UHGV virus genome: UHGV-0392655
Source of the DNA: a virus
Strand: one strand, 5' to 3'
Length of the DNA: 41,417 nucleotides
The position numbers and the translations under genes were made by a program. Below, one piece after another: positions 1-41,417 of this stretch. Under the pieces are notes generated by a model that was not told the origin of the DNA, did not search any database, and worked only from the letters and a program-made list of their open reading frames with translations. Each line of letters starts with the position of its first letter. Positions within the stretch are counted from its first letter, which is position 1.

Positions 1-386
1 GAATCATCGGCAACATTGCCGCCGGCAACCTGGCGGATGGAGACACCATTCCGCAGGACATCAGACTATACCGTGAACTGGAAAAAGGGGAATACTTGCT
101 GCGCGTGAACGGTCACTCTATGGAACCTTCCATTCCGGACAGTTCCGTGGTCATCATGAAAAAATACACCATCCCCCCCATCCCCAAACCTGGAACCATT
201 GTTCAATACCATGATGAACGCGGCGTGACGCTCAAAAAACTGGTCCGCAGGAAAAACCCGGAAACCGGTAAAATGGAATACGTATTACATCCACTTAATC
301 CCGACTTCGGAGACATCGAACCCATGGACGGCGGCAAAATCTCCGGCATCTATGTGGAAACGCTGGAGAAGTGGAAAAAGGCATAA
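1..386 (+). CDS. C-terminal S24 (LexA/CI-type) autopeptidase domain of a phage repressor. The 5' end is truncated by the window edge, and the frame is open from position 3. It is the continuation of the HTH ORF at 41042..41417 if the genome is circular.
   Basis: Translation '...IIGNIAAGNLADGD...YLLRVNGHSMEP...VTLKKLVRRKNPETGKMEYVLHPLNPDF' has the Ala-Gly cleavage-site context, a Ser nucleophile (GxSMEP) and a Lys general base (KKL), as in lambda CI and LexA. No start codon exists upstream within the window. Confidence 0.8.
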   Translation, partial: IIGNIAAGNLADGDTIPQDIRLYRELEKGEYLLRVNGHSMEPSIPDSSVVIMKKYTIPPIPKPGTIVQYHDERGVTLKKLVRRKNPETGKMEYVLHPLNPDFGDIEPMDGGKISGIYVETLEKWKKA

Positions 387-496
387 ATGTAATTATATGT
401 TAGTTGTTGTGTAATCGTTCACAAAATATGCTTGCCGTTAATTGATTATAAAACCGTATTGTATTCTGCAACAAATAAGCATGTGATATCCATTAC

Positions 497-706
497 ATGA
501 AAGCTCTCGCAATCATCATCACAGCAGTATCCTTGGCTACCCTAGCCAACGCTCATTCCGGGCGTACCGACAAGAACGGTGGTCATTATGACCGCAAGAC
601 CGGCACGTACCACAAGCACATGTTTGATACGTGCCACTCCGGTAGATTAGATTCCAACGGTGGGCATTACGACCGCAAGACTGGCACGTACCACCGCCAC
701 AGATAA
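497..706 (+). CDS. Small secreted protein with two tandem YHYH-type repeats (GRxDxNGGHYDRKTGTYH[KR]H).
   Basis: N-terminal signal peptide MKALAIIITAVSLATLANA is followed by two near-identical ~25-aa repeats. The gene is AT-richer than the phage core. Confidence 0.6.
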   Translation: MKALAIIITAVSLATLANAHSGRTDKNGGHYDRKTGTYHKHMFDTCHSGRLDSNGGHYDRKTGTYHRHR

Positions 707-723
707 GCGGAAGGTTTCTGTTC

Positions 724-756
724 AGCCCTTGGCCTCCGGGTCAGGGGCTTTTTTGT
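724..756 (+). terminator. Rho-independent terminator downstream of the YHYH gene.
   Basis: Hairpin AGCCC..GGGGCT followed by TTTTTT. Confidence 0.45.
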
Positions 757-794
757 TGTTCTTTACAGAAGAAAAAGATAGCTACTTGTTACGT

Positions 795-1205
795 CTATCT
801 ATTTGCCCGCTCTTTTTCTATACGATCCTTATTTGCTTCAATCCATGATTTTGGTGTTGCATTTTTACAGTTGCCTTCCCATTTGTACGAAACAACCTTA
901 TTGCTTTTTATCATAAAATCTGTTGTACAGTTGTAATTAGTATCAGCGGCGGCCCACATTCCTAGTGCATCTCCTAAAGGATCTCCTGTTGGCTGAGGAG
1001 TAAAATTTTTGTATTTGACATATTGAATGATAGTATATCCATCCTCTGTTTTAAATTGTTTGGATGGGGTGCCCCAATCAAATAGAAGTTCCGAAGAAGA
1101 TTTACCTAAATAGGATTTGACATAATCATCGTAGTAGCATTGAGAACAAGAAGAAACAAATCCAGAGAATAACACAGTGACAATAGAAAAGAGAGAAGCT
1201 TTCAT
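795..1205 (-). CDS. Lipoprotein (moron). Start taken at MKASLFS.
   Basis: Signal peptide with lipobox-like FVSSC. AT-rich codon usage unlike the phage core. The six-frame ORF extends to 1244 but the internal ATG at 1205 gives a canonical signal peptide. Confidence 0.5.
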   Translation of the reverse strand: MKASLFSIVTVLFSGFVSSCSQCYYDDYVKSYLGKSSSELLFDWGTPSKQFKTEDGYTIIQYVKYKNFTPQPTGDPLGDALGMWAAADTNYNCTTDFMIKSNKVVSYKWEGNCKNATPKSWIEANKDRIEKERANR

Positions 1206-1237
1206 ATACACTATACATATATAAAATGTGGTTATTT

Positions 1238-1254
1238 TTGTCAAGTATTGACAA
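1238..1254. promoter_or_regulatory. Perfect palindrome TTGTCAAgtaTTGACAA in the divergent promoter region between the lipoprotein gene and the HTH-paralog operon. Candidate operator.
   Basis: 7-bp inverted repeat with 3-bp spacer, directly seen. A TTGTCAA half-site also occurs in the main repressor operator region (40931..40937). Confidence 0.35.
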
Positions 1255-1303
1255 CAAAGCCCCCCCTCATATTCTCCCTTTTCCGGTATGATAGTTCTAA
1301 GGA

Positions 1304-1648
1304 ATGCACTCGAAAAGTGACATCAAGAAATGGCTCAAAGAAACCGGAAAGGACTGCAACTGGCTCGCTGAACAATGCAGAGTCAGTATTCGCACGGTGT
1401 ATGGCTGGATGTCGGTCCGGAGAAAAATACCAGCCAAGTCACTTGCCCGCATCCGGGAGTTGATGGGCGAGGTGGAGCCATCCTTGGGCGTGATCAAAGG
1501 AGTGGAGAAAGGAAGTCTTGAGGCTCTGCAATTGGAAAACACCATTCTCAGGGCGTGGATTGCGTCGCACCTGCAGCCCGGGGAAGTGATAGATATTGAT
1601 GAATGGATAAAAGATTATTGCCATAATATCCACAGAGAGCTAAGTTGA
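1304..1648 (+). CDS. HTH DNA-binding protein. It is a paralog of the N-terminal domain of the CI-like repressor but lacks the S24 peptidase domain.
   Basis: 'SDIKKWLKETGKDCNWLAEQCRVSIRTVYGWMSVRRKIPAKSLARIRELMGE' aligns with 'EDIKTWLKEIGKDRAWLAEKTLVSKRTVDNWLSAGKPIVPQKMELIEKLMSGE' from 41042..41417. Confidence 0.6.
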   Translation: MHSKSDIKKWLKETGKDCNWLAEQCRVSIRTVYGWMSVRRKIPAKSLARIRELMGEVEPSLGVIKGVEKGSLEALQLENTILRAWIASHLQPGEVIDIDEWIKDYCHNIHRELS

Positions 1649-1651
1649 GGC

Positions 1652-1900
1652 ATGACTATGAGAAAACTGTTGATCTATGCCGCCTCTGCTGTGTGCCTCT
1701 CCGTGGCTTCCATTGGAGCTTGCCCTGTGGGAAGCACTCAGACTTCTGTGAAGATAGAAGCCGCGCAGGGGAAATACTGGATCAGCTCAACAGGGAAGAC
1801 GCATAACTCTTCTTGCCGATACTACAACAACTGCAAGGGATATTGGAGTGATACCGGTAGCGGTGTGAATTGCAAGATTTGTGGCGGGGCAAATAAATAA
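1652..1900 (+). CDS. Small cysteine-rich secreted lipoprotein (82 aa). Candidate superinfection-exclusion (Cor/Llp-like) protein.
   Basis: Signal peptide ending in lipobox-like SIGAC. The mature part has 6 Cys (CRYYNNC, CKICGG). It starts 3 nt after the HTH paralog's stop. Confidence 0.45.
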   Translation: MTMRKLLIYAASAVCLSVASIGACPVGSTQTSVKIEAAQGKYWISSTGKTHNSSCRYYNNCKGYWSDTGSGVNCKICGGANK

Positions 1901-1916
1901 TAATCTAATCAACGTA

Positions 1917-2507
1917 ATGAAGCAAATATTACTATTTTTTTCACTTCTTTTCCTTTCATCAACCGGATTTTCTTTTAATGTTCCGGACATGATGGACGAG
2001 CTTATTAAGTTGTTTGGTAATGATATGCGTCTAATAGATGATTCAATGTTGGCAATAAGGGTGAACGATAAAAAATCATCTCCTGTTCTTTATGTGTATT
2101 TTTGTGATGAAGATACCCAATCGCTCAATATAGAAGAGGCGATGAGACAGTATATCAACAAAGGAAAGAAGTTGTTGTTTAATAAAATAATTATAGGGTC
2201 TCATGTTATTAATGTACCAAGAGTAGAACGATGGATAAAGAGTAAGAATAATCCATTGGAATTAACTAAAAAAAATGTATATGATATATTTCAAAAAGCA
2301 TGCATGGGAATGGGGATTATAATGGATGGAGAAAAAGACGTAAACAGTTGGATGTACGTTGGAAAAATAGAACCGCCGGTAGTAGATGTTTTTGGTACTG
2401 ATGCAGTCATGTCGGAAAAAGAAGCAATCTTCCTCATCTATTCCCATGTGATAGCCAGAAGAGTTTTAGAAAAAACTATAGAAAGAATGGAAGGTTTAGG
2501 ACAATAG
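1917..2507 (+). CDS. Secreted or membrane-anchored hypothetical protein (about 197 aa) encoded by very AT-rich DNA.
   Basis: Start at MKQILLFFSLLFLSSTGFSF (hydrophobic N-terminus). The strong terminator follows immediately. Composition is sharply different from the phage core. Confidence 0.5.
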   Translation: MKQILLFFSLLFLSSTGFSFNVPDMMDELIKLFGNDMRLIDDSMLAIRVNDKKSSPVLYVYFCDEDTQSLNIEEAMRQYINKGKKLLFNKIIIGSHVINVPRVERWIKSKNNPLELTKKNVYDIFQKACMGMGIIMDGEKDVNSWMYVGKIEPPVVDVFGTDAVMSEKEAIFLIYSHVIARRVLEKTIERMEGLGQ

Positions 2508-2543
2508 CTTCTATAGAATAAACAATTCTTCTGAATCATGTTA

Positions 2544-2579
2544 GCCCTCCTCCCCACCCTCCAGGGAGGAGGGCTTTTT
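2544..2579. terminator. Strong intrinsic terminator at the 3' boundary of the moron island, 5 nt from the stop codon of the giant gene.
   Basis: Perfect 11-bp stem GCCCTCCTCCC/GGGAGGAGGGC with a 9-nt loop followed by TTTTT on the plus strand. Confidence 0.65.
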
Positions 2580-2583
2580 ACCG

Positions 2584-5500
2584 TCAATCTATCACATCCG
2601 CTACAGTCTTCACCGGATTCATCAGAGCAGCTCCTAGCGTCATATACTGCCCGGCAGTCTGAATCGTCTTATTCGCCATGCCGCTGGCAATCCCGCCTGC
2701 CGCGCCAAACACGCGTCCCAGCCGGATCACCTGCTTCATGTAATCCCCGGCTTCATGGCCGCCCTCCTGCATTATCTCGCCCAGCTTCCAGGCGGCATTC
2801 CAGCCTGAGCGGAAATCAATCAGGGCGCGGCCGGCGGAACCTGTGTACACCTTGGACCCCAACAACTCGGAAAACAGCCACTCTACGGCTTCCCCTACCA
2901 GCGGCATCCCGGCAATAGGACCGGCCAGGGCAGCGAACAAGTACCCCTGCCAATCGCGCTTCTCCCACTCCTCTTCATCATCCTTCATGTAATCCAGCAT
3001 GGCGCCGATGATGGCGTTAAACGCCCCGTAGGCCAGCCATACCTTTCCAGCCTTGGATAAGGAAGCCCACCGCTGTTTGGGCGTCACCCCTGGGGCAAAC
3101 CCGGCCCGTGCCAGTCCGTAAATCGCAGCCGTTTTATTGTGATTCTCGCTCATCATGTAGAAAATAGCGCGTCCCCAAGCGCCGCGGTGCAGGCCGCCAA
3201 ACGACTTGTCAATCCACGTCTGGGGCTGGGCGGAATGCAGCGCATTCCTCACCGCCTGCCACGCCTCGTCTTTTGCCCTCCCTTCCTCCACGCCCGCCTT
3301 GACGGCCTGCCGGTACTTGATATTCCAGAGGGCGGCGGACCCCACAGCATTGAAAAACACATCCGTGTACTCAATCCCGTTCATTCCCCACACCAGCGCG
3401 GCCTCCGCCAGCGTGTAGGAGGAATCATCCCTCAGGCGGGACAATGTCTCCACGTCAACCCGGTCATTCAGCCGCGCCTGGAACTCGGCGCTCTTCATCA
3501 TCTTAATCACCCCCATCTCCGCCGTTCCGTTACGCATCTTCGCCATCGTCCCCAGGTAATCCCAGAAACCGATGCTCGGATCTCCAATCCACGCATTCAG
3601 CACGGCGGCCCCCTGCTTCATCAGCGTCTCAAACCGGAATGCCAGAATCGCCTTCGCCTGCCCGGAATACACGGCATTAAGAAGCTTATCCAGGGAACCC
3701 ACCGCCTGCCCCTGAACCACGCCGGCCCGCTCCAGCAAATCCACCCAGCGGCGCAGCCTCACAAAATCATCCTTCCCCAAATTCGCCACCAGGCTCTCGG
3801 CCACCTCCCGGCGTCGCAACAGCCCCCGGAAATCCGCCGTAATATCCTGCGTGTAATACCAGTGGTCCGTCATATCCGTCGCCTCCCAGAACACGGAAAG
3901 CGCCCCCACGCTCGTATCCAGCCTCCGGTGATGCTTCGTCCTCACCCTCTGCCAGCCCTGGTTCCCCCCCTTCGTGCTCGGCACGCCGGAAATCATATCC
4001 GCCGCATCCGCATCACTCATCGCATCCAGCGCCCAGAAACGGGCAGGGAAATAATTCTCCACGCGGGGGAAGGGAACGCCCGTCACCTGCTCGTACAGCT
4101 TCCCGATCTTATCCCCCTGGGCCTTCAGCAGCTCCCGCAGCCCGTAGCCGATCGCCATGCCTTCTTCCCCCACGTACTCGCGCAAAGCGGAAATAACCTC
4201 CGGCGTATACCCCTGCTGCTTCATCATCTCCCGGTAATCCTCCTGCTCGGACTGCAGCACCAGGTACAGGGCATTATCCCGGCTCAACACCAGCGGGGAA
4301 CCCTCCTCCCCCTTAAAAGACGCCTTCGCCGTCACATACTTCCGGTAGACCGGCCTCCTGCCCTCAGCCCTCGCCCGGGCCGCGGCCTCCTCATGCTCCC
4401 GCAAGCGGGCCAACAGAAGGTCCAGCGTCTCTTCGGAAAAATACTCCATCCCCTCCTCCCATCGCTTCCGGATAAACTCCTTCCTCTGCCGGGCATCCAT
4501 CTCCCGCACCTCCCGGGCCTGCTCCAAGGTCAGCCGCGCCGTCTGCGTAATCCACCCATTCAGCCGGACTTTTGTATCGTGGCTCGTCTTAAACCACGTC
4601 ACCCATCCAGCCATATTGCCAACCTTCCTGGCCTTCATCACCTTCTCCGTAAGATGTTTCTCATAAAGATCCTGCACGGCGGCGGCACGCAGCCCGCGGG
4701 CATCCCGCATCTGCTGGAACGCATTCGTCAGCCGGCTGCGCATATCGGTCGTGAACTCCTGCAGGGCGGGCATCGTTCCCATGCGCGTCAGCAGCTGGTC
4801 CATATTCTCCATGAAATCGCCGAAATTCTTGAAACTCACCTTCCCGTGGAACTTCTCATTGGCGGCGCGCAGCGTATTCTCATCGGCCTTCTTCCCGGTC
4901 TGGTTGAACCTCTCCACAATCCTCCTTCCAATCGCATTCAGCCGTTCGGCGGCGGCCTCCTGCACGGCGGCCCATCCCTCCTTCTCCGTATTGATGTAAA
5001 TCTCCAGCGCCTTCGCGGCGGCCTGCGCCTCGTCCACGCTCATCCCCTCCAGATTCCCGTACAGGGCCAGCCGGGTCAGCTCCTCACGCAGCTCCTCCAT
5101 CCTGGACACGGCCTCGCCGTCCATCTGGTCGGGGTTCTCCTTCTCCAGCTTATCCAGCTCGGCGGCAGCCTCATTCATCGCCGCCTCCTTCTCCATGGCC
5201 GTCATCCGGAGCAGGGGCACCACCTGATCCGTTAAATAGGCGTAAGCCTCCATGGAAACCTTCCCCTTCTGCTGCTTCCCGTTCTTCTTGCGGATAGTGA
5301 GAACCTGGTCCAGCATCCGTGCCATGCCGGCGGAAACTCCATCCTTGGCCAGCGCTTCCAGTTTCCCGGCGGCCTTCTCCATCACCTCGGCCATCAGCTC
5401 GTGTAAACGTTTCTCCGCCCAGGCCTTGCGTACCTTCTCCATCTCATCCTCAAACACCTCTTTGGCGAACTTCTGCGTTGGCTTCTTACCCTTCTCCCAG

Positions 5501-8500
5501 GCTGTGCCGGCAGCCGTGACCCTGGCTGTAATCTCTGCTTCCTCCATCCCCTCCCGGGTCGCCTCCGCCATCTCCCGCTTAATCTCCCGGCGGGCAAACG
5601 CATTCACCATTCTTGTCTCATCAATCTTCCCCTTGGCCGCCAGCTCCGCCAGAATCTGCAACCGGTCGATGTAGGGCTTCACGGCCACGCGGTACCCGGC
5701 GGGCAGGTGCATCAGGGCACTCTTCACCAGGGCAACATTGCGGCCCACATTCACCAGGAACGCCGCTTCATCCGTTTTCCCGTCGTAGCGTCCCCAGGTG
5801 GCGGCATCCGCTCGCAGGTTGGCGGCGATCCGGTGGACTACCTCAAGATTCTGTGTTCCACGGCTCACACGGCGTGGGAAACCTTCGGACAAGGAAAACG
5901 TCGCCGTCGGATCCTCATAATCCGCCCACGCTCCCCCGGTGGACTCATCCGCAAACGCCGTAATCTTGATATCGTTCCCGTCAAAAATCACGTAATTATA
6001 CGTCTGCTCCTCCTCTGCCTTATTGCGGGTATAGCCGTCAGCATACTTGATTCCCTTAATATCGCTGGACAGCAAAGACACGCTGGCGGCCTTCTGCGCC
6101 TCCTGTTTCGTGCCATCTTCTCCATCCCAAAAAGCATCAAACAACTCCTGATAAACATCTTTGCCGCTCACGTTTTCGCCGCGGTAATCCGCCCGTCTTT
6201 CGGCACGTTCCAAAGCATACCGCACCTCTTCCACCGGGGAATCCTTCAACAAGGCAAGAACCGTCTCGTCCACGTAATCCCAGCCCATCAACTCGGAATC
6301 CTCTACATTCAGCTCCACGCGGTAATTGGAAGGCATGCCCGTCCTCACCTCTATCTCGTCCAGATGGTCAAGCAGAGAAAGCATGAAGCCTTCCAGTTGT
6401 TCCAGCTTCTCCCGCTCCTGGGGGTACGTCTCCGCGTATTTCCTGTTAGTATCAATTTCATCATGCAACTCCATGACGATGTCTAAAACAGTCATGCTTC
6501 CTCTGGCGGCATCAACCAAATCGCCAAGAACAGACCAGGCGATATCTGACGCGTCCTCCTTCGCCTCCGGCAGGGCATCCTTCGGCAAAAAACTGCCTAC
6601 CAGGGATCGTTGCATCACTTCTATAACGCCAGTCTCCACCTCCCGGAACTTCCATGTCGCCTTATCCTGCGCGAACTGGTTCATATAACTCCGGTTCACC
6701 TTCGGATTCTCCGCAAAATACAGCCCCCAGCCATACGCCTGCGCTCCTTCTCCTTTACCCATGAAATCCGTAGAAAATTTGCGGAAAGAATGAGGGGAGG
6801 CATGCAGGGCAGTAATGGAGAACGTCACGCCCGGTTCCGTAATCACCGCGTTGCCCGCTTCAAAATGGCCGTCATGGAACAAACCCTGTTCCTGTGCCGA
6901 GGCAATGGAAAAAGCAACAATCGCCTCACCTGGGAACTCCAGCGTATCATTAAACGGCACAGCTTCCCGTTCCCGTGCCGTCATATCCCGGCGCTTCTCC
7001 ACATTCCTTGCCTCTATTTCCCCGGCCAGACGCTGGTAAAGGTCAAACGGCTCCAAATCCTTCAATTGCCGCACAACAGCTTCTTTCCCCCTGTAGAGCT
7101 TTTCCAGCTCCTGCCAGATCCTCTTTTCCTCCCCGGGAAACCTCATCTTGCGGGAAACCGTTGCCTTCACCATCTCAATCTGTCGGTCTATCTGCTCTAT
7201 GGTGACAGCATCCACATTCACCCCGCCGCGGAGCAACATCCCGGCGTAACAAATCGGCAATTCGCAACCTTCGGCATCTTTCCCCATCGTTAATTTGCCG
7301 TACTCCGCATCCTGTGCGACAAGCTTATTATACTCCTTCAAAAGCAACTCAATAGCCTGCCTGGCCATCACATCTACATCCATCACCTCATGCACGGCAA
7401 ACCGCTCGGACATCTTCTTAATAGCCTTCGGATTCCTTATCAACCTGCGTATCCGGCCTAAAGCGTCCAAAGCCGCATCACGGGCTAAAAGCCAACTCCT
7501 GCGCCTCGTCTTCGCAATAATATCCCCTGTGATCCTGTTGCGTTGATAGGTAAGAACCCTCTCCGCAAAGCCAGAATCCCCCCCCTCGGCAAAACCCTCA
7601 TATTCCTGAATCGCATGTTGAATCTCATGAAGCAACGTGGAACGCTGATTCCAAAGCGGCCCCAGGCTGGACAAATTGATGGCAATGGAGTCATCCTGGG
7701 GATCATACCATCCTGCCTCCTGCCGGTTGCGGTCCTTAAACACATAAACAGACATCTTCTTCAAGCGGGGATAGGCATCATACAACTCGGAATAATCCAA
7801 ATAATCTGACAAAACGCCTTCCTTCCTTGGATTCTTCAAATAGCGTATATCCTCCGCCAAAAGATCCAGTCTGGAAAGATAAGGCATTCCAGGCGCAGTC
7901 TTCAGCTGTGCCTGGCTTGCGTCAATCTCCGCCCGCAACTTGCCGTCATCCCTTCCGGCGAAAGCCTTATCGGCATACTTTCCCCAAGTGGCCGCATTCG
8001 GGCCTATCACGGAAAACGTAATATCCGGATTCTTCGGATCAAACGTCCCCCGGTTATCCGTGGCGGACTTGATCTGATTCGGCTCAAAGGCAATGTACTC
8101 CGTCCATTTACCCAGTACAGCAATGAGTCCATCATGTCCTCTTTCTTGAGCGCTACCGGCTATCTGGGCCGCTCCTCTCGCATACGGCCGGAATATTCCA
8201 AACCTGTCATCTTCATGAAAATTCCCATCCCAAATATTTAAATAATCGCCTATCTCTTCAGCAGACTTGTAATCATTAAAAATAAAAGGATTCCTGAAAT
8301 TCAGAAACAGAGCCAGCTTCTTGTTCCCGTACGGAGTATTCTCCATATTGGTAAAATAAAATCCTCTACCCCATATACCATAATCAGTAGCAGATCCAAT
8401 CCTGGCCTTGTCAAACACCGTGAAATCACCGTATGTCCCATGATACACCACCCTCGGCTCTCCATTCTCGTCCACCACCTTGGAAGCATTCTCCGGGTCA

Positions 8501-11500
8501 TGCTCCCAATCGCCAAACCAATTCTTAAACGCCGCCGTGCGCACGGAAAGCCACTGGTCTTCCGTCAGATTCGTTTCCTTCCCATTCGGGGCCTTCATGA
8601 ACGTCCCGTCAGCGACCACCTTCTTCCTGATGGACGCCTTTTCCTTCTCGACAAACGAACGATAGGAAGATAAATTACGGGTAGAAACCCCGTCCTTAAA
8701 GGGTGTAGGTAGGCGGCCTTCCCGGCTAGCAGCTCCCCTAGCGGCGGGGTTTTCTATAGTCAATTCCAGCGTGTAAAGAACGTTACCTTCCTGTTCCTTA
8801 ACGTATTTGATTGCTGTAACATTAACATCAAACGCTCCTATCCCTTCAATATCTACTGTATTGAAAAAATGATAGGCTCCGGCTTTTGAGGCATCTTGTT
8901 TATACGCCTCTTCAAAAAATCCATCCTCCGCATTCTCAAACAACTCGTGAATGCGGGCCGTAGCCGTATAATGAACCCTCCGGGCCTCCTCCGCGGAAAA
9001 CCCAAGCGCCTTCAAATTCGCCACGGACATTTGGGCCGCCCCGGCCTTGCCCACCGTCTTGCCGGAAACGCGCGCCTCAATCACGGCCTGAATCCCCGTA
9101 TTCTTATTAACGAACACCTTGCCCTGCAACGGCTTCAACCTCGCCCGCATCTCGGCGGCGGTAGTGATCACCTCCCCGGAAGGAATGGACACCAGGGAAA
9201 AACTGACGGAGGAATCCTCTGCCAGGGACATGGAAACCCCGCTGCCGCCGACCTCTTCAACAATACGCTGAACATCGGCTTCCCCCTGTCGCGCCCCCTC
9301 CTGCATCCAGTAGGACTCCAAACTATTGGAAAGCGCATGAACCATCTGAGCGAAATCCGCGTCAATCGGGACGCTCTCCCCGGCCAGCCGGCGGCGCTCC
9401 ATCTCGTGCAGACCTGTACCCAAATCCAGCAGAGCCTTGGCGGAAGAAACCCACTGGCGCACCATCTGCAGAAAATCCTTCATCCACTGGGGCAGCCTCA
9501 TATCCGCGGCCCGGGCCAATACGTCGCCCTTGGCCAGCATGCTCATCCCCTCAACCACATCCTTCACGGAAACCTCCCCATCCTTCCGGATCAAATCCTT
9601 CCTCTTGCTTAAATACCCCTCCTTGCGCAATGCGTCCTGAAGGGCCCGCAGATTATTCGCGTACCAATCCAGGCTATGCTTCGTATTCTCCATATCCTCC
9701 GTCAGGTGGGTCTCCAGCACCTCCTCCAGCAATTCAGGAACCGTCACCTCCCCCTTGTGGAAGCGGATCAGCGTCTGCCCATTCCTCATCGCCACCCGGT
9801 ACGCGTTGCTGTGTACACGCCGCGAGGCGGAAACCTCCCCGCGCGCCACACCCAATTTCACGCGCTCCTCAAAAGAAGAACCCATCCCGGCAGCCTGCCC
9901 GTACGTCATCCGCGTTCCCAGGTCCTGGGCCTCGGCATTCACATCCGCCCCTTCGGCAATGCGCAGCCGGGCGGCCTCGGCCAGCTTCCGGGCCGTCTCC
10001 ACCGTCTCGGCCCTCCCCATATCCTCAAACACATACTTCCCGGACTGAGACAGCTGGTCGATCGTCCTGTCCACGGCAAACGCCTGCTGGGCCTCCAGCA
10101 TCCTCAGGCGAATCCCGTCGTGCAGCAGGGCCTGCATCCGCGCCGTGGCGTCCTGTTCGCTCAGCTCCAGAACATCGTAAGACTCCTGTCCCTCCGCATC
10201 CCTGACTGTCGTGGTAAACCTCCAACTCCCATCCCCCAAATCCTCCACGCGGGGCAGATTAAGAAGCTCCACCTCCGCCTGATAAGCCTCCTGACGGGCC
10301 AGCCATGAAAAATCCTCCTTCATGGCGGAAAACCCCTGTCGCACACTCTCCAGCTGGGCCGCCCGGTCGGACATGCTCAACGCGGCCTGGAAAATCTCCC
10401 GGCTCTTCTCCACGGGATCCACAATACTGGCAATCCTCTCCGCCTCGGCGCGGTCTATCCCCAGCCCCTCGATCTGCGGGGCGCCCACCCGTGAAACCCG
10501 CGCCTCCCGCGCAAACGCCGGAATCTGGGCTCCTCCGACCACAGCGCCGAACATCAGCATCTGGAAACCAAGATCAGGATCCGCCGCGCCTCTCAGCAGC
10601 TCCTTCCAATCCTCAACCGTCATCCCGTTTCCACTCCCAAACAATCGGGCAAGCCCGGCATCCAGAGGAGCCTGGAGCGTCGGTTGAATAAACTCCTCCA
10701 TCCACTCGGAACCACCCGCGGCCAGAGACGCAACGCCGTAGCGCAGCGCGGCATTACCGTACAACCCGCGCTTCATCATATCCGTAGCGCTCCCCATATA
10801 CCCGGCAAATTTGCCGGCAAACGGCATCTTTCTGCCAAGAAACCGCAACGTCTTAAACAAGCTCTCGCCGCCCAGCCTCTCCACCAGAACCTCCGTGCCC
10901 CCGGCTATTCCGCCCCGTATGAGGGATTCCAGCGGGGAAACGCCTTGGGCGCGCAGCTCCTCCATCCTGTCGTTGGCGACGGACGCAAACGTTCCCATGC
11001 CGCGCGTAGCCAGGAAAAAGGAAGTCTGGGCAGCCATTCTTCCCAGCCCGTCAAACTGGCGGCGAATCCACCAGGCCCCATCCGGGGACTCGGCAATCTC
11101 CGCCTTCATCGCCCGGATTTGGGAAATCATCTCATTCTGATCCGGGGTCAAAACGCGGTACGCCTGCTTCCCCTCGCTATCGCGCACCACGGGCGCAAAA
11201 CTCTCTCCTGTCGGCTGCCACTCAACCGTATCCCCCTCACGCACATCTCCCAAAAGCAACTGCTCAAACAATGAAGAAGAACTCTCCATCATCATCCTCA
11301 TCGTTCGGTTAAAAGGAGAAACAAACAACGTGGAATCATTCCTCAACCGTTCAGCATCCGCCTTATACAAACCAATCACGGCCTCGGCTGCCATGGGATC
11401 TTCTGTTTTTAAATCCAGTAAAGCCTTGGCAAAATCAAACACATTGGCATCCGTTATATTGCCTGTCATCTCATCCCGCGCCTCCTGGCGGAAATCATCC

Positions 11501-12504
11501 ATCGTCCTGGAAAACGGATTGGGCAGGCCACCCCAACTCAGGGAAGCGTCATTTTTGGAAACGTAACGTTCCCTCTCTTTGACATACGCGTCCGCAAGCT
11601 CTTTGGCCCGTCGCTCTACGGCCGCCTCCGGATGCAAATCAAAACCGCGCCCCCTCAGCCAATCAGCCGCATGCTGGACGGCCTGTCCCCAGGGAGTTCC
11701 ATACCCGCAATGCAACATCGCAAAATTTTCCTCCTCCGGAGTCAATTCTCCCGCCTTCCCCAGAGCCTCCAGAAAACCTTCCCCATTCATCATGGCGCGG
11801 ATAACAGGAACAGCCTTGGCCGCAAAACTCCTTCCCGCCTCCGCCTCCTTCTCCTGCGCCTTGAAAAATGGTTGTCTGCCCGCGTTCCACCTGTCCCATA
11901 CATCCCGGCTCCCGCGGATCCCCTCCGGGGCATCCACGGAAGACAAATACCGGATCATGGAATCCCCGTTCCTGTCTCCCGGCCGTGAATAAAACTCTTC
12001 CAGAACCTTCTCGCCGCGTACCCGGCTCTTATGTTCGTCCGGCACGGCCTCAAAAGCCCTGACCCACTCCTCGCCGTAAGCCTCCGCCGCCTTCTTCCTG
12101 GCCTCGGGGTGGGCCTTCCAATCCATCCCCAGCGCGTCCAGCCGTTCCACCTTCTGCTGATACTCCCTCCTCTCCCTCTCCCCCAGCGGACTGTCGTAAT
12201 TCTCCAGAGCCTGCCTCCGCTCCCACTTATCCAGCTCATTGGATAAGGCAACCCTCGCCGGGCCATCCTCCAGCGTATCGTAAACCGCCAAAGCCTCCTT
12301 AAAATCCAGACCGCTCCCAACAGGAGGCGGAGGCTCCACCATATCCATGGTCTTAAAACTCTGATGGGAAATCTCGCCGTAAGGCTCAAGCCCCGTGACG
12401 CGCCCGGCATCCTCCAGCTGCAGCCGGGGAGAAAACGCTTCCTCCCGCAGCCCCTCGGCAGGAACGCCTGCCAAACTGTTTTCGGAAAAAGAAAATTCAT
12501 TCAT
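2584..12504 (-). CDS. Giant (3306 aa) internal virion/ejection protein, large polyvalent protein-like. It carries two PARP-like ADP-ribosyltransferase catalytic cores and an HExxH zincin metallopeptidase motif, with long coiled-coil regions and hydrophobic C-terminal segments.
   Basis: Uninterrupted 9.9-kb ORF. 'VVYHGTYGDF...DYGIWGRGFYFTN...TEYIAFEP' (8040..8470) and 'ALHASPHSF...AYGWGLYFAEN' (6480..6910) match the PARP H-G-[ST]...Y-x-x-G-x-Y-F-A pattern. 'LLHEIQHAIQEYEGFAEGG' lies at about 7565..7640. Gene position after the internal virion proteins parallels T7 gp15/gp16. Confidence 0.7.
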   Translation of the reverse strand: MNEFSFSENSLAGVPAEGLREEAFSPRLQLEDAGRVTGLEPYGEISHQSFKTMDMVEPPPPVGSGLDFKEALAVYDTLEDGPARVALSNELDKWERRQALENYDSPLGERERREYQQKVERLDALGMDWKAHPEARKKAAEAYGEEWVRAFEAVPDEHKSRVRGEKVLEEFYSRPGDRNGDSMIRYLSSVDAPEGIRGSRDVWDRWNAGRQPFFKAQEKEAEAGRSFAAKAVPVIRAMMNGEGFLEALGKAGELTPEEENFAMLHCGYGTPWGQAVQHAADWLRGRGFDLHPEAAVERRAKELADAYVKERERYVSKNDASLSWGGLPNPFSRTMDDFRQEARDEMTGNITDANVFDFAKALLDLKTEDPMAAEAVIGLYKADAERLRNDSTLFVSPFNRTMRMMMESSSSLFEQLLLGDVREGDTVEWQPTGESFAPVVRDSEGKQAYRVLTPDQNEMISQIRAMKAEIAESPDGAWWIRRQFDGLGRMAAQTSFFLATRGMGTFASVANDRMEELRAQGVSPLESLIRGGIAGGTEVLVERLGGESLFKTLRFLGRKMPFAGKFAGYMGSATDMMKRGLYGNAALRYGVASLAAGGSEWMEEFIQPTLQAPLDAGLARLFGSGNGMTVEDWKELLRGAADPDLGFQMLMFGAVVGGAQIPAFAREARVSRVGAPQIEGLGIDRAEAERIASIVDPVEKSREIFQAALSMSDRAAQLESVRQGFSAMKEDFSWLARQEAYQAEVELLNLPRVEDLGDGSWRFTTTVRDAEGQESYDVLELSEQDATARMQALLHDGIRLRMLEAQQAFAVDRTIDQLSQSGKYVFEDMGRAETVETARKLAEAARLRIAEGADVNAEAQDLGTRMTYGQAAGMGSSFEERVKLGVARGEVSASRRVHSNAYRVAMRNGQTLIRFHKGEVTVPELLEEVLETHLTEDMENTKHSLDWYANNLRALQDALRKEGYLSKRKDLIRKDGEVSVKDVVEGMSMLAKGDVLARAADMRLPQWMKDFLQMVRQWVSSAKALLDLGTGLHEMERRRLAGESVPIDADFAQMVHALSNSLESYWMQEGARQGEADVQRIVEEVGGSGVSMSLAEDSSVSFSLVSIPSGEVITTAAEMRARLKPLQGKVFVNKNTGIQAVIEARVSGKTVGKAGAAQMSVANLKALGFSAEEARRVHYTATARIHELFENAEDGFFEEAYKQDASKAGAYHFFNTVDIEGIGAFDVNVTAIKYVKEQEGNVLYTLELTIENPAARGAASREGRLPTPFKDGVSTRNLSSYRSFVEKEKASIRKKVVADGTFMKAPNGKETNLTEDQWLSVRTAAFKNWFGDWEHDPENASKVVDENGEPRVVYHGTYGDFTVFDKARIGSATDYGIWGRGFYFTNMENTPYGNKKLALFLNFRNPFIFNDYKSAEEIGDYLNIWDGNFHEDDRFGIFRPYARGAAQIAGSAQERGHDGLIAVLGKWTEYIAFEPNQIKSATDNRGTFDPKNPDITFSVIGPNAATWGKYADKAFAGRDDGKLRAEIDASQAQLKTAPGMPYLSRLDLLAEDIRYLKNPRKEGVLSDYLDYSELYDAYPRLKKMSVYVFKDRNRQEAGWYDPQDDSIAINLSSLGPLWNQRSTLLHEIQHAIQEYEGFAEGGDSGFAERVLTYQRNRITGDIIAKTRRRSWLLARDAALDALGRIRRLIRNPKAIKKMSERFAVHEVMDVDVMARQAIELLLKEYNKLVAQDAEYGKLTMGKDAEGCELPICYAGMLLRGGVNVDAVTIEQIDRQIEMVKATVSRKMRFPGEEKRIWQELEKLYRGKEAVVRQLKDLEPFDLYQRLAGEIEARNVEKRRDMTAREREAVPFNDTLEFPGEAIVAFSIASAQEQGLFHDGHFEAGNAVITEPGVTFSITALHASPHSFRKFSTDFMGKGEGAQAYGWGLYFAENPKVNRSYMNQFAQDKATWKFREVETGVIEVMQRSLVGSFLPKDALPEAKEDASDIAWSVLGDLVDAARGSMTVLDIVMELHDEIDTNRKYAETYPQEREKLEQLEGFMLSLLDHLDEIEVRTGMPSNYRVELNVEDSELMGWDYVDETVLALLKDSPVEEVRYALERAERRADYRGENVSGKDVYQELFDAFWDGEDGTKQEAQKAASVSLLSSDIKGIKYADGYTRNKAEEEQTYNYVIFDGNDIKITAFADESTGGAWADYEDPTATFSLSEGFPRRVSRGTQNLEVVHRIAANLRADAATWGRYDGKTDEAAFLVNVGRNVALVKSALMHLPAGYRVAVKPYIDRLQILAELAAKGKIDETRMVNAFARREIKREMAEATREGMEEAEITARVTAAGTAWEKGKKPTQKFAKEVFEDEMEKVRKAWAEKRLHELMAEVMEKAAGKLEALAKDGVSAGMARMLDQVLTIRKKNGKQQKGKVSMEAYAYLTDQVVPLLRMTAMEKEAAMNEAAAELDKLEKENPDQMDGEAVSRMEELREELTRLALYGNLEGMSVDEAQAAAKALEIYINTEKEGWAAVQEAAAERLNAIGRRIVERFNQTGKKADENTLRAANEKFHGKVSFKNFGDFMENMDQLLTRMGTMPALQEFTTDMRSRLTNAFQQMRDARGLRAAAVQDLYEKHLTEKVMKARKVGNMAGWVTWFKTSHDTKVRLNGWITQTARLTLEQAREVREMDARQRKEFIRKRWEEGMEYFSEETLDLLLARLREHEEAAARARAEGRRPVYRKYVTAKASFKGEEGSPLVLSRDNALYLVLQSEQEDYREMMKQQGYTPEVISALREYVGEEGMAIGYGLRELLKAQGDKIGKLYEQVTGVPFPRVENYFPARFWALDAMSDADAADMISGVPSTKGGNQGWQRVRTKHHRRLDTSVGALSVFWEATDMTDHWYYTQDITADFRGLLRRREVAESLVANLGKDDFVRLRRWVDLLERAGVVQGQAVGSLDKLLNAVYSGQAKAILAFRFETLMKQGAAVLNAWIGDPSIGFWDYLGTMAKMRNGTAEMGVIKMMKSAEFQARLNDRVDVETLSRLRDDSSYTLAEAALVWGMNGIEYTDVFFNAVGSAALWNIKYRQAVKAGVEEGRAKDEAWQAVRNALHSAQPQTWIDKSFGGLHRGAWGRAIFYMMSENHNKTAAIYGLARAGFAPGVTPKQRWASLSKAGKVWLAYGAFNAIIGAMLDYMKDDEEEWEKRDWQGYLFAALAGPIAGMPLVGEAVEWLFSELLGSKVYTGSAGRALIDFRSGWNAAWKLGEIMQEGGHEAGDYMKQVIRLGRVFGAAGGIASGMANKTIQTAGQYMTLGAALMNPVKTVADVID

Positions 12505-12524
12505 AACGTGTTAAAAATAAAAAA

Positions 12525-15125
12525 TTAAAGAGAACTGCGATACTTGCGTACGCCCTTCACCCAATGCTGATTGAGATTCCGGGGGTCATTATCCGCTCCA
12601 ATGGGCGCGTAAACGGCTCCGATTTGCTCAATAGTGGTTAACCCTTTATCAAAATAATTCCTTTTGAGATTCCTCATGCCGTAATCAATCCCCTCTTCCA
12701 CAGAACCAAATGAACGGGGCCCGCCGCCATTCGGACTGATGCCCATGGAATTATTCTTATTCCGGAAAGCGGAGCTCGTCCCCTTGCCGGTTTCGAGCAT
12801 AGCAATAGCCATGCCAATCTTCACCTGGTCCGGCGTCATGCCATACTTCCTCCCGGCGTCAATAAACGCCTGCCCGTAAGGAGCCAGCCCACCCAAAGCG
12901 GACTTATTCAACTTCACGCTCTTCCCGGCGGGAAGGGCCGCCTCCTGCTCCTTCATCAGCTGGTCTGGATCCCCCTTGATAATCCTCATATCCACAGCAT
13001 AAGACCTGCCTTTATCGTAGAAGCCCTCTCTGGCGACGGCATAAGTCATCACAGGAACATCCCCCTCGCACGCGCCCACAATGCGGAAACGGCGGAAATG
13101 ATCATTATCGAACGTCGCTTCCACCACACAATTCTTTAATCCGTTGCCATAAAGGGCATCTTGACTCTCGTGGAGCTGTTTGGCATACGATGTAGCAGTC
13201 TCCGGAGAATCGAACACGCCGAGATGCTTGCCTGTCCTCCTGAACTGTTCCACAGCATCGTCATCGGAAAGAACCTTGCCGTCCTCGGAAACGGTCGGAA
13301 TCAGATACTCTTTCCCGTCCATCCCCACGGAAATGGAACGCACGGTGCTGATGGTTCCATCGGCATTGTGGACGACAGGACGGTTCAACAAATCAATGTT
13401 GCCGGGCTCAATCATGCCTTTGGCGCGGGCAGGAGATAAACGCTCAATCATCTTCCTGGGCAGCAAAACGCCGGCGGGCAAATCCTTCCGGGAGGAATCG
13501 AACCCCAGGCGCACGCGCTGCATGGGCGCCTCCCTCTCCGTGGAATCCACCCAAAACTTCCGGACATTCTTTGCCGCCCACTGGTAAAACTTCGTATGCT
13601 GTGCATCTCTGGCGCTTTCAATACGGGAATCCATCAGATCCACCCCTTTATCCACAAAAGAAACATCCCTGTTCCCGGTAATCTCCCGGACAGTATCGAT
13701 CAGCTTCACCTGCTGCTCCGCCTGGGAAGCATCCTTGCCTTCGGTTGTTCGCCAGGAATGGAACCGCTCGGAAACCTGGGCGCGCAATCCGGCGGCATGA
13801 TTCGCCCGCGCGTACGCCATATACTTATCCCTGGCTTTTTCGGGTGTCTCCGTTCCCGTCAACCCCAGCTGCCCCATAAACTCGTCGCGGAACTTCCCGC
13901 CGGATTCCCATCCATCCTCATTGCTGTAAGGCTGATTCTCCGCGTTGAACGCTCCCTGATTCAGCAACGCTCCCCGCTTCTCCAGCAAATCCAGGCGCCC
14001 TTTAACATCAATCGTGGGCGTCTTCAACTCCTTGCGCATCCTGTCCGCATCCCCCCACTGGCGGGACAGCCACTCCTTATCCAGCCCAAACCGGGAATAC
14101 TTTTGGATAAAGGCATCCCGAGCCACCTCGCTCTGCTCCTCTGACAAAGAAGGATTAAACGCCCTTGCCTCCTCGGCGGCCGCGGCGGCAATCTGCGGGC
14201 GCGCCTCGTCCGCTCTCCCCGCTTGAAAAGCGCGGATCCATCCGCACTCTCTGGCCGTGTAAAACCCGGTCCACTCCGGGCCGTCATCCTTCGTTCCGGA
14301 CGTACCTTTGCCCTTCTTGCGCGTCAAAACAAAGGAACTGAAAAAACTGTCCGCGGCGGCTGGCCTTGCCTTCCTGGCCAAATTCCGGCGCATCTCGCCA
14401 CATTCATACGGAGCAAACAAACTCTGACAATAATCGCTATCCAGAAAATCATAAGCGCCTCCCGGGTTAGTCGCGGCCAGGTTCTCAAAATGATGGAGGG
14501 AAGCCGTCTTCCTCCCTCTCAATAAACGCAGCTCACCTTCGTCACGGGAAATCGTGCCGGAAGCTACGGCGTCATCAACAGACCTCTCGTAACCGCCCCA
14601 ATCCTGCTTCTCCTCGGCCAGCTTCAAACTCGTATCGAAAGCCTGTCTGGCAACGCCCAGCTGATGTTTGGCAGCCAGCCCCCAATAACGTTCCGGCAGG
14701 CTTGACCTCACGGAAGCCCTGACAGCCTCCGCCTTCATGGCGCTCTCCGGGTGGAAAAAACTGCCACCCAGCGCGTCAATCTTCTGGCCGAACTCGTAAG
14801 CCAAATCTTTCAGCTTCCCCTGCCGGATGGAACCGTCCTTCTCAAAAACGCTCTCCTTCGTGCCCGGCGCGAAAGCCAGCATCCTGGAAAACTTCGCGTC
14901 GGACTCGTCCCTGATGCGTCGCAGCTCCACCTCCTGCCGCTGCATCTCCCCGAAATCGGAAATCCTGGCAAACGCCTCCGCGCTCCCCTGAACCGCCTCT
15001 TCGGCCTTCTGGACGGACGCGCCCAGCACCTGGCCCTGATCGCCATTGGCAGCCCGTGCCGCGACGCCGGGATCAGCCTTGGCCGTCTGCAGGGACGGCC
15101 CGCCGTATAAAGAAAACTCGCTCAT
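12525..15125 (-). CDS. Internal virion protein (866 aa) with a C-terminal peptidoglycan hydrolase (FlgJ-like glucosaminidase/muramidase) domain.
   Basis: C-terminus '[25 protein letters not shown]' matches the glucosaminidase family motif (A..ESGWG.S.LA...NN.FGIK). Analogous to the lytic transglycosylase domain of T7 gp16. Confidence 0.6.
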
Positions 15126-15475
15126 CGTGATATAAAACCGGTAAGTTGATCAATGGAAAAAACATGCACCTTCGGCCCGCGCAAAAACCTCTGCCAGGCC
15201 ACATGCGTAAAACCTCTGCGGGAAAACTGCCGGGCCAGCCGGGCCAGCTCGCGCGGCTCCCCGGCCGCCCACCACACAAACAAGCACCTCTCCGGAAGAT
15301 CCGGCATGCCCACAGGAGGAAAACACAACTCACCCAGCCTCTCGGAGGGCAGAGCCAGGCACACCTCCTCCGGGGAAACGAACGCCAGCCCCAGGGACGC
15401 GCAATCCTTCACATCCGTCCACAAATCCCGGCCCACCTCCGCATAAGCGCTCACGGTCGCATCAAACGCATTCAT
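15122..15475 (-). CDS. Hypothetical virion protein (117 aa). Start taken at [11 protein letters not shown], forming an ATGA overlap with the upstream gene.
   Basis: ORF in the structural operon. The 4-nt start/stop overlap pattern recurs throughout this genome. Confidence 0.4.
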
Positions 15476-16167
15476 CGCCACACGCTCCTGTAAGGATTCC
15501 ACTTCTGGCCGCCCAGGTAATCGTAAAAAGAAAACCCGCTCTTCTCCGGACTCGCCGCCCAAGACCCCAGCGTCATCATCCCCTGGCGGGGATCCGCCGT
15601 AGACCCGGGAAACACGCTCCCGGCCAAACCGCCCAGATTATAACCGGCAAAAGCCCCCTGGGCGGCCGTCGTCGAACCGAAAGCCCCCATTCCGGCGCCA
15701 ATGCCGCCGATCAAAGCCCCGCCAAGCTGAAGCCCCGTGGACACCAGGGCCCCGGAAGCGGCGGACTTATAAGCCGCCGCCTGATTCTGCGCGCTCACCA
15801 GCGCGGAATCCCCCTCCCAGCGCTGCATCGCCGCCTCATGGCGCTTGCTCTGGTCGCTGATCGCCGCGCCCAGGGACAAATCGGAAATCTGCTTCTCCAG
15901 CACTTCGGCCGCGGCAAGCTCCGCCTGGCTGCCGGCCCCCTCGGAAGTAAACCCGGAAGCGCCCCTCCCAGCCCGCACGGAAGCCGTGGCGGCCGTCTGA
16001 TTGCGCCTGGCTGTCGCCATATTCTCGGCGGCAAGACGCAAAGCGGAAGCGGACTCCGCCTCGGTATTGGCCGCATTCACATACGCGGCATCCCGCGCCG
16101 CCCGTCCCTGTGCCAGCGCGCTCTTCGCGTTGGCCCTGTTCGTCGCATAAGAACCGATACTGCCCAT
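15472..16167 (-). CDS. Ala/Gly-rich internal virion protein with a glycine-zipper-like hydrophobic segment (membrane-inserting, gp14-like).
   Basis: 231 aa. 'GLQLGGALIGGIGAGMGAFGSTTAAQGAFAGYNLGGLAGSVF' hydrophobic Gly-rich stretch. Position is next to the other ejection proteins. Confidence 0.45.
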   Translation of the reverse strand: MGSIGSYATNRANAKSALAQGRAARDAAYVNAANTEAESASALRLAAENMATARRNQTAATASVRAGRGASGFTSEGAGSQAELAAAEVLEKQISDLSLGAAISDQSKRHEAAMQRWEGDSALVSAQNQAAAYKSAASGALVSTGLQLGGALIGGIGAGMGAFGSTTAAQGAFAGYNLGGLAGSVFPGSTADPRQGMMTLGSWAASPEKSGFSFYDYLGGQKWNPYRSVWR

Positions 16168-16171
16168 AACC

Positions 16172-16717
16172 CTACAAAATGGAACGATCCAAAATATCCT
16201 TCAGCGGATGCTGGTCATTGCTCCCGCGCTGGCTCACATCGTGATACAGGGCGTCGGCAACATACCCCCTGTACAACTCCAAAAACACGCCCACATTCTG
16301 CGGCTTGCCCGTCACCGTGGCCGCCACCTTGGAAGCCAGCAAACACTTCACGGCCTCCACAAACAAAGGCTCATGATCCGGCAGCATCTCTGCCAAAGCC
16401 GCCTCATTGGACAAAAACCGCACCTGCAGCAGGGAAGGAGCTTCCTCGCAAATCACCACGCGGCCGGCCATGCGCCAGCGCCTGGCCTCCACCTTCAACA
16501 ACTTCAGGCAATCCTCCGGCAGCGGAAACCGGCCGTTCCCCTCCGGGCACGCCAGCACGGCCTCCTTCGTGGCAAACGACCACGGGCCATAGGAAACGGC
16601 CTCCAGCATCACGGAAGGAAACCACAACTCGCAAGCCCTGGCCGCCGGGGAATCCATCACAAACTCCTGATCCCCCAGCAGGGAAAGGCACTGTGAAAAA
16701 AACGTCAGCTTATCCAT
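16172..16717 (-). CDS. Hypothetical structural protein (181 aa). Start taken at MDKLTFF.
   Basis: The ORF follows late-promoter motif copy 1 at the conserved spacing. Confidence 0.4.
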   Translation of the reverse strand: MDKLTFFSQCLSLLGDQEFVMDSPAARACELWFPSVMLEAVSYGPWSFATKEAVLACPEGNGRFPLPEDCLKLLKVEARRWRMAGRVVICEEAPSLLQVRFLSNEAALAEMLPDHEPLFVEAVKCLLASKVAATVTGKPQNVGVFLELYRGYVADALYHDVSQRGSNDQHPLKDILDRSIL

Positions 16718-16749
16718 TCCCCAACAATCGCATGAGGGCGGACTTCCTT

Positions 16750-16782
16750 CAAGTTGGCGAGAATCAATGTTTCTATCCCTGC
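16750..16782 (-). promoter_or_regulatory. Conserved late-operon motif, copy 1. Coding-strand sense: GCAGGGATAGAAACATTGATTCTCGCCAACTTG.
   Basis: One of five copies. The CAACTTG end lies 33 nt upstream of the ATG at 16717. Confidence 0.55.
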
Positions 16783-16788
16783 CGCATC

Positions 16789-18402
16789 TCAATAAAGCAT
16801 CCCCTCCAGAGCGTCGGGGCGTCTGTGAGGCCTCTTCACCTTCTCCGGCTCCCCGGCATGACCGGACACCAGGCCGCGGCTCACCGCCTCGGCAAACGTC
16901 CGGGCGGCATCCGCGCCATGGGAACAGGCGTCATGAAGCGGCATCTCCCGCACGCACCCGTTGGACCCCGGCGGCAAACTGCGGTAATACTCCAGGGACC
17001 CCACCCCGGAAACATACTTCTGCCCGTCAATCTCCGGGCGCCGGTTGCAGCGCTCATGAAACACGCAAAAACGCAGCATATTCCGCAGCGCGTTAATCCC
17101 GGTCCAGATATCGGACGTGCGCGGCACAATCGCCGTGCGGAACCCGGCCCGCTGCAGCACGGACTCAAAAGACGTCTTGGAAAAATCCCTTCTGGCCGCA
17201 TCGTGCGGCAGCAGGTGCAGGGCGACAGGCCCGAACTCCCTCTCCCTCATCCGGATCTGCCCCACGTAATAATCAACCGCCTGATTATTCCCGGCAATAT
17301 AATCCAGCGCGTAATACCTGCCGCCCACCACCTGCCAAAGCCAAATCGCCATAAAATCGCTCAACCCCAAATCCCAGGAAGCATAAATCGGAGCCACGTC
17401 ATCCACTTCAAACTCGGCGGCGATCCTCCCCTCGGCCCGCAGGGCAGAAATCCACCTCCCGTAAATAGCCCCCTCCACGGACGTCTGCAAAGCCTCCTCC
17501 GGCACGGTGGGAAACTCCTGCTTCACCTCCGCCCCGTTAATCCTGTACTGGGTAGCGTACCACGCCTTCTGCCCCTCGGACAACTCAATCCCGTAACGCC
17601 TCTTCAAATCGGAAAAATAATCCCGCAAAAAATCATCCAGCCTCGGCTCCACCCCCTCCAGGCAATACTCCCGATGCTGGATCCAGGAAAAAAAGAAAAA
17701 CCTGAAATCCAGGCTGGAAAGAGGCTTGCCCACCATCTCCATAGCCTGCTCCATCAACTGGTAAGCCAGCCCGGCCTTCCCTCCCTCGTGGGTGGACTCC
17801 ATCACCACCACGCAGCTCTTGCCAACGGTATTCAACGCGCCCGTGCGGATCTTCCTGGCCCTGGCCGGATCATGCAGCGCCGTATAGGAAAACTCGGAAA
17901 TATGCAAAAACTGGAGAGTGGACCCGCGCAAATTAACCCCTACATCAACAGACCCGTTCGTGGACCAGGCCATGCGGGTGGCCCTCTTCTCCACCACAGC
18001 GCACCCCTCCTTAACCATCCTCCCCAAAGCAGCCAGCGCCCGGTCCTCCATCGTCGGATTCTCCGGCAAAAAATCCAAATGCTCATAAGCAAAAGCAATC
18101 TTGCGCAGCTTGGCCTCCCCGTCCTCCAGCGTCTTATCAATAATCCCGCAATGCTGATTCCTCCCAAACAGGCAAAGATCCAGCATATAAATGGCGCAAA
18201 ACGTAGAAATCCCCAGCTGGCGCACCTTCAAAATCGTATTGCGGAACCAAAGCCCGTGAAAAAGCTCCTCCTGGGCCCAATTCGGGCGGAAGCGCACCAT
18301 CCGGCCCTCCTTATCCTCAATCCAATACAAATGATTAAGGCGCCACCACCTGTCGGCCAGCAGCTCCTTCCAATCCGGTCTCGTCTTCGCAGGCTCCGTC
18401 AT
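16789..18402 (-). CDS. terL: Terminase large subunit.
   Basis: 537 aa. N-terminal ATPase region with 'RFRPNWAQEELFHGLWFRNTILKVRQLGISTF' and a C-terminal nuclease-like region, typical of TerL. Confidence 0.8.
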   Translation of the reverse strand: MTEPAKTRPDWKELLADRWWRLNHLYWIEDKEGRMVRFRPNWAQEELFHGLWFRNTILKVRQLGISTFCAIYMLDLCLFGRNQHCGIIDKTLEDGEAKLRKIAFAYEHLDFLPENPTMEDRALAALGRMVKEGCAVVEKRATRMAWSTNGSVDVGVNLRGSTLQFLHISEFSYTALHDPARARKIRTGALNTVGKSCVVVMESTHEGGKAGLAYQLMEQAMEMVGKPLSSLDFRFFFFSWIQHREYCLEGVEPRLDDFLRDYFSDLKRRYGIELSEGQKAWYATQYRINGAEVKQEFPTVPEEALQTSVEGAIYGRWISALRAEGRIAAEFEVDDVAPIYASWDLGLSDFMAIWLWQVVGGRYYALDYIAGNNQAVDYYVGQIRMREREFGPVALHLLPHDAARRDFSKTSFESVLQRAGFRTAIVPRTSDIWTGINALRNMLRFCVFHERCNRRPEIDGQKYVSGVGSLEYYRSLPPGSNGCVREMPLHDACSHGADAARTFAEAVSRGLVSGHAGEPEKVKRPHRRPDALEGMLY

Positions 18403-21400
18403 TGCGTATCAACAGCTAAAAACTCAAGGGGGCGGTCCCCGGAAACCCGGATGCCAAACCGCACATCCCGCCTCCACATGGCGGACGGAAGCACCTCATG
18501 CCATCCCCGTTCCATCGTCCTGGTCTTGCTCAACCGGTCCCAGGCGCTCCCGTCATTGGACACCTCAATACCGGCCGGGGCCGTATCGGAAGCAAAAAAC
18601 ACGCGCACGGCCGCGGCCTGTCTATCCCTGCCCAGGGACTCCGCCACATCCAGCGCATTCGTCACCACCGTGGACGTAAAATCCCACGCGCCGGCATCCA
18701 CAAACGGGCCGTCCGGATCAAACACCTCCACAAACCGCCCATCCTCACGCTCCACGGACACAAACAGCAAATCCTCCCCGGTCCCATTGGGCAGCACCAC
18801 GGCGTTGGACATCCGCCCCTCCGTCCTGTGACGGTGCCAGGCATGCACCTGGTGCATGCTATTATAAGTCATCAGCGCCAGCGTGCCGTCCGCCAGGGTC
18901 ATCACCGCCCGCGGGTGGGGCTTCCTCATAAAATCCCCGGAAGTAACCCCGCCGCCGCCGGCCAGCACATGATCGGCGAACACCGTCAAATCGCGGGACA
19001 CAAACCCGTCGCTCTCATAATCATACCCGTACTGATACACCCGTCCGCCGCCCCTCTCCACATACAGCACCTTATCGGTCGCCATCAGGGCCGGCACATC
19101 GGAAGACCCCACAAACCCGTGGCTGTCCGCCCGCGCATTGGAGTAAGTCATCACCCCCTGGCCCCCGGACACCGTCCACTCCGCGTCCGCCGTCCCCAGC
19201 AGCAGCCGGGAACTCTGCGCCATCAGCCAGCAAATCCTGTTCTGCGTTGTGGTGCTCAACGTCAAAGCCAGCGCGGAATCATCCTGCTTCCCCACCTCGA
19301 AACTGTTGAGGTCATCCGTCTTGCTCAACCACACCGTCTGCGGCTGGGCCTGCGTAGCGGCCAACACCAGGCGCTGCTGAAACACATCCACCAGGGAAGG
19401 AAACCCGTACACCCCCCGGAACGCCGCGAAACTCCACATCAACGACTCCCCGGACGGAGGAACCCCCTCCGGAACCGCGGAAACATTATCCCAAAGAGAA
19501 TACTCCGCGGAAGCCGTCACCTCGGCCGCCTCCGCCTCCATCCACGCCGTGCAGGCCGGCACCTCCACCCGCACACGGGAACGCAACTTCACATTACTCT
19601 CCGTCCATGCCTGTACGCTAATCAAAAACAAACCATCCTCCGGCACCGTGTAAGACGCCTCCTCCATCGCGCTGAACACCTCCGCATACCTGCCGCCGGA
19701 CATCCCCTTGATCGTGGAAGGCAGCACAATCTCCATCCCCGACTGGACAGACCTCCATCCCTGCAGCGTCACCACCGTACCCGCCGTTAAAAAACGGCTC
19801 ATGAAAATGCTGGCCGCATTCCCGTTCCCGCTCTTATTGACGGACTCCGCCGCCTGCGTCCACTCCAGGCGCACCATGCTCCCGGCGCCCACATCATCCG
19901 TCGTCAGCCCCCTGGGCCTCACCGTCAGCGTCCGCCCCTCTCTGGACAACGGACACTCCCCGGAAAAACGCTCCCCGTCAACCACCAGGGCATTCACTGC
20001 GGGCAACCCGGCATACACGCAATAATCATACGCATCGCCCTCCAAAGGCAGCGTCAACTTCAACACGTCGCTGGTGGACAACCCCGCCGCGGACATCTCC
20101 TCCCGGACTTCCGGCTTCACCACCCCGGAAGCCACCCCGGAAAACTCCGCCTGACACTCGGCAGCCTCCAGCGTACTGCCCTTATCATGAACAACCTTAA
20201 CCGTATAAAACCCGCTGGCCGGCGCGGTATACACATCCGCACTGCTCTTCCAAACCGTCGTAAACTGCGCATCCCCGGCGGACCAGGCCGTCAACCGAAC
20301 CACCGCGCCCTCACCCATTCCGGTCAGGGCGTTCCCCGTCACATTCACGTCAAACCTCGCCCCGGCTGGCCAAAAATCCGTCCTCATCCCGCGGGCGTCC
20401 AGCGTCACGGCCCCGGATTTGCGCGGCTCCGTCCAGGCAAACCGGACCGTCTTCCCGTCCTCCAGCGCATCCGCGGGCAGCCCCCTGGGCGTCACGTCAA
20501 CACCGTCGGGCCCCAGCGTCAGCACGGCGGACGCCCCCGGAACCTCCACCTCATCCACCCACACGCGGCTTGCCCGGATGGAAGACGCCGTACAGGTCAG
20601 GAAATGCCGCAACGCCGGCGTGGCGGGAACCGAAAACCGCTGTATGGAAGCAGGCCGGGAGCCGGAACGCAGCCGCAGCACCACATCCTTCTTATAAGCA
20701 TCCACCACCAGCTTATTCCCGCAGCTGTCCGGAGGAAACCCCTGGCTGGGATCGGAACCGCTGGAAAGCCGGGACTCATACAACATCAGGCGCAGGTAGC
20801 ACTCCTCTTCGCTCTCGTCCCCGGTAATCTGCAAATTGGAAGCCGAGCCAACCATGGAAGTGGACGTCCCCAGCAGCTGCCAATCCTCATCGGGAAAACG
20901 CCGCTCCACGGCATACGTGCCGTACCACTCCTTACTGCACCAAAACTTCCATGTCCCCTTGCAGGTAATCGTATTGGAATGGCAAATCACGCCCTTATGA
21001 AAATGCTCCGGATAATCCGCCGGAGACGTCAGGCCGTCCACAAAATCCGCCGCCCCGTTAAAATCCCTGTCGCACGTCCACCAGGACCAATAACTCCCCT
21101 CATTGAGGCAGAGCTTTTTCCCAGCCGTGAAAGCGCTGGCCGCCGTAAACGCCCCGGCAACCACCCAGCCCTGGCGAATCACGGCCCCCGTGCTGAACCC
21201 GGTCTGCTGGGGCACCGTCACCTGGACGCGCATCACATCCCCCTCATTCACCGCCGCGTCCGCATCGGACGCATGCTCCCCGAAAGACACCCTGTAACAC
21301 CCCTCATCCAGCGTCAGGCGCACCGGAAAATCCCGGAACTCCTCATACCGCCAGGGGCGGGCCTTAAACTCATAGGGCGCCAGGGAAAACATGCCCTCGT

Positions 21401-21788
21401 CATCCCGTCTCAGCACCATCAGCTCATGCGTAGGGCAGGCCAGAAACAACATGCTGTTCACCTGCTTGTGGCGCAGGGCGGCAACGTCAGCCGCCGTCCA
21501 CACGGAAGGCAGGGAGGCAACCACATCCCCCTCAACGGACAACACGCGCAGCAGAGAAGGAGCCACCTCCACAAGAAAACGGTCATTGGTGGAATAAACA
21601 TAGGGAAGAAGAAGGGAACCCTCCAAAGCGGCGGCCACCCTCCTCATCCCGTGCCGCCGGGAAACTCCCCCCGTTTGGGAAACATCCACATTCTCCAGCA
21701 CGGACGCCCCGCGATGATAAACATCCAGATCCGGACGCGCGGCAATCCCGGGCGAAAGCTCGCCTCCATTAAAGGAAATCCTCTTCAT
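18399..21788 (-). CDS. Tail tubular protein B-like (T7 gp12-like nozzle) large tail protein.
   Basis: N-terminus 'ISFNGGELSPGIAARPDLDVYHRGASVLENVDVSQTGGVSRR' resembles T7 gp12 'NLKGGISQQPDILRYPDQGSRQVNGWSSETEGLQKR'. About 1129 aa. Position is after the capsid gene. Confidence 0.5.
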   Translation of the reverse strand: MKRISFNGGELSPGIAARPDLDVYHRGASVLENVDVSQTGGVSRRHGMRRVAAALEGSLLLPYVYSTNDRFLVEVAPSLLRVLSVEGDVVASLPSVWTAADVAALRHKQVNSMLFLACPTHELMVLRRDDEGMFSLAPYEFKARPWRYEEFRDFPVRLTLDEGCYRVSFGEHASDADAAVNEGDVMRVQVTVPQQTGFSTGAVIRQGWVVAGAFTAASAFTAGKKLCLNEGSYWSWWTCDRDFNGAADFVDGLTSPADYPEHFHKGVICHSNTITCKGTWKFWCSKEWYGTYAVERRFPDEDWQLLGTSTSMVGSASNLQITGDESEEECYLRLMLYESRLSSGSDPSQGFPPDSCGNKLVVDAYKKDVVLRLRSGSRPASIQRFSVPATPALRHFLTCTASSIRASRVWVDEVEVPGASAVLTLGPDGVDVTPRGLPADALEDGKTVRFAWTEPRKSGAVTLDARGMRTDFWPAGARFDVNVTGNALTGMGEGAVVRLTAWSAGDAQFTTVWKSSADVYTAPASGFYTVKVVHDKGSTLEAAECQAEFSGVASGVVKPEVREEMSAAGLSTSDVLKLTLPLEGDAYDYCVYAGLPAVNALVVDGERFSGECPLSREGRTLTVRPRGLTTDDVGAGSMVRLEWTQAAESVNKSGNGNAASIFMSRFLTAGTVVTLQGWRSVQSGMEIVLPSTIKGMSGGRYAEVFSAMEEASYTVPEDGLFLISVQAWTESNVKLRSRVRVEVPACTAWMEAEAAEVTASAEYSLWDNVSAVPEGVPPSGESLMWSFAAFRGVYGFPSLVDVFQQRLVLAATQAQPQTVWLSKTDDLNSFEVGKQDDSALALTLSTTTQNRICWLMAQSSRLLLGTADAEWTVSGGQGVMTYSNARADSHGFVGSSDVPALMATDKVLYVERGGGRVYQYGYDYESDGFVSRDLTVFADHVLAGGGGVTSGDFMRKPHPRAVMTLADGTLALMTYNSMHQVHAWHRHRTEGRMSNAVVLPNGTGEDLLFVSVEREDGRFVEVFDPDGPFVDAGAWDFTSTVVTNALDVAESLGRDRQAAAVRVFFASDTAPAGIEVSNDGSAWDRLSKTRTMERGWHEVLPSAMWRRDVRFGIRVSGDRPLEFLAVDTQ

Positions 21789-21823
21789 TTCCCCTGAACA
21801 TAACCCAGGGCGTTCAACCGGGG

Positions 21824-21855
21824 CAAGTTGGCGAAAATCAACGTTTCTTCTCCGG
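21824..21855 (-). promoter_or_regulatory. Conserved late-operon motif, copy 2.
   Basis: The complement of CAAGTTGGCGAAAATCAACGTTTCTTCTCCGG sits 35 nt upstream of the ATG at 21788. Confidence 0.5.
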
Positions 21856-21917
21856 AACAGCAAAAAGGGCCGCCTCCATGCAGAGACGGCCCTATGGACA
21901 AACCGACGGGAAAAAAA

Positions 21918-22373
21918 CTACTGAATACCGTAAGCAATAGCAAAAACAAGCTTCTTGCCGGCGGTCACCGCCGGTGTTCCGCCCACCTTCGCGTAAACCA
22001 TCGTCACAGCATCCACCGGCCCCGTGGAAACCGCCTGGGAACCCTTCGTCAACTGATAAGTCCCGGCGGCGGTCACGGTCAGGGAGGCGGAAAAAGCATC
22101 CGCCGCCTCCTTCGTTCCCACGGTCAGCTGCAGCGTCCCCACGCCTTCGGAAACGACATGGGAAAGCTGCGGCAGCACGCGGGCTCCACAGGGAACATTG
22201 CAAATGGCGATCAGGTCATCGGCCGCCAGGGACGCGGGCATGATGAACTCCGCCGTAGCCACATGGACCCCGGCGCCGGTATGGATGGCCGCCAGCTGCG
22301 GCACCGTCGGCAGGCCGGTCCGATCCGCAAGGGCAAGCTGTTTCTCTGCAATAACTGTTTGATACGTTGCCAT
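21918..22373 (-). CDS. Virion structural protein (about 150 aa, beta-rich). Possible gp11-like adaptor or minor capsid protein.
   Basis: Start at MATYQTV. Position is between the major capsid and tail tubular genes. Confidence 0.35.
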   Translation of the reverse strand: MATYQTVIAEKQLALADRTGLPTVPQLAAIHTGAGVHVATAEFIMPASLAADDLIAICNVPCGARVLPQLSHVVSEGVGTLQLTVGTKEAADAFSASLTVTAAGTYQLTKGSQAVSTGPVDAVTMVYAKVGGTPAVTAGKKLVFAIAYGIQ

Positions 22374-22405
22374 AATCAATAAAATAAAATGTGTTGTTAT
22401 CCTAA

Positions 22406-23374
22406 TTAAGAAAGCTGCTTGCACTTAATCTGCACAAACGCCTCTTCGCGCATGCGGGTGGCTCCCATAATCGTCTTAAGGCCGATCTGGATCGTGTCCT
22501 CCTTATCGGAGCGCTTCTCCACCGTCACCTTATTCTGCTTCCAAGAACCGAAATACAGGGAATTCTTCATCCACATCGGGCAAATGATATCCCCGTCCTC
22601 GTCAAGCGGCAAATTGGGAGCAATGATAAACTGAATCCCCATAATCGGATCCAGGGCGCCGTTGCTCTTGCGCAGGGAGGAAAAACCGAAATCCGCCTTC
22701 TGCAGACGCTCGTCATTAATCAGGGCCTCGCGCATGCGGGGAGTAATCGCGCAGCACACCTGGTCGCCGTAGGCATTGGAAGCATCATCCAGAATCCCGT
22801 TCTCCTGCAGCAGCGTAATACCACGGTTCAGCTTCTCAATCGTCAGCGGGCAATCCTTAGCCGTGCCGCCGGTATAATCGACTGCCACCACATTAGCCTC
22901 CAGCAATTCCAGCTGTTCCATGCCGTCATTGCCGGCAAACGCCGTCCCGAAAATGCCGCCCTTGGACGGCACATATACCCCTCCCTGCTTCTTCAGGCCG
23001 AACAAAACATCGTCCATCTTGCGGGCAGCCGCGTACTTCAGCGCGTTAATCGTCTGCGTCACGGGAGCGTCCAGGCCGTGCAGGAAAATATCGTCATCCT
23101 CATCATAGCCCAAATGCTTCGAAAAACTAACCGGCAGCATCCGGCGCTTGAAATAATCAAGCTCGTCCAACACAATATCCTGCATCCGGCCCTGCTTCTC
23201 ATTCAGCTCCGTAGTACCGACAAAACTGAACTCCTGGAGCTTGCCCGTCAAACCGGACTTGATCACGCAGAAACGTTCCAGGCGGGACGTAGCCTGCTGA
23301 ACCTGCTCCTGCCACTGGTTATCGTAAGTCTCCTGATAAAGATCGGAGATGGGTAAAGTGTAATTACTTGGCAT
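22406..23374 (-). CDS. Major capsid protein.
   Basis: About 322 aa ORF directly downstream of the scaffold/int region, with its own copy of the late motif. Size and position match T7 gp10. Start taken at ATG 23374 (MPSNYTL), not the upstream GTG at 23401. Confidence 0.5.
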   Translation of the reverse strand: MPSNYTLPISDLYQETYDNQWQEQVQQATSRLERFCVIKSGLTGKLQEFSFVGTTELNEKQGRMQDIVLDELDYFKRRMLPVSFSKHLGYDEDDDIFLHGLDAPVTQTINALKYAAARKMDDVLFGLKKQGGVYVPSKGGIFGTAFAGNDGMEQLELLEANVVAVDYTGGTAKDCPLTIEKLNRGITLLQENGILDDASNAYGDQVCCAITPRMREALINDERLQKADFGFSSLRKSNGALDPIMGIQFIIAPNLPLDEDGDIICPMWMKNSLYFGSWKQNKVTVEKRSDKEDTIQIGLKTIMGATRMREEAFVQIKCKQLS

Positions 23375-23406
23375 GCTTCCATCAGGGGACAGAAACCGCA
23401 CATTTG

Positions 23407-23439
23407 CAAGTTGCCGAGTGTCAATTCAGTTGCAGAATC
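23407..23439 (-). promoter_or_regulatory. Conserved late-operon motif, copy 3 (more divergent).
   Basis: The complement of CAAGTTGCCGAGTGTCAATTCAG... sits 33 nt upstream of the capsid ATG at 23374. Confidence 0.45.
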
Positions 23440-23473
23440 TCCAATTCGGCATCTTGTCTCTGTCATACAGACG

Positions 23474-23658
23474 TTACAGAAGTGTTACAAATTGAAGCAA
23501 ATTATTTATAGAAATAAACTTAACACCCACTCTCTCCGCCAAAAGTTTCTGTAAGAAAACCTACGTAAACCTTGATAACGTAGGGGATTATGAATAAGGT
23601 TCGTGTAGGTTTTCTTACGCGAACCTTATTACAAAACCATTACAGAAGATATTACAGG
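23474..23658. other. attP-like or regulatory repeat region immediately upstream of int. It holds direct TTACAGAAG-N2-TTACA repeats at 23474 and 23640 flanking a perfect 14-bp inverted repeat GTAAGAAAACCTAC/GTAGGTTTTCTTAC (23551..23564 and 23605..23618) with nested shorter palindromes.
   Basis: All repeats directly seen in the sequence. Confidence 0.4.
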
Positions 23659-23659
23659 T

Positions 23660-24799
23660 ATGAGCAAACCTTTTTACAAGGGGCGTCTGTCCATCAACAA
23701 GGAAAAATCCTCGCCCTACTGGATGGTGACCTTTCAGGGGCCGGACGGCAAGATGAAGCGCCGTTCCACGAAAGTTCCTGTGAATGGCGGAGAATTTGAA
23801 GGAGACCGGATCACGGCCAAACTGGCGGAACGTATCGCCTACCAGCGGGGCGTGCAGATAGCCTGCGCGGAAGCGGAAGAATACCAGGTGCACAACAATG
23901 TTTCCGTGCGTGCCTGGTGTGACGGATTTGTTGGGCGCAAGGCGGCTCTTGTCTCCGAACAGACGGCCTACAATGCCAGAACCGCCTGCAAGCATTTTTA
24001 CGAGTATCTGGGAGCGCGGGCGAACGCCCCGCTTCGCCTGATCACCAAGGCGGACATCAAGGGCTTTGTGGCGGCTCGCCGCGAACTGGTGCGGCAAAAG
24101 ACTGTGTACAAGGATATGTCCGTTCTTTCCCAGGCATTCGCGGATGCCGTGGATTCAGAAGTAATTGACCGCAATCCGTGCGCCGGCGTTTCCATTCCCC
24201 CGGACCGTGCCGGGGAAAAGCTGCACAAGGAAGCCTTCACACTCGACGAGATCCGCTACATGATTGAGCATTTCCCGCCCCTGTGGAGTTCCGCGGTACG
24301 CTGCTCGTTTGAAACCTACGGCCAGCGGCTGGGGGATATTCTGCGCCTCAACTGGAATCAGTTTGACTGGGAACGCCGCATCGTGCGCTTTGACACGGGC
24401 AAAACGGGGCGCTGGATGGACCAGCCCATGAGAGAAGGCTTTTACCAATGGGCGCTTGCCCGCTGGAAGGAAGCGGGGGAACCGGCGGATGAACTACTTC
24501 ACGCGCCCCTGCTGGCCCTGGGGGATGGCGCGTCCTATCAATTCGGCCTCCTGTTGCGCACCCATGGCATCGGCGTGGTGCATGGAGCGGCCGGCGGCCG
24601 CAGAAGGAGGATGAACAGCAAGTCCTTCCACAGCATTCGGGCCACGGCGGCCACGTTGTTGCAGGCATCAGGCGTATCGCAGGGGCTGGCCATGGAGCTG
24701 GTGGGGCATGACTCTTCCGCCGTGCATAGCGTGTACATCCGCCCCTCCGTGGATCAGCTGCGCTCCGCTGCGGAATCCCTACCGGAACTTCTTCCTTAA
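23660..24799 (+). CDS. int: Tyrosine-type site-specific integrase.
   Basis: 379 aa with catalytic R (GQRLGDILRLNW), H-x-x-R (FHSIRAT) and H...Y (LVGHDSSAVHSVY) motifs. It is the only plus-strand gene in the core. Confidence 0.9.
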   Translation: MSKPFYKGRLSINKEKSSPYWMVTFQGPDGKMKRRSTKVPVNGGEFEGDRITAKLAERIAYQRGVQIACAEAEEYQVHNNVSVRAWCDGFVGRKAALVSEQTAYNARTACKHFYEYLGARANAPLRLITKADIKGFVAARRELVRQKTVYKDMSVLSQAFADAVDSEVIDRNPCAGVSIPPDRAGEKLHKEAFTLDEIRYMIEHFPPLWSSAVRCSFETYGQRLGDILRLNWNQFDWERRIVRFDTGKTGRWMDQPMREGFYQWALARWKEAGEPADELLHAPLLALGDGASYQFGLLLRTHGIGVVHGAAGGRRRRMNSKSFHSIRATAATLLQASGVSQGLAMELVGHDSSAVHSVYIRPSVDQLRSAAESLPELLP

Positions 24800-24836
24800 A
24801 AAAGCCCTGCTCCCAAAAAGGAAACAGGGCTTGCTG
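24797..24836. terminator. Bidirectional terminator-like hairpin between the convergent int and scaffold genes.
   Basis: Stem AGCCCTG...CAGGGCT preceded by AAAAAA on the plus strand, which reads as a U-tract on the minus strand. Confidence 0.45.
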
Positions 24837-24852
24837 GAAAAGCAATATCTGC

Positions 24853-25605
24853 TTACGCACCCATCAGTCGCATATACTTGGCCCTCACCTCGGCAAAACG
24901 CGGATGGTCGCAATCGTGGAATGCCGAATAATCCGGGTGTTCCGGATCGTGCATCATGCGCCGGGCTTCGCCGCGGGCCTGCTGTTCCTGCCGTCCGGGA
25001 GGCGCCGGAAGAGCCGGCTCGTCCAGAATCCGGCCTACTGCATCCAGAATCCTGTACATGGCCGGATGATCGGCAATGCCCATCTCATTAAACACGCTCT
25101 GGTCGATACCGGCCATGCGGCACAACCTCCCGGCCATTTGAACGGCGCGCATCTGGCGTGCGTCGCTGTCCCGGCCCCACTCTCCATCCAGCTGTCTCCA
25201 GGCCTCTTCCATGGCGGCATCCTGCGCCTGCTTCTGTTCGGTCGCTTTGGCCGCCAGACGCGCATCCATATCCTTGATAAACGCGGAAAGCCCCTCGACA
25301 GGAAGCCCGTGGGCCTTGCCGGTCTCGGTCAGCAACTGCTGCAGCGTCTCGTCTCCAGAAAACGTATCATCGAACGTCAACACGTAATCCCCCTGGGAAG
25401 GCGGATCTCCCTGCGGAGAACCCGGATCCGATGGGGGAGGAGGATCCGGCTGCTCATCATCCGCCGGAGTCGGCTCCGGTGCAGGATTAGCCAGGCTGGG
25501 ACGTCCGGAAGCGGAAGGGGCGGCGGAACCTCCTCCGCCACCACCTCCATTCTCCGGAGCCTCTTCAAAAAGAAACCGGTTATGGTACAACTTAAATAAA
25601 ATCAT
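24853..25605 (-). CDS. Putative scaffolding protein (acidic, Gly/Pro-rich N-terminus, helical C-terminus).
   Basis: Start at MILFKLYHN. Position is between portal and capsid, as for T7 gp9. Low-complexity GGGGGGG and PEPTPADDEQPDPPPP stretch. Confidence 0.4.
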   Translation of the reverse strand: MILFKLYHNRFLFEEAPENGGGGGGGSAAPSASGRPSLANPAPEPTPADDEQPDPPPPSDPGSPQGDPPSQGDYVLTFDDTFSGDETLQQLLTETGKAHGLPVEGLSAFIKDMDARLAAKATEQKQAQDAAMEEAWRQLDGEWGRDSDARQMRAVQMAGRLCRMAGIDQSVFNEMGIADHPAMYRILDAVGRILDEPALPAPPGRQEQQARGEARRMMHDPEHPDYSAFHDCDHPRFAEVRAKYMRLMGA

Positions 25606-25615
25606 GGTACTTCTT

Positions 25616-25867
25616 CTATATCTCTTCTTCTGGTTCGTAATGATTGCCCATGGCCGCTTCGATGAACAAAACCACCTCGCGGTAGGCGTCTCGACGCATA
25701 GCGTCAAGGGGGTCGTAAGAACCGGCCTTCCCCTGGAAACAGGGAAGATCGGTCTGGAAATGTCTCTTCAGCTCCTCCAGGACTTCCGGATTCCTGAATG
25801 CTTCCCGGAAAATCCTTCTGCGGCGCTTCATGTACTGTTCGTACTTATTGGTGGGGTCCGTCTTCAT
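25616..25867 (-). CDS. Hypothetical protein (83 aa).
   Basis: ORF with a 4-nt overlap with the portal stop. Confidence 0.35.
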   Translation of the reverse strand: MKTDPTNKYEQYMKRRRRIFREAFRNPEVLEELKRHFQTDLPCFQGKAGSYDPLDAMRRDAYREVVLFIEAAMGNHYEPEEEI

Positions 25868-27513
25868 GTCGTTTGTAAAGCCTGCTGGGCCTGGGCATTA
25901 TTCCTGTTAGCCACGGAGGACTGTTCGGCAATGGCTGCCTGTATGGCCGCTTCTTGCTGATTCTTCCTTTCAGTCTCCTTCTCCTTCACCTCATCCTCTG
26001 TCGCCTTGCACTCCATCGGGGCGCCCTTGGAATCGTAAATCAATTCCCCGGCCTTATTGAGATTCACAATATCCAGCAGCTCCGGTCGGCCGGTCATCTG
26101 CGACAAAGTGCCGATAGACTCAAGAGCCGTCATCAAGCCGTCCGTCTGTGTACGTGCAATCGCCTGGGCAATCTTGCCCATGAACTGAACCTGGGGGACG
26201 GCCAGGCGTGTAGGAGCGCCCCGCCGGTTGACCTCAAACACGCCCTGAACCGGCTCCGGAAGCTTCCCGGCGCGATACAACAGGGCCATAATACGCTGGC
26301 ACATCATCCTGAAATCGCTCACAAACAACGTAAAAGAAGGCGTAAACCCAAGCACCTTCTCGGCTTCCCGGGCCGCCACCTCCGTAGCCGTCATCTGGCG
26401 GTCGATGCGGGAAACGGTTTCCAGCATGGGAACGTAAAAAGCCTCTTCAATCTTGGCGTACAGGCCCCGCAGGTATTCCAGCCCGATATCATACTGCCCT
26501 TGTGTGCCCCATTCGCGCGGCAAGCCAAGTTCCGCCGCTTCCGGAGAAATGACGGTTTGGCCTCCGGCGCGCAAATCCACCTCCCCATACTGCTTTGCCA
26601 GCAGGAAAAGCCTCGGATAAGCCTTTGTCTGTCCCAGCGTGTAAAGAATCTTCTCCATGTCGATAGCCATGCGGATCGTGCGCCGCGCGAACCATGCCGG
26701 TCCCACCCCGTAGGGGCTGTCTCCCCAGCGCAGAAAGCGCGTCACCAGAAACGGAAATTCGAAAAAACCGCTCTCAAACACAATCTTCTTATCGTCCAAC
26801 GAAATAATGACGTCCTTCCACGCTCTCTTGCCAGGCGGCACATGGTCGGACAACAGCTTGCCCTGCGGGTTAGGCAGGACGCATTGCACAAACTCGAAAG
26901 AATCCGTATAGCGTCTCCTGGCATCCTTGAGCGCTCTCCGCACTTTTGGGCCCAGAGCCTCCTCCTTCCACTTCTGCGCCGCCTGGTGAGCCGTCAGCCG
27001 GAACCAGCGCACCAGCGTATCAACATCCCCTGACTCCGACTCCGCGATAGCGTAAGTTCCCGTGGGAATGTGCCGGAAAATCAGCTGCCTGTTAATATTC
27101 ATCTCGGCAAACATGCAGCCGGTTCCCGTCAGGCAGCGATCAAGGTAAACCTCATGAATCACTGAATAAAAATTGGAAACGGCAAGTTCCCGCTCCATCA
27201 CCTCCGTAACCTTGCTGTACCAATCATTCAAAGCCTGATTCCCATCCTTATTAAAACCTACCGGGCGCAAGGTAAACCAGCGCCTGTCCAAAGGCGTAAT
27301 ATAAGTCAAATGGGCGGATGCCAGCTTCTTCAGGCTGTTATTGGCGACGTCGCTATGCTCCAATCCGCCGCTGTGATCAGGTACGCGGTCGGGATAAGCG
27401 TTGCCCGTAGCCCTGGGCATGATAATACGGCGCATTTCATCCCAGCCGCCTTCAAAAGCGGCGCGTTCCGTGCGCAGATTATCTGCCAGGGAAATGTAAT
27501 CGCGTACCTCCAT
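25864..27513 (-). CDS. Portal (head-tail connector) protein.
   Basis: 549 aa. Size, position (before scaffold) and a Gln/Ala-rich C-terminal tail resemble podovirus portal proteins. Confidence 0.55.
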   Translation of the reverse strand: MEVRDYISLADNLRTERAAFEGGWDEMRRIIMPRATGNAYPDRVPDHSGGLEHSDVANNSLKKLASAHLTYITPLDRRWFTLRPVGFNKDGNQALNDWYSKVTEVMERELAVSNFYSVIHEVYLDRCLTGTGCMFAEMNINRQLIFRHIPTGTYAIAESESGDVDTLVRWFRLTAHQAAQKWKEEALGPKVRRALKDARRRYTDSFEFVQCVLPNPQGKLLSDHVPPGKRAWKDVIISLDDKKIVFESGFFEFPFLVTRFLRWGDSPYGVGPAWFARRTIRMAIDMEKILYTLGQTKAYPRLFLLAKQYGEVDLRAGGQTVISPEAAELGLPREWGTQGQYDIGLEYLRGLYAKIEEAFYVPMLETVSRIDRQMTATEVAAREAEKVLGFTPSFTLFVSDFRMMCQRIMALLYRAGKLPEPVQGVFEVNRRGAPTRLAVPQVQFMGKIAQAIARTQTDGLMTALESIGTLSQMTGRPELLDIVNLNKAGELIYDSKGAPMECKATEDEVKEKETERKNQQEAAIQAAIAEQSSVANRNNAQAQQALQTT

Positions 27514-27518
27514 GGCTG

Positions 27519-27749
27519 CTATCCCAGGGTTTTGCGCAACGTGGACAAACCGCCGGACAGATTCGGATTATTCACCGTATCGGACAGCTTCAACCTGCGC
27601 TTACTTTTGGTCTGAACATCCTCCGAAGCATCGGAAACAGACTTCTCCGTAGCCGTCGGATTCAGCGGCTCTTCTACTACCGGCGGAGCCGGAGCCTGTG
27701 TCACTTTAGGTTTGAAAATAGATCCCATAACAACTAATGATGAAAACAA
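27519..27749 (-). CDS. Hypothetical protein (76 aa).
   Basis: ORF lying between the lysozyme and portal genes. Confidence 0.3.
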   Translation of the reverse strand: MFSSLVVMGSIFKPKVTQAPAPPVVEEPLNPTATEKSVSDASEDVQTKSKRRLKLSDTVNNPNLSGGLSTLRKTLG

Positions 27750-28331
27750 CTAAACAAGCTCCTGCGCCACGCTGAACGCATCGTCGCAGCGGTTCAGCCA
27801 ACCCTTCCCGAACACGGGAAACTGCTTGCATGAGCGGTAAAACGCCTGACGCTTCTCCTGCAGGGCGATAAGGAACACCGCTTCACCCGTGGCGGCCAGC
27901 TGGTCCTGCAACTCCTGCCTGGTCCTGGGGCCGACAATCCCGTCCACCACAAGCCCGGCACCGTGAATATTCAGCGCACGTTGCAGGATCTTCCCGGTAT
28001 TCCTGCTCCCGGAATTGAAATAATGATCCCGCAGGATGAATTCAACGCCAGGAAAAGCGTCGGAACCCAGCCAGGAGCGCACGGCGGCGGTATTATCCAG
28101 GACATACTGGAGACAACCTTCCCAGGCCTCTTCACGCCTTCCGGCATCCATCAGGGCCTTCAATCTGTTAAACACGGCCGGTTCAATACCGTCGCAAATG
28201 CCGCAAATCTCCCACTTGCCGCCCTTGTCGGCGGCGGGAAGGCGGGAAACGCGCAGGGAATCTGGCCCGGTAACGCGGCTGTCTTCAAAGCGGAGGATAG
28301 CCGCAGCCATCTTTCTTTCTGTAGTATTCAT
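27750..28331 (-). CDS. Endolysin: GH108-family lysozyme with a C-terminal PG_binding_3 peptidoglycan-binding domain.
   Basis: 'AAILRFEDSR...ADKGGKWEICGI' resembles the GH108 N-terminal motif (IL.FEGG...DPGG.T..GI). The C-terminus 'LVVDGIVGPRTRQELQ' is a typical PG-binding motif. Confidence 0.65.
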   Translation of the reverse strand: MNTTERKMAAAILRFEDSRVTGPDSLRVSRLPAADKGGKWEICGICDGIEPAVFNRLKALMDAGRREEAWEGCLQYVLDNTAAVRSWLGSDAFPGVEFILRDHYFNSGSRNTGKILQRALNIHGAGLVVDGIVGPRTRQELQDQLAATGEAVFLIALQEKRQAFYRSCKQFPVFGKGWLNRCDDAFSVAQELV

Positions 28332-28516
28332 TCGTTCAGATTGTCGATAAGTTGCACAAGCCGCTTGCCTTCCACGGTGTAGCAATGACACTTGGCATGC
28401 AAATGCCACTCATTGAATTGAGCCAGGAAAAAAGCGGCGTCTCTTTCGGTAAGAAAAATTTTCATCCACTGCTCCTTTCCGGGTTCGTCCACAATGAGTA
28501 TGTACAGGGTAGGCAT
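28328..28516 (-). CDS. Hypothetical protein (62 aa) with no TM segment.
   Basis: ORF with an ATGA overlap with the lysozyme start. Confidence 0.3.
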   Translation of the reverse strand: MPTLYILIVDEPGKEQWMKIFLTERDAAFFLAQFNEWHLHAKCHCYTVEGKRLVQLIDNLNE

Positions 28517-28726
28517 GCGGAAACTATTGATTATTAACTAAAGGGAACTTGTAAGAAAAACTTTACAGTTGGTGTTATCGTCCGCACCGAGAAAAGTACA
28601 AGAGAATGGCCAGTGCAGTGAGCCATACCCCGATACCATATCCAGGTTCCCCTATACACATGAGGGTAAATCCCAAAACTGTTGCTGATAAAATGGCCGC
28701 TAACGACAGAAAGAATTGTTCTTCAT

Positions 28727-29011
28727 TCACTTTTCCAGCTTCCTTTCTATGTTTTCGATGCGCACGGCAAGCAGTTGAATCGCCTTGGCCGTCTCCACCT
28801 GGGCCTGCGTCTGCATGGTCATCAGATCACAAAGGCGGTCATTGTGGTGGCTGACCACCTCCCCGATGTACCAGCATGCCCCGCCGCATATCGTCAGCGA
28901 CATCAGGACGCAGGCAAACACGGGGGAAGCCTTGGCAAAATCCAGGAAACGCGCCGGTACTTCGGAGAGCTTACACATGGCCTTATTTCTTGGAAGGTAC
29001 GATTTGAACAA
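28727..29011 (-). CDS. Small membrane protein of the lysis cluster (single TM plus coiled coil; holin or i-spanin-like).
   Basis: 'PVFACVLMSLTICGGACWYIG' TM segment followed by a heptad-like C-terminal region. Confidence 0.4.
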   Translation of the reverse strand: MFKSYLPRNKAMCKLSEVPARFLDFAKASPVFACVLMSLTICGGACWYIGEVVSHHNDRLCDLMTMQTQAQVETAKAIQLLAVRIENIERKLEK

Positions 29012-29306
29012 CGGGAGGAACGTCCGTAACAGGCTGGGCCTGGGAATAGGAGATATGCCCCGGCTCCAGCACCAGGCAGGAACCGTCCTTGCATACCACC
29101 GTCTTTTTCGGCGTCACGTCCACGGAATGGCCGCAGCCACCCAGCAGAGCGGAAGCCGCATAGGCAGCACCTGCCAGGACTACCCACAAAAGGCGTTCCC
29201 ACCACTTCAGGCCGGTTTTAGTTTTGCTTTTTTCGTAGGCATCTTTCATGCCCTGCTTCCCCGCCTCAAGGGCGGCCTGCTTTTGCTCGTCACTTAATTT
29301 ACTCAT
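28983..29306 (-). CDS. Membrane/lipoprotein of the lysis cluster (108 aa; holin or o-spanin-like).
   Basis: Start at MSKLSDEQ. Lys-rich N-terminus, then hydrophobic 'LLWVVLAGAAYAASALLGGC' ending in a lipobox-like LGGC. Confidence 0.35.
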   Translation of the reverse strand: MSKLSDEQKQAALEAGKQGMKDAYEKSKTKTGLKWWERLLWVVLAGAAYAASALLGGCGHSVDVTPKKTVVCKDGSCLVLEPGHISYSQAQPVTDVPPVVQIVPSKK

Positions 29307-29715
29307 GGTTTTGCTTTGTGAAGTATTTGAAAAAATCCACGGCGGCAGGGTCGGTAACAATGAACTCCGGGTAATCACGGGAAGTGAACACCCTCCGCCC
29401 GCCCTGCGGATTGACAGCCTCAACGGTCAGCACCACGGCAAAAACGTATTCGCTACGCTCATTCGCGACATCATACGTCATAGTAATACCTAACCGCGCC
29501 CACACCTGCACCGCCTGCCAGTCCTCACCCAATCCCACCAGCGCAGCAACTACGGACTCCATTGCCGGAGCCTGTTCCGCTGGTATCTCGTCCGCTGTGT
29601 AGCGGTCTGTCCGGGTGTAACCGCCCTTGTCCTGATAAATGGCCGTCAGGGTGAATTCTCCCCACTCGCCGGGCCGGGGAAACTGTATCTGTATCTCTGA
29701 ATTATTCATGCTCAA
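29299..29715 (-). CDS. Hypothetical protein (138 aa), possibly a tail-fiber-associated or assembly protein.
   Basis: ORF immediately downstream of the tail fiber gene with a 4-nt overlap. Confidence 0.3.
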   Translation of the reverse strand: MSMNNSEIQIQFPRPGEWGEFTLTAIYQDKGGYTRTDRYTADEIPAEQAPAMESVVAALVGLGEDWQAVQVWARLGITMTYDVANERSEYVFAVVLTVEAVNPQGGRRVFTSRDYPEFIVTDPAAVDFFKYFTKQNHE

Positions 29716-31760
29716 TCTTCGGTAGTCGTTTCGGCTTCCGGATCAACAAAATCCTCCACCGCCTCGGAGACAATGATATTGCTCTCCATGGAGGAAAACC
29801 CGTAATATGCCGGATTGACGTTATTGCAATGCAAGTGCATCGTCGCAGGAAGGAACGCTCCGGCCAACGCCCAGCTGTTGGCATTCTCAATATCAAGATA
29901 ATATCCGGAAAAGGGATAAATATTCTCAAAGCAATGGACTCCCCTCACCGTGGCGATCTTGACGCAGCCGCGGGTGGAATTCCCGCCATGCAGCAGCCAC
30001 AACGCTCCCCTGTCTTCGGTATCATATCCTCCGTCCTGGTATTGCTCGTAAACCACCGCGTACACGCAGACGGGATAACCGTTATTGGAAGACGTCTCCG
30101 GCGCGAGGGCCTGCGTCGTCTTCATCTTCCATTTCTGCTCGGCATTGGAATAATAAATCTCCCGGACACGAATATGATACCCTCCCGCGTCCGCGTCCCG
30201 GACATGATCAAACGTAATATCGATAATCTCCCCAATCCTGTAGCCGCCAGCCGCCTGATCCGGCACCAGCGTAAACGCGTCCCTGTCCCTTCCCATGCGC
30301 ACGACCGTTGTCATCTGGCCGAACCTGGCCGTGAATTTCGTGCTGACAGCCGGAAGGCGCACCGGAGCCACCCACCCCCGGATGCTGGAATAATTGTGCA
30401 TGGGCCTCGCGTTGGTCACGAGGCCGCATTTCACGGTAAAAGAGGAATTGGGAGGGACATTGAAATAAAGGGAATTGGGTTCCTTGTCTGTTTTGAAAAC
30501 CGTCCCGTTGGAAGATGAGCAATTCGCCGGGAGCGGATAACACCTGACGGAAAAAGCGTCCGTCACGGCGGCCAACCCGGCGGCGTACAGGCGGTTGACG
30601 CCGGATTCATTGGTCGGCGCCCCCACAGCCAGCGGGACATTGATCCCGCCATTGGCGTTAATAGCCCCGGCCGCCGTCAGACCTCCGGCCAGCGTCATGT
30701 TGCCTGCATCATCTACTTGAGGTATGGCCTCAAGGGCCTGCTGGGCTTCTGTGGCGGAGTTGGCCGCGCTGGTGGCAGAGGTCGCGGCATTCGTCGCGGC
30801 CGTATTGATGCGCCCCTCCGCCTGATCTATAGCCTCTTTAGCGGTTTCGGCGCGCTGGACAAGGGGCGTGATCGTCCCTTGCGCTTCCTCCTCCGCCTCC
30901 TGAACGGCGGCAACGGCATCCGCCTGCGCGCTGGCTATATTCTGCTGCGCGGTCTGTGAGGCACGACCTACGGCCAGCACAGAAGCCGCTTGCTTGTCCT
31001 GCACAGCAGTAACAGCCTCATTCCTGGCTTCAACAATTTTCTTCTCCCCGTCGCTGACCGTTTCCGGCCAGGTGGCGGCCAGCGACTCCACAGCCGTTTT
31101 AGCGTCATGGGCACTCTTGGCGTCACGGTCCGCGTTGGTTGCGGACGTACCGGCGGCGGCCTCGGAAGCGGCGGCGGCCCTTTTGGAGGCCAAAGCGGAA
31201 CCTGCATAGCCTTCCGCCTCTTCGGCCCGTGCAGCAGCGGTGGCTGCCGCGTCCGTTGCCGTCTTGGCTGCCTGGCTCGCCGTTTCCGCATTGGTGGAGG
31301 ATGTGTTGGCATTCTGTTGCGCCTGTTGGGCCGCGATAATGGAGGCCGTGTTGGAAAGCCACTGGGCCTTGATCGTCTTACTTGCCTCAACAGGTATCGT
31401 AATACCCATTGCAGGAATATCGTACACCGTGGACGACTCAACAGGAGCCACAGAATCCACGGCCCCAATATAACCGGAAAACAGCCTCAAATCCTCTCCG
31501 GACTCATCCTGTGCATGAATGGCATACGGCCAGCGGCCAACAGGCAGGGCAGGAAAAGTAAGCTCCAAACAATGTTCTTGCTCGCCGTGTTCAATAACAA
31601 CGGGCAAGTCTCCCTGTTCCGTCTTCACCACACCGGTGAAAGAAACTCCTGTTAACGGGAACGGAGATTGCGTCACATCCTCGAACAAAAGCCAGCCTAT
31701 GCGCTTGGCATAGCCTGCCGTCGTGGACAAATGGCGCGTCATTCCCAGAAAATTTAACAT
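29712..31760 (-). CDS. Tail fiber protein.
   Basis: 682 aa. Globular N-terminal attachment region, a long Ala/Thr/Gln-rich coiled-coil shaft (AAQQAQQNANTSSTNAETASQAAKTATDAAATAAARAEEAEG...) and a globular C-terminal receptor-binding-like domain. Confidence 0.6.
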   Translation of the reverse strand: MLNFLGMTRHLSTTAGYAKRIGWLLFEDVTQSPFPLTGVSFTGVVKTEQGDLPVVIEHGEQEHCLELTFPALPVGRWPYAIHAQDESGEDLRLFSGYIGAVDSVAPVESSTVYDIPAMGITIPVEASKTIKAQWLSNTASIIAAQQAQQNANTSSTNAETASQAAKTATDAAATAAARAEEAEGYAGSALASKRAAAASEAAAGTSATNADRDAKSAHDAKTAVESLAATWPETVSDGEKKIVEARNEAVTAVQDKQAASVLAVGRASQTAQQNIASAQADAVAAVQEAEEEAQGTITPLVQRAETAKEAIDQAEGRINTAATNAATSATSAANSATEAQQALEAIPQVDDAGNMTLAGGLTAAGAINANGGINVPLAVGAPTNESGVNRLYAAGLAAVTDAFSVRCYPLPANCSSSNGTVFKTDKEPNSLYFNVPPNSSFTVKCGLVTNARPMHNYSSIRGWVAPVRLPAVSTKFTARFGQMTTVVRMGRDRDAFTLVPDQAAGGYRIGEIIDITFDHVRDADAGGYHIRVREIYYSNAEQKWKMKTTQALAPETSSNNGYPVCVYAVVYEQYQDGGYDTEDRGALWLLHGGNSTRGCVKIATVRGVHCFENIYPFSGYYLDIENANSWALAGAFLPATMHLHCNNVNPAYYGFSSMESNIIVSEAVEDFVDPEAETTTED

Positions 31761-31793
31761 GGCTCAATCATGAGCCACAAAACACGGGAAATG

Positions 31794-31826
31794 CAAGTTG
31801 GCGAGAATCAATGTTTTTATCCCTGC
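31794..31826 (-). promoter_or_regulatory. Conserved late-operon motif, copy 4.
   Basis: The complement of CAAGTTGGCGAGAATCAATGTTTTTATCCCTGC sits 34 nt upstream of the tail fiber ATG at 31760. It is nearly identical to copy 1. Confidence 0.55.
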
Positions 31827-32308
31827 TTCACGGGAGGCTCAAAAGGCAGGGAGGACAGCAGAGTTATAAAATTCTCTCCTGCATCCACTTCCATCTTCTG
31901 AGGAGTGTATGCGCCATCCATCTTGTTAAGCTCGGCAATAGCGGCGATTTTTGAGGGCATCTTAAATTTCGCTCCGGTTTCATCCATGGAAACCTCCTGA
32001 CAGAGATCGGATGCGCTATCAACATTGCCGATGGGAGTTGTCACTACGCGGGACAACCATTCCATGCGCTGCTGCCTGGTCAGCACAGCAGACTTATCCA
32101 GTTGCTTATTCAATTCGTCAATCATTCGCAAAACAACATCATCTTTGGACAACCTATAAGCCGCCTTGTTTGCCGCATCATTACTTAAATCCTTGCGTTT
32201 GTACGCTTTGCGATAAGCGTCGGCTTTGGACATTTTAACCTCCACCAGGAGCCGCGCAAACTCCTTCTTCTTCTCTGTGACCTTGCTTGTGCTTTCCTTT
32301 CTGCCCAT
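31817..32308 (-). CDS. terS: Terminase small subunit (Terminase_2-like).
   Basis: 'KKKEFARLLVEVKMSKADAYRKAYKRKDLSNDAANKAAYRLSKDDVVLRMIDE' matches the N-terminal HTH signature of small terminase subunits. Confidence 0.55.
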   Translation of the reverse strand: MGRKESTSKVTEKKKEFARLLVEVKMSKADAYRKAYKRKDLSNDAANKAAYRLSKDDVVLRMIDELNKQLDKSAVLTRQQRMEWLSRVVTTPIGNVDSASDLCQEVSMDETGAKFKMPSKIAAIAELNKMDGAYTPQKMEVDAGENFITLLSSLPFEPPVKQG

Positions 32309-32341
32309 ACCAATATTTTACCCTCCTGGTTTTCAGCACGT

Positions 32342-32376
32342 CAATTTGGTGAGAATCAATACTTCTTGCCCGGAAC
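32342..32376 (-). promoter_or_regulatory. Conserved late-operon motif, copy 5.
   Basis: The complement of CAATTTGGTGAGAATCAATACTTCTTGCCCGGAAC sits 34 nt upstream of the terS ATG at 32308. It shares the CTTCT..CCGGAAC tail with copy 2. Confidence 0.5.
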
Positions 32377-32378
32377 AA

Positions 32379-32660
32379 TCAACCTGTTGGCTTTGAATCC
32401 TCAAGGCTCTCTAAAAAATCACGCCCCTGCCTGCTGATATAAAACACGCAAGGCCGTGTGCCGGTTCTGATCACGTCGCCGGCCTGCACCAGATAATCCA
32501 GCCGGTGAGACACATTGCTGGGATCCAAATGGCAACGGGTGGCAATCTCCCGCGACATCCTGCCCGGATGGTCTCGGATTTCCATCAGAATAAGCAGCTG
32601 CGACGGACTCACCTTCCGGTGTATAATGTTCCTCAATAGATTCTTATATTCCTGCTTCAT
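32379..32660 (-). CDS. Winged-helix (MarR-like) transcriptional regulator. Candidate late-gene regulator.
   Basis: 93 aa with a wHTH-like 'SPSQLLILMEIRDHPGRMSREIATRCHLDPSNVSHRLDYLVQAGDVIR'. It is the last gene before the first late-motif copy. Confidence 0.45.
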   Translation of the reverse strand: MKQEYKNLLRNIIHRKVSPSQLLILMEIRDHPGRMSREIATRCHLDPSNVSHRLDYLVQAGDVIRTGTRPCVFYISRQGRDFLESLEDSKPTG

Positions 32661-33283
32661 CTCCCTTCCTCCCTTCTCATATACCGTTCAAAACAATAAT
32701 CCGGCGCATCCTTGACCCGGCACACCACGTTATTGCCGCGGTAGAGTCGTGAGGCAATCCGGGCATCCAGATGTTCCCCGATATGCACCGGCAACAGATT
32801 GGATGTGAGCATCGTCCATTTCCCCAGCCGCCCATCGACAACACGGTTCAGGGCGGAAAGAATAGCGGGGGAAGTATTCTCCGCGCCAATATCATCCAGA
32901 ATCAGCACGTACACCTCTTTAACCAAATATTCAATAAACGCCCAATCCCCGGAACGAAGCATGGAAACCACCTTCTGCCACTTCCAAAGCTGAATGGGCA
33001 ACGTGGGGCGTGATTTAGTCAGCGCATCCCTGGCAGCCTCCGCCAGATGCGTCTTGCCTACCCCGGAAGCCCCCAGCAGGGACAGCCAGCGGCGCGGACG
33101 AACCTTATTAACGATATCGTTAATAAACCACTGCACTTCCCGGTGCATGGCCTGCACCTCCGGGTGAACGGACTCGTCAAACCCGCCCATATCGTACCGT
33201 ACCGGCTTGTAACTGCGGACAATCCCGTCCTGGGAAGGCATCACGGAAACCTGCCCGGCCAAACGTTGAATATCATCCATCAT
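32657..33283 (-). CDS. DnaC/IstB-like AAA+ helicase loader.
   Basis: Walker A 'LLGASGVGKTHLA' and Walker B 'VLILDDIG'. It sits after a replication-initiator-like gene. Confidence 0.75.
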   Translation of the reverse strand: MMDDIQRLAGQVSVMPSQDGIVRSYKPVRYDMGGFDESVHPEVQAMHREVQWFINDIVNKVRPRRWLSLLGASGVGKTHLAEAARDALTKSRPTLPIQLWKWQKVVSMLRSGDWAFIEYLVKEVYVLILDDIGAENTSPAILSALNRVVDGRLGKWTMLTSNLLPVHIGEHLDARIASRLYRGNNVVCRVKDAPDYCFERYMRREEGR

Positions 33284-34038
33284 TCGTACCTCCTTCCCGC
33301 GTTGGCGTCATTCCGCCCAGACGAACCTTGATGTCCCCGCTGCGCATTATTCGTGACCCAGGAACGGGCATACTTCCGGGCTGCCGGCTTCCAATCGGCA
33401 AGAGGAATCCCCTTGCTGTCCCGCCATCCACGGGCGCTGAAATCATCAAAAAACGACTCTGCGCACCGTTTCAACTCGTCTCCCTTGGGAGCCATAAGCT
33501 GGGCCGCCATGAAAAGCCGCACTTCCTCCGCGTCCCGCGGGAACTGCTCTATGCCTCGGCTTACAGGTAATTTCTTCGCATTCGCATCCGTCTTCGTCTC
33601 CGTCTCCGTCTCCGAATACGCATTCGCATAAGTAACGGGTTGAGGCGAATCGTTACGACCTGTTACGAATTTCCGCAGTTCGTATTTCTTGTCGGAAACT
33701 TTCAGCACTTCGTAACCGTTCGGAAGCGGCCATTTGGGCATGGACTTCCCCTGCTGGTCGAACCCCAGAATCATCAAGTATGGCTTCTCATTGTGAGAAT
33801 AAAGCAGAATAAGCCCCGCGGCCTCACACGCGGAGAGGCAGCGTTGAATATTGCACTCGCTCATCTTGTCGAGTTGGAGAGGATACAACGCAGAACGGAG
33901 AATGGGCGTCCTAGCGTCATAAAGGCCGTAATCGTCTGCCACAGACATCAGGCGTCGGTAGAACACCTCGGCCTCCCACGAAAGAGAGGCGACGCGCCCT
34001 GATGTCAAAATAGCATCTCTGATCAATCGTGTTGGCAT
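33280..34038 (-). CDS. Replication initiator / primosome organiser (lambda O or DnaD-like) containing internal iterons.
   Basis: 252 aa, directly upstream of the DnaC-like gene. Repeat cluster within the gene at 33570..33720. Confidence 0.5.
   Translation of the reverse strand: MPTRLIRDAILTSGRVASLSWEAEVFYRRLMSVADDYGLYDARTPILRSALYPLQLDKMSECNIQRCLSACEAAGLILLYSHNEKPYLMILGFDQQGKSMPKWPLPNGYEVLKVSDKKYELRKFVTGRNDSPQPVTYANAYSETETETKTDANAKKLPVSRGIEQFPRDAEEVRLFMAAQLMAPKGDELKRCAESFFDDFSARGWRDSKGIPLADWKPAARKYARSWVTNNAQRGHQGSSGRNDANAGRRYE
33570..33720. repeat. Candidate origin of replication. Iteron-like cluster: (TCCGTC)x3-4, CGCATTCGCAT x2, GTTACGA x2 direct and TTCGTAAC inverted.
   Basis: Repeats seen at 33574..33632, 33651..33669 and 33709..33716, embedded in the initiator ORF. 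The arrangement resembles the lambda O gene iterons. Confidence 0.4.
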
Positions 34039-34050
34039 ATCAAAAAAGCG

Positions 34051-34521
34051 TCAGTTGGGGGTTGTAGATTTCATAAAGACCAGGAAGACGGTCTTCCCGC
34101 GGCGGTGTCCGAACAAAGGTTCATGGCTGGCCAGTTTCAGAACTTCCGCGGTTGAAACCTGATCCTCGCACCACTTGAACACCAGAATGCCGCCCGGTTC
34201 CAAAACCCGGAAACACTCCCGGAAGCCGGATTTCAAATCCTCCCTCCAGGTTTTCTGGTCCAGTTTTCCGTACTTCTTGGCCAGCCAGGATGATTCCCCA
34301 GCGTGAATCAAGTGCGGAGGGTCGAATACCACAAGGCGAAACGCCCCGTCGTTGAAAGGCATCTTCCGGAAGTCCCCGACGACGTCCGGCTTGATTTCCA
34401 GGGTTCGCCCGTCGCAAAGCATGTGCGTTTCCTCCCGGCGGTCCATGAACACCACGTCAGGATGGCGGCGGTCAAACCAGAACATGCGGGAGCCGCAGCA
34501 GGCGTCAAGAATGGCTTTCAT
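34051..34521 (-). CDS. Small SAM-dependent DNA methyltransferase (amino-MTase, N6-A or N4-C type, DPPH motif).
   Basis: Motif I 'LDACCGSRMFWF' and motif IV 'VVFDPPH'. 156 aa. Confidence 0.55.
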   Translation of the reverse strand: MKAILDACCGSRMFWFDRRHPDVVFMDRREETHMLCDGRTLEIKPDVVGDFRKMPFNDGAFRLVVFDPPHLIHAGESSWLAKKYGKLDQKTWREDLKSGFRECFRVLEPGGILVFKWCEDQVSTAEVLKLASHEPLFGHRRGKTVFLVFMKSTTPN

Positions 34522-35288
34522 TCCCCCTCCTTTCCTTCTTGGAATCTGCCAAGCAAAACCCGGAATGCAGTTGCCGCCACTGCAGGAACTTGCCCGTTGC
34601 CAAGGGCTTTAAGCTCGTCCACTTCTGGGGCCACCCCATCATCAGGGCGGCGAAAGACGCTGACACACACATCCCCCTGACTCGCTTCCCACCGCTCCTG
34701 ACATAGAGATATGCCAGGTAATCTTCCAAATTCCCTTTTGGTTTGCCTTCCTCCGCTCTCTTCCAACACAGTCCATATTTGGCGATACATGCACGCATGG
34801 TGGGCAAGAAGCCATAATCTGGCGCGGCGATGGGGTAATCCAACGGCGTCAGCTCCCAGCACACACCATGCAGCATCATACCCGATGCGGGCAAGGTCAC
34901 CGAGGATTCTGGCAAGTCCTCTTCCCACAAGCAGAGGTGAGTTTTCCAGGAATGCGAATTCCGGTCGTACTTCATTGATAATTCGGTGCATTTCCCGCCA
35001 GAGGCCGGAGCGGGCGCCGTCAATGCCGGCGCCTTTTCCTGCGGCTGAAATGTCCTGGCACGGGAAGCCTCCAGATACCACGTCAACAAGGCCGCGCCAC
35101 GGTCGTCCGTCAAAGGTTCGTACGTCATCCCAAACCGGGAAAGGCGGGAGTAAGCCGTCATTCTGTCGGGCGAGCAGTACGCTTGCGGGATAGGGTTCAA
35201 GTTCGACAGCGCAAACGGTGCGGAATCCGAGCAGCTCGCTTCCAAGTATGCCTCCACCAGCGCCCGCGAAAAGATGTAGCTCATTCAC
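34518..35288 (-). CDS. DNA (cytosine-5)-methyltransferase.
   Basis: Motif I 'LFAGAGG', motif IV 'GGFPCQDIS', motif VI 'ENSP' and motif X-like 'GNGQVPAVA'. Confidence 0.85.
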   Translation of the reverse strand: MNELHLFAGAGGGILGSELLGFRTVCAVELEPYPASVLLARQNDGLLPPFPVWDDVRTFDGRPWRGLVDVVSGGFPCQDISAAGKGAGIDGARSGLWREMHRIINEVRPEFAFLENSPLLVGRGLARILGDLARIGYDAAWCVLGADAVGLPHRRARLWLLAHHACMYRQIWTVLEESGGRQTKREFGRLPGISLCQERWEASQGDVCVSVFRRPDDGVAPEVDELKALGNGQVPAVAATAFRVLLGRFQEGKEGE

Positions 35289-35632
35289 TCTCCCTCCTTT
35301 CTCGGCTCCCAGTTGACAGCAAATCCCTCGTTGATGCAGGGGTTACAAACAACCGGCACGGCTTTAATATTTTTGTAAGCGCAGTTGTGGCAATCGCGAT
35401 GGATTAAAGGCACCCACGCCCTGCACGCGGCCCGCTTCCGGCGGACGTCACCGATAACATTGTACAACTTAAAGTCGTCCCATAAGCCTCCGCGAAATTG
35501 GAGTGGCAGCTCGTGATATTCCATTTTAAATCGTATTCGGGCGTTATTGCGAATCCTTTCAATTCTGGTTTCGAGAGTTTCGACTGCTTTTCCGTACTCG
35601 TAAAAAGCTTTCTGTTCAGGCGTCAGTTTCAT
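35285..35632 (-). CDS. Cysteine-rich (zinc-ribbon-like) hypothetical protein.
   Basis: 'CHNCAYKNIKAVPVVCNPC' is a C-x2-C...C-x2-C-like arrangement. Confidence 0.35.
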   Translation of the reverse strand: MKLTPEQKAFYEYGKAVETLETRIERIRNNARIRFKMEYHELPLQFRGGLWDDFKLYNVIGDVRRKRAACRAWVPLIHRDCHNCAYKNIKAVPVVCNPCINEGFAVNWEPRKEGE

Positions 35633-36018
35633 GCGAGCCTCCTTTCAAACACGATTTCCACCTGTCCGGCGCGTCCCAGGTCGTGAATCCGCTCAATCCC
35701 GGCGCAATCCAGCGTCCTGTCGTCAATGCCCATAGCCTTGCAGGCCCCGTCCAGATACGCCTTGCAGCGCGCCAGGCAATTATCCGCGTCCGGCTTCGGT
35801 CCCTTGAAAAACCAGATCACCCGGTAATGCGTCGGTTGCATCCTCCGGCCATTCAGGGCTTCACAAGTCCTGCCCCAGGCTATATTCCGGGCGCGGCTCT
35901 TGGCAGCCGTCTTCTTATAACCGGCCACAATGGCCCCCCTCTGCGTGAGAGGGGCTTTCGCATTCGGAGACAAACACCGGGGAGTGTGAGGCAAGGTAAT
36001 GGTCAGCGTGGTCATCAT
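35629..36018 (-). CDS. rusA: RusA-family Holliday junction resolvase.
   Basis: 'WFFKGPKPDADNCLARCKAYLDGACKAMGIDDRTLD' matches the RusA acidic-residue pattern (D.DN..K..LD.L.....DD). Start at the second ATG, giving an ATGA overlap. Confidence 0.6.
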   Translation of the reverse strand: MMTTLTITLPHTPRCLSPNAKAPLTQRGAIVAGYKKTAAKSRARNIAWGRTCEALNGRRMQPTHYRVIWFFKGPKPDADNCLARCKAYLDGACKAMGIDDRTLDCAGIERIHDLGRAGQVEIVFERRLA

Positions 36019-36959
36019 GCCGCACCTCCTTCCCATCCCTTTTTAAGTTCCCAGCGCGGAATGCGGAAATACCGCGGCAAGGCCACAGCTCCCGGATAAA
36101 TCCCCGTCGCCACGCACTCGGCATACTGGCGCAGGGCGGCCATATACTGCCCCCGGTAATGCTCCAGGGCCTCCTGATCCATCCGCACCTCGGAAATGCA
36201 GTAAGGAGCTGCCGACTCCATGAACACAAACATGAAATTCCGGCGTATCCCGAAAATCGCCTCATACAAATCGCAATACAAGGCAGCCTGCCAGCCGTAC
36301 CCGTAGCGGGCCATATCCCGGTCAATCAGGCCGGAATCCTCCACGGGCGTGGAAGTCGTCTTCATATCAATAATCGGCATCTCTTCATCGTGAGGAAGAA
36401 TGTCGATCATCCCCGTAATCGTAATCGGAACCGGAGGCTTGTCCGGCGCGTACTCAATGAGCAGCGTCTTATACATCGCCACCTGGGAATCAAACGAATC
36501 CCCCAGCACCAGCCCGTGTTCGGTGCGCAGGTAGTCGTTGAAAATCCCCACGGCCTTCTGCGCTTCGGCGTACTCCTCCGGCGTCAGCACGGCTCCCCCA
36601 CGGTCGGCAAACGCCGCCCAGCGGGCTGCTTGCCCGTCGTCCTGCTTCGTCTTGGACACGGAGCCGTTCTTATTCACCCCCGGCAGCCACCCTTCCACGA
36701 GATACTGATTCTTGAACTGATCCGGCGTCAGGGCCAGACAATCTACCAGGGAACCAAACCGGAACCCCTGGGAAACCTTCTCAATCCCTTCATCCTGACG
36801 ATACTTCCATTTATAGGGATTCCGGGCGAAATCCGTCAGCATGGACTTGGAGACACAGTGAGGAATCCCCTTCTTGGAATCGTGGTACGCCTGCGGATTA
36901 TCCACCCGGCCACAAGCCTCGCCGAAAGTCGCAAAGCCCGATAAATCTAAAACATTCAT
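36015..36959 (-). CDS. PD-(D/E)xK recombination exonuclease (YqaJ/lambda-exo-like).
   Basis: 'GMIDILPHDEEMPIIDMKTT' fits a D...(D/E)xK nuclease core. The gene is adjacent to a RecT-like gene. Confidence 0.5.
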   Translation of the reverse strand: MNVLDLSGFATFGEACGRVDNPQAYHDSKKGIPHCVSKSMLTDFARNPYKWKYRQDEGIEKVSQGFRFGSLVDCLALTPDQFKNQYLVEGWLPGVNKNGSVSKTKQDDGQAARWAAFADRGGAVLTPEEYAEAQKAVGIFNDYLRTEHGLVLGDSFDSQVAMYKTLLIEYAPDKPPVPITITGMIDILPHDEEMPIIDMKTTSTPVEDSGLIDRDMARYGYGWQAALYCDLYEAIFGIRRNFMFVFMESAAPYCISEVRMDQEALEHYRGQYMAALRQYAECVATGIYPGAVALPRYFRIPRWELKKGWEGGAA

Positions 36960-36987
36960 AGCTAAAGATCCTTGCTATCCTGCATGC

Positions 36988-37995
36988 TTACTTCCCGGAG
37001 GCCCCCACCCAGGCAACCACCTGGTTGAAATTCGCCACCAGCCACTCCAGCGTCTTGGGCGGGAACGTCTCTTCCCGGCTGGCTCCCTGCACGTAATAAA
37101 TCTGCCGGCCCCGGCAGAAATTCACTACCTGGGGCATCGTCACGCCGTGGTCTCGCAGCAGTTTTTCCAAGTCTGCCACGCTCACGGCAGATTCCGGTTC
37201 CAACTTCAAATCATCAGTAGGAGTGGGCGAAGAAACCACTTCCGGTTCAAGGGGCTTTTCTTCCTGCCTGGATGCCGCCGCCACTGGCGGAGGTACAGCA
37301 GCGCCCGCAAGAGGATTGACGGCGGAAGACTTTTTGGAAGTCCCTGTTACGTTCCGCATATCGGGTCCGGCTTCTTCCGCATCGGCATCCGTATAAGAAT
37401 TGCCCGTCACTTCATTGTAAAGCCAGCACTTTGCCTTTCTCTCCGCCTTCCCCAGAATAGCGTCATGCCCCATTCCGGTATTCACCCGAATTGCCAATTC
37501 CAGCGTCTTTTCGTTGGTTTTTCCGCCGTTCTGTTGCCAGACGATCTTCGGCGTAACAACCGCCCCCTTGTCTTCTTTCAGTCGGGCCAGTCCCAAATCA
37601 ATGCTGTAAGTCAAGCCGGGAACCTTTTTCAGCAAAGCGGTAAAACCTTCCTTGGTGATATAATCCCGCCCGGAAATAATATTGAACTGGTTTCCGGTCA
37701 TCTGTACCCCCTTCAACAAGGCGGAAATGGCGCATTCCCGCACCGTATTAACCGGATAGCCTTTCTCTTTGTCCTTATCTGTTCGGAACCCAAGAGGGGA
37801 CCCTTGAAGAGACATAATAGGCTTCATGACTTCCTCAGTCAGTGCTTCCCGGAGGGCTACAATGGCATTGGCGACCGCAAATGCCTTCTTGAATCCAGTC
37901 AGGTCATTGCAAAGACCGGTTTCGGCCAGCTTGTCTAATTTGTCGGCAACGGTCATCAAATCCTGTTGCCCATTGGAATTCATTAGTGTATTCAT
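36988..37995 (-). CDS. RecT/Redbeta-like single-strand annealing protein.
   Basis: 'ECAISALLKGVQMTGNQFNIISGRDYITKEGFTALLKK' resembles the RecT core (AAQLGLEP...IGYRGLIQLA). The Pro/Ala-rich C-terminal tail is non-conserved. Confidence 0.45.
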   Translation of the reverse strand: MNTLMNSNGQQDLMTVADKLDKLAETGLCNDLTGFKKAFAVANAIVALREALTEEVMKPIMSLQGSPLGFRTDKDKEKGYPVNTVRECAISALLKGVQMTGNQFNIISGRDYITKEGFTALLKKVPGLTYSIDLGLARLKEDKGAVVTPKIVWQQNGGKTNEKTLELAIRVNTGMGHDAILGKAERKAKCWLYNEVTGNSYTDADAEEAGPDMRNVTGTSKKSSAVNPLAGAAVPPPVAAASRQEEKPLEPEVVSSPTPTDDLKLEPESAVSVADLEKLLRDHGVTMPQVVNFCRGRQIYYVQGASREETFPPKTLEWLVANFNQVVAWVGASGK

Positions 37996-38037
37996 AAATC
38001 GTTACTAATTGTAATTTTACAGGTTGCATTCGTAACA

Positions 38038-38068
38038 GGCCGGGGACCAGTTGGAGCTGGCCCCGGCC
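38038..38068. other. GC-rich stem-loop (about 12-bp stem, 6-nt loop) without a U-tract, between two early genes. The adjacent 37997..38036 carries a CGTTAC...TTCGTAAC inverted pair like the ori iterons.
   Basis: GGCCGGGGACCAG ttggag CTGG-CCCCGGCC. Confidence 0.35.
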
Positions 38069-38074
38069 AACTCA

Positions 38075-38899
38075 CTATCGGTCGATTTCTCCGGTGAAGG
38101 AGGATTTCGTACACAGGCACACGGCGCCGCGGTGAATCCGGTTCTCCGGCAAATCCTTTGCCAGCTTGTCGGCAATATCCTTAATCGCATTGCGTTCCGG
38201 GATGTCCGCGCGGACAAGCTGGTACACAAAATACAGCTTCCCGTCAGCCAGGCGCACACGCAGGCGCACCTTGATTTGATACGTGGTATCTCCTTCGGCG
38301 CCCCGGATAACCGGAATCGCAATCGTGAACTCGGTAGGAACATTCAGTTCGCCGCTCTTGGAATCCACCGTTTCGTTATAAGTCAGCTTCGTTTCGCCGT
38401 CGGATGCCCGGTAGGCAGACTTAAACTCCACCTTGCGGTGCATGTCGAACTTGCTCGCCAACGTGAGCATTGCAGACGGGGTGGGCTCCATCACGTCCTT
38501 GCTGTTCTCTTCAAGGAATTCAACAAAATCCTTTTGAGACATAGCTTGTCCGTCGTATTTGGTCCAATTCTCCCACTCCACCGTCTTGTTGAGCTGCATA
38601 GTGGCTTGGTGGTCCCCCCATCCATTACCATCGGGGGAATAATAATTGAGCACGGCGTTTACTTCTCTGTCGCTCACGTAAATCACGCTCTTGACGCCAT
38701 TTTCGGCATCTTCCGCCTTCACGAAATCTGCCAGCGTTTCCAGGTCCAGCAGCTGAACACTGCCGGCCTTGCGAGGGGGCGTATTGCCCAGGCAATCCAG
38801 ATGATACAGGGTATATCCATTCGGCACGACGGCGGCACGGCCATTCGCCACTTCCTGCACGCGGACGGCTGCCAGAGTTTCTTCGTTCAAGTTATCCAT
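38075..38899 (-). CDS. Hypothetical early protein (274 aa).
   Basis: Long ORF with phage-like codon usage. Confidence 0.4.
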
Positions 38900-38944
38900 A
38901 TAATTTTTCTATAATATTTATGTTGTTATGTGGTTGTTGGGAAC

Positions 38945-39340
38945 TTAGGCGCGCTTAGCTACCTTGGCGGGGACTCCGGCATCAACATCGGCAGCAGCCG
39001 GGAATGTCACCTTCACAGGAGCATCCAGCGGCAACTGCCCCTGGGCGGGGTCGTCCGTATGCAGGGCGCCGGAGGTATCGGCAAACATAATGCGCGGGGC
39101 AATCGTCGGATCCGGGATGCTGGCCGTAACCTTCGGTTCAATCACCACCTGATTCACGCCGCCTTTGCGCTTCACATTCAGCTTAAGAGTCAGGGAACCA
39201 TTATTCCCGGTTGCCAGCACGGCGGAAACAAGGCTGGTCATCTTGGTGTCCAGGGCTTCCAAAAGAGCCCCTTCGTTAATCTCGGAAAGTCCTTCGAAAA
39301 AAACATCTCCGGGCACTTGTCGTTTAGTTACTTCACTCAT
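38945..39340 (-). CDS. Hypothetical early protein (131 aa).
   Basis: ORF. Confidence 0.35.
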   Translation of the reverse strand: MSEVTKRQVPGDVFFEGLSEINEGALLEALDTKMTSLVSAVLATGNNGSLTLKLNVKRKGGVNQVVIEPKVTASIPDPTIAPRIMFADTSGALHTDDPAQGQLPLDAPVKVTFPAAADVDAGVPAKVAKRA

Positions 39341-39377
39341 AATATTGATGATCTAATAGTTAATAATAGATGACGAA

Positions 39378-39815
39378 TCAGTCTTCGCATTCCTCGCACT
39401 CGCAGCCAGAGATTCCGAGCATGGCGGCAATGGGATTCATCCGATCCTTCATTTTCGTTTTTTGCTGTTGTTCAAGGAACAAACGGACGCCTTCTCCCAT
39501 AGTTTTTACATTGCCCTCAAAGCATTCGCCTGCTTTGAGAAGATAGCCGAAAGCGCTCGTCCACCCGTAAACTTTGAAATTCATTCTCTCAGACTGAAAA
39601 ACGGAGCTGGAGGGTTCTAATATGTGCCGAGTTTTTCTTTCTTCCGGGACCTCCAAAAAGGCGGAAAAAATAGCGCGCCCATCGTAACGCTTAATCAAAT
39701 CAACAAGGTTATCAAGCGCGGCGCTGATTTCTTCTTTTGTGGATGCAACAGTATCGCAGCAGCAGGCTTCGTCCGGCGTGCAGGACTGCGCATTCTTTTC
39801 TTCGGTATTGTCCAT
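39378..39815 (-). CDS. Hypothetical early protein with Cys clusters at both termini (CTPDEACCC ... GCECEEC).
   Basis: ORF with possible metal-binding ends. Confidence 0.35.
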   Translation of the reverse strand: MDNTEEKNAQSCTPDEACCCDTVASTKEEISAALDNLVDLIKRYDGRAIFSAFLEVPEERKTRHILEPSSSVFQSERMNFKVYGWTSAFGYLLKAGECFEGNVKTMGEGVRLFLEQQQKTKMKDRMNPIAAMLGISGCECEECED

Positions 39816-39827
39816 TGTATTGGTATT

Positions 39828-40043
39828 CTATTGGTTATTGCTTTCCACGATCCGCGTGGGGCGGGACGGTTTTTCCAAACCGTCAAAAGCTTTCATGGGA
39901 GTGGGAGACTCCGGGCAAAACCCGGAATGCGGGCTCTTGCCGGCCTGCAGCTCGGCGTTGTCCAGCTCCACCGACAGCCAGAACAGGCACGCAGCGGAAA
40001 GACCAAAGGAGCAGGCCCCCAAGAACTTGAAAAAGGTATTCAT
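39828..40043 (-). CDS. Small lipoprotein or secreted protein (71 aa).
   Basis: Signal peptide with lipobox-like LGAC. Confidence 0.35.
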   Translation of the reverse strand: MNTFFKFLGACSFGLSAACLFWLSVELDNAELQAGKSPHSGFCPESPTPMKAFDGLEKPSRPTRIVESNNQ

Positions 40044-40258
40044 TTGTTCATTCCTCCTTCTCCGTATTCTCGGAGTAACGCCCGGCGGAACTGCTTGCCG
40101 TGCACCTTCATCTTCCCCTGCTTGCCCCAGTACAGGATCTCGATCACATGCCCCTTGTCCTTCAACTCATGGACGGTCCTCTTGATCACATCCCGGTCGG
40201 AATCGTACATCAGGGCCAAGGTCTTGCAGTCGTAAAACTCTGATTCAGGGTAGGTCAT
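40040..40258 (-). CDS. Hypothetical small protein (72 aa). Start at MTYPESEF.
   Basis: ORF. Confidence 0.3.
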   Translation of the reverse strand: MTYPESEFYDCKTLALMYDSDRDVIKRTVHELKDKGHVIEILYWGKQGKMKVHGKQFRRALLREYGEGGMNK

Positions 40259-40390
40259 AATATTTTCATTGTTAAAGTTCGTGCCAGCCGAGCCGGATAA
40301 ATTCGTCAATCAGGTCTTCCATATTGATTTCGATGGTTGAGTCTTTCATGTTCGTGTTAGTTGGGGCGGGTGGCCGCCCCTGGTTAAAGC

Positions 40391-40723
40391 TCATTCGTTC
40401 AGCCCGGCCCGTTCCAGCATCTGGCAAACCGGATCACTCACCCGGACGGCAATCGGAGTCCACTCATCAGTCAAATCTTCCGGCCTCATCATTTCAATGT
40501 CATGCTTGCCGGTAAGGAGGTCATAGCCCCTTGACTTTGCGATTACTTCCAGGGTAGCTCCATATTTCTTGCAGAGCTTTTTGAGCTGATTGATTTCCTG
40601 GTAAGCATTTCCGGTCAATTTCAGCATATAGGGTTCCATCTGACGGAGATTGATTGCCAATCCGTTGATGATTTGTTCTTCAGTAGCTTTTTGGATGGTG
40701 TTCATGTGTTCGTTCATGTTCAT
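40391..40723 (-). CDS. Hypothetical early protein (110 aa).
   Basis: ORF. Confidence 0.35.
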   Translation of the reverse strand: MNMNEHMNTIQKATEEQIINGLAINLRQMEPYMLKLTGNAYQEINQLKKLCKKYGATLEVIAKSRGYDLLTGKHDIEMMRPEDLTDEWTPIAVRVSDPVCQMLERAGLNE

Positions 40724-40905
40724 GCCGCGGGCTTCTTGGGTTCGGAGTTCTTCTTTCGAGGTTGTGGACTACGGTCTTTTGCCTTCTGGCGGAAATCCAT
40801 GATGGCGCCGATAACGAGAGCCCGGCCGCTCAAGCCTGTAGCGGCCTGCGCCTCCCGGAACCACTCCCGCACTTCTTGCGTTTCTTTTTTCAGGTCGATG
40901 ATCAT
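40720..40905 (-). CDS. First early-gene product (about 61 aa) transcribed divergently from the repressor. Possible Cro-like regulator.
   Basis: Start moved to MIIDLKK, because the longer six-frame ORF would read through the operator repeats and share a CATG start with the repressor. Confidence 0.3.
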   Translation of the reverse strand: MIIDLKKETQEVREWFREAQAATGLSGRALVIGAIMDFRQKAKDRSPQPRKKNSEPKKPAA

Positions 40906-40935
40906 ATTCGCGTCTTGCGTGCTGTTGATATTGTC

Positions 40936-41034
40936 AAAATGCACCCAGAACGAAATTAAGTCAACATTATTTTTCGTTTCTGGTGCATCAATGGTAAATA
41001 TTTCTATTGCGCTTGATGCACTTCTGGTGCATAA
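40936..41034. promoter_or_regulatory. Repressor operator region with four GTGCAT/ATGCAC hexamers. The strongest site is the palindrome TGATGCAC-ttctg-GTGCATAA at 41014..41034, which abuts the repressor start codon.
   Basis: Hexamers at 40940, 40983, 41016 and 41027. Half-site centres of the palindrome are 11 bp apart. Direct repeat ttctgGTGCAT[CA]A at 40976 and 41021. Confidence 0.5.
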
Positions 41035-41041
41035 TGCTGAC

Positions 41042-41417
41042 ATGCTCAATGCTGAAGACATCAAAACGTGGCTCAAAGAGATAGGGAAAGACCGTGCGTG
41101 GTTAGCTGAAAAAACATTGGTCAGTAAGCGAACGGTGGATAACTGGCTTTCTGCCGGAAAGCCGATCGTTCCTCAAAAAATGGAACTCATTGAAAAGCTG
41201 ATGTCAGGAGAGGAAGAAATTGAGTTTGAGCTTCCGCCAGACTTTGAAAAGCAACTTCGCGCCATGGCGGATGAAGCAAAAAAAACTATAGAGGATATGG
41301 TTTCCCATATCCTTCAAGTCACAGCCAAGGCACATCAGAAAAGGAAAGCAGAAGCTCCCAGCCAGCAGTTTACCCCGGTAGAAACATTCACAACCCCTCC
41401 TTTGGAGGCTCAGGGAC
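41042..41417 (+). CDS. N-terminal HTH (XRE-like) DNA-binding domain of the CI-like repressor. The 3' end runs off the window with no stop, and the same frame continues into 1..386 across a circular junction.
   Basis: 'MLNAEDIKTWLKEIGKDRAWLAEKTLVSKRTVDNWLSAGKPIVPQKMELIEKLMSGEEE...' is open to the last base. The trailing C at 41417 plus GA at 1..2 make CGA (Arg), joining to ...IIGNIAAG... in frame. Confidence 0.75.
   Translation, partial: MLNAEDIKTWLKEIGKDRAWLAEKTLVSKRTVDNWLSAGKPIVPQKMELIEKLMSGEEEIEFELPPDFEKQLRAMADEAKKTIEDMVSHILQVTAKAHQKRKAEAPSQQFTPVETFTTPPLEAQG

What the first reader, a model, noticed from the sequence alone, without database searches (positions are those of the whole stretch)
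1238..2580. Moron operon: peptidase-less repressor paralog plus two secreted/lipoproteins next to the immunity gene
Directly downstream of the repressor is a tight three-gene plus-strand unit with 3-nt and 16-nt gaps. The first gene (1304) duplicates the repressor's HTH domain but lacks the S24 autocleavage domain, so it is predicted to be SOS-insensitive. It is preceded by its own perfect palindrome, TTGTCAAgtaTTGACAA. The next two genes (1652, 1917) encode a 6-Cys lipoprotein of 82 aa and a ~197-aa secreted/anchored protein from very AT-rich DNA. The unit ends in a strong terminator. In lambdoid phages this position hosts lysogen-expressed exclusion or defence genes (rexAB, sieB). Small OM lipoproteins in this position are reminiscent of Cor/Llp receptor-blocking proteins. 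The combination could be an uncharacterised lysogenic-conversion or superinfection-exclusion module with its own non-inducible regulator.
Basis: inference. Interest (0 to 1): 0.6.

Follow-up and report, generated by a model that had tools for sequence, protein, structure and literature searches.

The report
Mosaic accessory gene block in Akkermansia prophage
This is a patchwork set of "passenger" genes in a temperate virus of the gut bacterium Akkermansia muciniphila: a small DNA-binding regulator copied from the virus's own repressor, followed by two exported proteins of unknown function. It is a fairly ordinary kind of region, and nothing links it to known phage-exclusion proteins.

Summary
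The sequence features are real: three tightly packed plus-strand genes (1304-1648, 1652/1658-1900, 1917-2507), a perfect palindrome at 1238-1254 and a strong terminator at 2543-2580.

Several details of the finding are wrong or overstated.
- The unit is not directly downstream of the repressor. A YHYH gene (497-706) and a minus-strand lipoprotein gene (795-1205) lie between them.
- Only the third gene is AT-rich.
- The lipobox cysteine of the 82-aa protein is present in only 7 of 24 homologs.
- The palindrome is absent from every related locus and occurs at near-chance frequency.

Gene 1304 is an XRE/SinR-like helix-turn-helix (HTH) protein that matches only residues 1-56 of the S24 repressor. 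In other Akkermansia prophages it is a separate cassette bracketed by terminators.

The 82-aa protein carries a His-Cys3 module restricted to Akkermansiaceae. The module also occurs as a chromosomal gene, fused to YHYH, and in the same prophage slot without the HTH gene.

The 196-aa protein is an orphan under weak constraint.

In relatives the same slot holds ankyrin, Sel1 or H-type-lectin proteins.

Best reading: a mosaic lysogenic-conversion ("moron") block. There is no support for a Cor/Llp, Rex or SieB relationship. Function is unknown and interest is modest.

The parts
1238..1254 (.). Perfect palindrome TTGTCAA-gta-TTGACAA in the 98-bp divergent region between the lipoprotein gene (-) and the HTH gene (+). 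It carries a TTGACA hexamer on each strand.
   Evidence: It is near chance frequency (6 observed against about 2.9 in shuffles) and is not conserved in relatives. Its role as operator or back-to-back -35 boxes is inference only.
1248..1275 (+). Sigma-70-like promoter match: TTGACA, 16-nt spacer, TATTCT (10 of 12).
   Evidence: This is a consensus match only. An alternative -10, TATGAT at 1287-1292, is invariant in four aligned relatives.
1264..1303 (+). Upstream leader that travels with the HTH gene in related prophages (CCTC..TTTTCCGGTATGATA..TTCT..GGA ATG).
   Evidence: Alignment A4. It is unique in the window.
1304..1648 (+). 114-aa XRE/SinR-like regulator: a four-helix HTH domain (residues 4-53), a linker, and a two-helix C-terminal domain (72-88, 98-113). 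It is a paralog of the CI repressor's HTH domain only and has no S24 domain.
   Evidence: similarity confined to residues 1-56. (PDB 3bs3, E 5e-4). (pLDDT 82). (Foldseek hits to SinR, C.Esp1396I, Aca2, HipB). (76 Akkermansia-only clusters). (dN/dS 0.15-0.24).
1652..1900 (+). 82-aa exported mini-protein (80 aa if it starts at 1658): signal peptide with lipobox-like SIGAC, a variable linker, and a conserved C-terminal ~40-aa module YWISSTGKTHN..C..(C)..CKICGG with a His-Cys3 pattern (H51, C55, C74, C77).
   Evidence: conservation. (hydrophobic N-terminus). (dN/dS 0.14-0.18). No curated family. Fused to YHYH in phage Chambord.
1917..2507 (+). 196-aa orphan with an N-terminal signal or anchor sequence, encoded by AT-rich DNA (GC 33%).
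   Evidence: no relatives outside its own prophage lineage in 5.8e9 and 1.84e9 proteins. (a second allele at 80% nt identity keeps the frame through in-frame indels but has one TAA). (pN/pS 0.72). (structure model unusable, pLDDT 39).
2543..2580 (+). Intrinsic terminator: perfect 12-bp G+C-rich stem, 9-nt loop, T-run. It lies between the 196-aa gene and the convergent giant gene (2584-12504, -).
   Evidence: I10; -29 kcal/mol, z -5.1.
795..1205 (-). 136-aa AT-rich lipoprotein gene (GC 36%; LFSGFVSSC lipobox), divergent from the HTH gene. It is linked to the HTH-80-196 genes in every place examined, so it belongs to the same block.
   Evidence: 8 of 8 places. (718-2700 kept in L006, which lacks the YHYH gene). 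No family or PDB match.
497..749 (+). Neighbour: 69-aa secreted protein with two YHYH repeats, plus its terminator (724-749). It is variably present, so it is context rather than part of the block.
   Evidence: (NF033223, E 4e-20), and (its DNA is replaced in L006).
1..386 (+). C-terminal (S24 peptidase) part of the CI-type repressor. The N-terminal HTH part is at 41042-41417, across the window junction.
   Evidence: (phrog_4, E 1e-13).

Best explanation
Window ~718-2580 is a mosaic accessory (moron) block in the lysogeny arm of a temperate Akkermansia muciniphila phage. It lies between the CI-type S24 repressor and the convergent giant 'polyvalent' virion protein gene.

It was assembled by recombination from independent cassettes:
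(a) A stand-alone XRE/SinR-like HTH regulator that shares only the DNA-binding domain with CI.
(b) A small exported protein carrying an Akkermansiaceae-specific His-Cys3 module, probably metal-binding.
(c) An AT-rich exported orphan of 196 aa.
(d) A divergent AT-rich lipoprotein gene.

Shown here: the gene structures, the paralogy, the fold of the regulator, purifying selection on (a) and (b), the terminator, the mosaicism, and the variable cargo of this slot.

Inferred mechanism: the block is transcribed in the lysogen from promoter(s) in the 98-bp divergent region. Expression is independent of RecA/SOS because the regulator has no cleavage domain. The regulator probably represses or autoregulates this region. 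The exported products change the cell envelope or periplasm of the lysogen, which is lysogenic conversion.

Relatives carry ankyrin, Sel1 and H-type-lectin proteins in the same slot. For that reason, interaction with the host/mucus environment is at least as likely a payoff as phage exclusion.
For: - Phage context. Terminase, portal/adaptor, major head, tail and replication genes are all on the minus strand. Only CI and this block are on the plus strand.
- A relative, phage Chambord, is an induced prophage of A. muciniphila YL44 (PMC10197239).
- Paralogy and missing S24 domain.
- XRE fold plus a two-helix C-terminal domain.
- Purifying selection on the HTH gene (dN/dS 0.15-0.24) and the 82-aa gene (0.14-0.18).
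- Terminator.
- Foreign composition of the 196-aa and lipoprotein genes.
- Mosaicism:
  - The HTH cassette stands alone or with other cargo.
  - The 82-aa gene occurs without the HTH gene in the same CI-to-giant-gene slot; similarity to the window starts exactly at 1649.
  - Chromosomal copies exist in other Akkermansia species.
- Alternative cargo in the slot: ankyrin lipoprotein (E 8e-30), Sel1 protein (E 1e-36), H-type lectin protein (E 3e-12).
- The block 718-2700 is 99.8-100% identical in contigs with different CI alleles and different early genes.
Against: - No expression data are available. The promoter is only a consensus match.
- The palindrome is at chance frequency and is not conserved.
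- In Chambord-like phages the HTH gene is monocistronic between terminators. It may therefore act elsewhere and be only accidentally fused to this cargo.
- The 196-aa gene is weakly constrained (pN/pS 0.72), and its only diverged allele carries a nonsense codon. It could be decaying.
- No homology or structural evidence assigns any function to the exported proteins.
Confidence: 0.55

Rival explanations
1. This is a dedicated superinfection-exclusion module. The small lipoprotein, with or without the 196-aa protein, blocks a receptor or DNA entry in the way Cor, Llp or Ltp do, under a non-inducible regulator that binds the palindrome.
For: - It sits in the lysogeny arm next to the repressor.
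- The window allele has a lipobox.
- The 196-aa protein evolves fast (pN/pS 0.72), which would fit an arms race.
- A second lipoprotein gene is linked to the block.
Against: - No similarity to Cor, Llp, Sie or Rex families. PADLOC gave nothing for the 82-aa protein and only one weak match for the 196-aa protein (PDC-S15, E 0.0045).
- The lipobox Cys is present in only 7 of 24 homologs.
- The His-Cys3 protein is also an ordinary chromosomal gene in other Akkermansia species.
- The palindrome is not conserved.
- Cargo in the same slot in relatives looks directed at the host, not at phages.
Confidence: 0.15
2. The HTH protein is a trans-acting second repressor with its own role. It could give SOS-insensitive immunity against other Akkermansia phages, or cross-regulate resident prophages. 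Its fusion to the exported-protein genes in this lineage would then be a recombination accident.
For: - It is a self-contained cassette bracketed by terminators in Chambord-like phages.
- In L011, L012 and L020 it is followed by convergent genes.
- It is strongly conserved across at least two phage types and under purifying selection.
- It is 100% identical in prophages with CI alleles of different length (253, 270 and 300 aa; 301 and 333 aa), so it does not co-vary with the immunity type.
- Its recognition helix differs from that of CI.
Against: - No operator has been identified, and no recurring motif was found in the window.
- The tight coupling to the next gene here argues for co-expression: the stop codon overlaps the next gene's GAGG.
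Confidence: 0.3
3. The block serves periplasmic metal handling. The His-Cys3 mini-protein, together with the neighbouring His-rich YHYH protein, binds zinc or copper and helps the lysogen with metal supply or tolerance.
For: - H51, C55, C74 and C77 are invariant across prophage and chromosomal copies.
- The module is repeatedly fused or adjacent to YHYH repeats.
- The YHYH domain was predicted to hold a Zn2+-binding site (PMC7824862).
Against: - Metal binding is inferred from the residue pattern only.
- hhalign against the N-Ada zinc domain gave probability 0.2%.
- No PDB relative was found.
- This does not explain the 196-aa or lipoprotein genes.
Confidence: 0.12
4. The cargo is largely non-functional. 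The 196-aa gene, and perhaps the lipoprotein gene, are recently acquired AT-rich DNA that hitchhikes with the phage and is decaying.
For: - pN/pS is 0.72, and the only diverged allele has a nonsense codon.
- There are no relatives anywhere else.
- The structure model is not confident.
Against: - A 591-nt open frame in 33% G+C DNA is unlikely by chance.
- All indels against the 80%-identical allele are in frame.
- The gene is intact and identical on 234 contigs from many cohorts.
- Its N- and C-terminal segments are well conserved.
Confidence: 0.1

Closest known systems
Phage morons / lysogenic-conversion cassettes (the lambda and HK97 concept: an extra gene with its own promoter and terminator and deviant base composition, inserted between conserved phage genes)
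   Same: - Located between the immunity gene and a virion gene.
- Ends in its own terminator.
- Has a promoter-like site.
- Two of its genes have foreign G+C content.
- Present, absent or replaced by other cargo in related prophages.
   Different: - It is a four-gene divergent block with its own regulator, not a single gene.
- Expression in the lysogen is not shown.
Cor (phi80/N15/T1) and Llp (T5) receptor-blocking outer-membrane lipoproteins; Ltp of Streptococcus phage TP-J34
   Same: - A small exported, possibly lipidated protein encoded by a phage.
- For Ltp, also the position in the lysogeny module.
   Different: - No sequence similarity.
- Lipidation is not a conserved trait of the family.
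- The family also exists as a chromosomal gene in Akkermansia species.
- Its conserved core is a His-Cys3 module, which those proteins lack (from general knowledge; not tested here).
lambda rexAB and P22/lambda sieB (exclusion genes next to cI)
   Same: Genes co-oriented with the repressor in the lysogeny arm.
   Different: - No homology.
- Not co-transcribed with CI: a terminator and an opposite-strand gene intervene.
- The products here have signal peptides.
SinR, restriction-modification controller (C) proteins and Aca2: small XRE-type HTH regulators with a short helical oligomerisation domain
   Same: - Best structural matches of the 114-aa model.
- Same domain plan: HTH plus two C-terminal helices.
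- As with C proteins, the regulator gene comes first and is tightly coupled to the next gene, with a palindrome upstream.
   Different: - Sequence identity is only 14-33%.
- No restriction, modification or anti-CRISPR gene is present.
- The palindrome is not conserved.
- In relatives the gene is monocistronic.
CI/LexA-type S24 repressors
   Same: The HTH domain is 46-49% identical to that of this phage's own CI.
   Different: It lacks the S24 autocleavage domain and shares nothing with CI beyond residue 56.
YHYH domain proteins (NCBIfam NF033223)
   Same: The His-Cys3 module is fused to a YHYH repeat in Chambord-type phages. A 2xYHYH gene lies 950 bp upstream in the window.
   Different: The window's 82-aa protein has no YHYH repeat itself.

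Membership tests
Phage moron | Own transcription terminator | tested here: met
   12-bp stem plus T-run at 2543-2580, -29 kcal/mol, z -5.1.
Phage moron | Own promoter, active in the lysogen | tested here: inconclusive
   TTGACA-16-TATTCT at 1248-1275 is a consensus match only. There are no expression data.
Phage moron | Base composition differs from the rest of the phage | tested here: met
   The 196-aa gene is 33% GC and the lipoprotein gene 36%. The HTH and 82-aa genes are 49%. The window is 55.7% and the structural genes 54-57%.
Phage moron | Present, absent or replaced between otherwise related phages | tested here: met
   The same slot holds other genes in relatives.
Cor / Llp receptor-blocking lipoproteins | Sequence membership in the family | tested here: not met
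   No PHROG, Pfam or NCBIfam hit for the 82-aa protein at E <= 1 apart from noise.
Cor / Llp receptor-blocking lipoproteins | Lipoprotein signal peptide (lipobox Cys) | tested here: inconclusive
   SIGAC is present in the window allele. The Cys is found in only 7 of 24 homologs and in none of the chromosomal copies.
Cor / Llp receptor-blocking lipoproteins | Blocks a phage receptor or excludes superinfecting phage | not testable with these tools
   Needs expression and phage challenge.
Known anti-phage defence systems (PADLOC) | Match to a defence-system protein model | tested here: not met
   Four of the five proteins of the region gave no hit. The 196-aa protein gave one weak hit (PDC-S15, E 0.0045, 13.9 bits).
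XRE / Cro-C1 type HTH regulators | Four- to five-helix HTH fold | tested here: met
   The AF2 model has pLDDT 82, with 87-94 over residues 11-50. Foldseek rmsd is 1.3-1.7 A over about 50 residues to SinR, HipB, C proteins and 3bs3. Profile hit to 3bs3, E 4.7e-4.
XRE / Cro-C1 type HTH regulators | Score above a curated family threshold | tested here: not met
   YdaS_toxin 16.9 bits (cut-off 30), HTH_28 14.1 bits (cut-off 25).
LexA/CI S24 autocleaving repressors | Peptidase S24 domain | tested here: not met
   No S24 hit for the 114-aa protein. The phage's CI has it at E 8.8e-9.
R-M controller (C) protein operons | Regulates a co-transcribed restriction endonuclease through conserved C-box palindromes | tested here: not met
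   The downstream genes encode exported proteins with no nuclease hit. The palindrome is not conserved.
YHYH domain proteins | Match to NF033223 | tested here: not met
   The 82-aa protein has no hit. The neighbouring 69-aa protein scores E 4e-20 and the Chambord 95-aa fusion E 1.5e-13.
N-Ada-like Cys4 zinc domain (a lead from memory) | Profile similarity to the Ada N-terminal zinc domain | tested here: not met
   hhalign probability 0.2%, 14 columns aligned. There is no Pfam PF02805 hit.

The most novel reading that the evidence does not exclude
Akkermansia prophages carry a dedicated, recombination-prone slot for envelope and host-interface proteins. It is headed by an SOS-insensitive, CI-derived regulator and a conserved periplasmic His-Cys3 (zinc) mini-protein. 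Into this slot are swapped ankyrin, Sel1, H-type lectin or orphan exported proteins such as the 196-aa protein. These would tune how the lysogen deals with the mucus layer and host, or with competing phages. The regulator would double as a second, non-inducible immunity repressor.
Probability: 0.15. Interest if true: 0.6.

Novelty: new member of a known kind. Interest (0 to 1): 0.3.

Why it matters
Akkermansia muciniphila is a health-associated mucus specialist, and almost nothing is known about what its prophages add to it. This block is common: the 196-aa protein lies on 234 contigs from many human-gut cohorts. The block also marks a variable slot that in related prophages carries eukaryote-like ankyrin and Sel1 proteins and a lectin domain. 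If these genes are expressed in lysogens, they are candidate strain-level determinants of envelope properties, host interaction or phage resistance. As it stands, the block consists of uncharacterised proteins in a familiar genomic arrangement.

Tried and rejected
1. Curated family scans of all five proteins of the region (Pfam, PHROGs, NCBIfam, PADLOC). Nothing useful came up for the 82-, 136- and 196-aa proteins.
2. Word-indexed search of 5.8e9 proteins and exhaustive phmmer against 1.84e9 representatives with the 196-aa protein. Only its own lineage matched. Three long hits (P0117-P0119) are repeat proteins that summed many weak stretches, so I rejected them as artefacts.
3. AlphaFold2 model of the 196-aa protein from 3 sequences. 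Mean pLDDT was 39, so no fold search was run.
4. PDB sequence and profile searches for the 82-, 136- and 196-aa proteins gave no significant hit.
5. N-Ada-like zinc-domain idea for the His-Cys3 module. hhalign probability was 0.2%, so it stays an untested resemblance.
6. Palindrome as a conserved operator. Rejected, because it is absent from all relatives and near chance frequency.
7. Recurrence of the conserved HTH leader elsewhere in the window: none.
8. Rfam scan of 1-3000. The only hit was a sub-threshold atoC match (27.7 bits against a cut-off of 50) lying over the terminator hairpin, which I treat as chance.
9. A conserved SNase neighbour for the chromosomal homolog. It was seen in one species only, so I did not pursue it.
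10. A 13-17-nt inverted repeat flanking the lipoprotein gene (743-759 / 1251-1267). It is similar in quality to many chance pairs in the same scan, so I noted it but did not rely on it.
11. Literature searches found no description of these genes. All public names are 'hypothetical protein'.
Full report
WHAT THE WINDOW IS

The window is a 41.4-kb tailed-phage genome of Akkermansia muciniphila, written as a circular permutation. The S24-type CI repressor is split by the window ends: join(41042..41417, 1..386), 253 aa. The two ends are contiguous in 54-103 kb metagenome contigs.

The repressor's 3' part is 92.6% identical to that of Akkermansia phage Chambord. Chambord is an induced prophage of strain YL44 (PMC10197239).

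Terminase, portal/adaptor, major head, tail and replication genes are all on the minus strand, as is a 3306-aa 'polyvalent' protein gene (2584-12504; ART-PolyVal and LPD3 in precomputed Pfam hits). Only the repressor and the genes discussed here are on the plus strand. They therefore form the lysogeny-oriented arm.

CHECKING THE OBSERVATION

The three ORFs, their 3-nt and 16-nt gaps, the palindrome at 1238-1254 and the terminator are all present. The terminator has a perfect 12-bp stem, folds at -29 kcal/mol and has a z-score of -5.1 against shuffles.

Six points need correcting:
1. The unit is not directly downstream of the repressor. In between lie a 69-aa secreted protein with two YHYH repeats (497-706; NF033223 E 4e-20), its terminator (724-749), and a minus-strand 136-aa lipoprotein gene (795-1205).
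2. Only the 196-aa gene is very AT-rich (GC 33%, GC3 31%). The lipoprotein gene is too (36%). The HTH and 82-aa genes are 49% against 55.7% for the window.
3. The middle gene more probably starts at ATG 1658 (80 aa). GAGG lies 7 nt upstream and overlaps the HTH stop codon, and gene callers used that start.
4. The lipobox Cys (SIGAC) is present in the window allele but in only 7 of 24 homologs. None of the chromosomal copies in other Akkermansia species has it.
5. Perfect 7+3+7 palindromes occur 6 times in the window against about 2.9 in composition-matched shuffles. The palindrome alone is therefore not significant.
6. The homology that the HTH gene shares with its relatives begins at about 1264, downstream of the palindrome. 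No related locus has the motif, even with 3 mismatches.

THE FIRST GENE (1304-1648)

Its product is 49% identical to the repressor over residues 1-59 (E 2e-13). Profile comparison limits the similarity to residues 1-56 (probability 97.8%). It has no S24 domain.

An AlphaFold2 model from 33 homologs (mean pLDDT 82) shows a four-helix HTH domain (residues 4-53), a linker, and two further helices (72-88 and 98-113). Foldseek finds SinR, R-M controller proteins, Aca2, HipB and PDB 3bs3, with rmsd 1.3-1.7 A over the HTH domain. A profile search of PDB sequences also finds 3bs3 (E 4.7e-4).

The family has 76 clusters at 90% identity. Every member that carries a source name is labelled Akkermansia or Akkermansiaceae, and all are called 'hypothetical protein'. 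It is under purifying selection (dN/dS 0.15-0.24).

In Chambord-type phages the gene is monocistronic. A terminator precedes it, another terminator follows it, and the next gene has its own promoter-like site. In L011, L012 and L020 it is followed by convergent genes.

'Its own palindrome' and 'regulator of this operon' are not established.

THE SECOND GENE (1652/1658-1900)

Homologs share a signal peptide, a variable linker, and a highly conserved C-terminal module, YWISSTGKTHN(x2)C RYY ... C K(I/L)C GG. H51, C55, C74 and C77 are invariant, while C61 is not. dN/dS is 0.14-0.18. No curated family, PDB relative or defence model matches.

The family is restricted to Akkermansia, Akkermansiaceae and a few other Verrucomicrobia. 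It occurs in four settings:
- As here, after the HTH gene.
- In the same CI-to-giant-gene slot without the HTH gene, behind a terminator and a TATAAT-like box. Similarity to the window begins exactly at 1649.
- Fused to a YHYH repeat in Chambord-type phages.
- As a chromosomal gene beside housekeeping genes in other Akkermansia species.

It looks like a host gene family that prophages have picked up. A His-Cys3 pattern suggests a zinc site, but this is inference. My recollection that it resembles the N-Ada zinc domain was not borne out (hhalign probability 0.2%).

THE THIRD GENE (1917-2507)

The 196-aa product has a hydrophobic N-terminus. It has no relatives outside its own prophage lineage, either in a 5.8e9-protein word-indexed search or in an exhaustive phmmer run over 1.84e9 representatives. 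The three long 'hits' are repeat-protein artefacts.

A second allele at 80% nucleotide identity (L010) also follows a His-Cys3 gene. It keeps the reading frame through in-frame indels but has one TAA. pN/pS between the two alleles is 0.72. The structure model is unusable (pLDDT 39).

The gene is real but weakly constrained. That fits either fast, conflict-driven evolution or relaxed selection.

THE BLOCK AS A WHOLE

The lipoprotein gene is linked to the HTH-80-196 genes in all eight places examined. Segment 718-2700 stays 99.8-100% identical in contigs whose CI alleles (253, 270, 300, 301 and 333 aa), early genes and YHYH gene differ. The unit that travels is therefore a four-gene divergent block of about 1.9 kb (718-2580), not the three-gene unit alone.

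The palindrome sits in its 98-bp divergent region and offers a TTGACA on each strand. It may be a pair of back-to-back -35 boxes, an operator, both, or chance.

In related prophages the position after the His-Cys3 gene holds one of the following:
- a 226-aa ankyrin-repeat lipoprotein (E 8e-30);
- a 272-aa Sel1-repeat protein (E 1e-36);
- a 214-aa protein with an H-type lectin domain (E 3e-12).

These are domains usually tied to interaction with eukaryotic hosts or glycans. That tilts the likely payoff of this slot toward lysogenic conversion at the host interface rather than phage exclusion. Neither is shown.

MECHANISM AND RIVALS

Best-supported account (confidence 0.55): this is a mosaic moron block. 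It is expressed in the lysogen independently of SOS, limited by its own XRE-type regulator, and delivers three exported proteins to the envelope.

Shown: gene structures, paralogy, fold, selection, terminator, mosaicism and slot variability.

Inferred: promoter use, regulation by the HTH protein, metal binding, and any phenotype.

Rivals:
- The HTH protein is an independent trans-acting second repressor (0.3).
- Periplasmic metal handling together with YHYH (0.12).
- Decaying hitchhiker DNA for the AT-rich genes (0.1).

COMPARISON WITH KNOWN SYSTEMS AND NOVELTY

By arrangement the block works like a moron with a C-protein-like or SinR-like regulator. It is not a member of the Cor, Llp, Rex or SieB families, of any system modelled in PADLOC, or of the S24 repressors.

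The proteins are uncharacterised, and the His-Cys3 module has no curated family. The genomic logic, however, is a familiar one. I rate it a new member of a known kind, interest 0.3.

Noticed in passing
L014 4797-5477; L016 4804-5622; L015 4856-5500 (related Akkermansia prophages, IMG/VR): The slot after the His-Cys3 gene holds a 226-aa ankyrin-repeat lipoprotein, a 272-aa Sel1-repeat protein or a 214-aa H-type-lectin protein (Pfam E 8e-30, 1e-36, 3e-12). These are eukaryote-like or glycan-binding cargo in prophages of a mucus specialist.
   Followed up: partly
window 41016-41032 and 18842-18858: ATGCACttctgGTGCAT lies just upstream of the CI start and is flanked by further GGTGCAT/ATGCACC half-sites, so these are probable CI operators. 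A perfect palindrome with the same half-site, CATGCACctgGTGCATG, lies inside the tail-protein gene near 18842.
   Followed up: partly
window 41042-41417 + 1-386: The window is a circular permutation. The CI repressor ORF runs across the ends, and the ends are contiguous in long metagenome contigs (L005, L009).
   Followed up: yes
window 497-706: A 69-aa secreted protein made of two YHYH repeats (an 81-bp direct repeat, 87% identical) with its own terminator. Its DNA is replaced in locus L006.
   Followed up: partly
window 743-759 and 1251-1267: An inverted repeat (GGGGCTTTTTTGTTGT / ACAACAAAGCCCC) brackets the AT-rich minus-strand lipoprotein gene. It could mark an inversion or insertion junction, or be chance.
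   Followed up: no
window 2584-12504 (-): A 3306-aa 'polyvalent' protein gene (ART-PolyVal, LPD3) converges on the block. Its length varies from 2938 to 3306 aa among otherwise near-identical prophages.
   Followed up: no
L011 2623-3006 and 3171-3500: Further short proteins start with the same CI-like HTH N-terminus (seen by eye) and have C-terminal halves that look ribbon-helix-helix-like. The window CI's residues 51-103 also gave a weak Arc-like hit (phrog_582, E 0.11). This suggests a family of HTH-plus-small-domain regulators in Akkermansia phages.
   Followed up: no
L024 3106-3846 (-) and 4001-4246 (+): In one Akkermansia-like genome the chromosomal His-Cys3 homolog is divergently adjacent to a secreted SNase-type nuclease gene. 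This was not seen in the other species examined.
   Followed up: partly
window 1304-1648, residue 30: The window allele has Arg at position 30, at the start of the predicted recognition helix. All 32 aligned homologs have His there (alignment A2). This might go with a lineage-specific operator such as the palindrome.
   Followed up: no

Follow-up and report, generated by a model that had tools for sequence, protein, structure and literature searches.

A conserved box joined to host-type core promoter hexamers defines five putative leaderless late promoters in a temperate Akkermansia phage

In the phage genome UHGV-0392655, five late genes are preceded by a conserved, asymmetric box of ~30 bp whose last bases open a sigma70-type −35 hexamer, followed at a set spacing by a −10-like hexamer and the ATG. 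We consider it probable, while keeping some reserve, that these elements are late promoters made of an activator box and a host sigma70-type core, with a leaderless start and an activator encoded by the phage. The window, i.e. the whole stretch of 41,417 nucleotides that was analysed, is a complete circular 41.4-kb genome of a temperate, podovirus-like phage of Akkermansia. The genes concerned are terS and those for a 682-aa protein, the capsid, an 1129-aa tail protein and a 181-aa tail protein (Table 1).

Table 1. Promoter cassettes and neighbouring features of the window.
Feature	Position	Strand	18-mer box core	−35	Spacer	−10	−10 to ATG	ATG	Remarks
Cassette m5, upstream of terS	32306..32377	-	32342-32359	TTGACG 32339-32344	18 nt	TAAAAT 32315-32320	6 nt	32306-32308	head and box 32342-32377
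Cassette m4, upstream of 682-aa protein gene	31758..31829	-	31794-31811	TTGCAT 31791-31796	18 nt	CATGAT 31767-31772	6 nt	31758-31760	head overlaps terS stop codon
Cassette m3, upstream of major capsid gene	23372..23442	-	23407-23424	TTGCAA 23404-23409	17 nt	CCTGAT 23381-23386 (weak)	6 nt	23372-23374	box TTGACACTCGGCAACTTG
Cassette m2, upstream of 1129-aa tail protein gene	21786..21859	-	21824-21841	TTGCCC 21821-21826	18 nt	TATGTT 21797-21802	8 nt	21786-21788	
Cassette m1, upstream of 181-aa tail protein gene	16715..16785	-	16750-16767	TTGAAG 16747-16752	17 nt	GATTGT 16724-16729	6 nt	16715-16717	head overlaps terL stop codon
93-aa MarR-fold winged-helix protein	32379..32660	-							last gene of early/replication operon
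Tyrosine integrase	23660..24799	+							Pfam Phage_integrase, 4e-10; divergent from capsid gene
att core	about 23520-23543								shared core TTGGCGGAGAGAGTGGGTGTTAAG; proviral-contig homology breaks at 23543
Intrinsic terminator	21866..21893	-							12-bp stem then TTTTT; ends capsid transcription unit; directly upstream of m2

Five copies of TTGATTCTCGCCAACTTG, with 0 to 3 mismatches (0, 1, 3, 0 and 2 for m1 to m5), stand on the same strand before the late ATGs. The number expected by chance is 0.02, and five copies were reached in none of 100 dinucleotide shuffles. Scanning the window with up to 3 mismatches revealed no box outside the five late sites, immunity region included. The initial annotation had listed five minus-strand copies, and all are found at these positions and on this strand. 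The 23-mer motif it gave matches copies 1, 2 and 4 within 3 mismatches, but not copies 3 and 5, which means that these two are more diverged than was implied; copy 5 (GTTCCGGGCAAGAA) differs by one base from the consensus then proposed. The heads described as shared are real: copies 1 and 4 have GCAGGGATA[AG]AAAC, whereas GTTCCGG... is common to copies 2 and 5. The distance to the ATG, measured from the final G of the box, is 32, 35, 32, 33 and 33 nt for m1 to m5, in agreement with the 33-35 nt given.

The box can be written GGnAAgAAnnn-[T/G]TGAywCTCGsCAAC, with TGA, TC and CAA invariant. A dyad was sought and rejected as a common feature, because AGAAACA-T-TGATTCT and AGTGnCACT, each from a different lineage, do not share a centre. 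As for direct repeats, sGsCAA-N14-sGsCAA, with 20 bp from centre to centre, stands out in one lineage only. Among the matches listed in a genome scan with the degenerate pattern KTGAYWCTCGSCAACTTG, only lone occurrences in unrelated taxa were seen, and these look like chance.

The TTG that ends each box also forms the first bases of a sigma70-type −35 hexamer, an observation that is new here. The predicted core would combine a TTGnnn −35 with a −10 that follows nAnnnT and ranges from weak to good, the spacer between them being 17-18 nt long. A −35/−10 pair of sigma70 type (A2 and T6 in the −10, hexamers 16-18 bp apart) is present at 4 of the 5 sites, m1, m2, m4 and m5; at m3, the −10 fails at A2. 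By our own estimate, and with TTG taken as fixed, 4 fitting sites out of 5 have a chance of about 1e-3. The m5 core is the best sigma70-like match in the 16-33 kb region, with 10 of 12 positions. Over the whole genome and both strands, the pattern TTGnnn/16-18/nAnnnT/5-8/ATG before an ORF of at least 40 aa was found 13 times, including m1, m2, m4, m5 and the cI-like repressor gene, which has the same geometry (TTGCGC-17-CATAAT-6-ATG). Among 897 minus-strand ATGs, only those of m1 and m4 combine nATnnT at −12..−7 with TTG at −35/−36. Since the two hexamers stand at set spacing between box and ATG, the fixed box-ATG distance is a matter of promoter geometry.

This modifies the initial reading of the motif as a phage-specific late promoter or activator-binding site, distinct from a generic host promoter. 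A late transcription signal specific to this phage group is retained. The box is not a promoter on its own, since its TTG opens a host-type −35 and a −10 follows at 17-18 nt. Activator binding becomes its most likely role, the conserved part lying upstream of the −35. In the numbering of the predicted start sites, the box would span about −63 to −36/−33, and its 18-bp core, centred at −41.5/−42.5, would abut or overlap the −35.

Other promoter classes were compared by eye and discarded: sigma54 (TGGCAC-N5-TTGC; no GG 12 nt before the GC), the Bacteroidetes −33/−7 class (wrong spacing) and the ECF class (AAC-N16-17-CGT; conserved −10 absent at that distance). Taking the TTGATT/TTGACA at the 5′ end of the box as a −35 leaves no −10-like hexamer 16-18 nt downstream.

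Given that 6-8 nt separate the −10 from the ATG, the start site is expected at the A of this codon, or 1-2 nt further upstream. We infer from these positions 5′ ends that would make the late mRNAs leaderless, or nearly so. All five starts are ATG, and in relatives no start codon precedes this ATG in the ORF. G-rich stretches upstream of the late ATGs lie 0-2 nt from them, compared to a spacing of 4-8 nt in the genes of this phage with a clear Shine-Dalgarno sequence. Canonical −35/−10 promoters are in use in Akkermansia muciniphila itself, where leaderless starts make up about 10% of the mapped start sites (PMC4782308).

Comparison with relatives shows conservation of the box, of the TTG and −10, and of the distance to the ATG, against a background of diverging spacers. 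At m2, the −10 reads TATGTT, TATATT or TATAGT within otherwise diverged spacers, and at m5, about 10 of 18 spacer positions have changed between a −35 that reads TTGACA, TTGACG or TCGACA and a −10 that reads TAAAAT or TAAGAT. Relatives of two lineages carry the same complete cassette at different sites, m3 in the one and m4 in the other. What directly precedes the m1 head varies among relatives, which have several unrelated sequences there; in one of these relatives, L089, an opposite-strand 245-aa gene has been inserted at this point, so that m1 requires a promoter of its own in this genome. A promoter is likewise required at m2, because the strongest terminator of the region (the best terminator-like site within 16-33 kb) precedes it, and it is obligatory at m3, which has the divergent integrase as its upstream neighbour and the att core at a distance of about 100 nt. 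Two other Akkermansia phages, Chantilly and DTMo-2021a, have neither the box nor the 93-aa protein described below.

The regulator proposed by the initial annotation, a 93-aa winged-helix protein, is still the best candidate. It matches Pfam MarR_2 (5.5e-8, 33.3 bits for a cut-off of 27), and its matches in Pfam and PHROGs are MarR-type winged-helix models only. Its AlphaFold2 model (pLDDT 86) retrieved MarR-family proteins as top Foldseek matches (YusO, TM0710 and MarR; probability 1.0, query TM-score 0.76-0.79), covering about half of these targets (target TM-score about 0.5). A full-length MarR protein has about 140-150 aa and dimerises through N- and C-terminal helices, an architecture that this short protein does not have. 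It also counts against an activator role at the box that MarR proteins act mostly as dimeric repressors at palindromic sites, whereas the box is asymmetric, with no dyad consistent across lineages. The predicted recognition helix, SNVSHRL, is nearly invariant in relatives. Homologues detected in single-sequence and profile searches were close relatives only, with at least 65% identity.

Gene linkage points to the same protein. In 62 of 62 related loci, the terS box follows the 93-aa gene within 60 nt; the upstream neighbours of that gene fall into four unrelated groups, while a single context is found downstream. The gene is co-oriented with the early replication operon and overlaps a DnaC-like gene by ATGA. 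We regard the 93-aa protein as the best candidate for an activator that would bind the box, a proposal based on synteny and fold.

Each late promoter would then be a cassette of about 70 bp with a common layout (box, −35, spacer, −10, ATG). A diffusible activator encoded by the phage would bind the box, upstream of the −35, and help the host RNA polymerase at core promoters that are mostly weak. The 93-aa protein, whose gene closes the early operon and immediately precedes the first box, would supply this activator. Three features would call for several promoters served by one trans-acting factor: in the prophage, the integrase and att core cut the late genes into two blocks; the capsid and tail units are separated by a strong terminator; and a leaderless gene needs a start site of its own. 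More tentatively, and as a possibility that we hold with less than even confidence, the late regulon as a whole may be leaderless from five promoters and activated by a minimal MarR-fold protein at an asymmetric site centred near −42 to −50. This would make it the first defined phage regulatory circuit in Verrucomicrobia, with a family of late activators unrelated to Mor/C, Ogr and RinA.

Two observations go against a sigma70 core. The capsid promoter should be the strongest of the five, and yet its −10 is the worst (CCTGAT, without A2, or CATGAA, without T6, in relatives). In addition, m4 has a hairpin, GGCTCA-tgat-TGAGCC (z −3.4), that overlaps both its −10 and its ATG, and inverted repeats (CCTCC...GGAGG type; z −2 to −3.4) place the "−10" of m3, m4 and partly m1 in a loop, so that conservation of the hexamer at these sites could reflect a hairpin instead of sigma binding. 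At the other extreme, the near-consensus m5 may work without an activator.

We judge another reading unlikely, in which the box would be a complete promoter for a dedicated, unrecognised sigma factor or RNA polymerase of the phage, starting a few nt after CAACTTG and giving a leader of about 25 nt. Some 30 bp are conserved almost continuously, would-be "spacer" included, as in promoters of T7-type polymerases or phage sigmas. The GsCAACTT of the box can be likened to GGAACTT, the ECF sigma −35 element; many early ORFs are without family match, and the hairpins before the ATG of m3 and m4 could be leader structures. Against this, no RNA polymerase or sigma domain was detected in the predicted ORFs scanned with Pfam and/or PHROGs, the 3306-aa protein included, although highly divergent proteins may escape such scans, and a PDB sequence search with the 3306-aa protein gave no match; the absence of an evident phage polymerase gene was already noted at the start. 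For an ECF sigma, a −10 would be expected 16-17 nt after AAC, where no conserved element exists. A dedicated enzyme also leaves unexplained the nAnnnT kept 6-8 nt before the ATG amid diverging spacers and the GAC[AG] that follows TTG at m5, and its leaders would be without a Shine-Dalgarno sequence at the usual spacing.

We give about the same low credit to the box being an operator, at which the 93-aa protein or a host protein would repress constitutive leaderless promoters, either for timing or to silence the virion genes. The fold of the 93-aa protein would suit a family made mostly of repressors, the first bases of the −35 belong to the box, and the near-consensus m5 core would be active alone. 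However, since its gene sits in the early replication operon and overlaps it, the 93-aa protein is expected at the onset of late gene expression and not in the lysogen. Moreover, most of the box lies upstream of the −35, with the −10 and start site left free, and 4 of the 5 core promoters are weak. Immunity is ensured by a separate cI/LexA-like repressor, whose operators, ATGCACCAGAA repeats, are unrelated to the late box. That the repeats are mainly linkers for recombination at module boundaries, or some other DNA-level signal with no specific role in transcription, seems to us very improbable. Mosaic junctions do coincide with boxes, as seen in the varied sequences upstream of the m1 head and in the L089 insertion, and the shared cassette at m3 and m4 of different lineages fits as well; exchange at conserved promoters is nevertheless an expected by-product of conservation, and the strict orientation, ATG distance, hexamer geometry and terminator-then-box order are left unexplained. 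A terminator or structured RNA, named by the initial annotation as the finding that would overturn its proposal, is scarcely credible. Nothing specific favours it, apart from the real terminator that adjoins m2; the five 36-nt elements fold no better than shuffled sequences (z −1.05 to +0.18) and have no T-run, and Rfam gave no match within the window.

Compared to known systems, the activator-dependent late promoters favoured here are closest in logic to those of Mu C and RinA. In Mu, the host RNA polymerase reads the late promoters Plys, PI, PP and Pmom, which are activated by protein C, of the Mor/C family; as here, where activator and activator site are putative, several dispersed late promoters have in common a conserved activator site, directly before the −35, and the activator is a small product of an earlier operon (PMC4461284). 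In our phage, five cassettes share one conserved site, upstream of or overlapping the −35, as in the Mu C and P2 Ogr type of logic. Unlike C, the candidate has a MarR fold with no Mor/C match, the box is unrelated to the C site, the mRNAs are predicted to be leaderless and the host is verrucomicrobial. In phages of Gram-positive bacteria, the genes of the RinA/ArpU/LtrC/Alt activators lie immediately upstream of terS, and the proteins bind the terS promoter (PMC3152322, PMC3753634). The putative activator is likewise a small DNA-binding protein encoded directly before terS at the early/late boundary, but five promoters replace the single promoter and late operon of that group, no family match was found and the host belongs to another phylum. 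Scanning the ORFs, the 93-aa protein included, for the Mor/C, Ogr/Delta and RinA/ArpU families gave no match among those scanned.

The position of the box also recalls class II activation of sigma70 promoters, as by CRP and FNR at −41.5, by lambda cI at PRM, whose mRNA is leaderless, and at the lambda cII-dependent promoters. The 18-bp core would have this location, and the cI-like gene of the phage shows the geometry of the late cassettes; the box differs in being asymmetric and in reaching about −63, and no homology to CRP, cI or cII is implied. In T4 middle promoters, a MotA box occupies the −35 region next to a host-type sigma70 −10, whereas here a normal −35 TTG is retained, the box lies further upstream and no AsiA or MotA homologues were found. 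The stoperators of mycobacteriophage L5 are also multiple asymmetric sites with one orientation in short intergenic gaps; they match the immunity operator and block elongation, whereas our box is absent from the immunity region, which has different repeats, and is coupled to core promoter hexamers.

To our knowledge, few genetic parts exist for Akkermansia muciniphila, a major commensal of the gut, and almost nothing has been described of its phage biology. If confirmed, the cassettes and their regulator would provide a compact orthogonal activator-promoter pair for this species, show how common Akkermansia prophages time virion production, and offer a defined set of leaderless genes for the study of leaderless translation in Verrucomicrobia. 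The result would be useful rather than surprising, because the logic of activator-dependent phage late promoters is already familiar. We found no description of regulation in this phage group in the literature, and a scan of GTDB genome contigs with the capsid protein found no relatives.

A few points concern the genes themselves. tRNA scans of the window and of the junction loci found none. The labels of terS, the capsid gene and the 1129-aa tail protein gene are backed by family searches (Pfam, PHROGs), and the product of the "181-aa structural gene" of the initial annotation matches a PHROG tail family. The "tail fiber" label given to the 682-aa protein has no family match behind it; its C-terminal half is variable and shared with other Akkermansia phages, a pattern that would suit a receptor-binding protein. 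Finally, terL is located at 16789-18402, far from terS, a separation that the initial annotation had not pointed out.

Searched with 3 mismatches allowed, TTGATTCTCGCCAACTTG occurred five times in the whole window, always on the minus strand, with 0.02 copies expected from shuffles. This agrees with the initial annotation, which had described five conserved copies upstream of late genes at a constant distance from the ATG, and that distance is indeed 32 to 35 nt at all five boxes (m1 to m5, see table). A looser core pattern gave one extra match only, poor and on the plus strand, which we take to be due to chance. The 23-mer consensus proposed earlier reflects a real repeat but understates the divergence of copies 3 and 5.

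Features of the window. Genes were assigned with Pfam and PHROGs and are listed in transcription order, followed by the repressor gene, the boxes and other elements.
Feature	Position	Strand	Remarks
Exonuclease, RusA, methyltransferases, replication initiator, DnaC-like loader			recombination/replication genes
93-aa MarR-type winged-helix protein	32379-32660	-	
terS	31817-32308	-	
682-aa protein	29712-31760	-	no Pfam or PHROG family match
Endolysin, T7-type portal, protease/scaffold-like protein			
Tyrosine integrase	23660-24799	+	between scaffold/protease-like and capsid genes; 23520-24799 with att core
Major capsid gene	ATG at 23374	-	
168-aa ORF			
1129-aa tail protein			
terL	16789-18402		
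181-aa tail protein			
866-aa glucosaminidase-domain protein			
3306-aa polyvalent protein	2584-12504	-	ADP-ribosyltransferase domain
cI/LexA-like repressor, 253 aa	41007-41417 joined to 1-386	+	HTH and S24 peptidase; start at 41042
Box m1, before 181-aa tail gene	16750	-	gap to ATG 32 nt; -35/-10 TTGAAG/GATTGT
Box m2, before 1129-aa tail gene	21824	-	35 nt; TTGCCC/TATGTT
Box m3, before capsid gene	23407	-	32 nt; TTGCAA/CCTGAT
Box m4, before 682-aa gene	31794	-	33 nt; TTGCAT/CATGAT
Box m5, before terS	32342	-	33 nt; TTGACG/TAAAAT
Inverted repeat at m3	23375-23406		
Inverted repeat at m4	31758-31779		

An exact search with the core yielded 81 IMG/VR loci, mostly the same three sites in close relatives; about ten of them look like chance matches. 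Further lineages were reached by searches with the capsid (91% identical) and with the 93-aa protein (69-91%), and their homologous positions hold box variants such as GTGACACTCGGCAACTTG, GTGATTCTCGCCAACTTG and TTGACACTCGGCAACTCG. In the 18-mer core, T2, G3, A4, T8, C9, C12, A13, A14, T16 and G18 are invariant or nearly so, and the conserved stretch reaches 13-14 nt further upstream, as GG-n-AA-g-AA-nnn. Conservation ends at this head also where the sequences before it are unrelated, including in a relative with an inserted 245-aa gene. There (L089, 6882-8019, between window positions 16787 and 16779), ~1.1 kb of AT-rich DNA with an opposite-strand, moron-like ORF is inserted exactly before the m1 head and separates it from terL. 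One and the same cassette, complete with box and agatttttccgg..ctcatgaaggaggcATG, was found before the capsid gene in one lineage (L109, 9960-10012) and before the 682-aa homologue in another (L149/L159, m4 site); therefore, whole promoter cassettes move between sites.

Whatever the sequence details, a promoter is needed at three sites: at m3, because a divergent integrase gene and, in the prophage, host DNA are faced; at m2, because the strongest intrinsic terminator of the region directly precedes it; and at m1 in L089, because an opposite-strand gene precedes it. A terminator or an RNA structure had been named as a reading that would speak against promoters. It is ruled out, as the five elements had no significant secondary structure in a fold test and no match in Rfam. 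Inverted repeats reaching the ATG do hold the proposed -10 in their loop at m3 and m4, and also at m1 in one lineage (CCTCC...GGAGG or GGCTCA...TGAGCC type, also in relatives L100-L111 and L149-L172). Folded as RNA, they gave z values of -2.0 to -3.4 at m3 and m4, and -2.9 at m1 in that lineage; such repeats are absent at m2 and m5. These hairpins may act on read-through transcripts or on DNA, or be incidental.

Aligning all box variants on the ATG revealed a common promoter layout: head and box, TTGnnn, 17-18 nt, an nAnnnT hexamer, 6 nt (8-9 at m2) and the ATG. Within 16-33 kb, no site resembles a sigma70 promoter more closely than m5. The -10 of the capsid promoter is poor (CATGAA in relatives). 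A whole-genome scan for this geometry before ORFs gave 13 matches, including 4 of the 5 box sites and the cI-like repressor gene; nATnnT at -12 to -7 together with TTG at -35/-36 precedes just two of the 897 minus-strand ATGs, those of m1 and m4. Across lineages the hexamers persist while the spacers diverge strongly: the m2 -10 reads TATGTT, TATATT or TATAGT, and m5 has TAAAAT or TAAGAT with TTGACA, TTGACG or TCGACA at -35. In A. muciniphila, Cappable-seq detected canonical -35/-10 signals, and about 10% of start sites were leaderless (PMC4782308). Purine-rich stretches lie 0-2 nt from the five ATGs, compared to 4-8 nt in clear Shine-Dalgarno genes of the same phage. The fixed distance is most simply read as promoter geometry, with transcription predicted to begin at the ATG or right beside it. 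This would place the box at about -63 to -36 and the centre of its 18-mer at -41.5/-42.5, a position matching that of class II activator sites. The predicted leaderless arrangement matches lambda PRM. Leaderless mRNAs thus appear to be made from a host-type core promoter, with the box upstream of it and merging into it.

None of the ORFs in the window matched a sigma factor or RNA polymerase domain, which bears out the earlier remark that no phage polymerase gene is evident. The 93-aa protein scores above the Pfam MarR_2 threshold, and its predicted model (pLDDT 86) has MarR-family proteins as closest structural matches, although it is shorter than typical members. For a MarR dimer, the asymmetry of the box is unusual. 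The gene of the 93-aa protein and the end of the DnaC-like gene overlap, so the protein is probably made with the early genes. The terS box lies within 60 nt after the gene in 62 of 62 loci, whose neighbours form four unrelated groups upstream versus one downstream. Homologue searches confined the family to this phage group. Chantilly and DTMo-2021a, Akkermansia phages that have other modules in common with the present one, have neither box nor 93-aa protein. The predicted recognition helix shows almost no variation. The protein is a plausible candidate for binding the box, on linkage evidence that is good but is not proof.

In logic the system most resembles phage Mu, in which four dispersed late promoters have a common site for protein C immediately before the -35 (PMC4461284). 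Also close are the RinA/ArpU/LtrC activators, whose genes immediately precede terS (PMC3152322, PMC3753634). By Pfam, PHROGs and structural neighbours, the 93-aa protein is in none of these families. We conclude that the elements are very probably late-promoter elements of some sort. The full model, host sigma70-type leaderless late promoters with a phage-encoded activator binding the box upstream of the -35, is one that we only lean towards. The initial annotation thus stands in seeing a late transcription signal specific to the phage and a plausible regulator in the winged-helix protein, and is amended in that the box lies before a host-type core promoter and merges into it.

Megablast of the window gave partial matches only, to two Akkermansia phages only. 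Nearly all genes are on the minus strand, and terS and terL, ~13 kb apart, are in separate predicted transcription units. The N-terminal part of the 682-aa protein is conserved in relatives (about 88-99% identical) and its C-terminal half is variable, with 34-39% identity to Chantilly and DTMo-2021a proteins, a pattern as would be expected of a receptor-binding protein. In the 3306-aa protein, ART-PolyVal and LPD3 domains were recognised along with a weak metallopeptidase-like match; ~2700 of its residues could be assigned to no family.

The window is a complete circular 41.4-kb genome, because the repressor gene runs on at position 1. Its promoter (TTGCGC-17-CATAAT-6-ATG) has a leaderless geometry like that of the late sites, and a cI-like repressor gene is the classic case of a leaderless phage mRNA. 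It sits within operator-like ATGCACCAGAA / TTCTGGGTGCAT repeats. In the adjoining region 1-2500 the GC content is 44.5%, compared to about 56% in the rest of the window. This possible moron or accessory region holds one minus-strand 149-aa ORF and small plus-strand ORFs with no confident family match, one giving a weak sub-threshold YdaS_toxin match.

Homology to several proviral contigs breaks at about 23543, at a common core TTGGCGGAGAGAGTGGGTGTTAAG that looks like the 3' end of a tRNA, and the att site is therefore between the integrase and capsid genes. In the prophage form, the virion genes are in two blocks at opposite ends. Integrase and att core interrupt the virion gene cluster midway, and the stretch from the integrase start to the att core contains a perfect 14-bp inverted repeat (GTAAGAAAACCTAC...GTAGGTTTTCTTAC). 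Among the 30 IMG/VR loci retrieved by the capsid search, eight (L092-L099) begin or terminate at residue 10 of the capsid protein, corresponding to the ATG at 23374, probably a result of provirus trimming at the gene boundary adjoining the att site.

Follow-up and report, generated by a model that had tools for sequence, protein, structure and literature searches.

The window, UHGV virus genome UHGV-0392655 (41,417 nucleotides), is best read as a complete 41.4-kb genome belonging to a temperate phage of podovirus-like type that infects Akkermansia (A. muciniphila group); it is present in its excised attP form as a circular-map contig that was cut arbitrarily inside the immunity repressor gene. 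The reading comprises a LexA/CI switch, integration at tRNA-Ser and a cargo locus, and we give it a probability of about 0.93. The word circular refers to the map only and not to the physical form of the DNA. The first-pass annotation had likewise taken this stretch for a complete phage genome opened inside the repressor gene, and it holds up: the ends are contiguous, the length is about that of one prophage unit and the gene set is full. The gene that spans the two ends is divided as follows.

41042–41417, plus strand: 5′ part of the repressor gene (residues 1–125 and the first base of codon 126)
Within 41042–41417, plus strand: predicted XRE-type HTH (residues 1–55), RHH-like β-α-α segment (residues ~57–105) and linker
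1–386, plus strand: 3′ part of the repressor gene (residues 126–253 and the stop codon), with Ala133-Gly134, Ser165 and Lys204 in the S24 domain

From ATG 41042 the last ORF runs without a stop as far as 41417 (376 nt, 125 codons plus one base), and the first ORF is startless and open from base 3, in agreement with the coordinates initially described. Arg126 (CGA) is divided between base 41417 (C) and bases 1–2 (GA), from where the joined frame runs from base 3 on to TAA at 384–386. The result is the single stop-free ORF that had been proposed, reading ...PPLEAQG-R-IIGNIAAGNLADG... across the join; its product has 253 residues, rather than the roughly 254 first given (254 is the number of codons counting the stop). 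Six independent metagenome contigs encode an identical 253-residue protein as a contiguous single gene. A search of a large protein collection returned P0001 and P0002 at 100% identity over 100% of the joined query, within a graded series of homologues, several of which carry source names that place them in Akkermansia muciniphila or Caudoviricetes.

We fetched the contigs encoding P0002, P0006 and P0010 (20 loci) and aligned them to an artificial 12-kb query composed of the last 6 kb of the window followed by its first 6 kb. The DNA of all 20 spans the join. Locus L003 does so at 100% identity along a gapless 6,644 nt, L002, L004 and L005 gap-free at 99.95–99.99% over 6.7–6.8 kb, and L001 gap-free at 99.3% over 9.4 kb. 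An exact 39-mer over the join is present in six IMG/VR contigs, giving 26 contigs in total that cross it. Gap-free contigs and exact 39-mers across 41417/1 therefore place the window ends next to each other in the actual molecule, and no base is lost or doubled. Distinct non-phage sequence beyond the ends, the first-pass annotation's own counter-case, is not what these 26 contigs contain; all of them continue directly over the join. For annotation, the record is a complete, circularly permuted genome, and its two terminal partial ORFs are one repressor gene.

Podoviruses of the T7/BcepC6B/HTVC010P portal type package linear DNA, and the portal encoded here is of that type. The packaged DNA may accordingly be linear and terminally redundant (with direct terminal repeats, or headful and circularly permuted), the contig having closed on the repeat and been trimmed; the genome would still be complete. 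An attP-bearing IMG/VR contig measures 79.5 kb, about two unit lengths, which would fit concatemers. Against this, no terminus or repeat is marked in the window, and a comparison of its two ends found no common direct repeat of at least 8 nt. Virion DNA and excised circles should equally carry an intact attP, which thus cannot discriminate. We hold terminal redundancy to be a serious possibility, at somewhat below even odds.

The start codon of the repressor is assigned by conservation. In other assemblies the ORF has been called with an upstream extension, at 270 or 334 residues. These calls are probably over-extensions, as the extension overlaps a divergent small ORF (see below) and homologues down to 35% identity, including the annotated repressor of phage Chantilly, begin at the Met of ATG 41042. 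N-terminal conservation in 41 homologues also backs this start.

The joined protein is supported as a LexA/CI-type S24 repressor and is predicted, by homology, to be self-cleaving. Pfam Peptidase_S24 (PF00717) matches residues 129–232 (35.5 bits against a cut-off of 23.3, 8.8e-9), and PHROG_4, ‘transcriptional repressor’, matches residues 4–235. Searching the PDB by single-sequence phmmer gave no LexA or CI match; a profile built from 41 homologues matches LexA structures with modest E-values (6e-4 to 1e-3), and identity to solved structures is about 17–24%. Profile alignment to LexA, along the lines of the check suggested at the outset, places AAG, GxSM and LK[KR]L on LexA A84-G85, S119 and K156. 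In the profile alignment to E. coli LexA, the putative cleavage site IGNIAA133-G134N falls on VGRVAA84-G85E, the nucleophile GHS165M on GMS119M and the general base VTLK204KL on VTVK156RL. Across the 41 homologues G134, S165 and K204 are invariant, as are N130 and A132, and A133 is nearly so.

The AF2 model of the full-length repressor is of low confidence (pLDDT 61), with residues 1–50 at pLDDT 82–91 and residues 1–55 forming four helices. In the PDB, Foldseek ranks the C-terminal domains of LexA and lambda CI first, RecA-bound and hyper-cleavable fragments among them, and there are partial N-terminal matches to SinR and HigA2 (XRE-type HTH; TM 0.67–0.75). The repressor profile also matches the XRE-type proteins 3bs3 (E 0.009) and 3omt. 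In this repressor the Pfam HTH match is below threshold; homologues carry PF01381/PF15943. The predicted fold, the profile and the Pfam content of the homologues all point to an N-terminal DNA-binding domain, such that the HTH of the first-pass annotation is supported at the level of fold and not by the Pfam threshold. The sub-threshold HTH would also suit a UmuD-like or other S24 accessory protein, with immunity set by another gene. This is very unlikely in view of the confident N-terminal helical domain that matches XRE-type HTH folds, the PHROG_4 match over residues 4–235 and the PF01381/PF15943 domains of homologues. The gene is, moreover, divergent from the early-gene cluster with repeats between, and the induced Akkermansia phage Chantilly has a homologue with a repressor annotation.

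As a LexA/CI-type repressor, the protein resembles lambda CI and LexA (MEROPS S24) in its layout: a predicted N-terminal DNA-binding domain, then a linker that contains an Ala-Gly bond, then the S24 domain and its Ser/Lys dyad at the C terminus. Its gene is also divergent from the early lytic genes, and these families are its best structural matches. It differs in about 50 residues, predicted to be RHH-like, that lie between the HTH and the cleavage site and form a module found only in this small family. The canonical CI/LexA layout ascribed to it thus stands for the HTH, linker, Ala-Gly site and Ser/Lys dyad, and the extra middle module makes it not strictly canonical.

Akkermansia phage Chantilly (ON453895.1), an A. 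muciniphila prophage, is among the induced prophages of OMM12 mice (PMC10197239). Its repressor (WAK79057.1), from the same host genus, is 35% identical over the full length (E 1e-39), and the start, HTH, GEEEI-FELP middle segment, AAG, GxSMEP and LK[KR]L all correspond. The Chantilly genome is otherwise unrelated: about 5% of an 18-kb query (window 12000–30000) matched, at 90% identity, in the endolysin and portal region. Unlike the phage described here, Chantilly has its own morphogenesis module and integrase position.

AF2 models the middle segment of the repressor (residues ~57–105) at pLDDT 86.7, as an extended stretch and two helices. Nearly all of the top 50 Foldseek matches to this segment are RHH proteins, including CopG, Arc, AmrZ, CopA_SO, TacA, KacA and AtaR, but these matches are weak (E 0.36–4). 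No significant RHH family similarity was found for the segment, the best Pfam E-values being 0.04–0.09 (Antitox_RHH, TacA1 and FitA-like_RHH); against PDB sequences, KacA is sub-threshold at E 0.15. A profile search of 1.84 billion representatives retrieved 24 proteins only. Most of these carry the segment at about residue 56, as in the repressor, or are fragments thereof, and this library-wide search ties the segment to no recognisable RHH protein. We found no description of an HTH-RHH-S24 repressor in the literature.

The RHH-like module between HTH and S24 is a lead, not a finding. A three-module immunity repressor for this lineage, composed of an XRE-type HTH, an RHH-like dimerising or DNA-binding module and an S24 peptidase, is a tentative proposal that we regard as unlikely. 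In lambda CI and LexA, cleavage removes the dimerisation domain. An RHH-like module would be N-terminal to the Ala-Gly bond that is cut, so the fragment containing it could remain a dimer after cleavage; were the three-module proposal true, the induction logic would differ from that of lambda CI and LexA.

The repressor gene is divergent from a minus-strand early-gene cluster, with the following features between and beside them.

40939–41032, no strand: candidate operator region, proposed from its repeats, that separates the repressor gene from the divergent early genes
40720–40905, minus strand: small divergent ORF, 61 residues from ATG 40905, or 74 residues if GTG 40944 is used

Two copies of TTCTGGTGCAT (40978 and 41022) lie in the candidate operator region together with an inverted near-copy (40939–40955), and GTGCATCAA and TTGATGCAC form an inverted repeat. 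The window-wide count of TTCTGGTGCAT is not significant (2 against 0.54 expected, with 14 of 100 shuffles reaching 2). Relatives retain 40939–41032, but at 97% column identity they are too similar for a conservation test. The small ORF is called as a 74-residue gene in L015–L020, and from its position may be a candidate Cro-like early regulator; the small early ORFs, this one included, gave no usable family match in Pfam, PHROGs or PADLOC.

By analogy with LexA and lambda CI, the repressor would sit on operators in 40939–41041 and silence the divergent early promoter region. Once DNA is damaged, RecA filaments would stimulate it to cut itself at Ala133-Gly134, using the Ser165/Lys204 dyad, upon which the minus-strand early genes would be expressed. 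Int and an excisionase would then excise the prophage; no excisionase was identified. Both operator binding and RecA-dependent cleavage are steps that we infer from the LexA/CI paradigm.

The integration module lies among the head genes.

23526–23541, plus strand: attP core CCCACTCTCTCCGCCA, 16 bp, equal to the last 16 nt of tRNA-Ser including CCA
23402–23659, no strand: attP arms, P at 23402–23525 and P′ at 23542–23659, parted in lysogens
23660–24799, plus strand: tyrosine integrase, 379 residues (PF00589 4.1e-10, PF13102 7.2e-6)
22406–23401, minus strand: major capsid protein (phrog_3437 7e-36; PF19821), at the attR end of the prophage
24853–25707, minus strand: scaffold/protease-like gene (phrog_458/3742), at the attL end of the prophage
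Within 24853–27513, minus strand: 83-residue gene between scaffold and portal, at the attL end
25864–27513, minus strand: T7-type portal (phrog_332 4.9e-74; PF12236), at the attL end

The window is in the attP configuration, and all four att sites were recovered. It had been proposed that int and attP are unintegrated, with an attP-like region near 23550. The configuration is as proposed, since the window reads P-O-P′ (P arm, core, P′ arm), lysogens read tRNA-O-P′ and P-O-host, and empty attB exists; the position shifts, the core being 23526–23541. There is no tRNA gene in the window, just the 16-nt tRNA fragment. The arms contain TTACAGAAG at 23474 and 23640, and P′ has imperfect inverted repeats of 28–32 nt. 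For the integrase, the tyrosine recombinase domain is called at domain level (PF00589, 40.2 bits against a cut-off of 27.1).

A. muciniphila CP027005.1 (L015) becomes similar to the window at window position 23526, right where its tRNA-Ser(CGA) gene stops; in the lysogens a tRNA-Ser gene finishes precisely at the core. Homology between lysogens and the window begins at 23526 on the integrase side and extends to 23541–23543 on the capsid side. The attL site is composed of tRNA-Ser...CCCACTCTCTCCGCCA and the window from 23542, placing the P′ arm with int (L015 and L022–L030); attR is composed of the window to 23525, CCCACTCTCTCCGCCA and host sequence, placing the P arm with the capsid end (L031–L040). 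The integrase protein occurs at 100% identity in 856 blocks of the collection, and adjoins host genes and tRNA-Ser in nine places shown from the longest contigs. We reached the attR end through an exact 151-residue protein beside the capsid gene, and at this end the capsid gene adjoins host RadC or UvrA; a search of species-representative genomes with the capsid protein gave no relative. Host flanks are of two kinds, dnaX...tRNA-Ser and RadC, or CPT/TfoX...tRNA-Ser and UvrA.

An integrated copy split at the attP-like region, which the first-pass annotation had suggested seeking in host genomes, is present in ERZ15610052 NODE_19 (L025 and L033). Here attL at 26377 and attR at 68235 delimit a prophage of 41,859 bp (compared with 41,417 bp for the window), whose ends are at the core. 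A query for the empty site, made from the tRNA 3′ end and the host sequence seen at attR, retrieved sites in Akkermansia MAGs, and attB is unoccupied in L118, L100 and L107. In L118 the two host flanks abut: the left one runs to 7325, and the right one, 98% identical to the attR flank of L032, follows from 7326. The exact attP junction is found in three IMG/VR contigs also. These data resolve attP, attB, attL, attR and the host for a prophage lineage that is frequent among public assemblies of gut metagenomes. The host, Akkermansia muciniphila, is a gut bacterium of medical interest, and the sites would be useful in the design of induction, curing or strain-typing work.

The integrase would recombine the 16-bp core of attP with its identical counterpart at the 3′ end of tRNA-Ser, rebuilding the tRNA at attL. 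This is akin to tRNA integrases of the P4/P22 class, in which the core is identical to a tRNA 3′ end, the tRNA is rebuilt at attL and int lies beside attP. Differences from that class are the use of two isoacceptor genes and the location of int and attP inside a head-gene cluster. The two target genes, tRNA-Ser(CGA) and tRNA-Ser(UGA), lie in differing genomic contexts and are used by one integrase protein; they share their last 33 nt, which include the core.

A phage-plasmid kept as a free, non-integrating circle in lysogens would agree with assembly in the circular attP form, and with the variant contig L021, which is without attP and most of int. The identical integrase is found at tRNA-Ser beside host genes, however, with matched attR ends and an empty attB, and there is no partition or plasmid-replication family among the precomputed Pfam matches of relatives. 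We consider a phage-plasmid extremely unlikely, and retain the temperate phage that integrates at tRNA-Ser. The loss in L021 is a 1,081-bp deletion (23458–24538) between imperfect 16-bp repeats, which removes attP and most of int.

Since int and attP lie between the capsid gene and the scaffold and portal genes, integration splits the head-gene cluster. The cluster is contiguous only after excision and, as a weaker reading, capsid expression could be coupled to excision. A scan for sigma-70-type promoters around attP and the capsid gene gave no informative signal.

Beyond the head genes listed above, the structural and packaging set includes the following.

16789–18402, minus strand: terminase large subunit-like protein, 537 residues (phrog_2 9e-17)
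Including 18399–21863: tail proteins

Precomputed Pfam matches of near-identical relatives add an amidase, MarR-like and DnaA/IstB-like proteins, a PD-(D/E)XK nuclease and a 3306-residue ART-PolyVal/LPD3 protein. Packaging, head, tail, lysis, replication, recombination and lysogeny genes are thus all in the set. Independent contigs cover the whole window at identities of at least 95%, save for four intragenic stretches, and near-identical uncharacterised contigs are already public. We found no description of this phage in the literature. The isolate phage database holds no named close relative, with small mosaic DNA matches only; Akkermansia phage DTMo-2021a, for example, matches 7% of a 6-kb query. 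Among isolate phages no portal exceeds 28% identity to the one encoded here, the nearest belonging to BcepC6B-like and Pelagibacter HTVC010P-like podoviruses. Shared with these are the T7-type portal (PF12236), a PF19821-type capsid and a genome of about 35–42 kb; in addition to the low portal identity, this phage differs by adding the 3306-residue ‘polyvalent’ protein. The CI/LexA-like switch, integration at a tRNA site and cargo beside the repressor are textbook biology.

The cargo locus follows the repressor gene directly.

390–1306, no strand: present/absent cargo cassette, 917 bp, absent from L006, GC 41–47%
497–706, plus strand: cassette ORF, 69 residues, with a signal-peptide-like N terminus and GGHYDRKTGTYH repeats
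724–749: strong terminator-like hairpin in the cassette, after ORF 497–706
795–1244, minus strand: convergent cassette ORF, 149 residues
1304–2507, plus strand: three more cargo ORFs of 114, about 80 and about 196 residues, GC 33–45%

GC content falls to 33–47% in 1–2500, against 55.7% for the whole window, in a stretch bounded by the stop codon of the repressor and the 3′ end of the 3306-residue gene. This drop is the sole point in favour of the window being a chromosomal fragment with an integrated prophage, in which the low-GC 400–2530 stretch would be host flank. That explanation is refuted. The window ends are adjacent in 26 other contigs, P-O-P′ is present with only a 16-nt piece of tRNA, and the true host flanks (dnaX/RadC; CPT/TfoX/UvrA) are missing from the window. 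Furthermore, the three genes of 114, about 80 and about 196 residues also sit between the repressor and the 3306-residue phage gene in L001–L006.

Cargo is exchanged at this point among relatives. In L006 the DNA on both sides of 390–1306 is 99.9–100% identical and the stretch itself is missing; the insertion falls precisely after the stop codon of the repressor and before the ATG of the following gene, with AATG microhomology on its flanks. Relatives whose repressor region is 91–97% identical at the DNA level have other cargo there, encoding an AAA_15/AAA_21 ATPase, an SNase-domain protein, and SocA_Panacea, DUF2971, DUF3800 and DUF6804 proteins. With the host flanks known from attL and attR and the cargo swapped among relatives, the low-GC genes at 390–2507 lie inside the phage and are cargo; the first 2.5 kb is not host DNA. 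The first-pass annotation was correct in assigning these genes to the phage rather than to a chromosomal flank. That they are morons in the strict sense, expressed in the lysogen, we infer.

Searches of the five cargo ORFs against Pfam, PHROGs and PADLOC gave nothing usable; the 114-residue ORF has a weak HTH/excisionase-like match. A terminator-like hairpin at 2557–2573 ends the cargo ORFs and faces the 3′ end of the 3306-residue gene. Promoter-like sites are only about twice as frequent as in shuffles.

The integrase gene and attP lie within the head-gene cluster (22406–27513), with the major capsid gene on one side and the scaffold and portal genes on the other. In the prophage form, the capsid gene and the next ~20 kb of same-strand genes are found at one end, with portal and scaffold at the other; excision alone brings the capsid-side and portal/scaffold genes into contiguity. 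This module and the other features considered here are:

390–1306, 917-bp cargo cassette flanked by AATG microhomology, inserted at the exact point that separates the repressor stop codon from the following ATG
2584–12504 (−), single ORF of 3306 aa, a quarter of the genome
23526–24799, int/attP module
40720–40944 (−), small ORF of 61 or 74 aa, divergent from the repressor gene
41210–41356, repressor middle segment (aa ~57–105), C-terminal to the HTH and N-terminal to the Ala-Gly site, predicted β-α-α

Two tRNA-Ser isoacceptor genes, in two host contexts (dnaX...RadC and CPT/TfoX...UvrA), each hold a prophage whose integrase protein is identical to that of the window. One site is the CGA isoacceptor (loci L022/L031) and the other the UGA isoacceptor (L025/L033); the two genes have their last 33 nt in common, the 16-bp core included.

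L021 (a Logan contig from ERR13986248) is 99.3–99.9% identical to the window and is missing 1,081 bp (23458–24538), a stretch that takes in attP and the first 880 nt of int. Imperfect 16-bp repeats, CAATTCGGCATCTTGT and CAATTCGGCCTCCTGT, border the missing stretch. Either L021 is a deletion variant that does not integrate, or the gap is an assembly artefact. L121 (IMGVR_UViG_3300006099_000007), 79,528 bp or ~2x unit length, carries the attP junction intact, which matches the window at 99.5% identity; this contig may be an assembled concatemer or dimer, or may represent a tandem prophage.

The site 3′ of the repressor gene looks like a defence/toxin–antitoxin hot spot. Locus L006 is without the 917-bp cassette, and close relatives (L007–L020) have other cargo at the same position, including a 572-aa AAA_15/AAA_21 ATPase that is accompanied by a protein with an SNase domain, as well as SocA_Panacea, DUF3800, DUF6804 and DUF2971 proteins. 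Of the two ORFs in the cassette itself, one specifies a 69-aa protein that looks secreted and has two GGHYDRKTGTYH repeats; a strong hairpin terminator comes after it. The other ORF, convergent with the first, is 149 aa long, and neither gave a family match.

The repressor middle segment is limited to this small repressor family, existing as two sequence variants across homologues. Nearly all structural neighbours of the predicted segment are ribbon-helix-helix (RHH) proteins, none of them a significant match. This pattern suggests a possible HTH–RHH–S24 architecture. On the opposite strand, the small ORF, for which no family match was found, is overlapped where some gene callers extend the repressor upstream, to 270 or 334 aa, and public annotations of the repressor locus consequently disagree.

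Relatives' copies of the 3306-aa ORF (3136–3585 aa) contain ART-PolyVal and LPD3 domains, as do the ‘polyvalent’ proteins. GC content drops inside this ORF at about 8000–9000.
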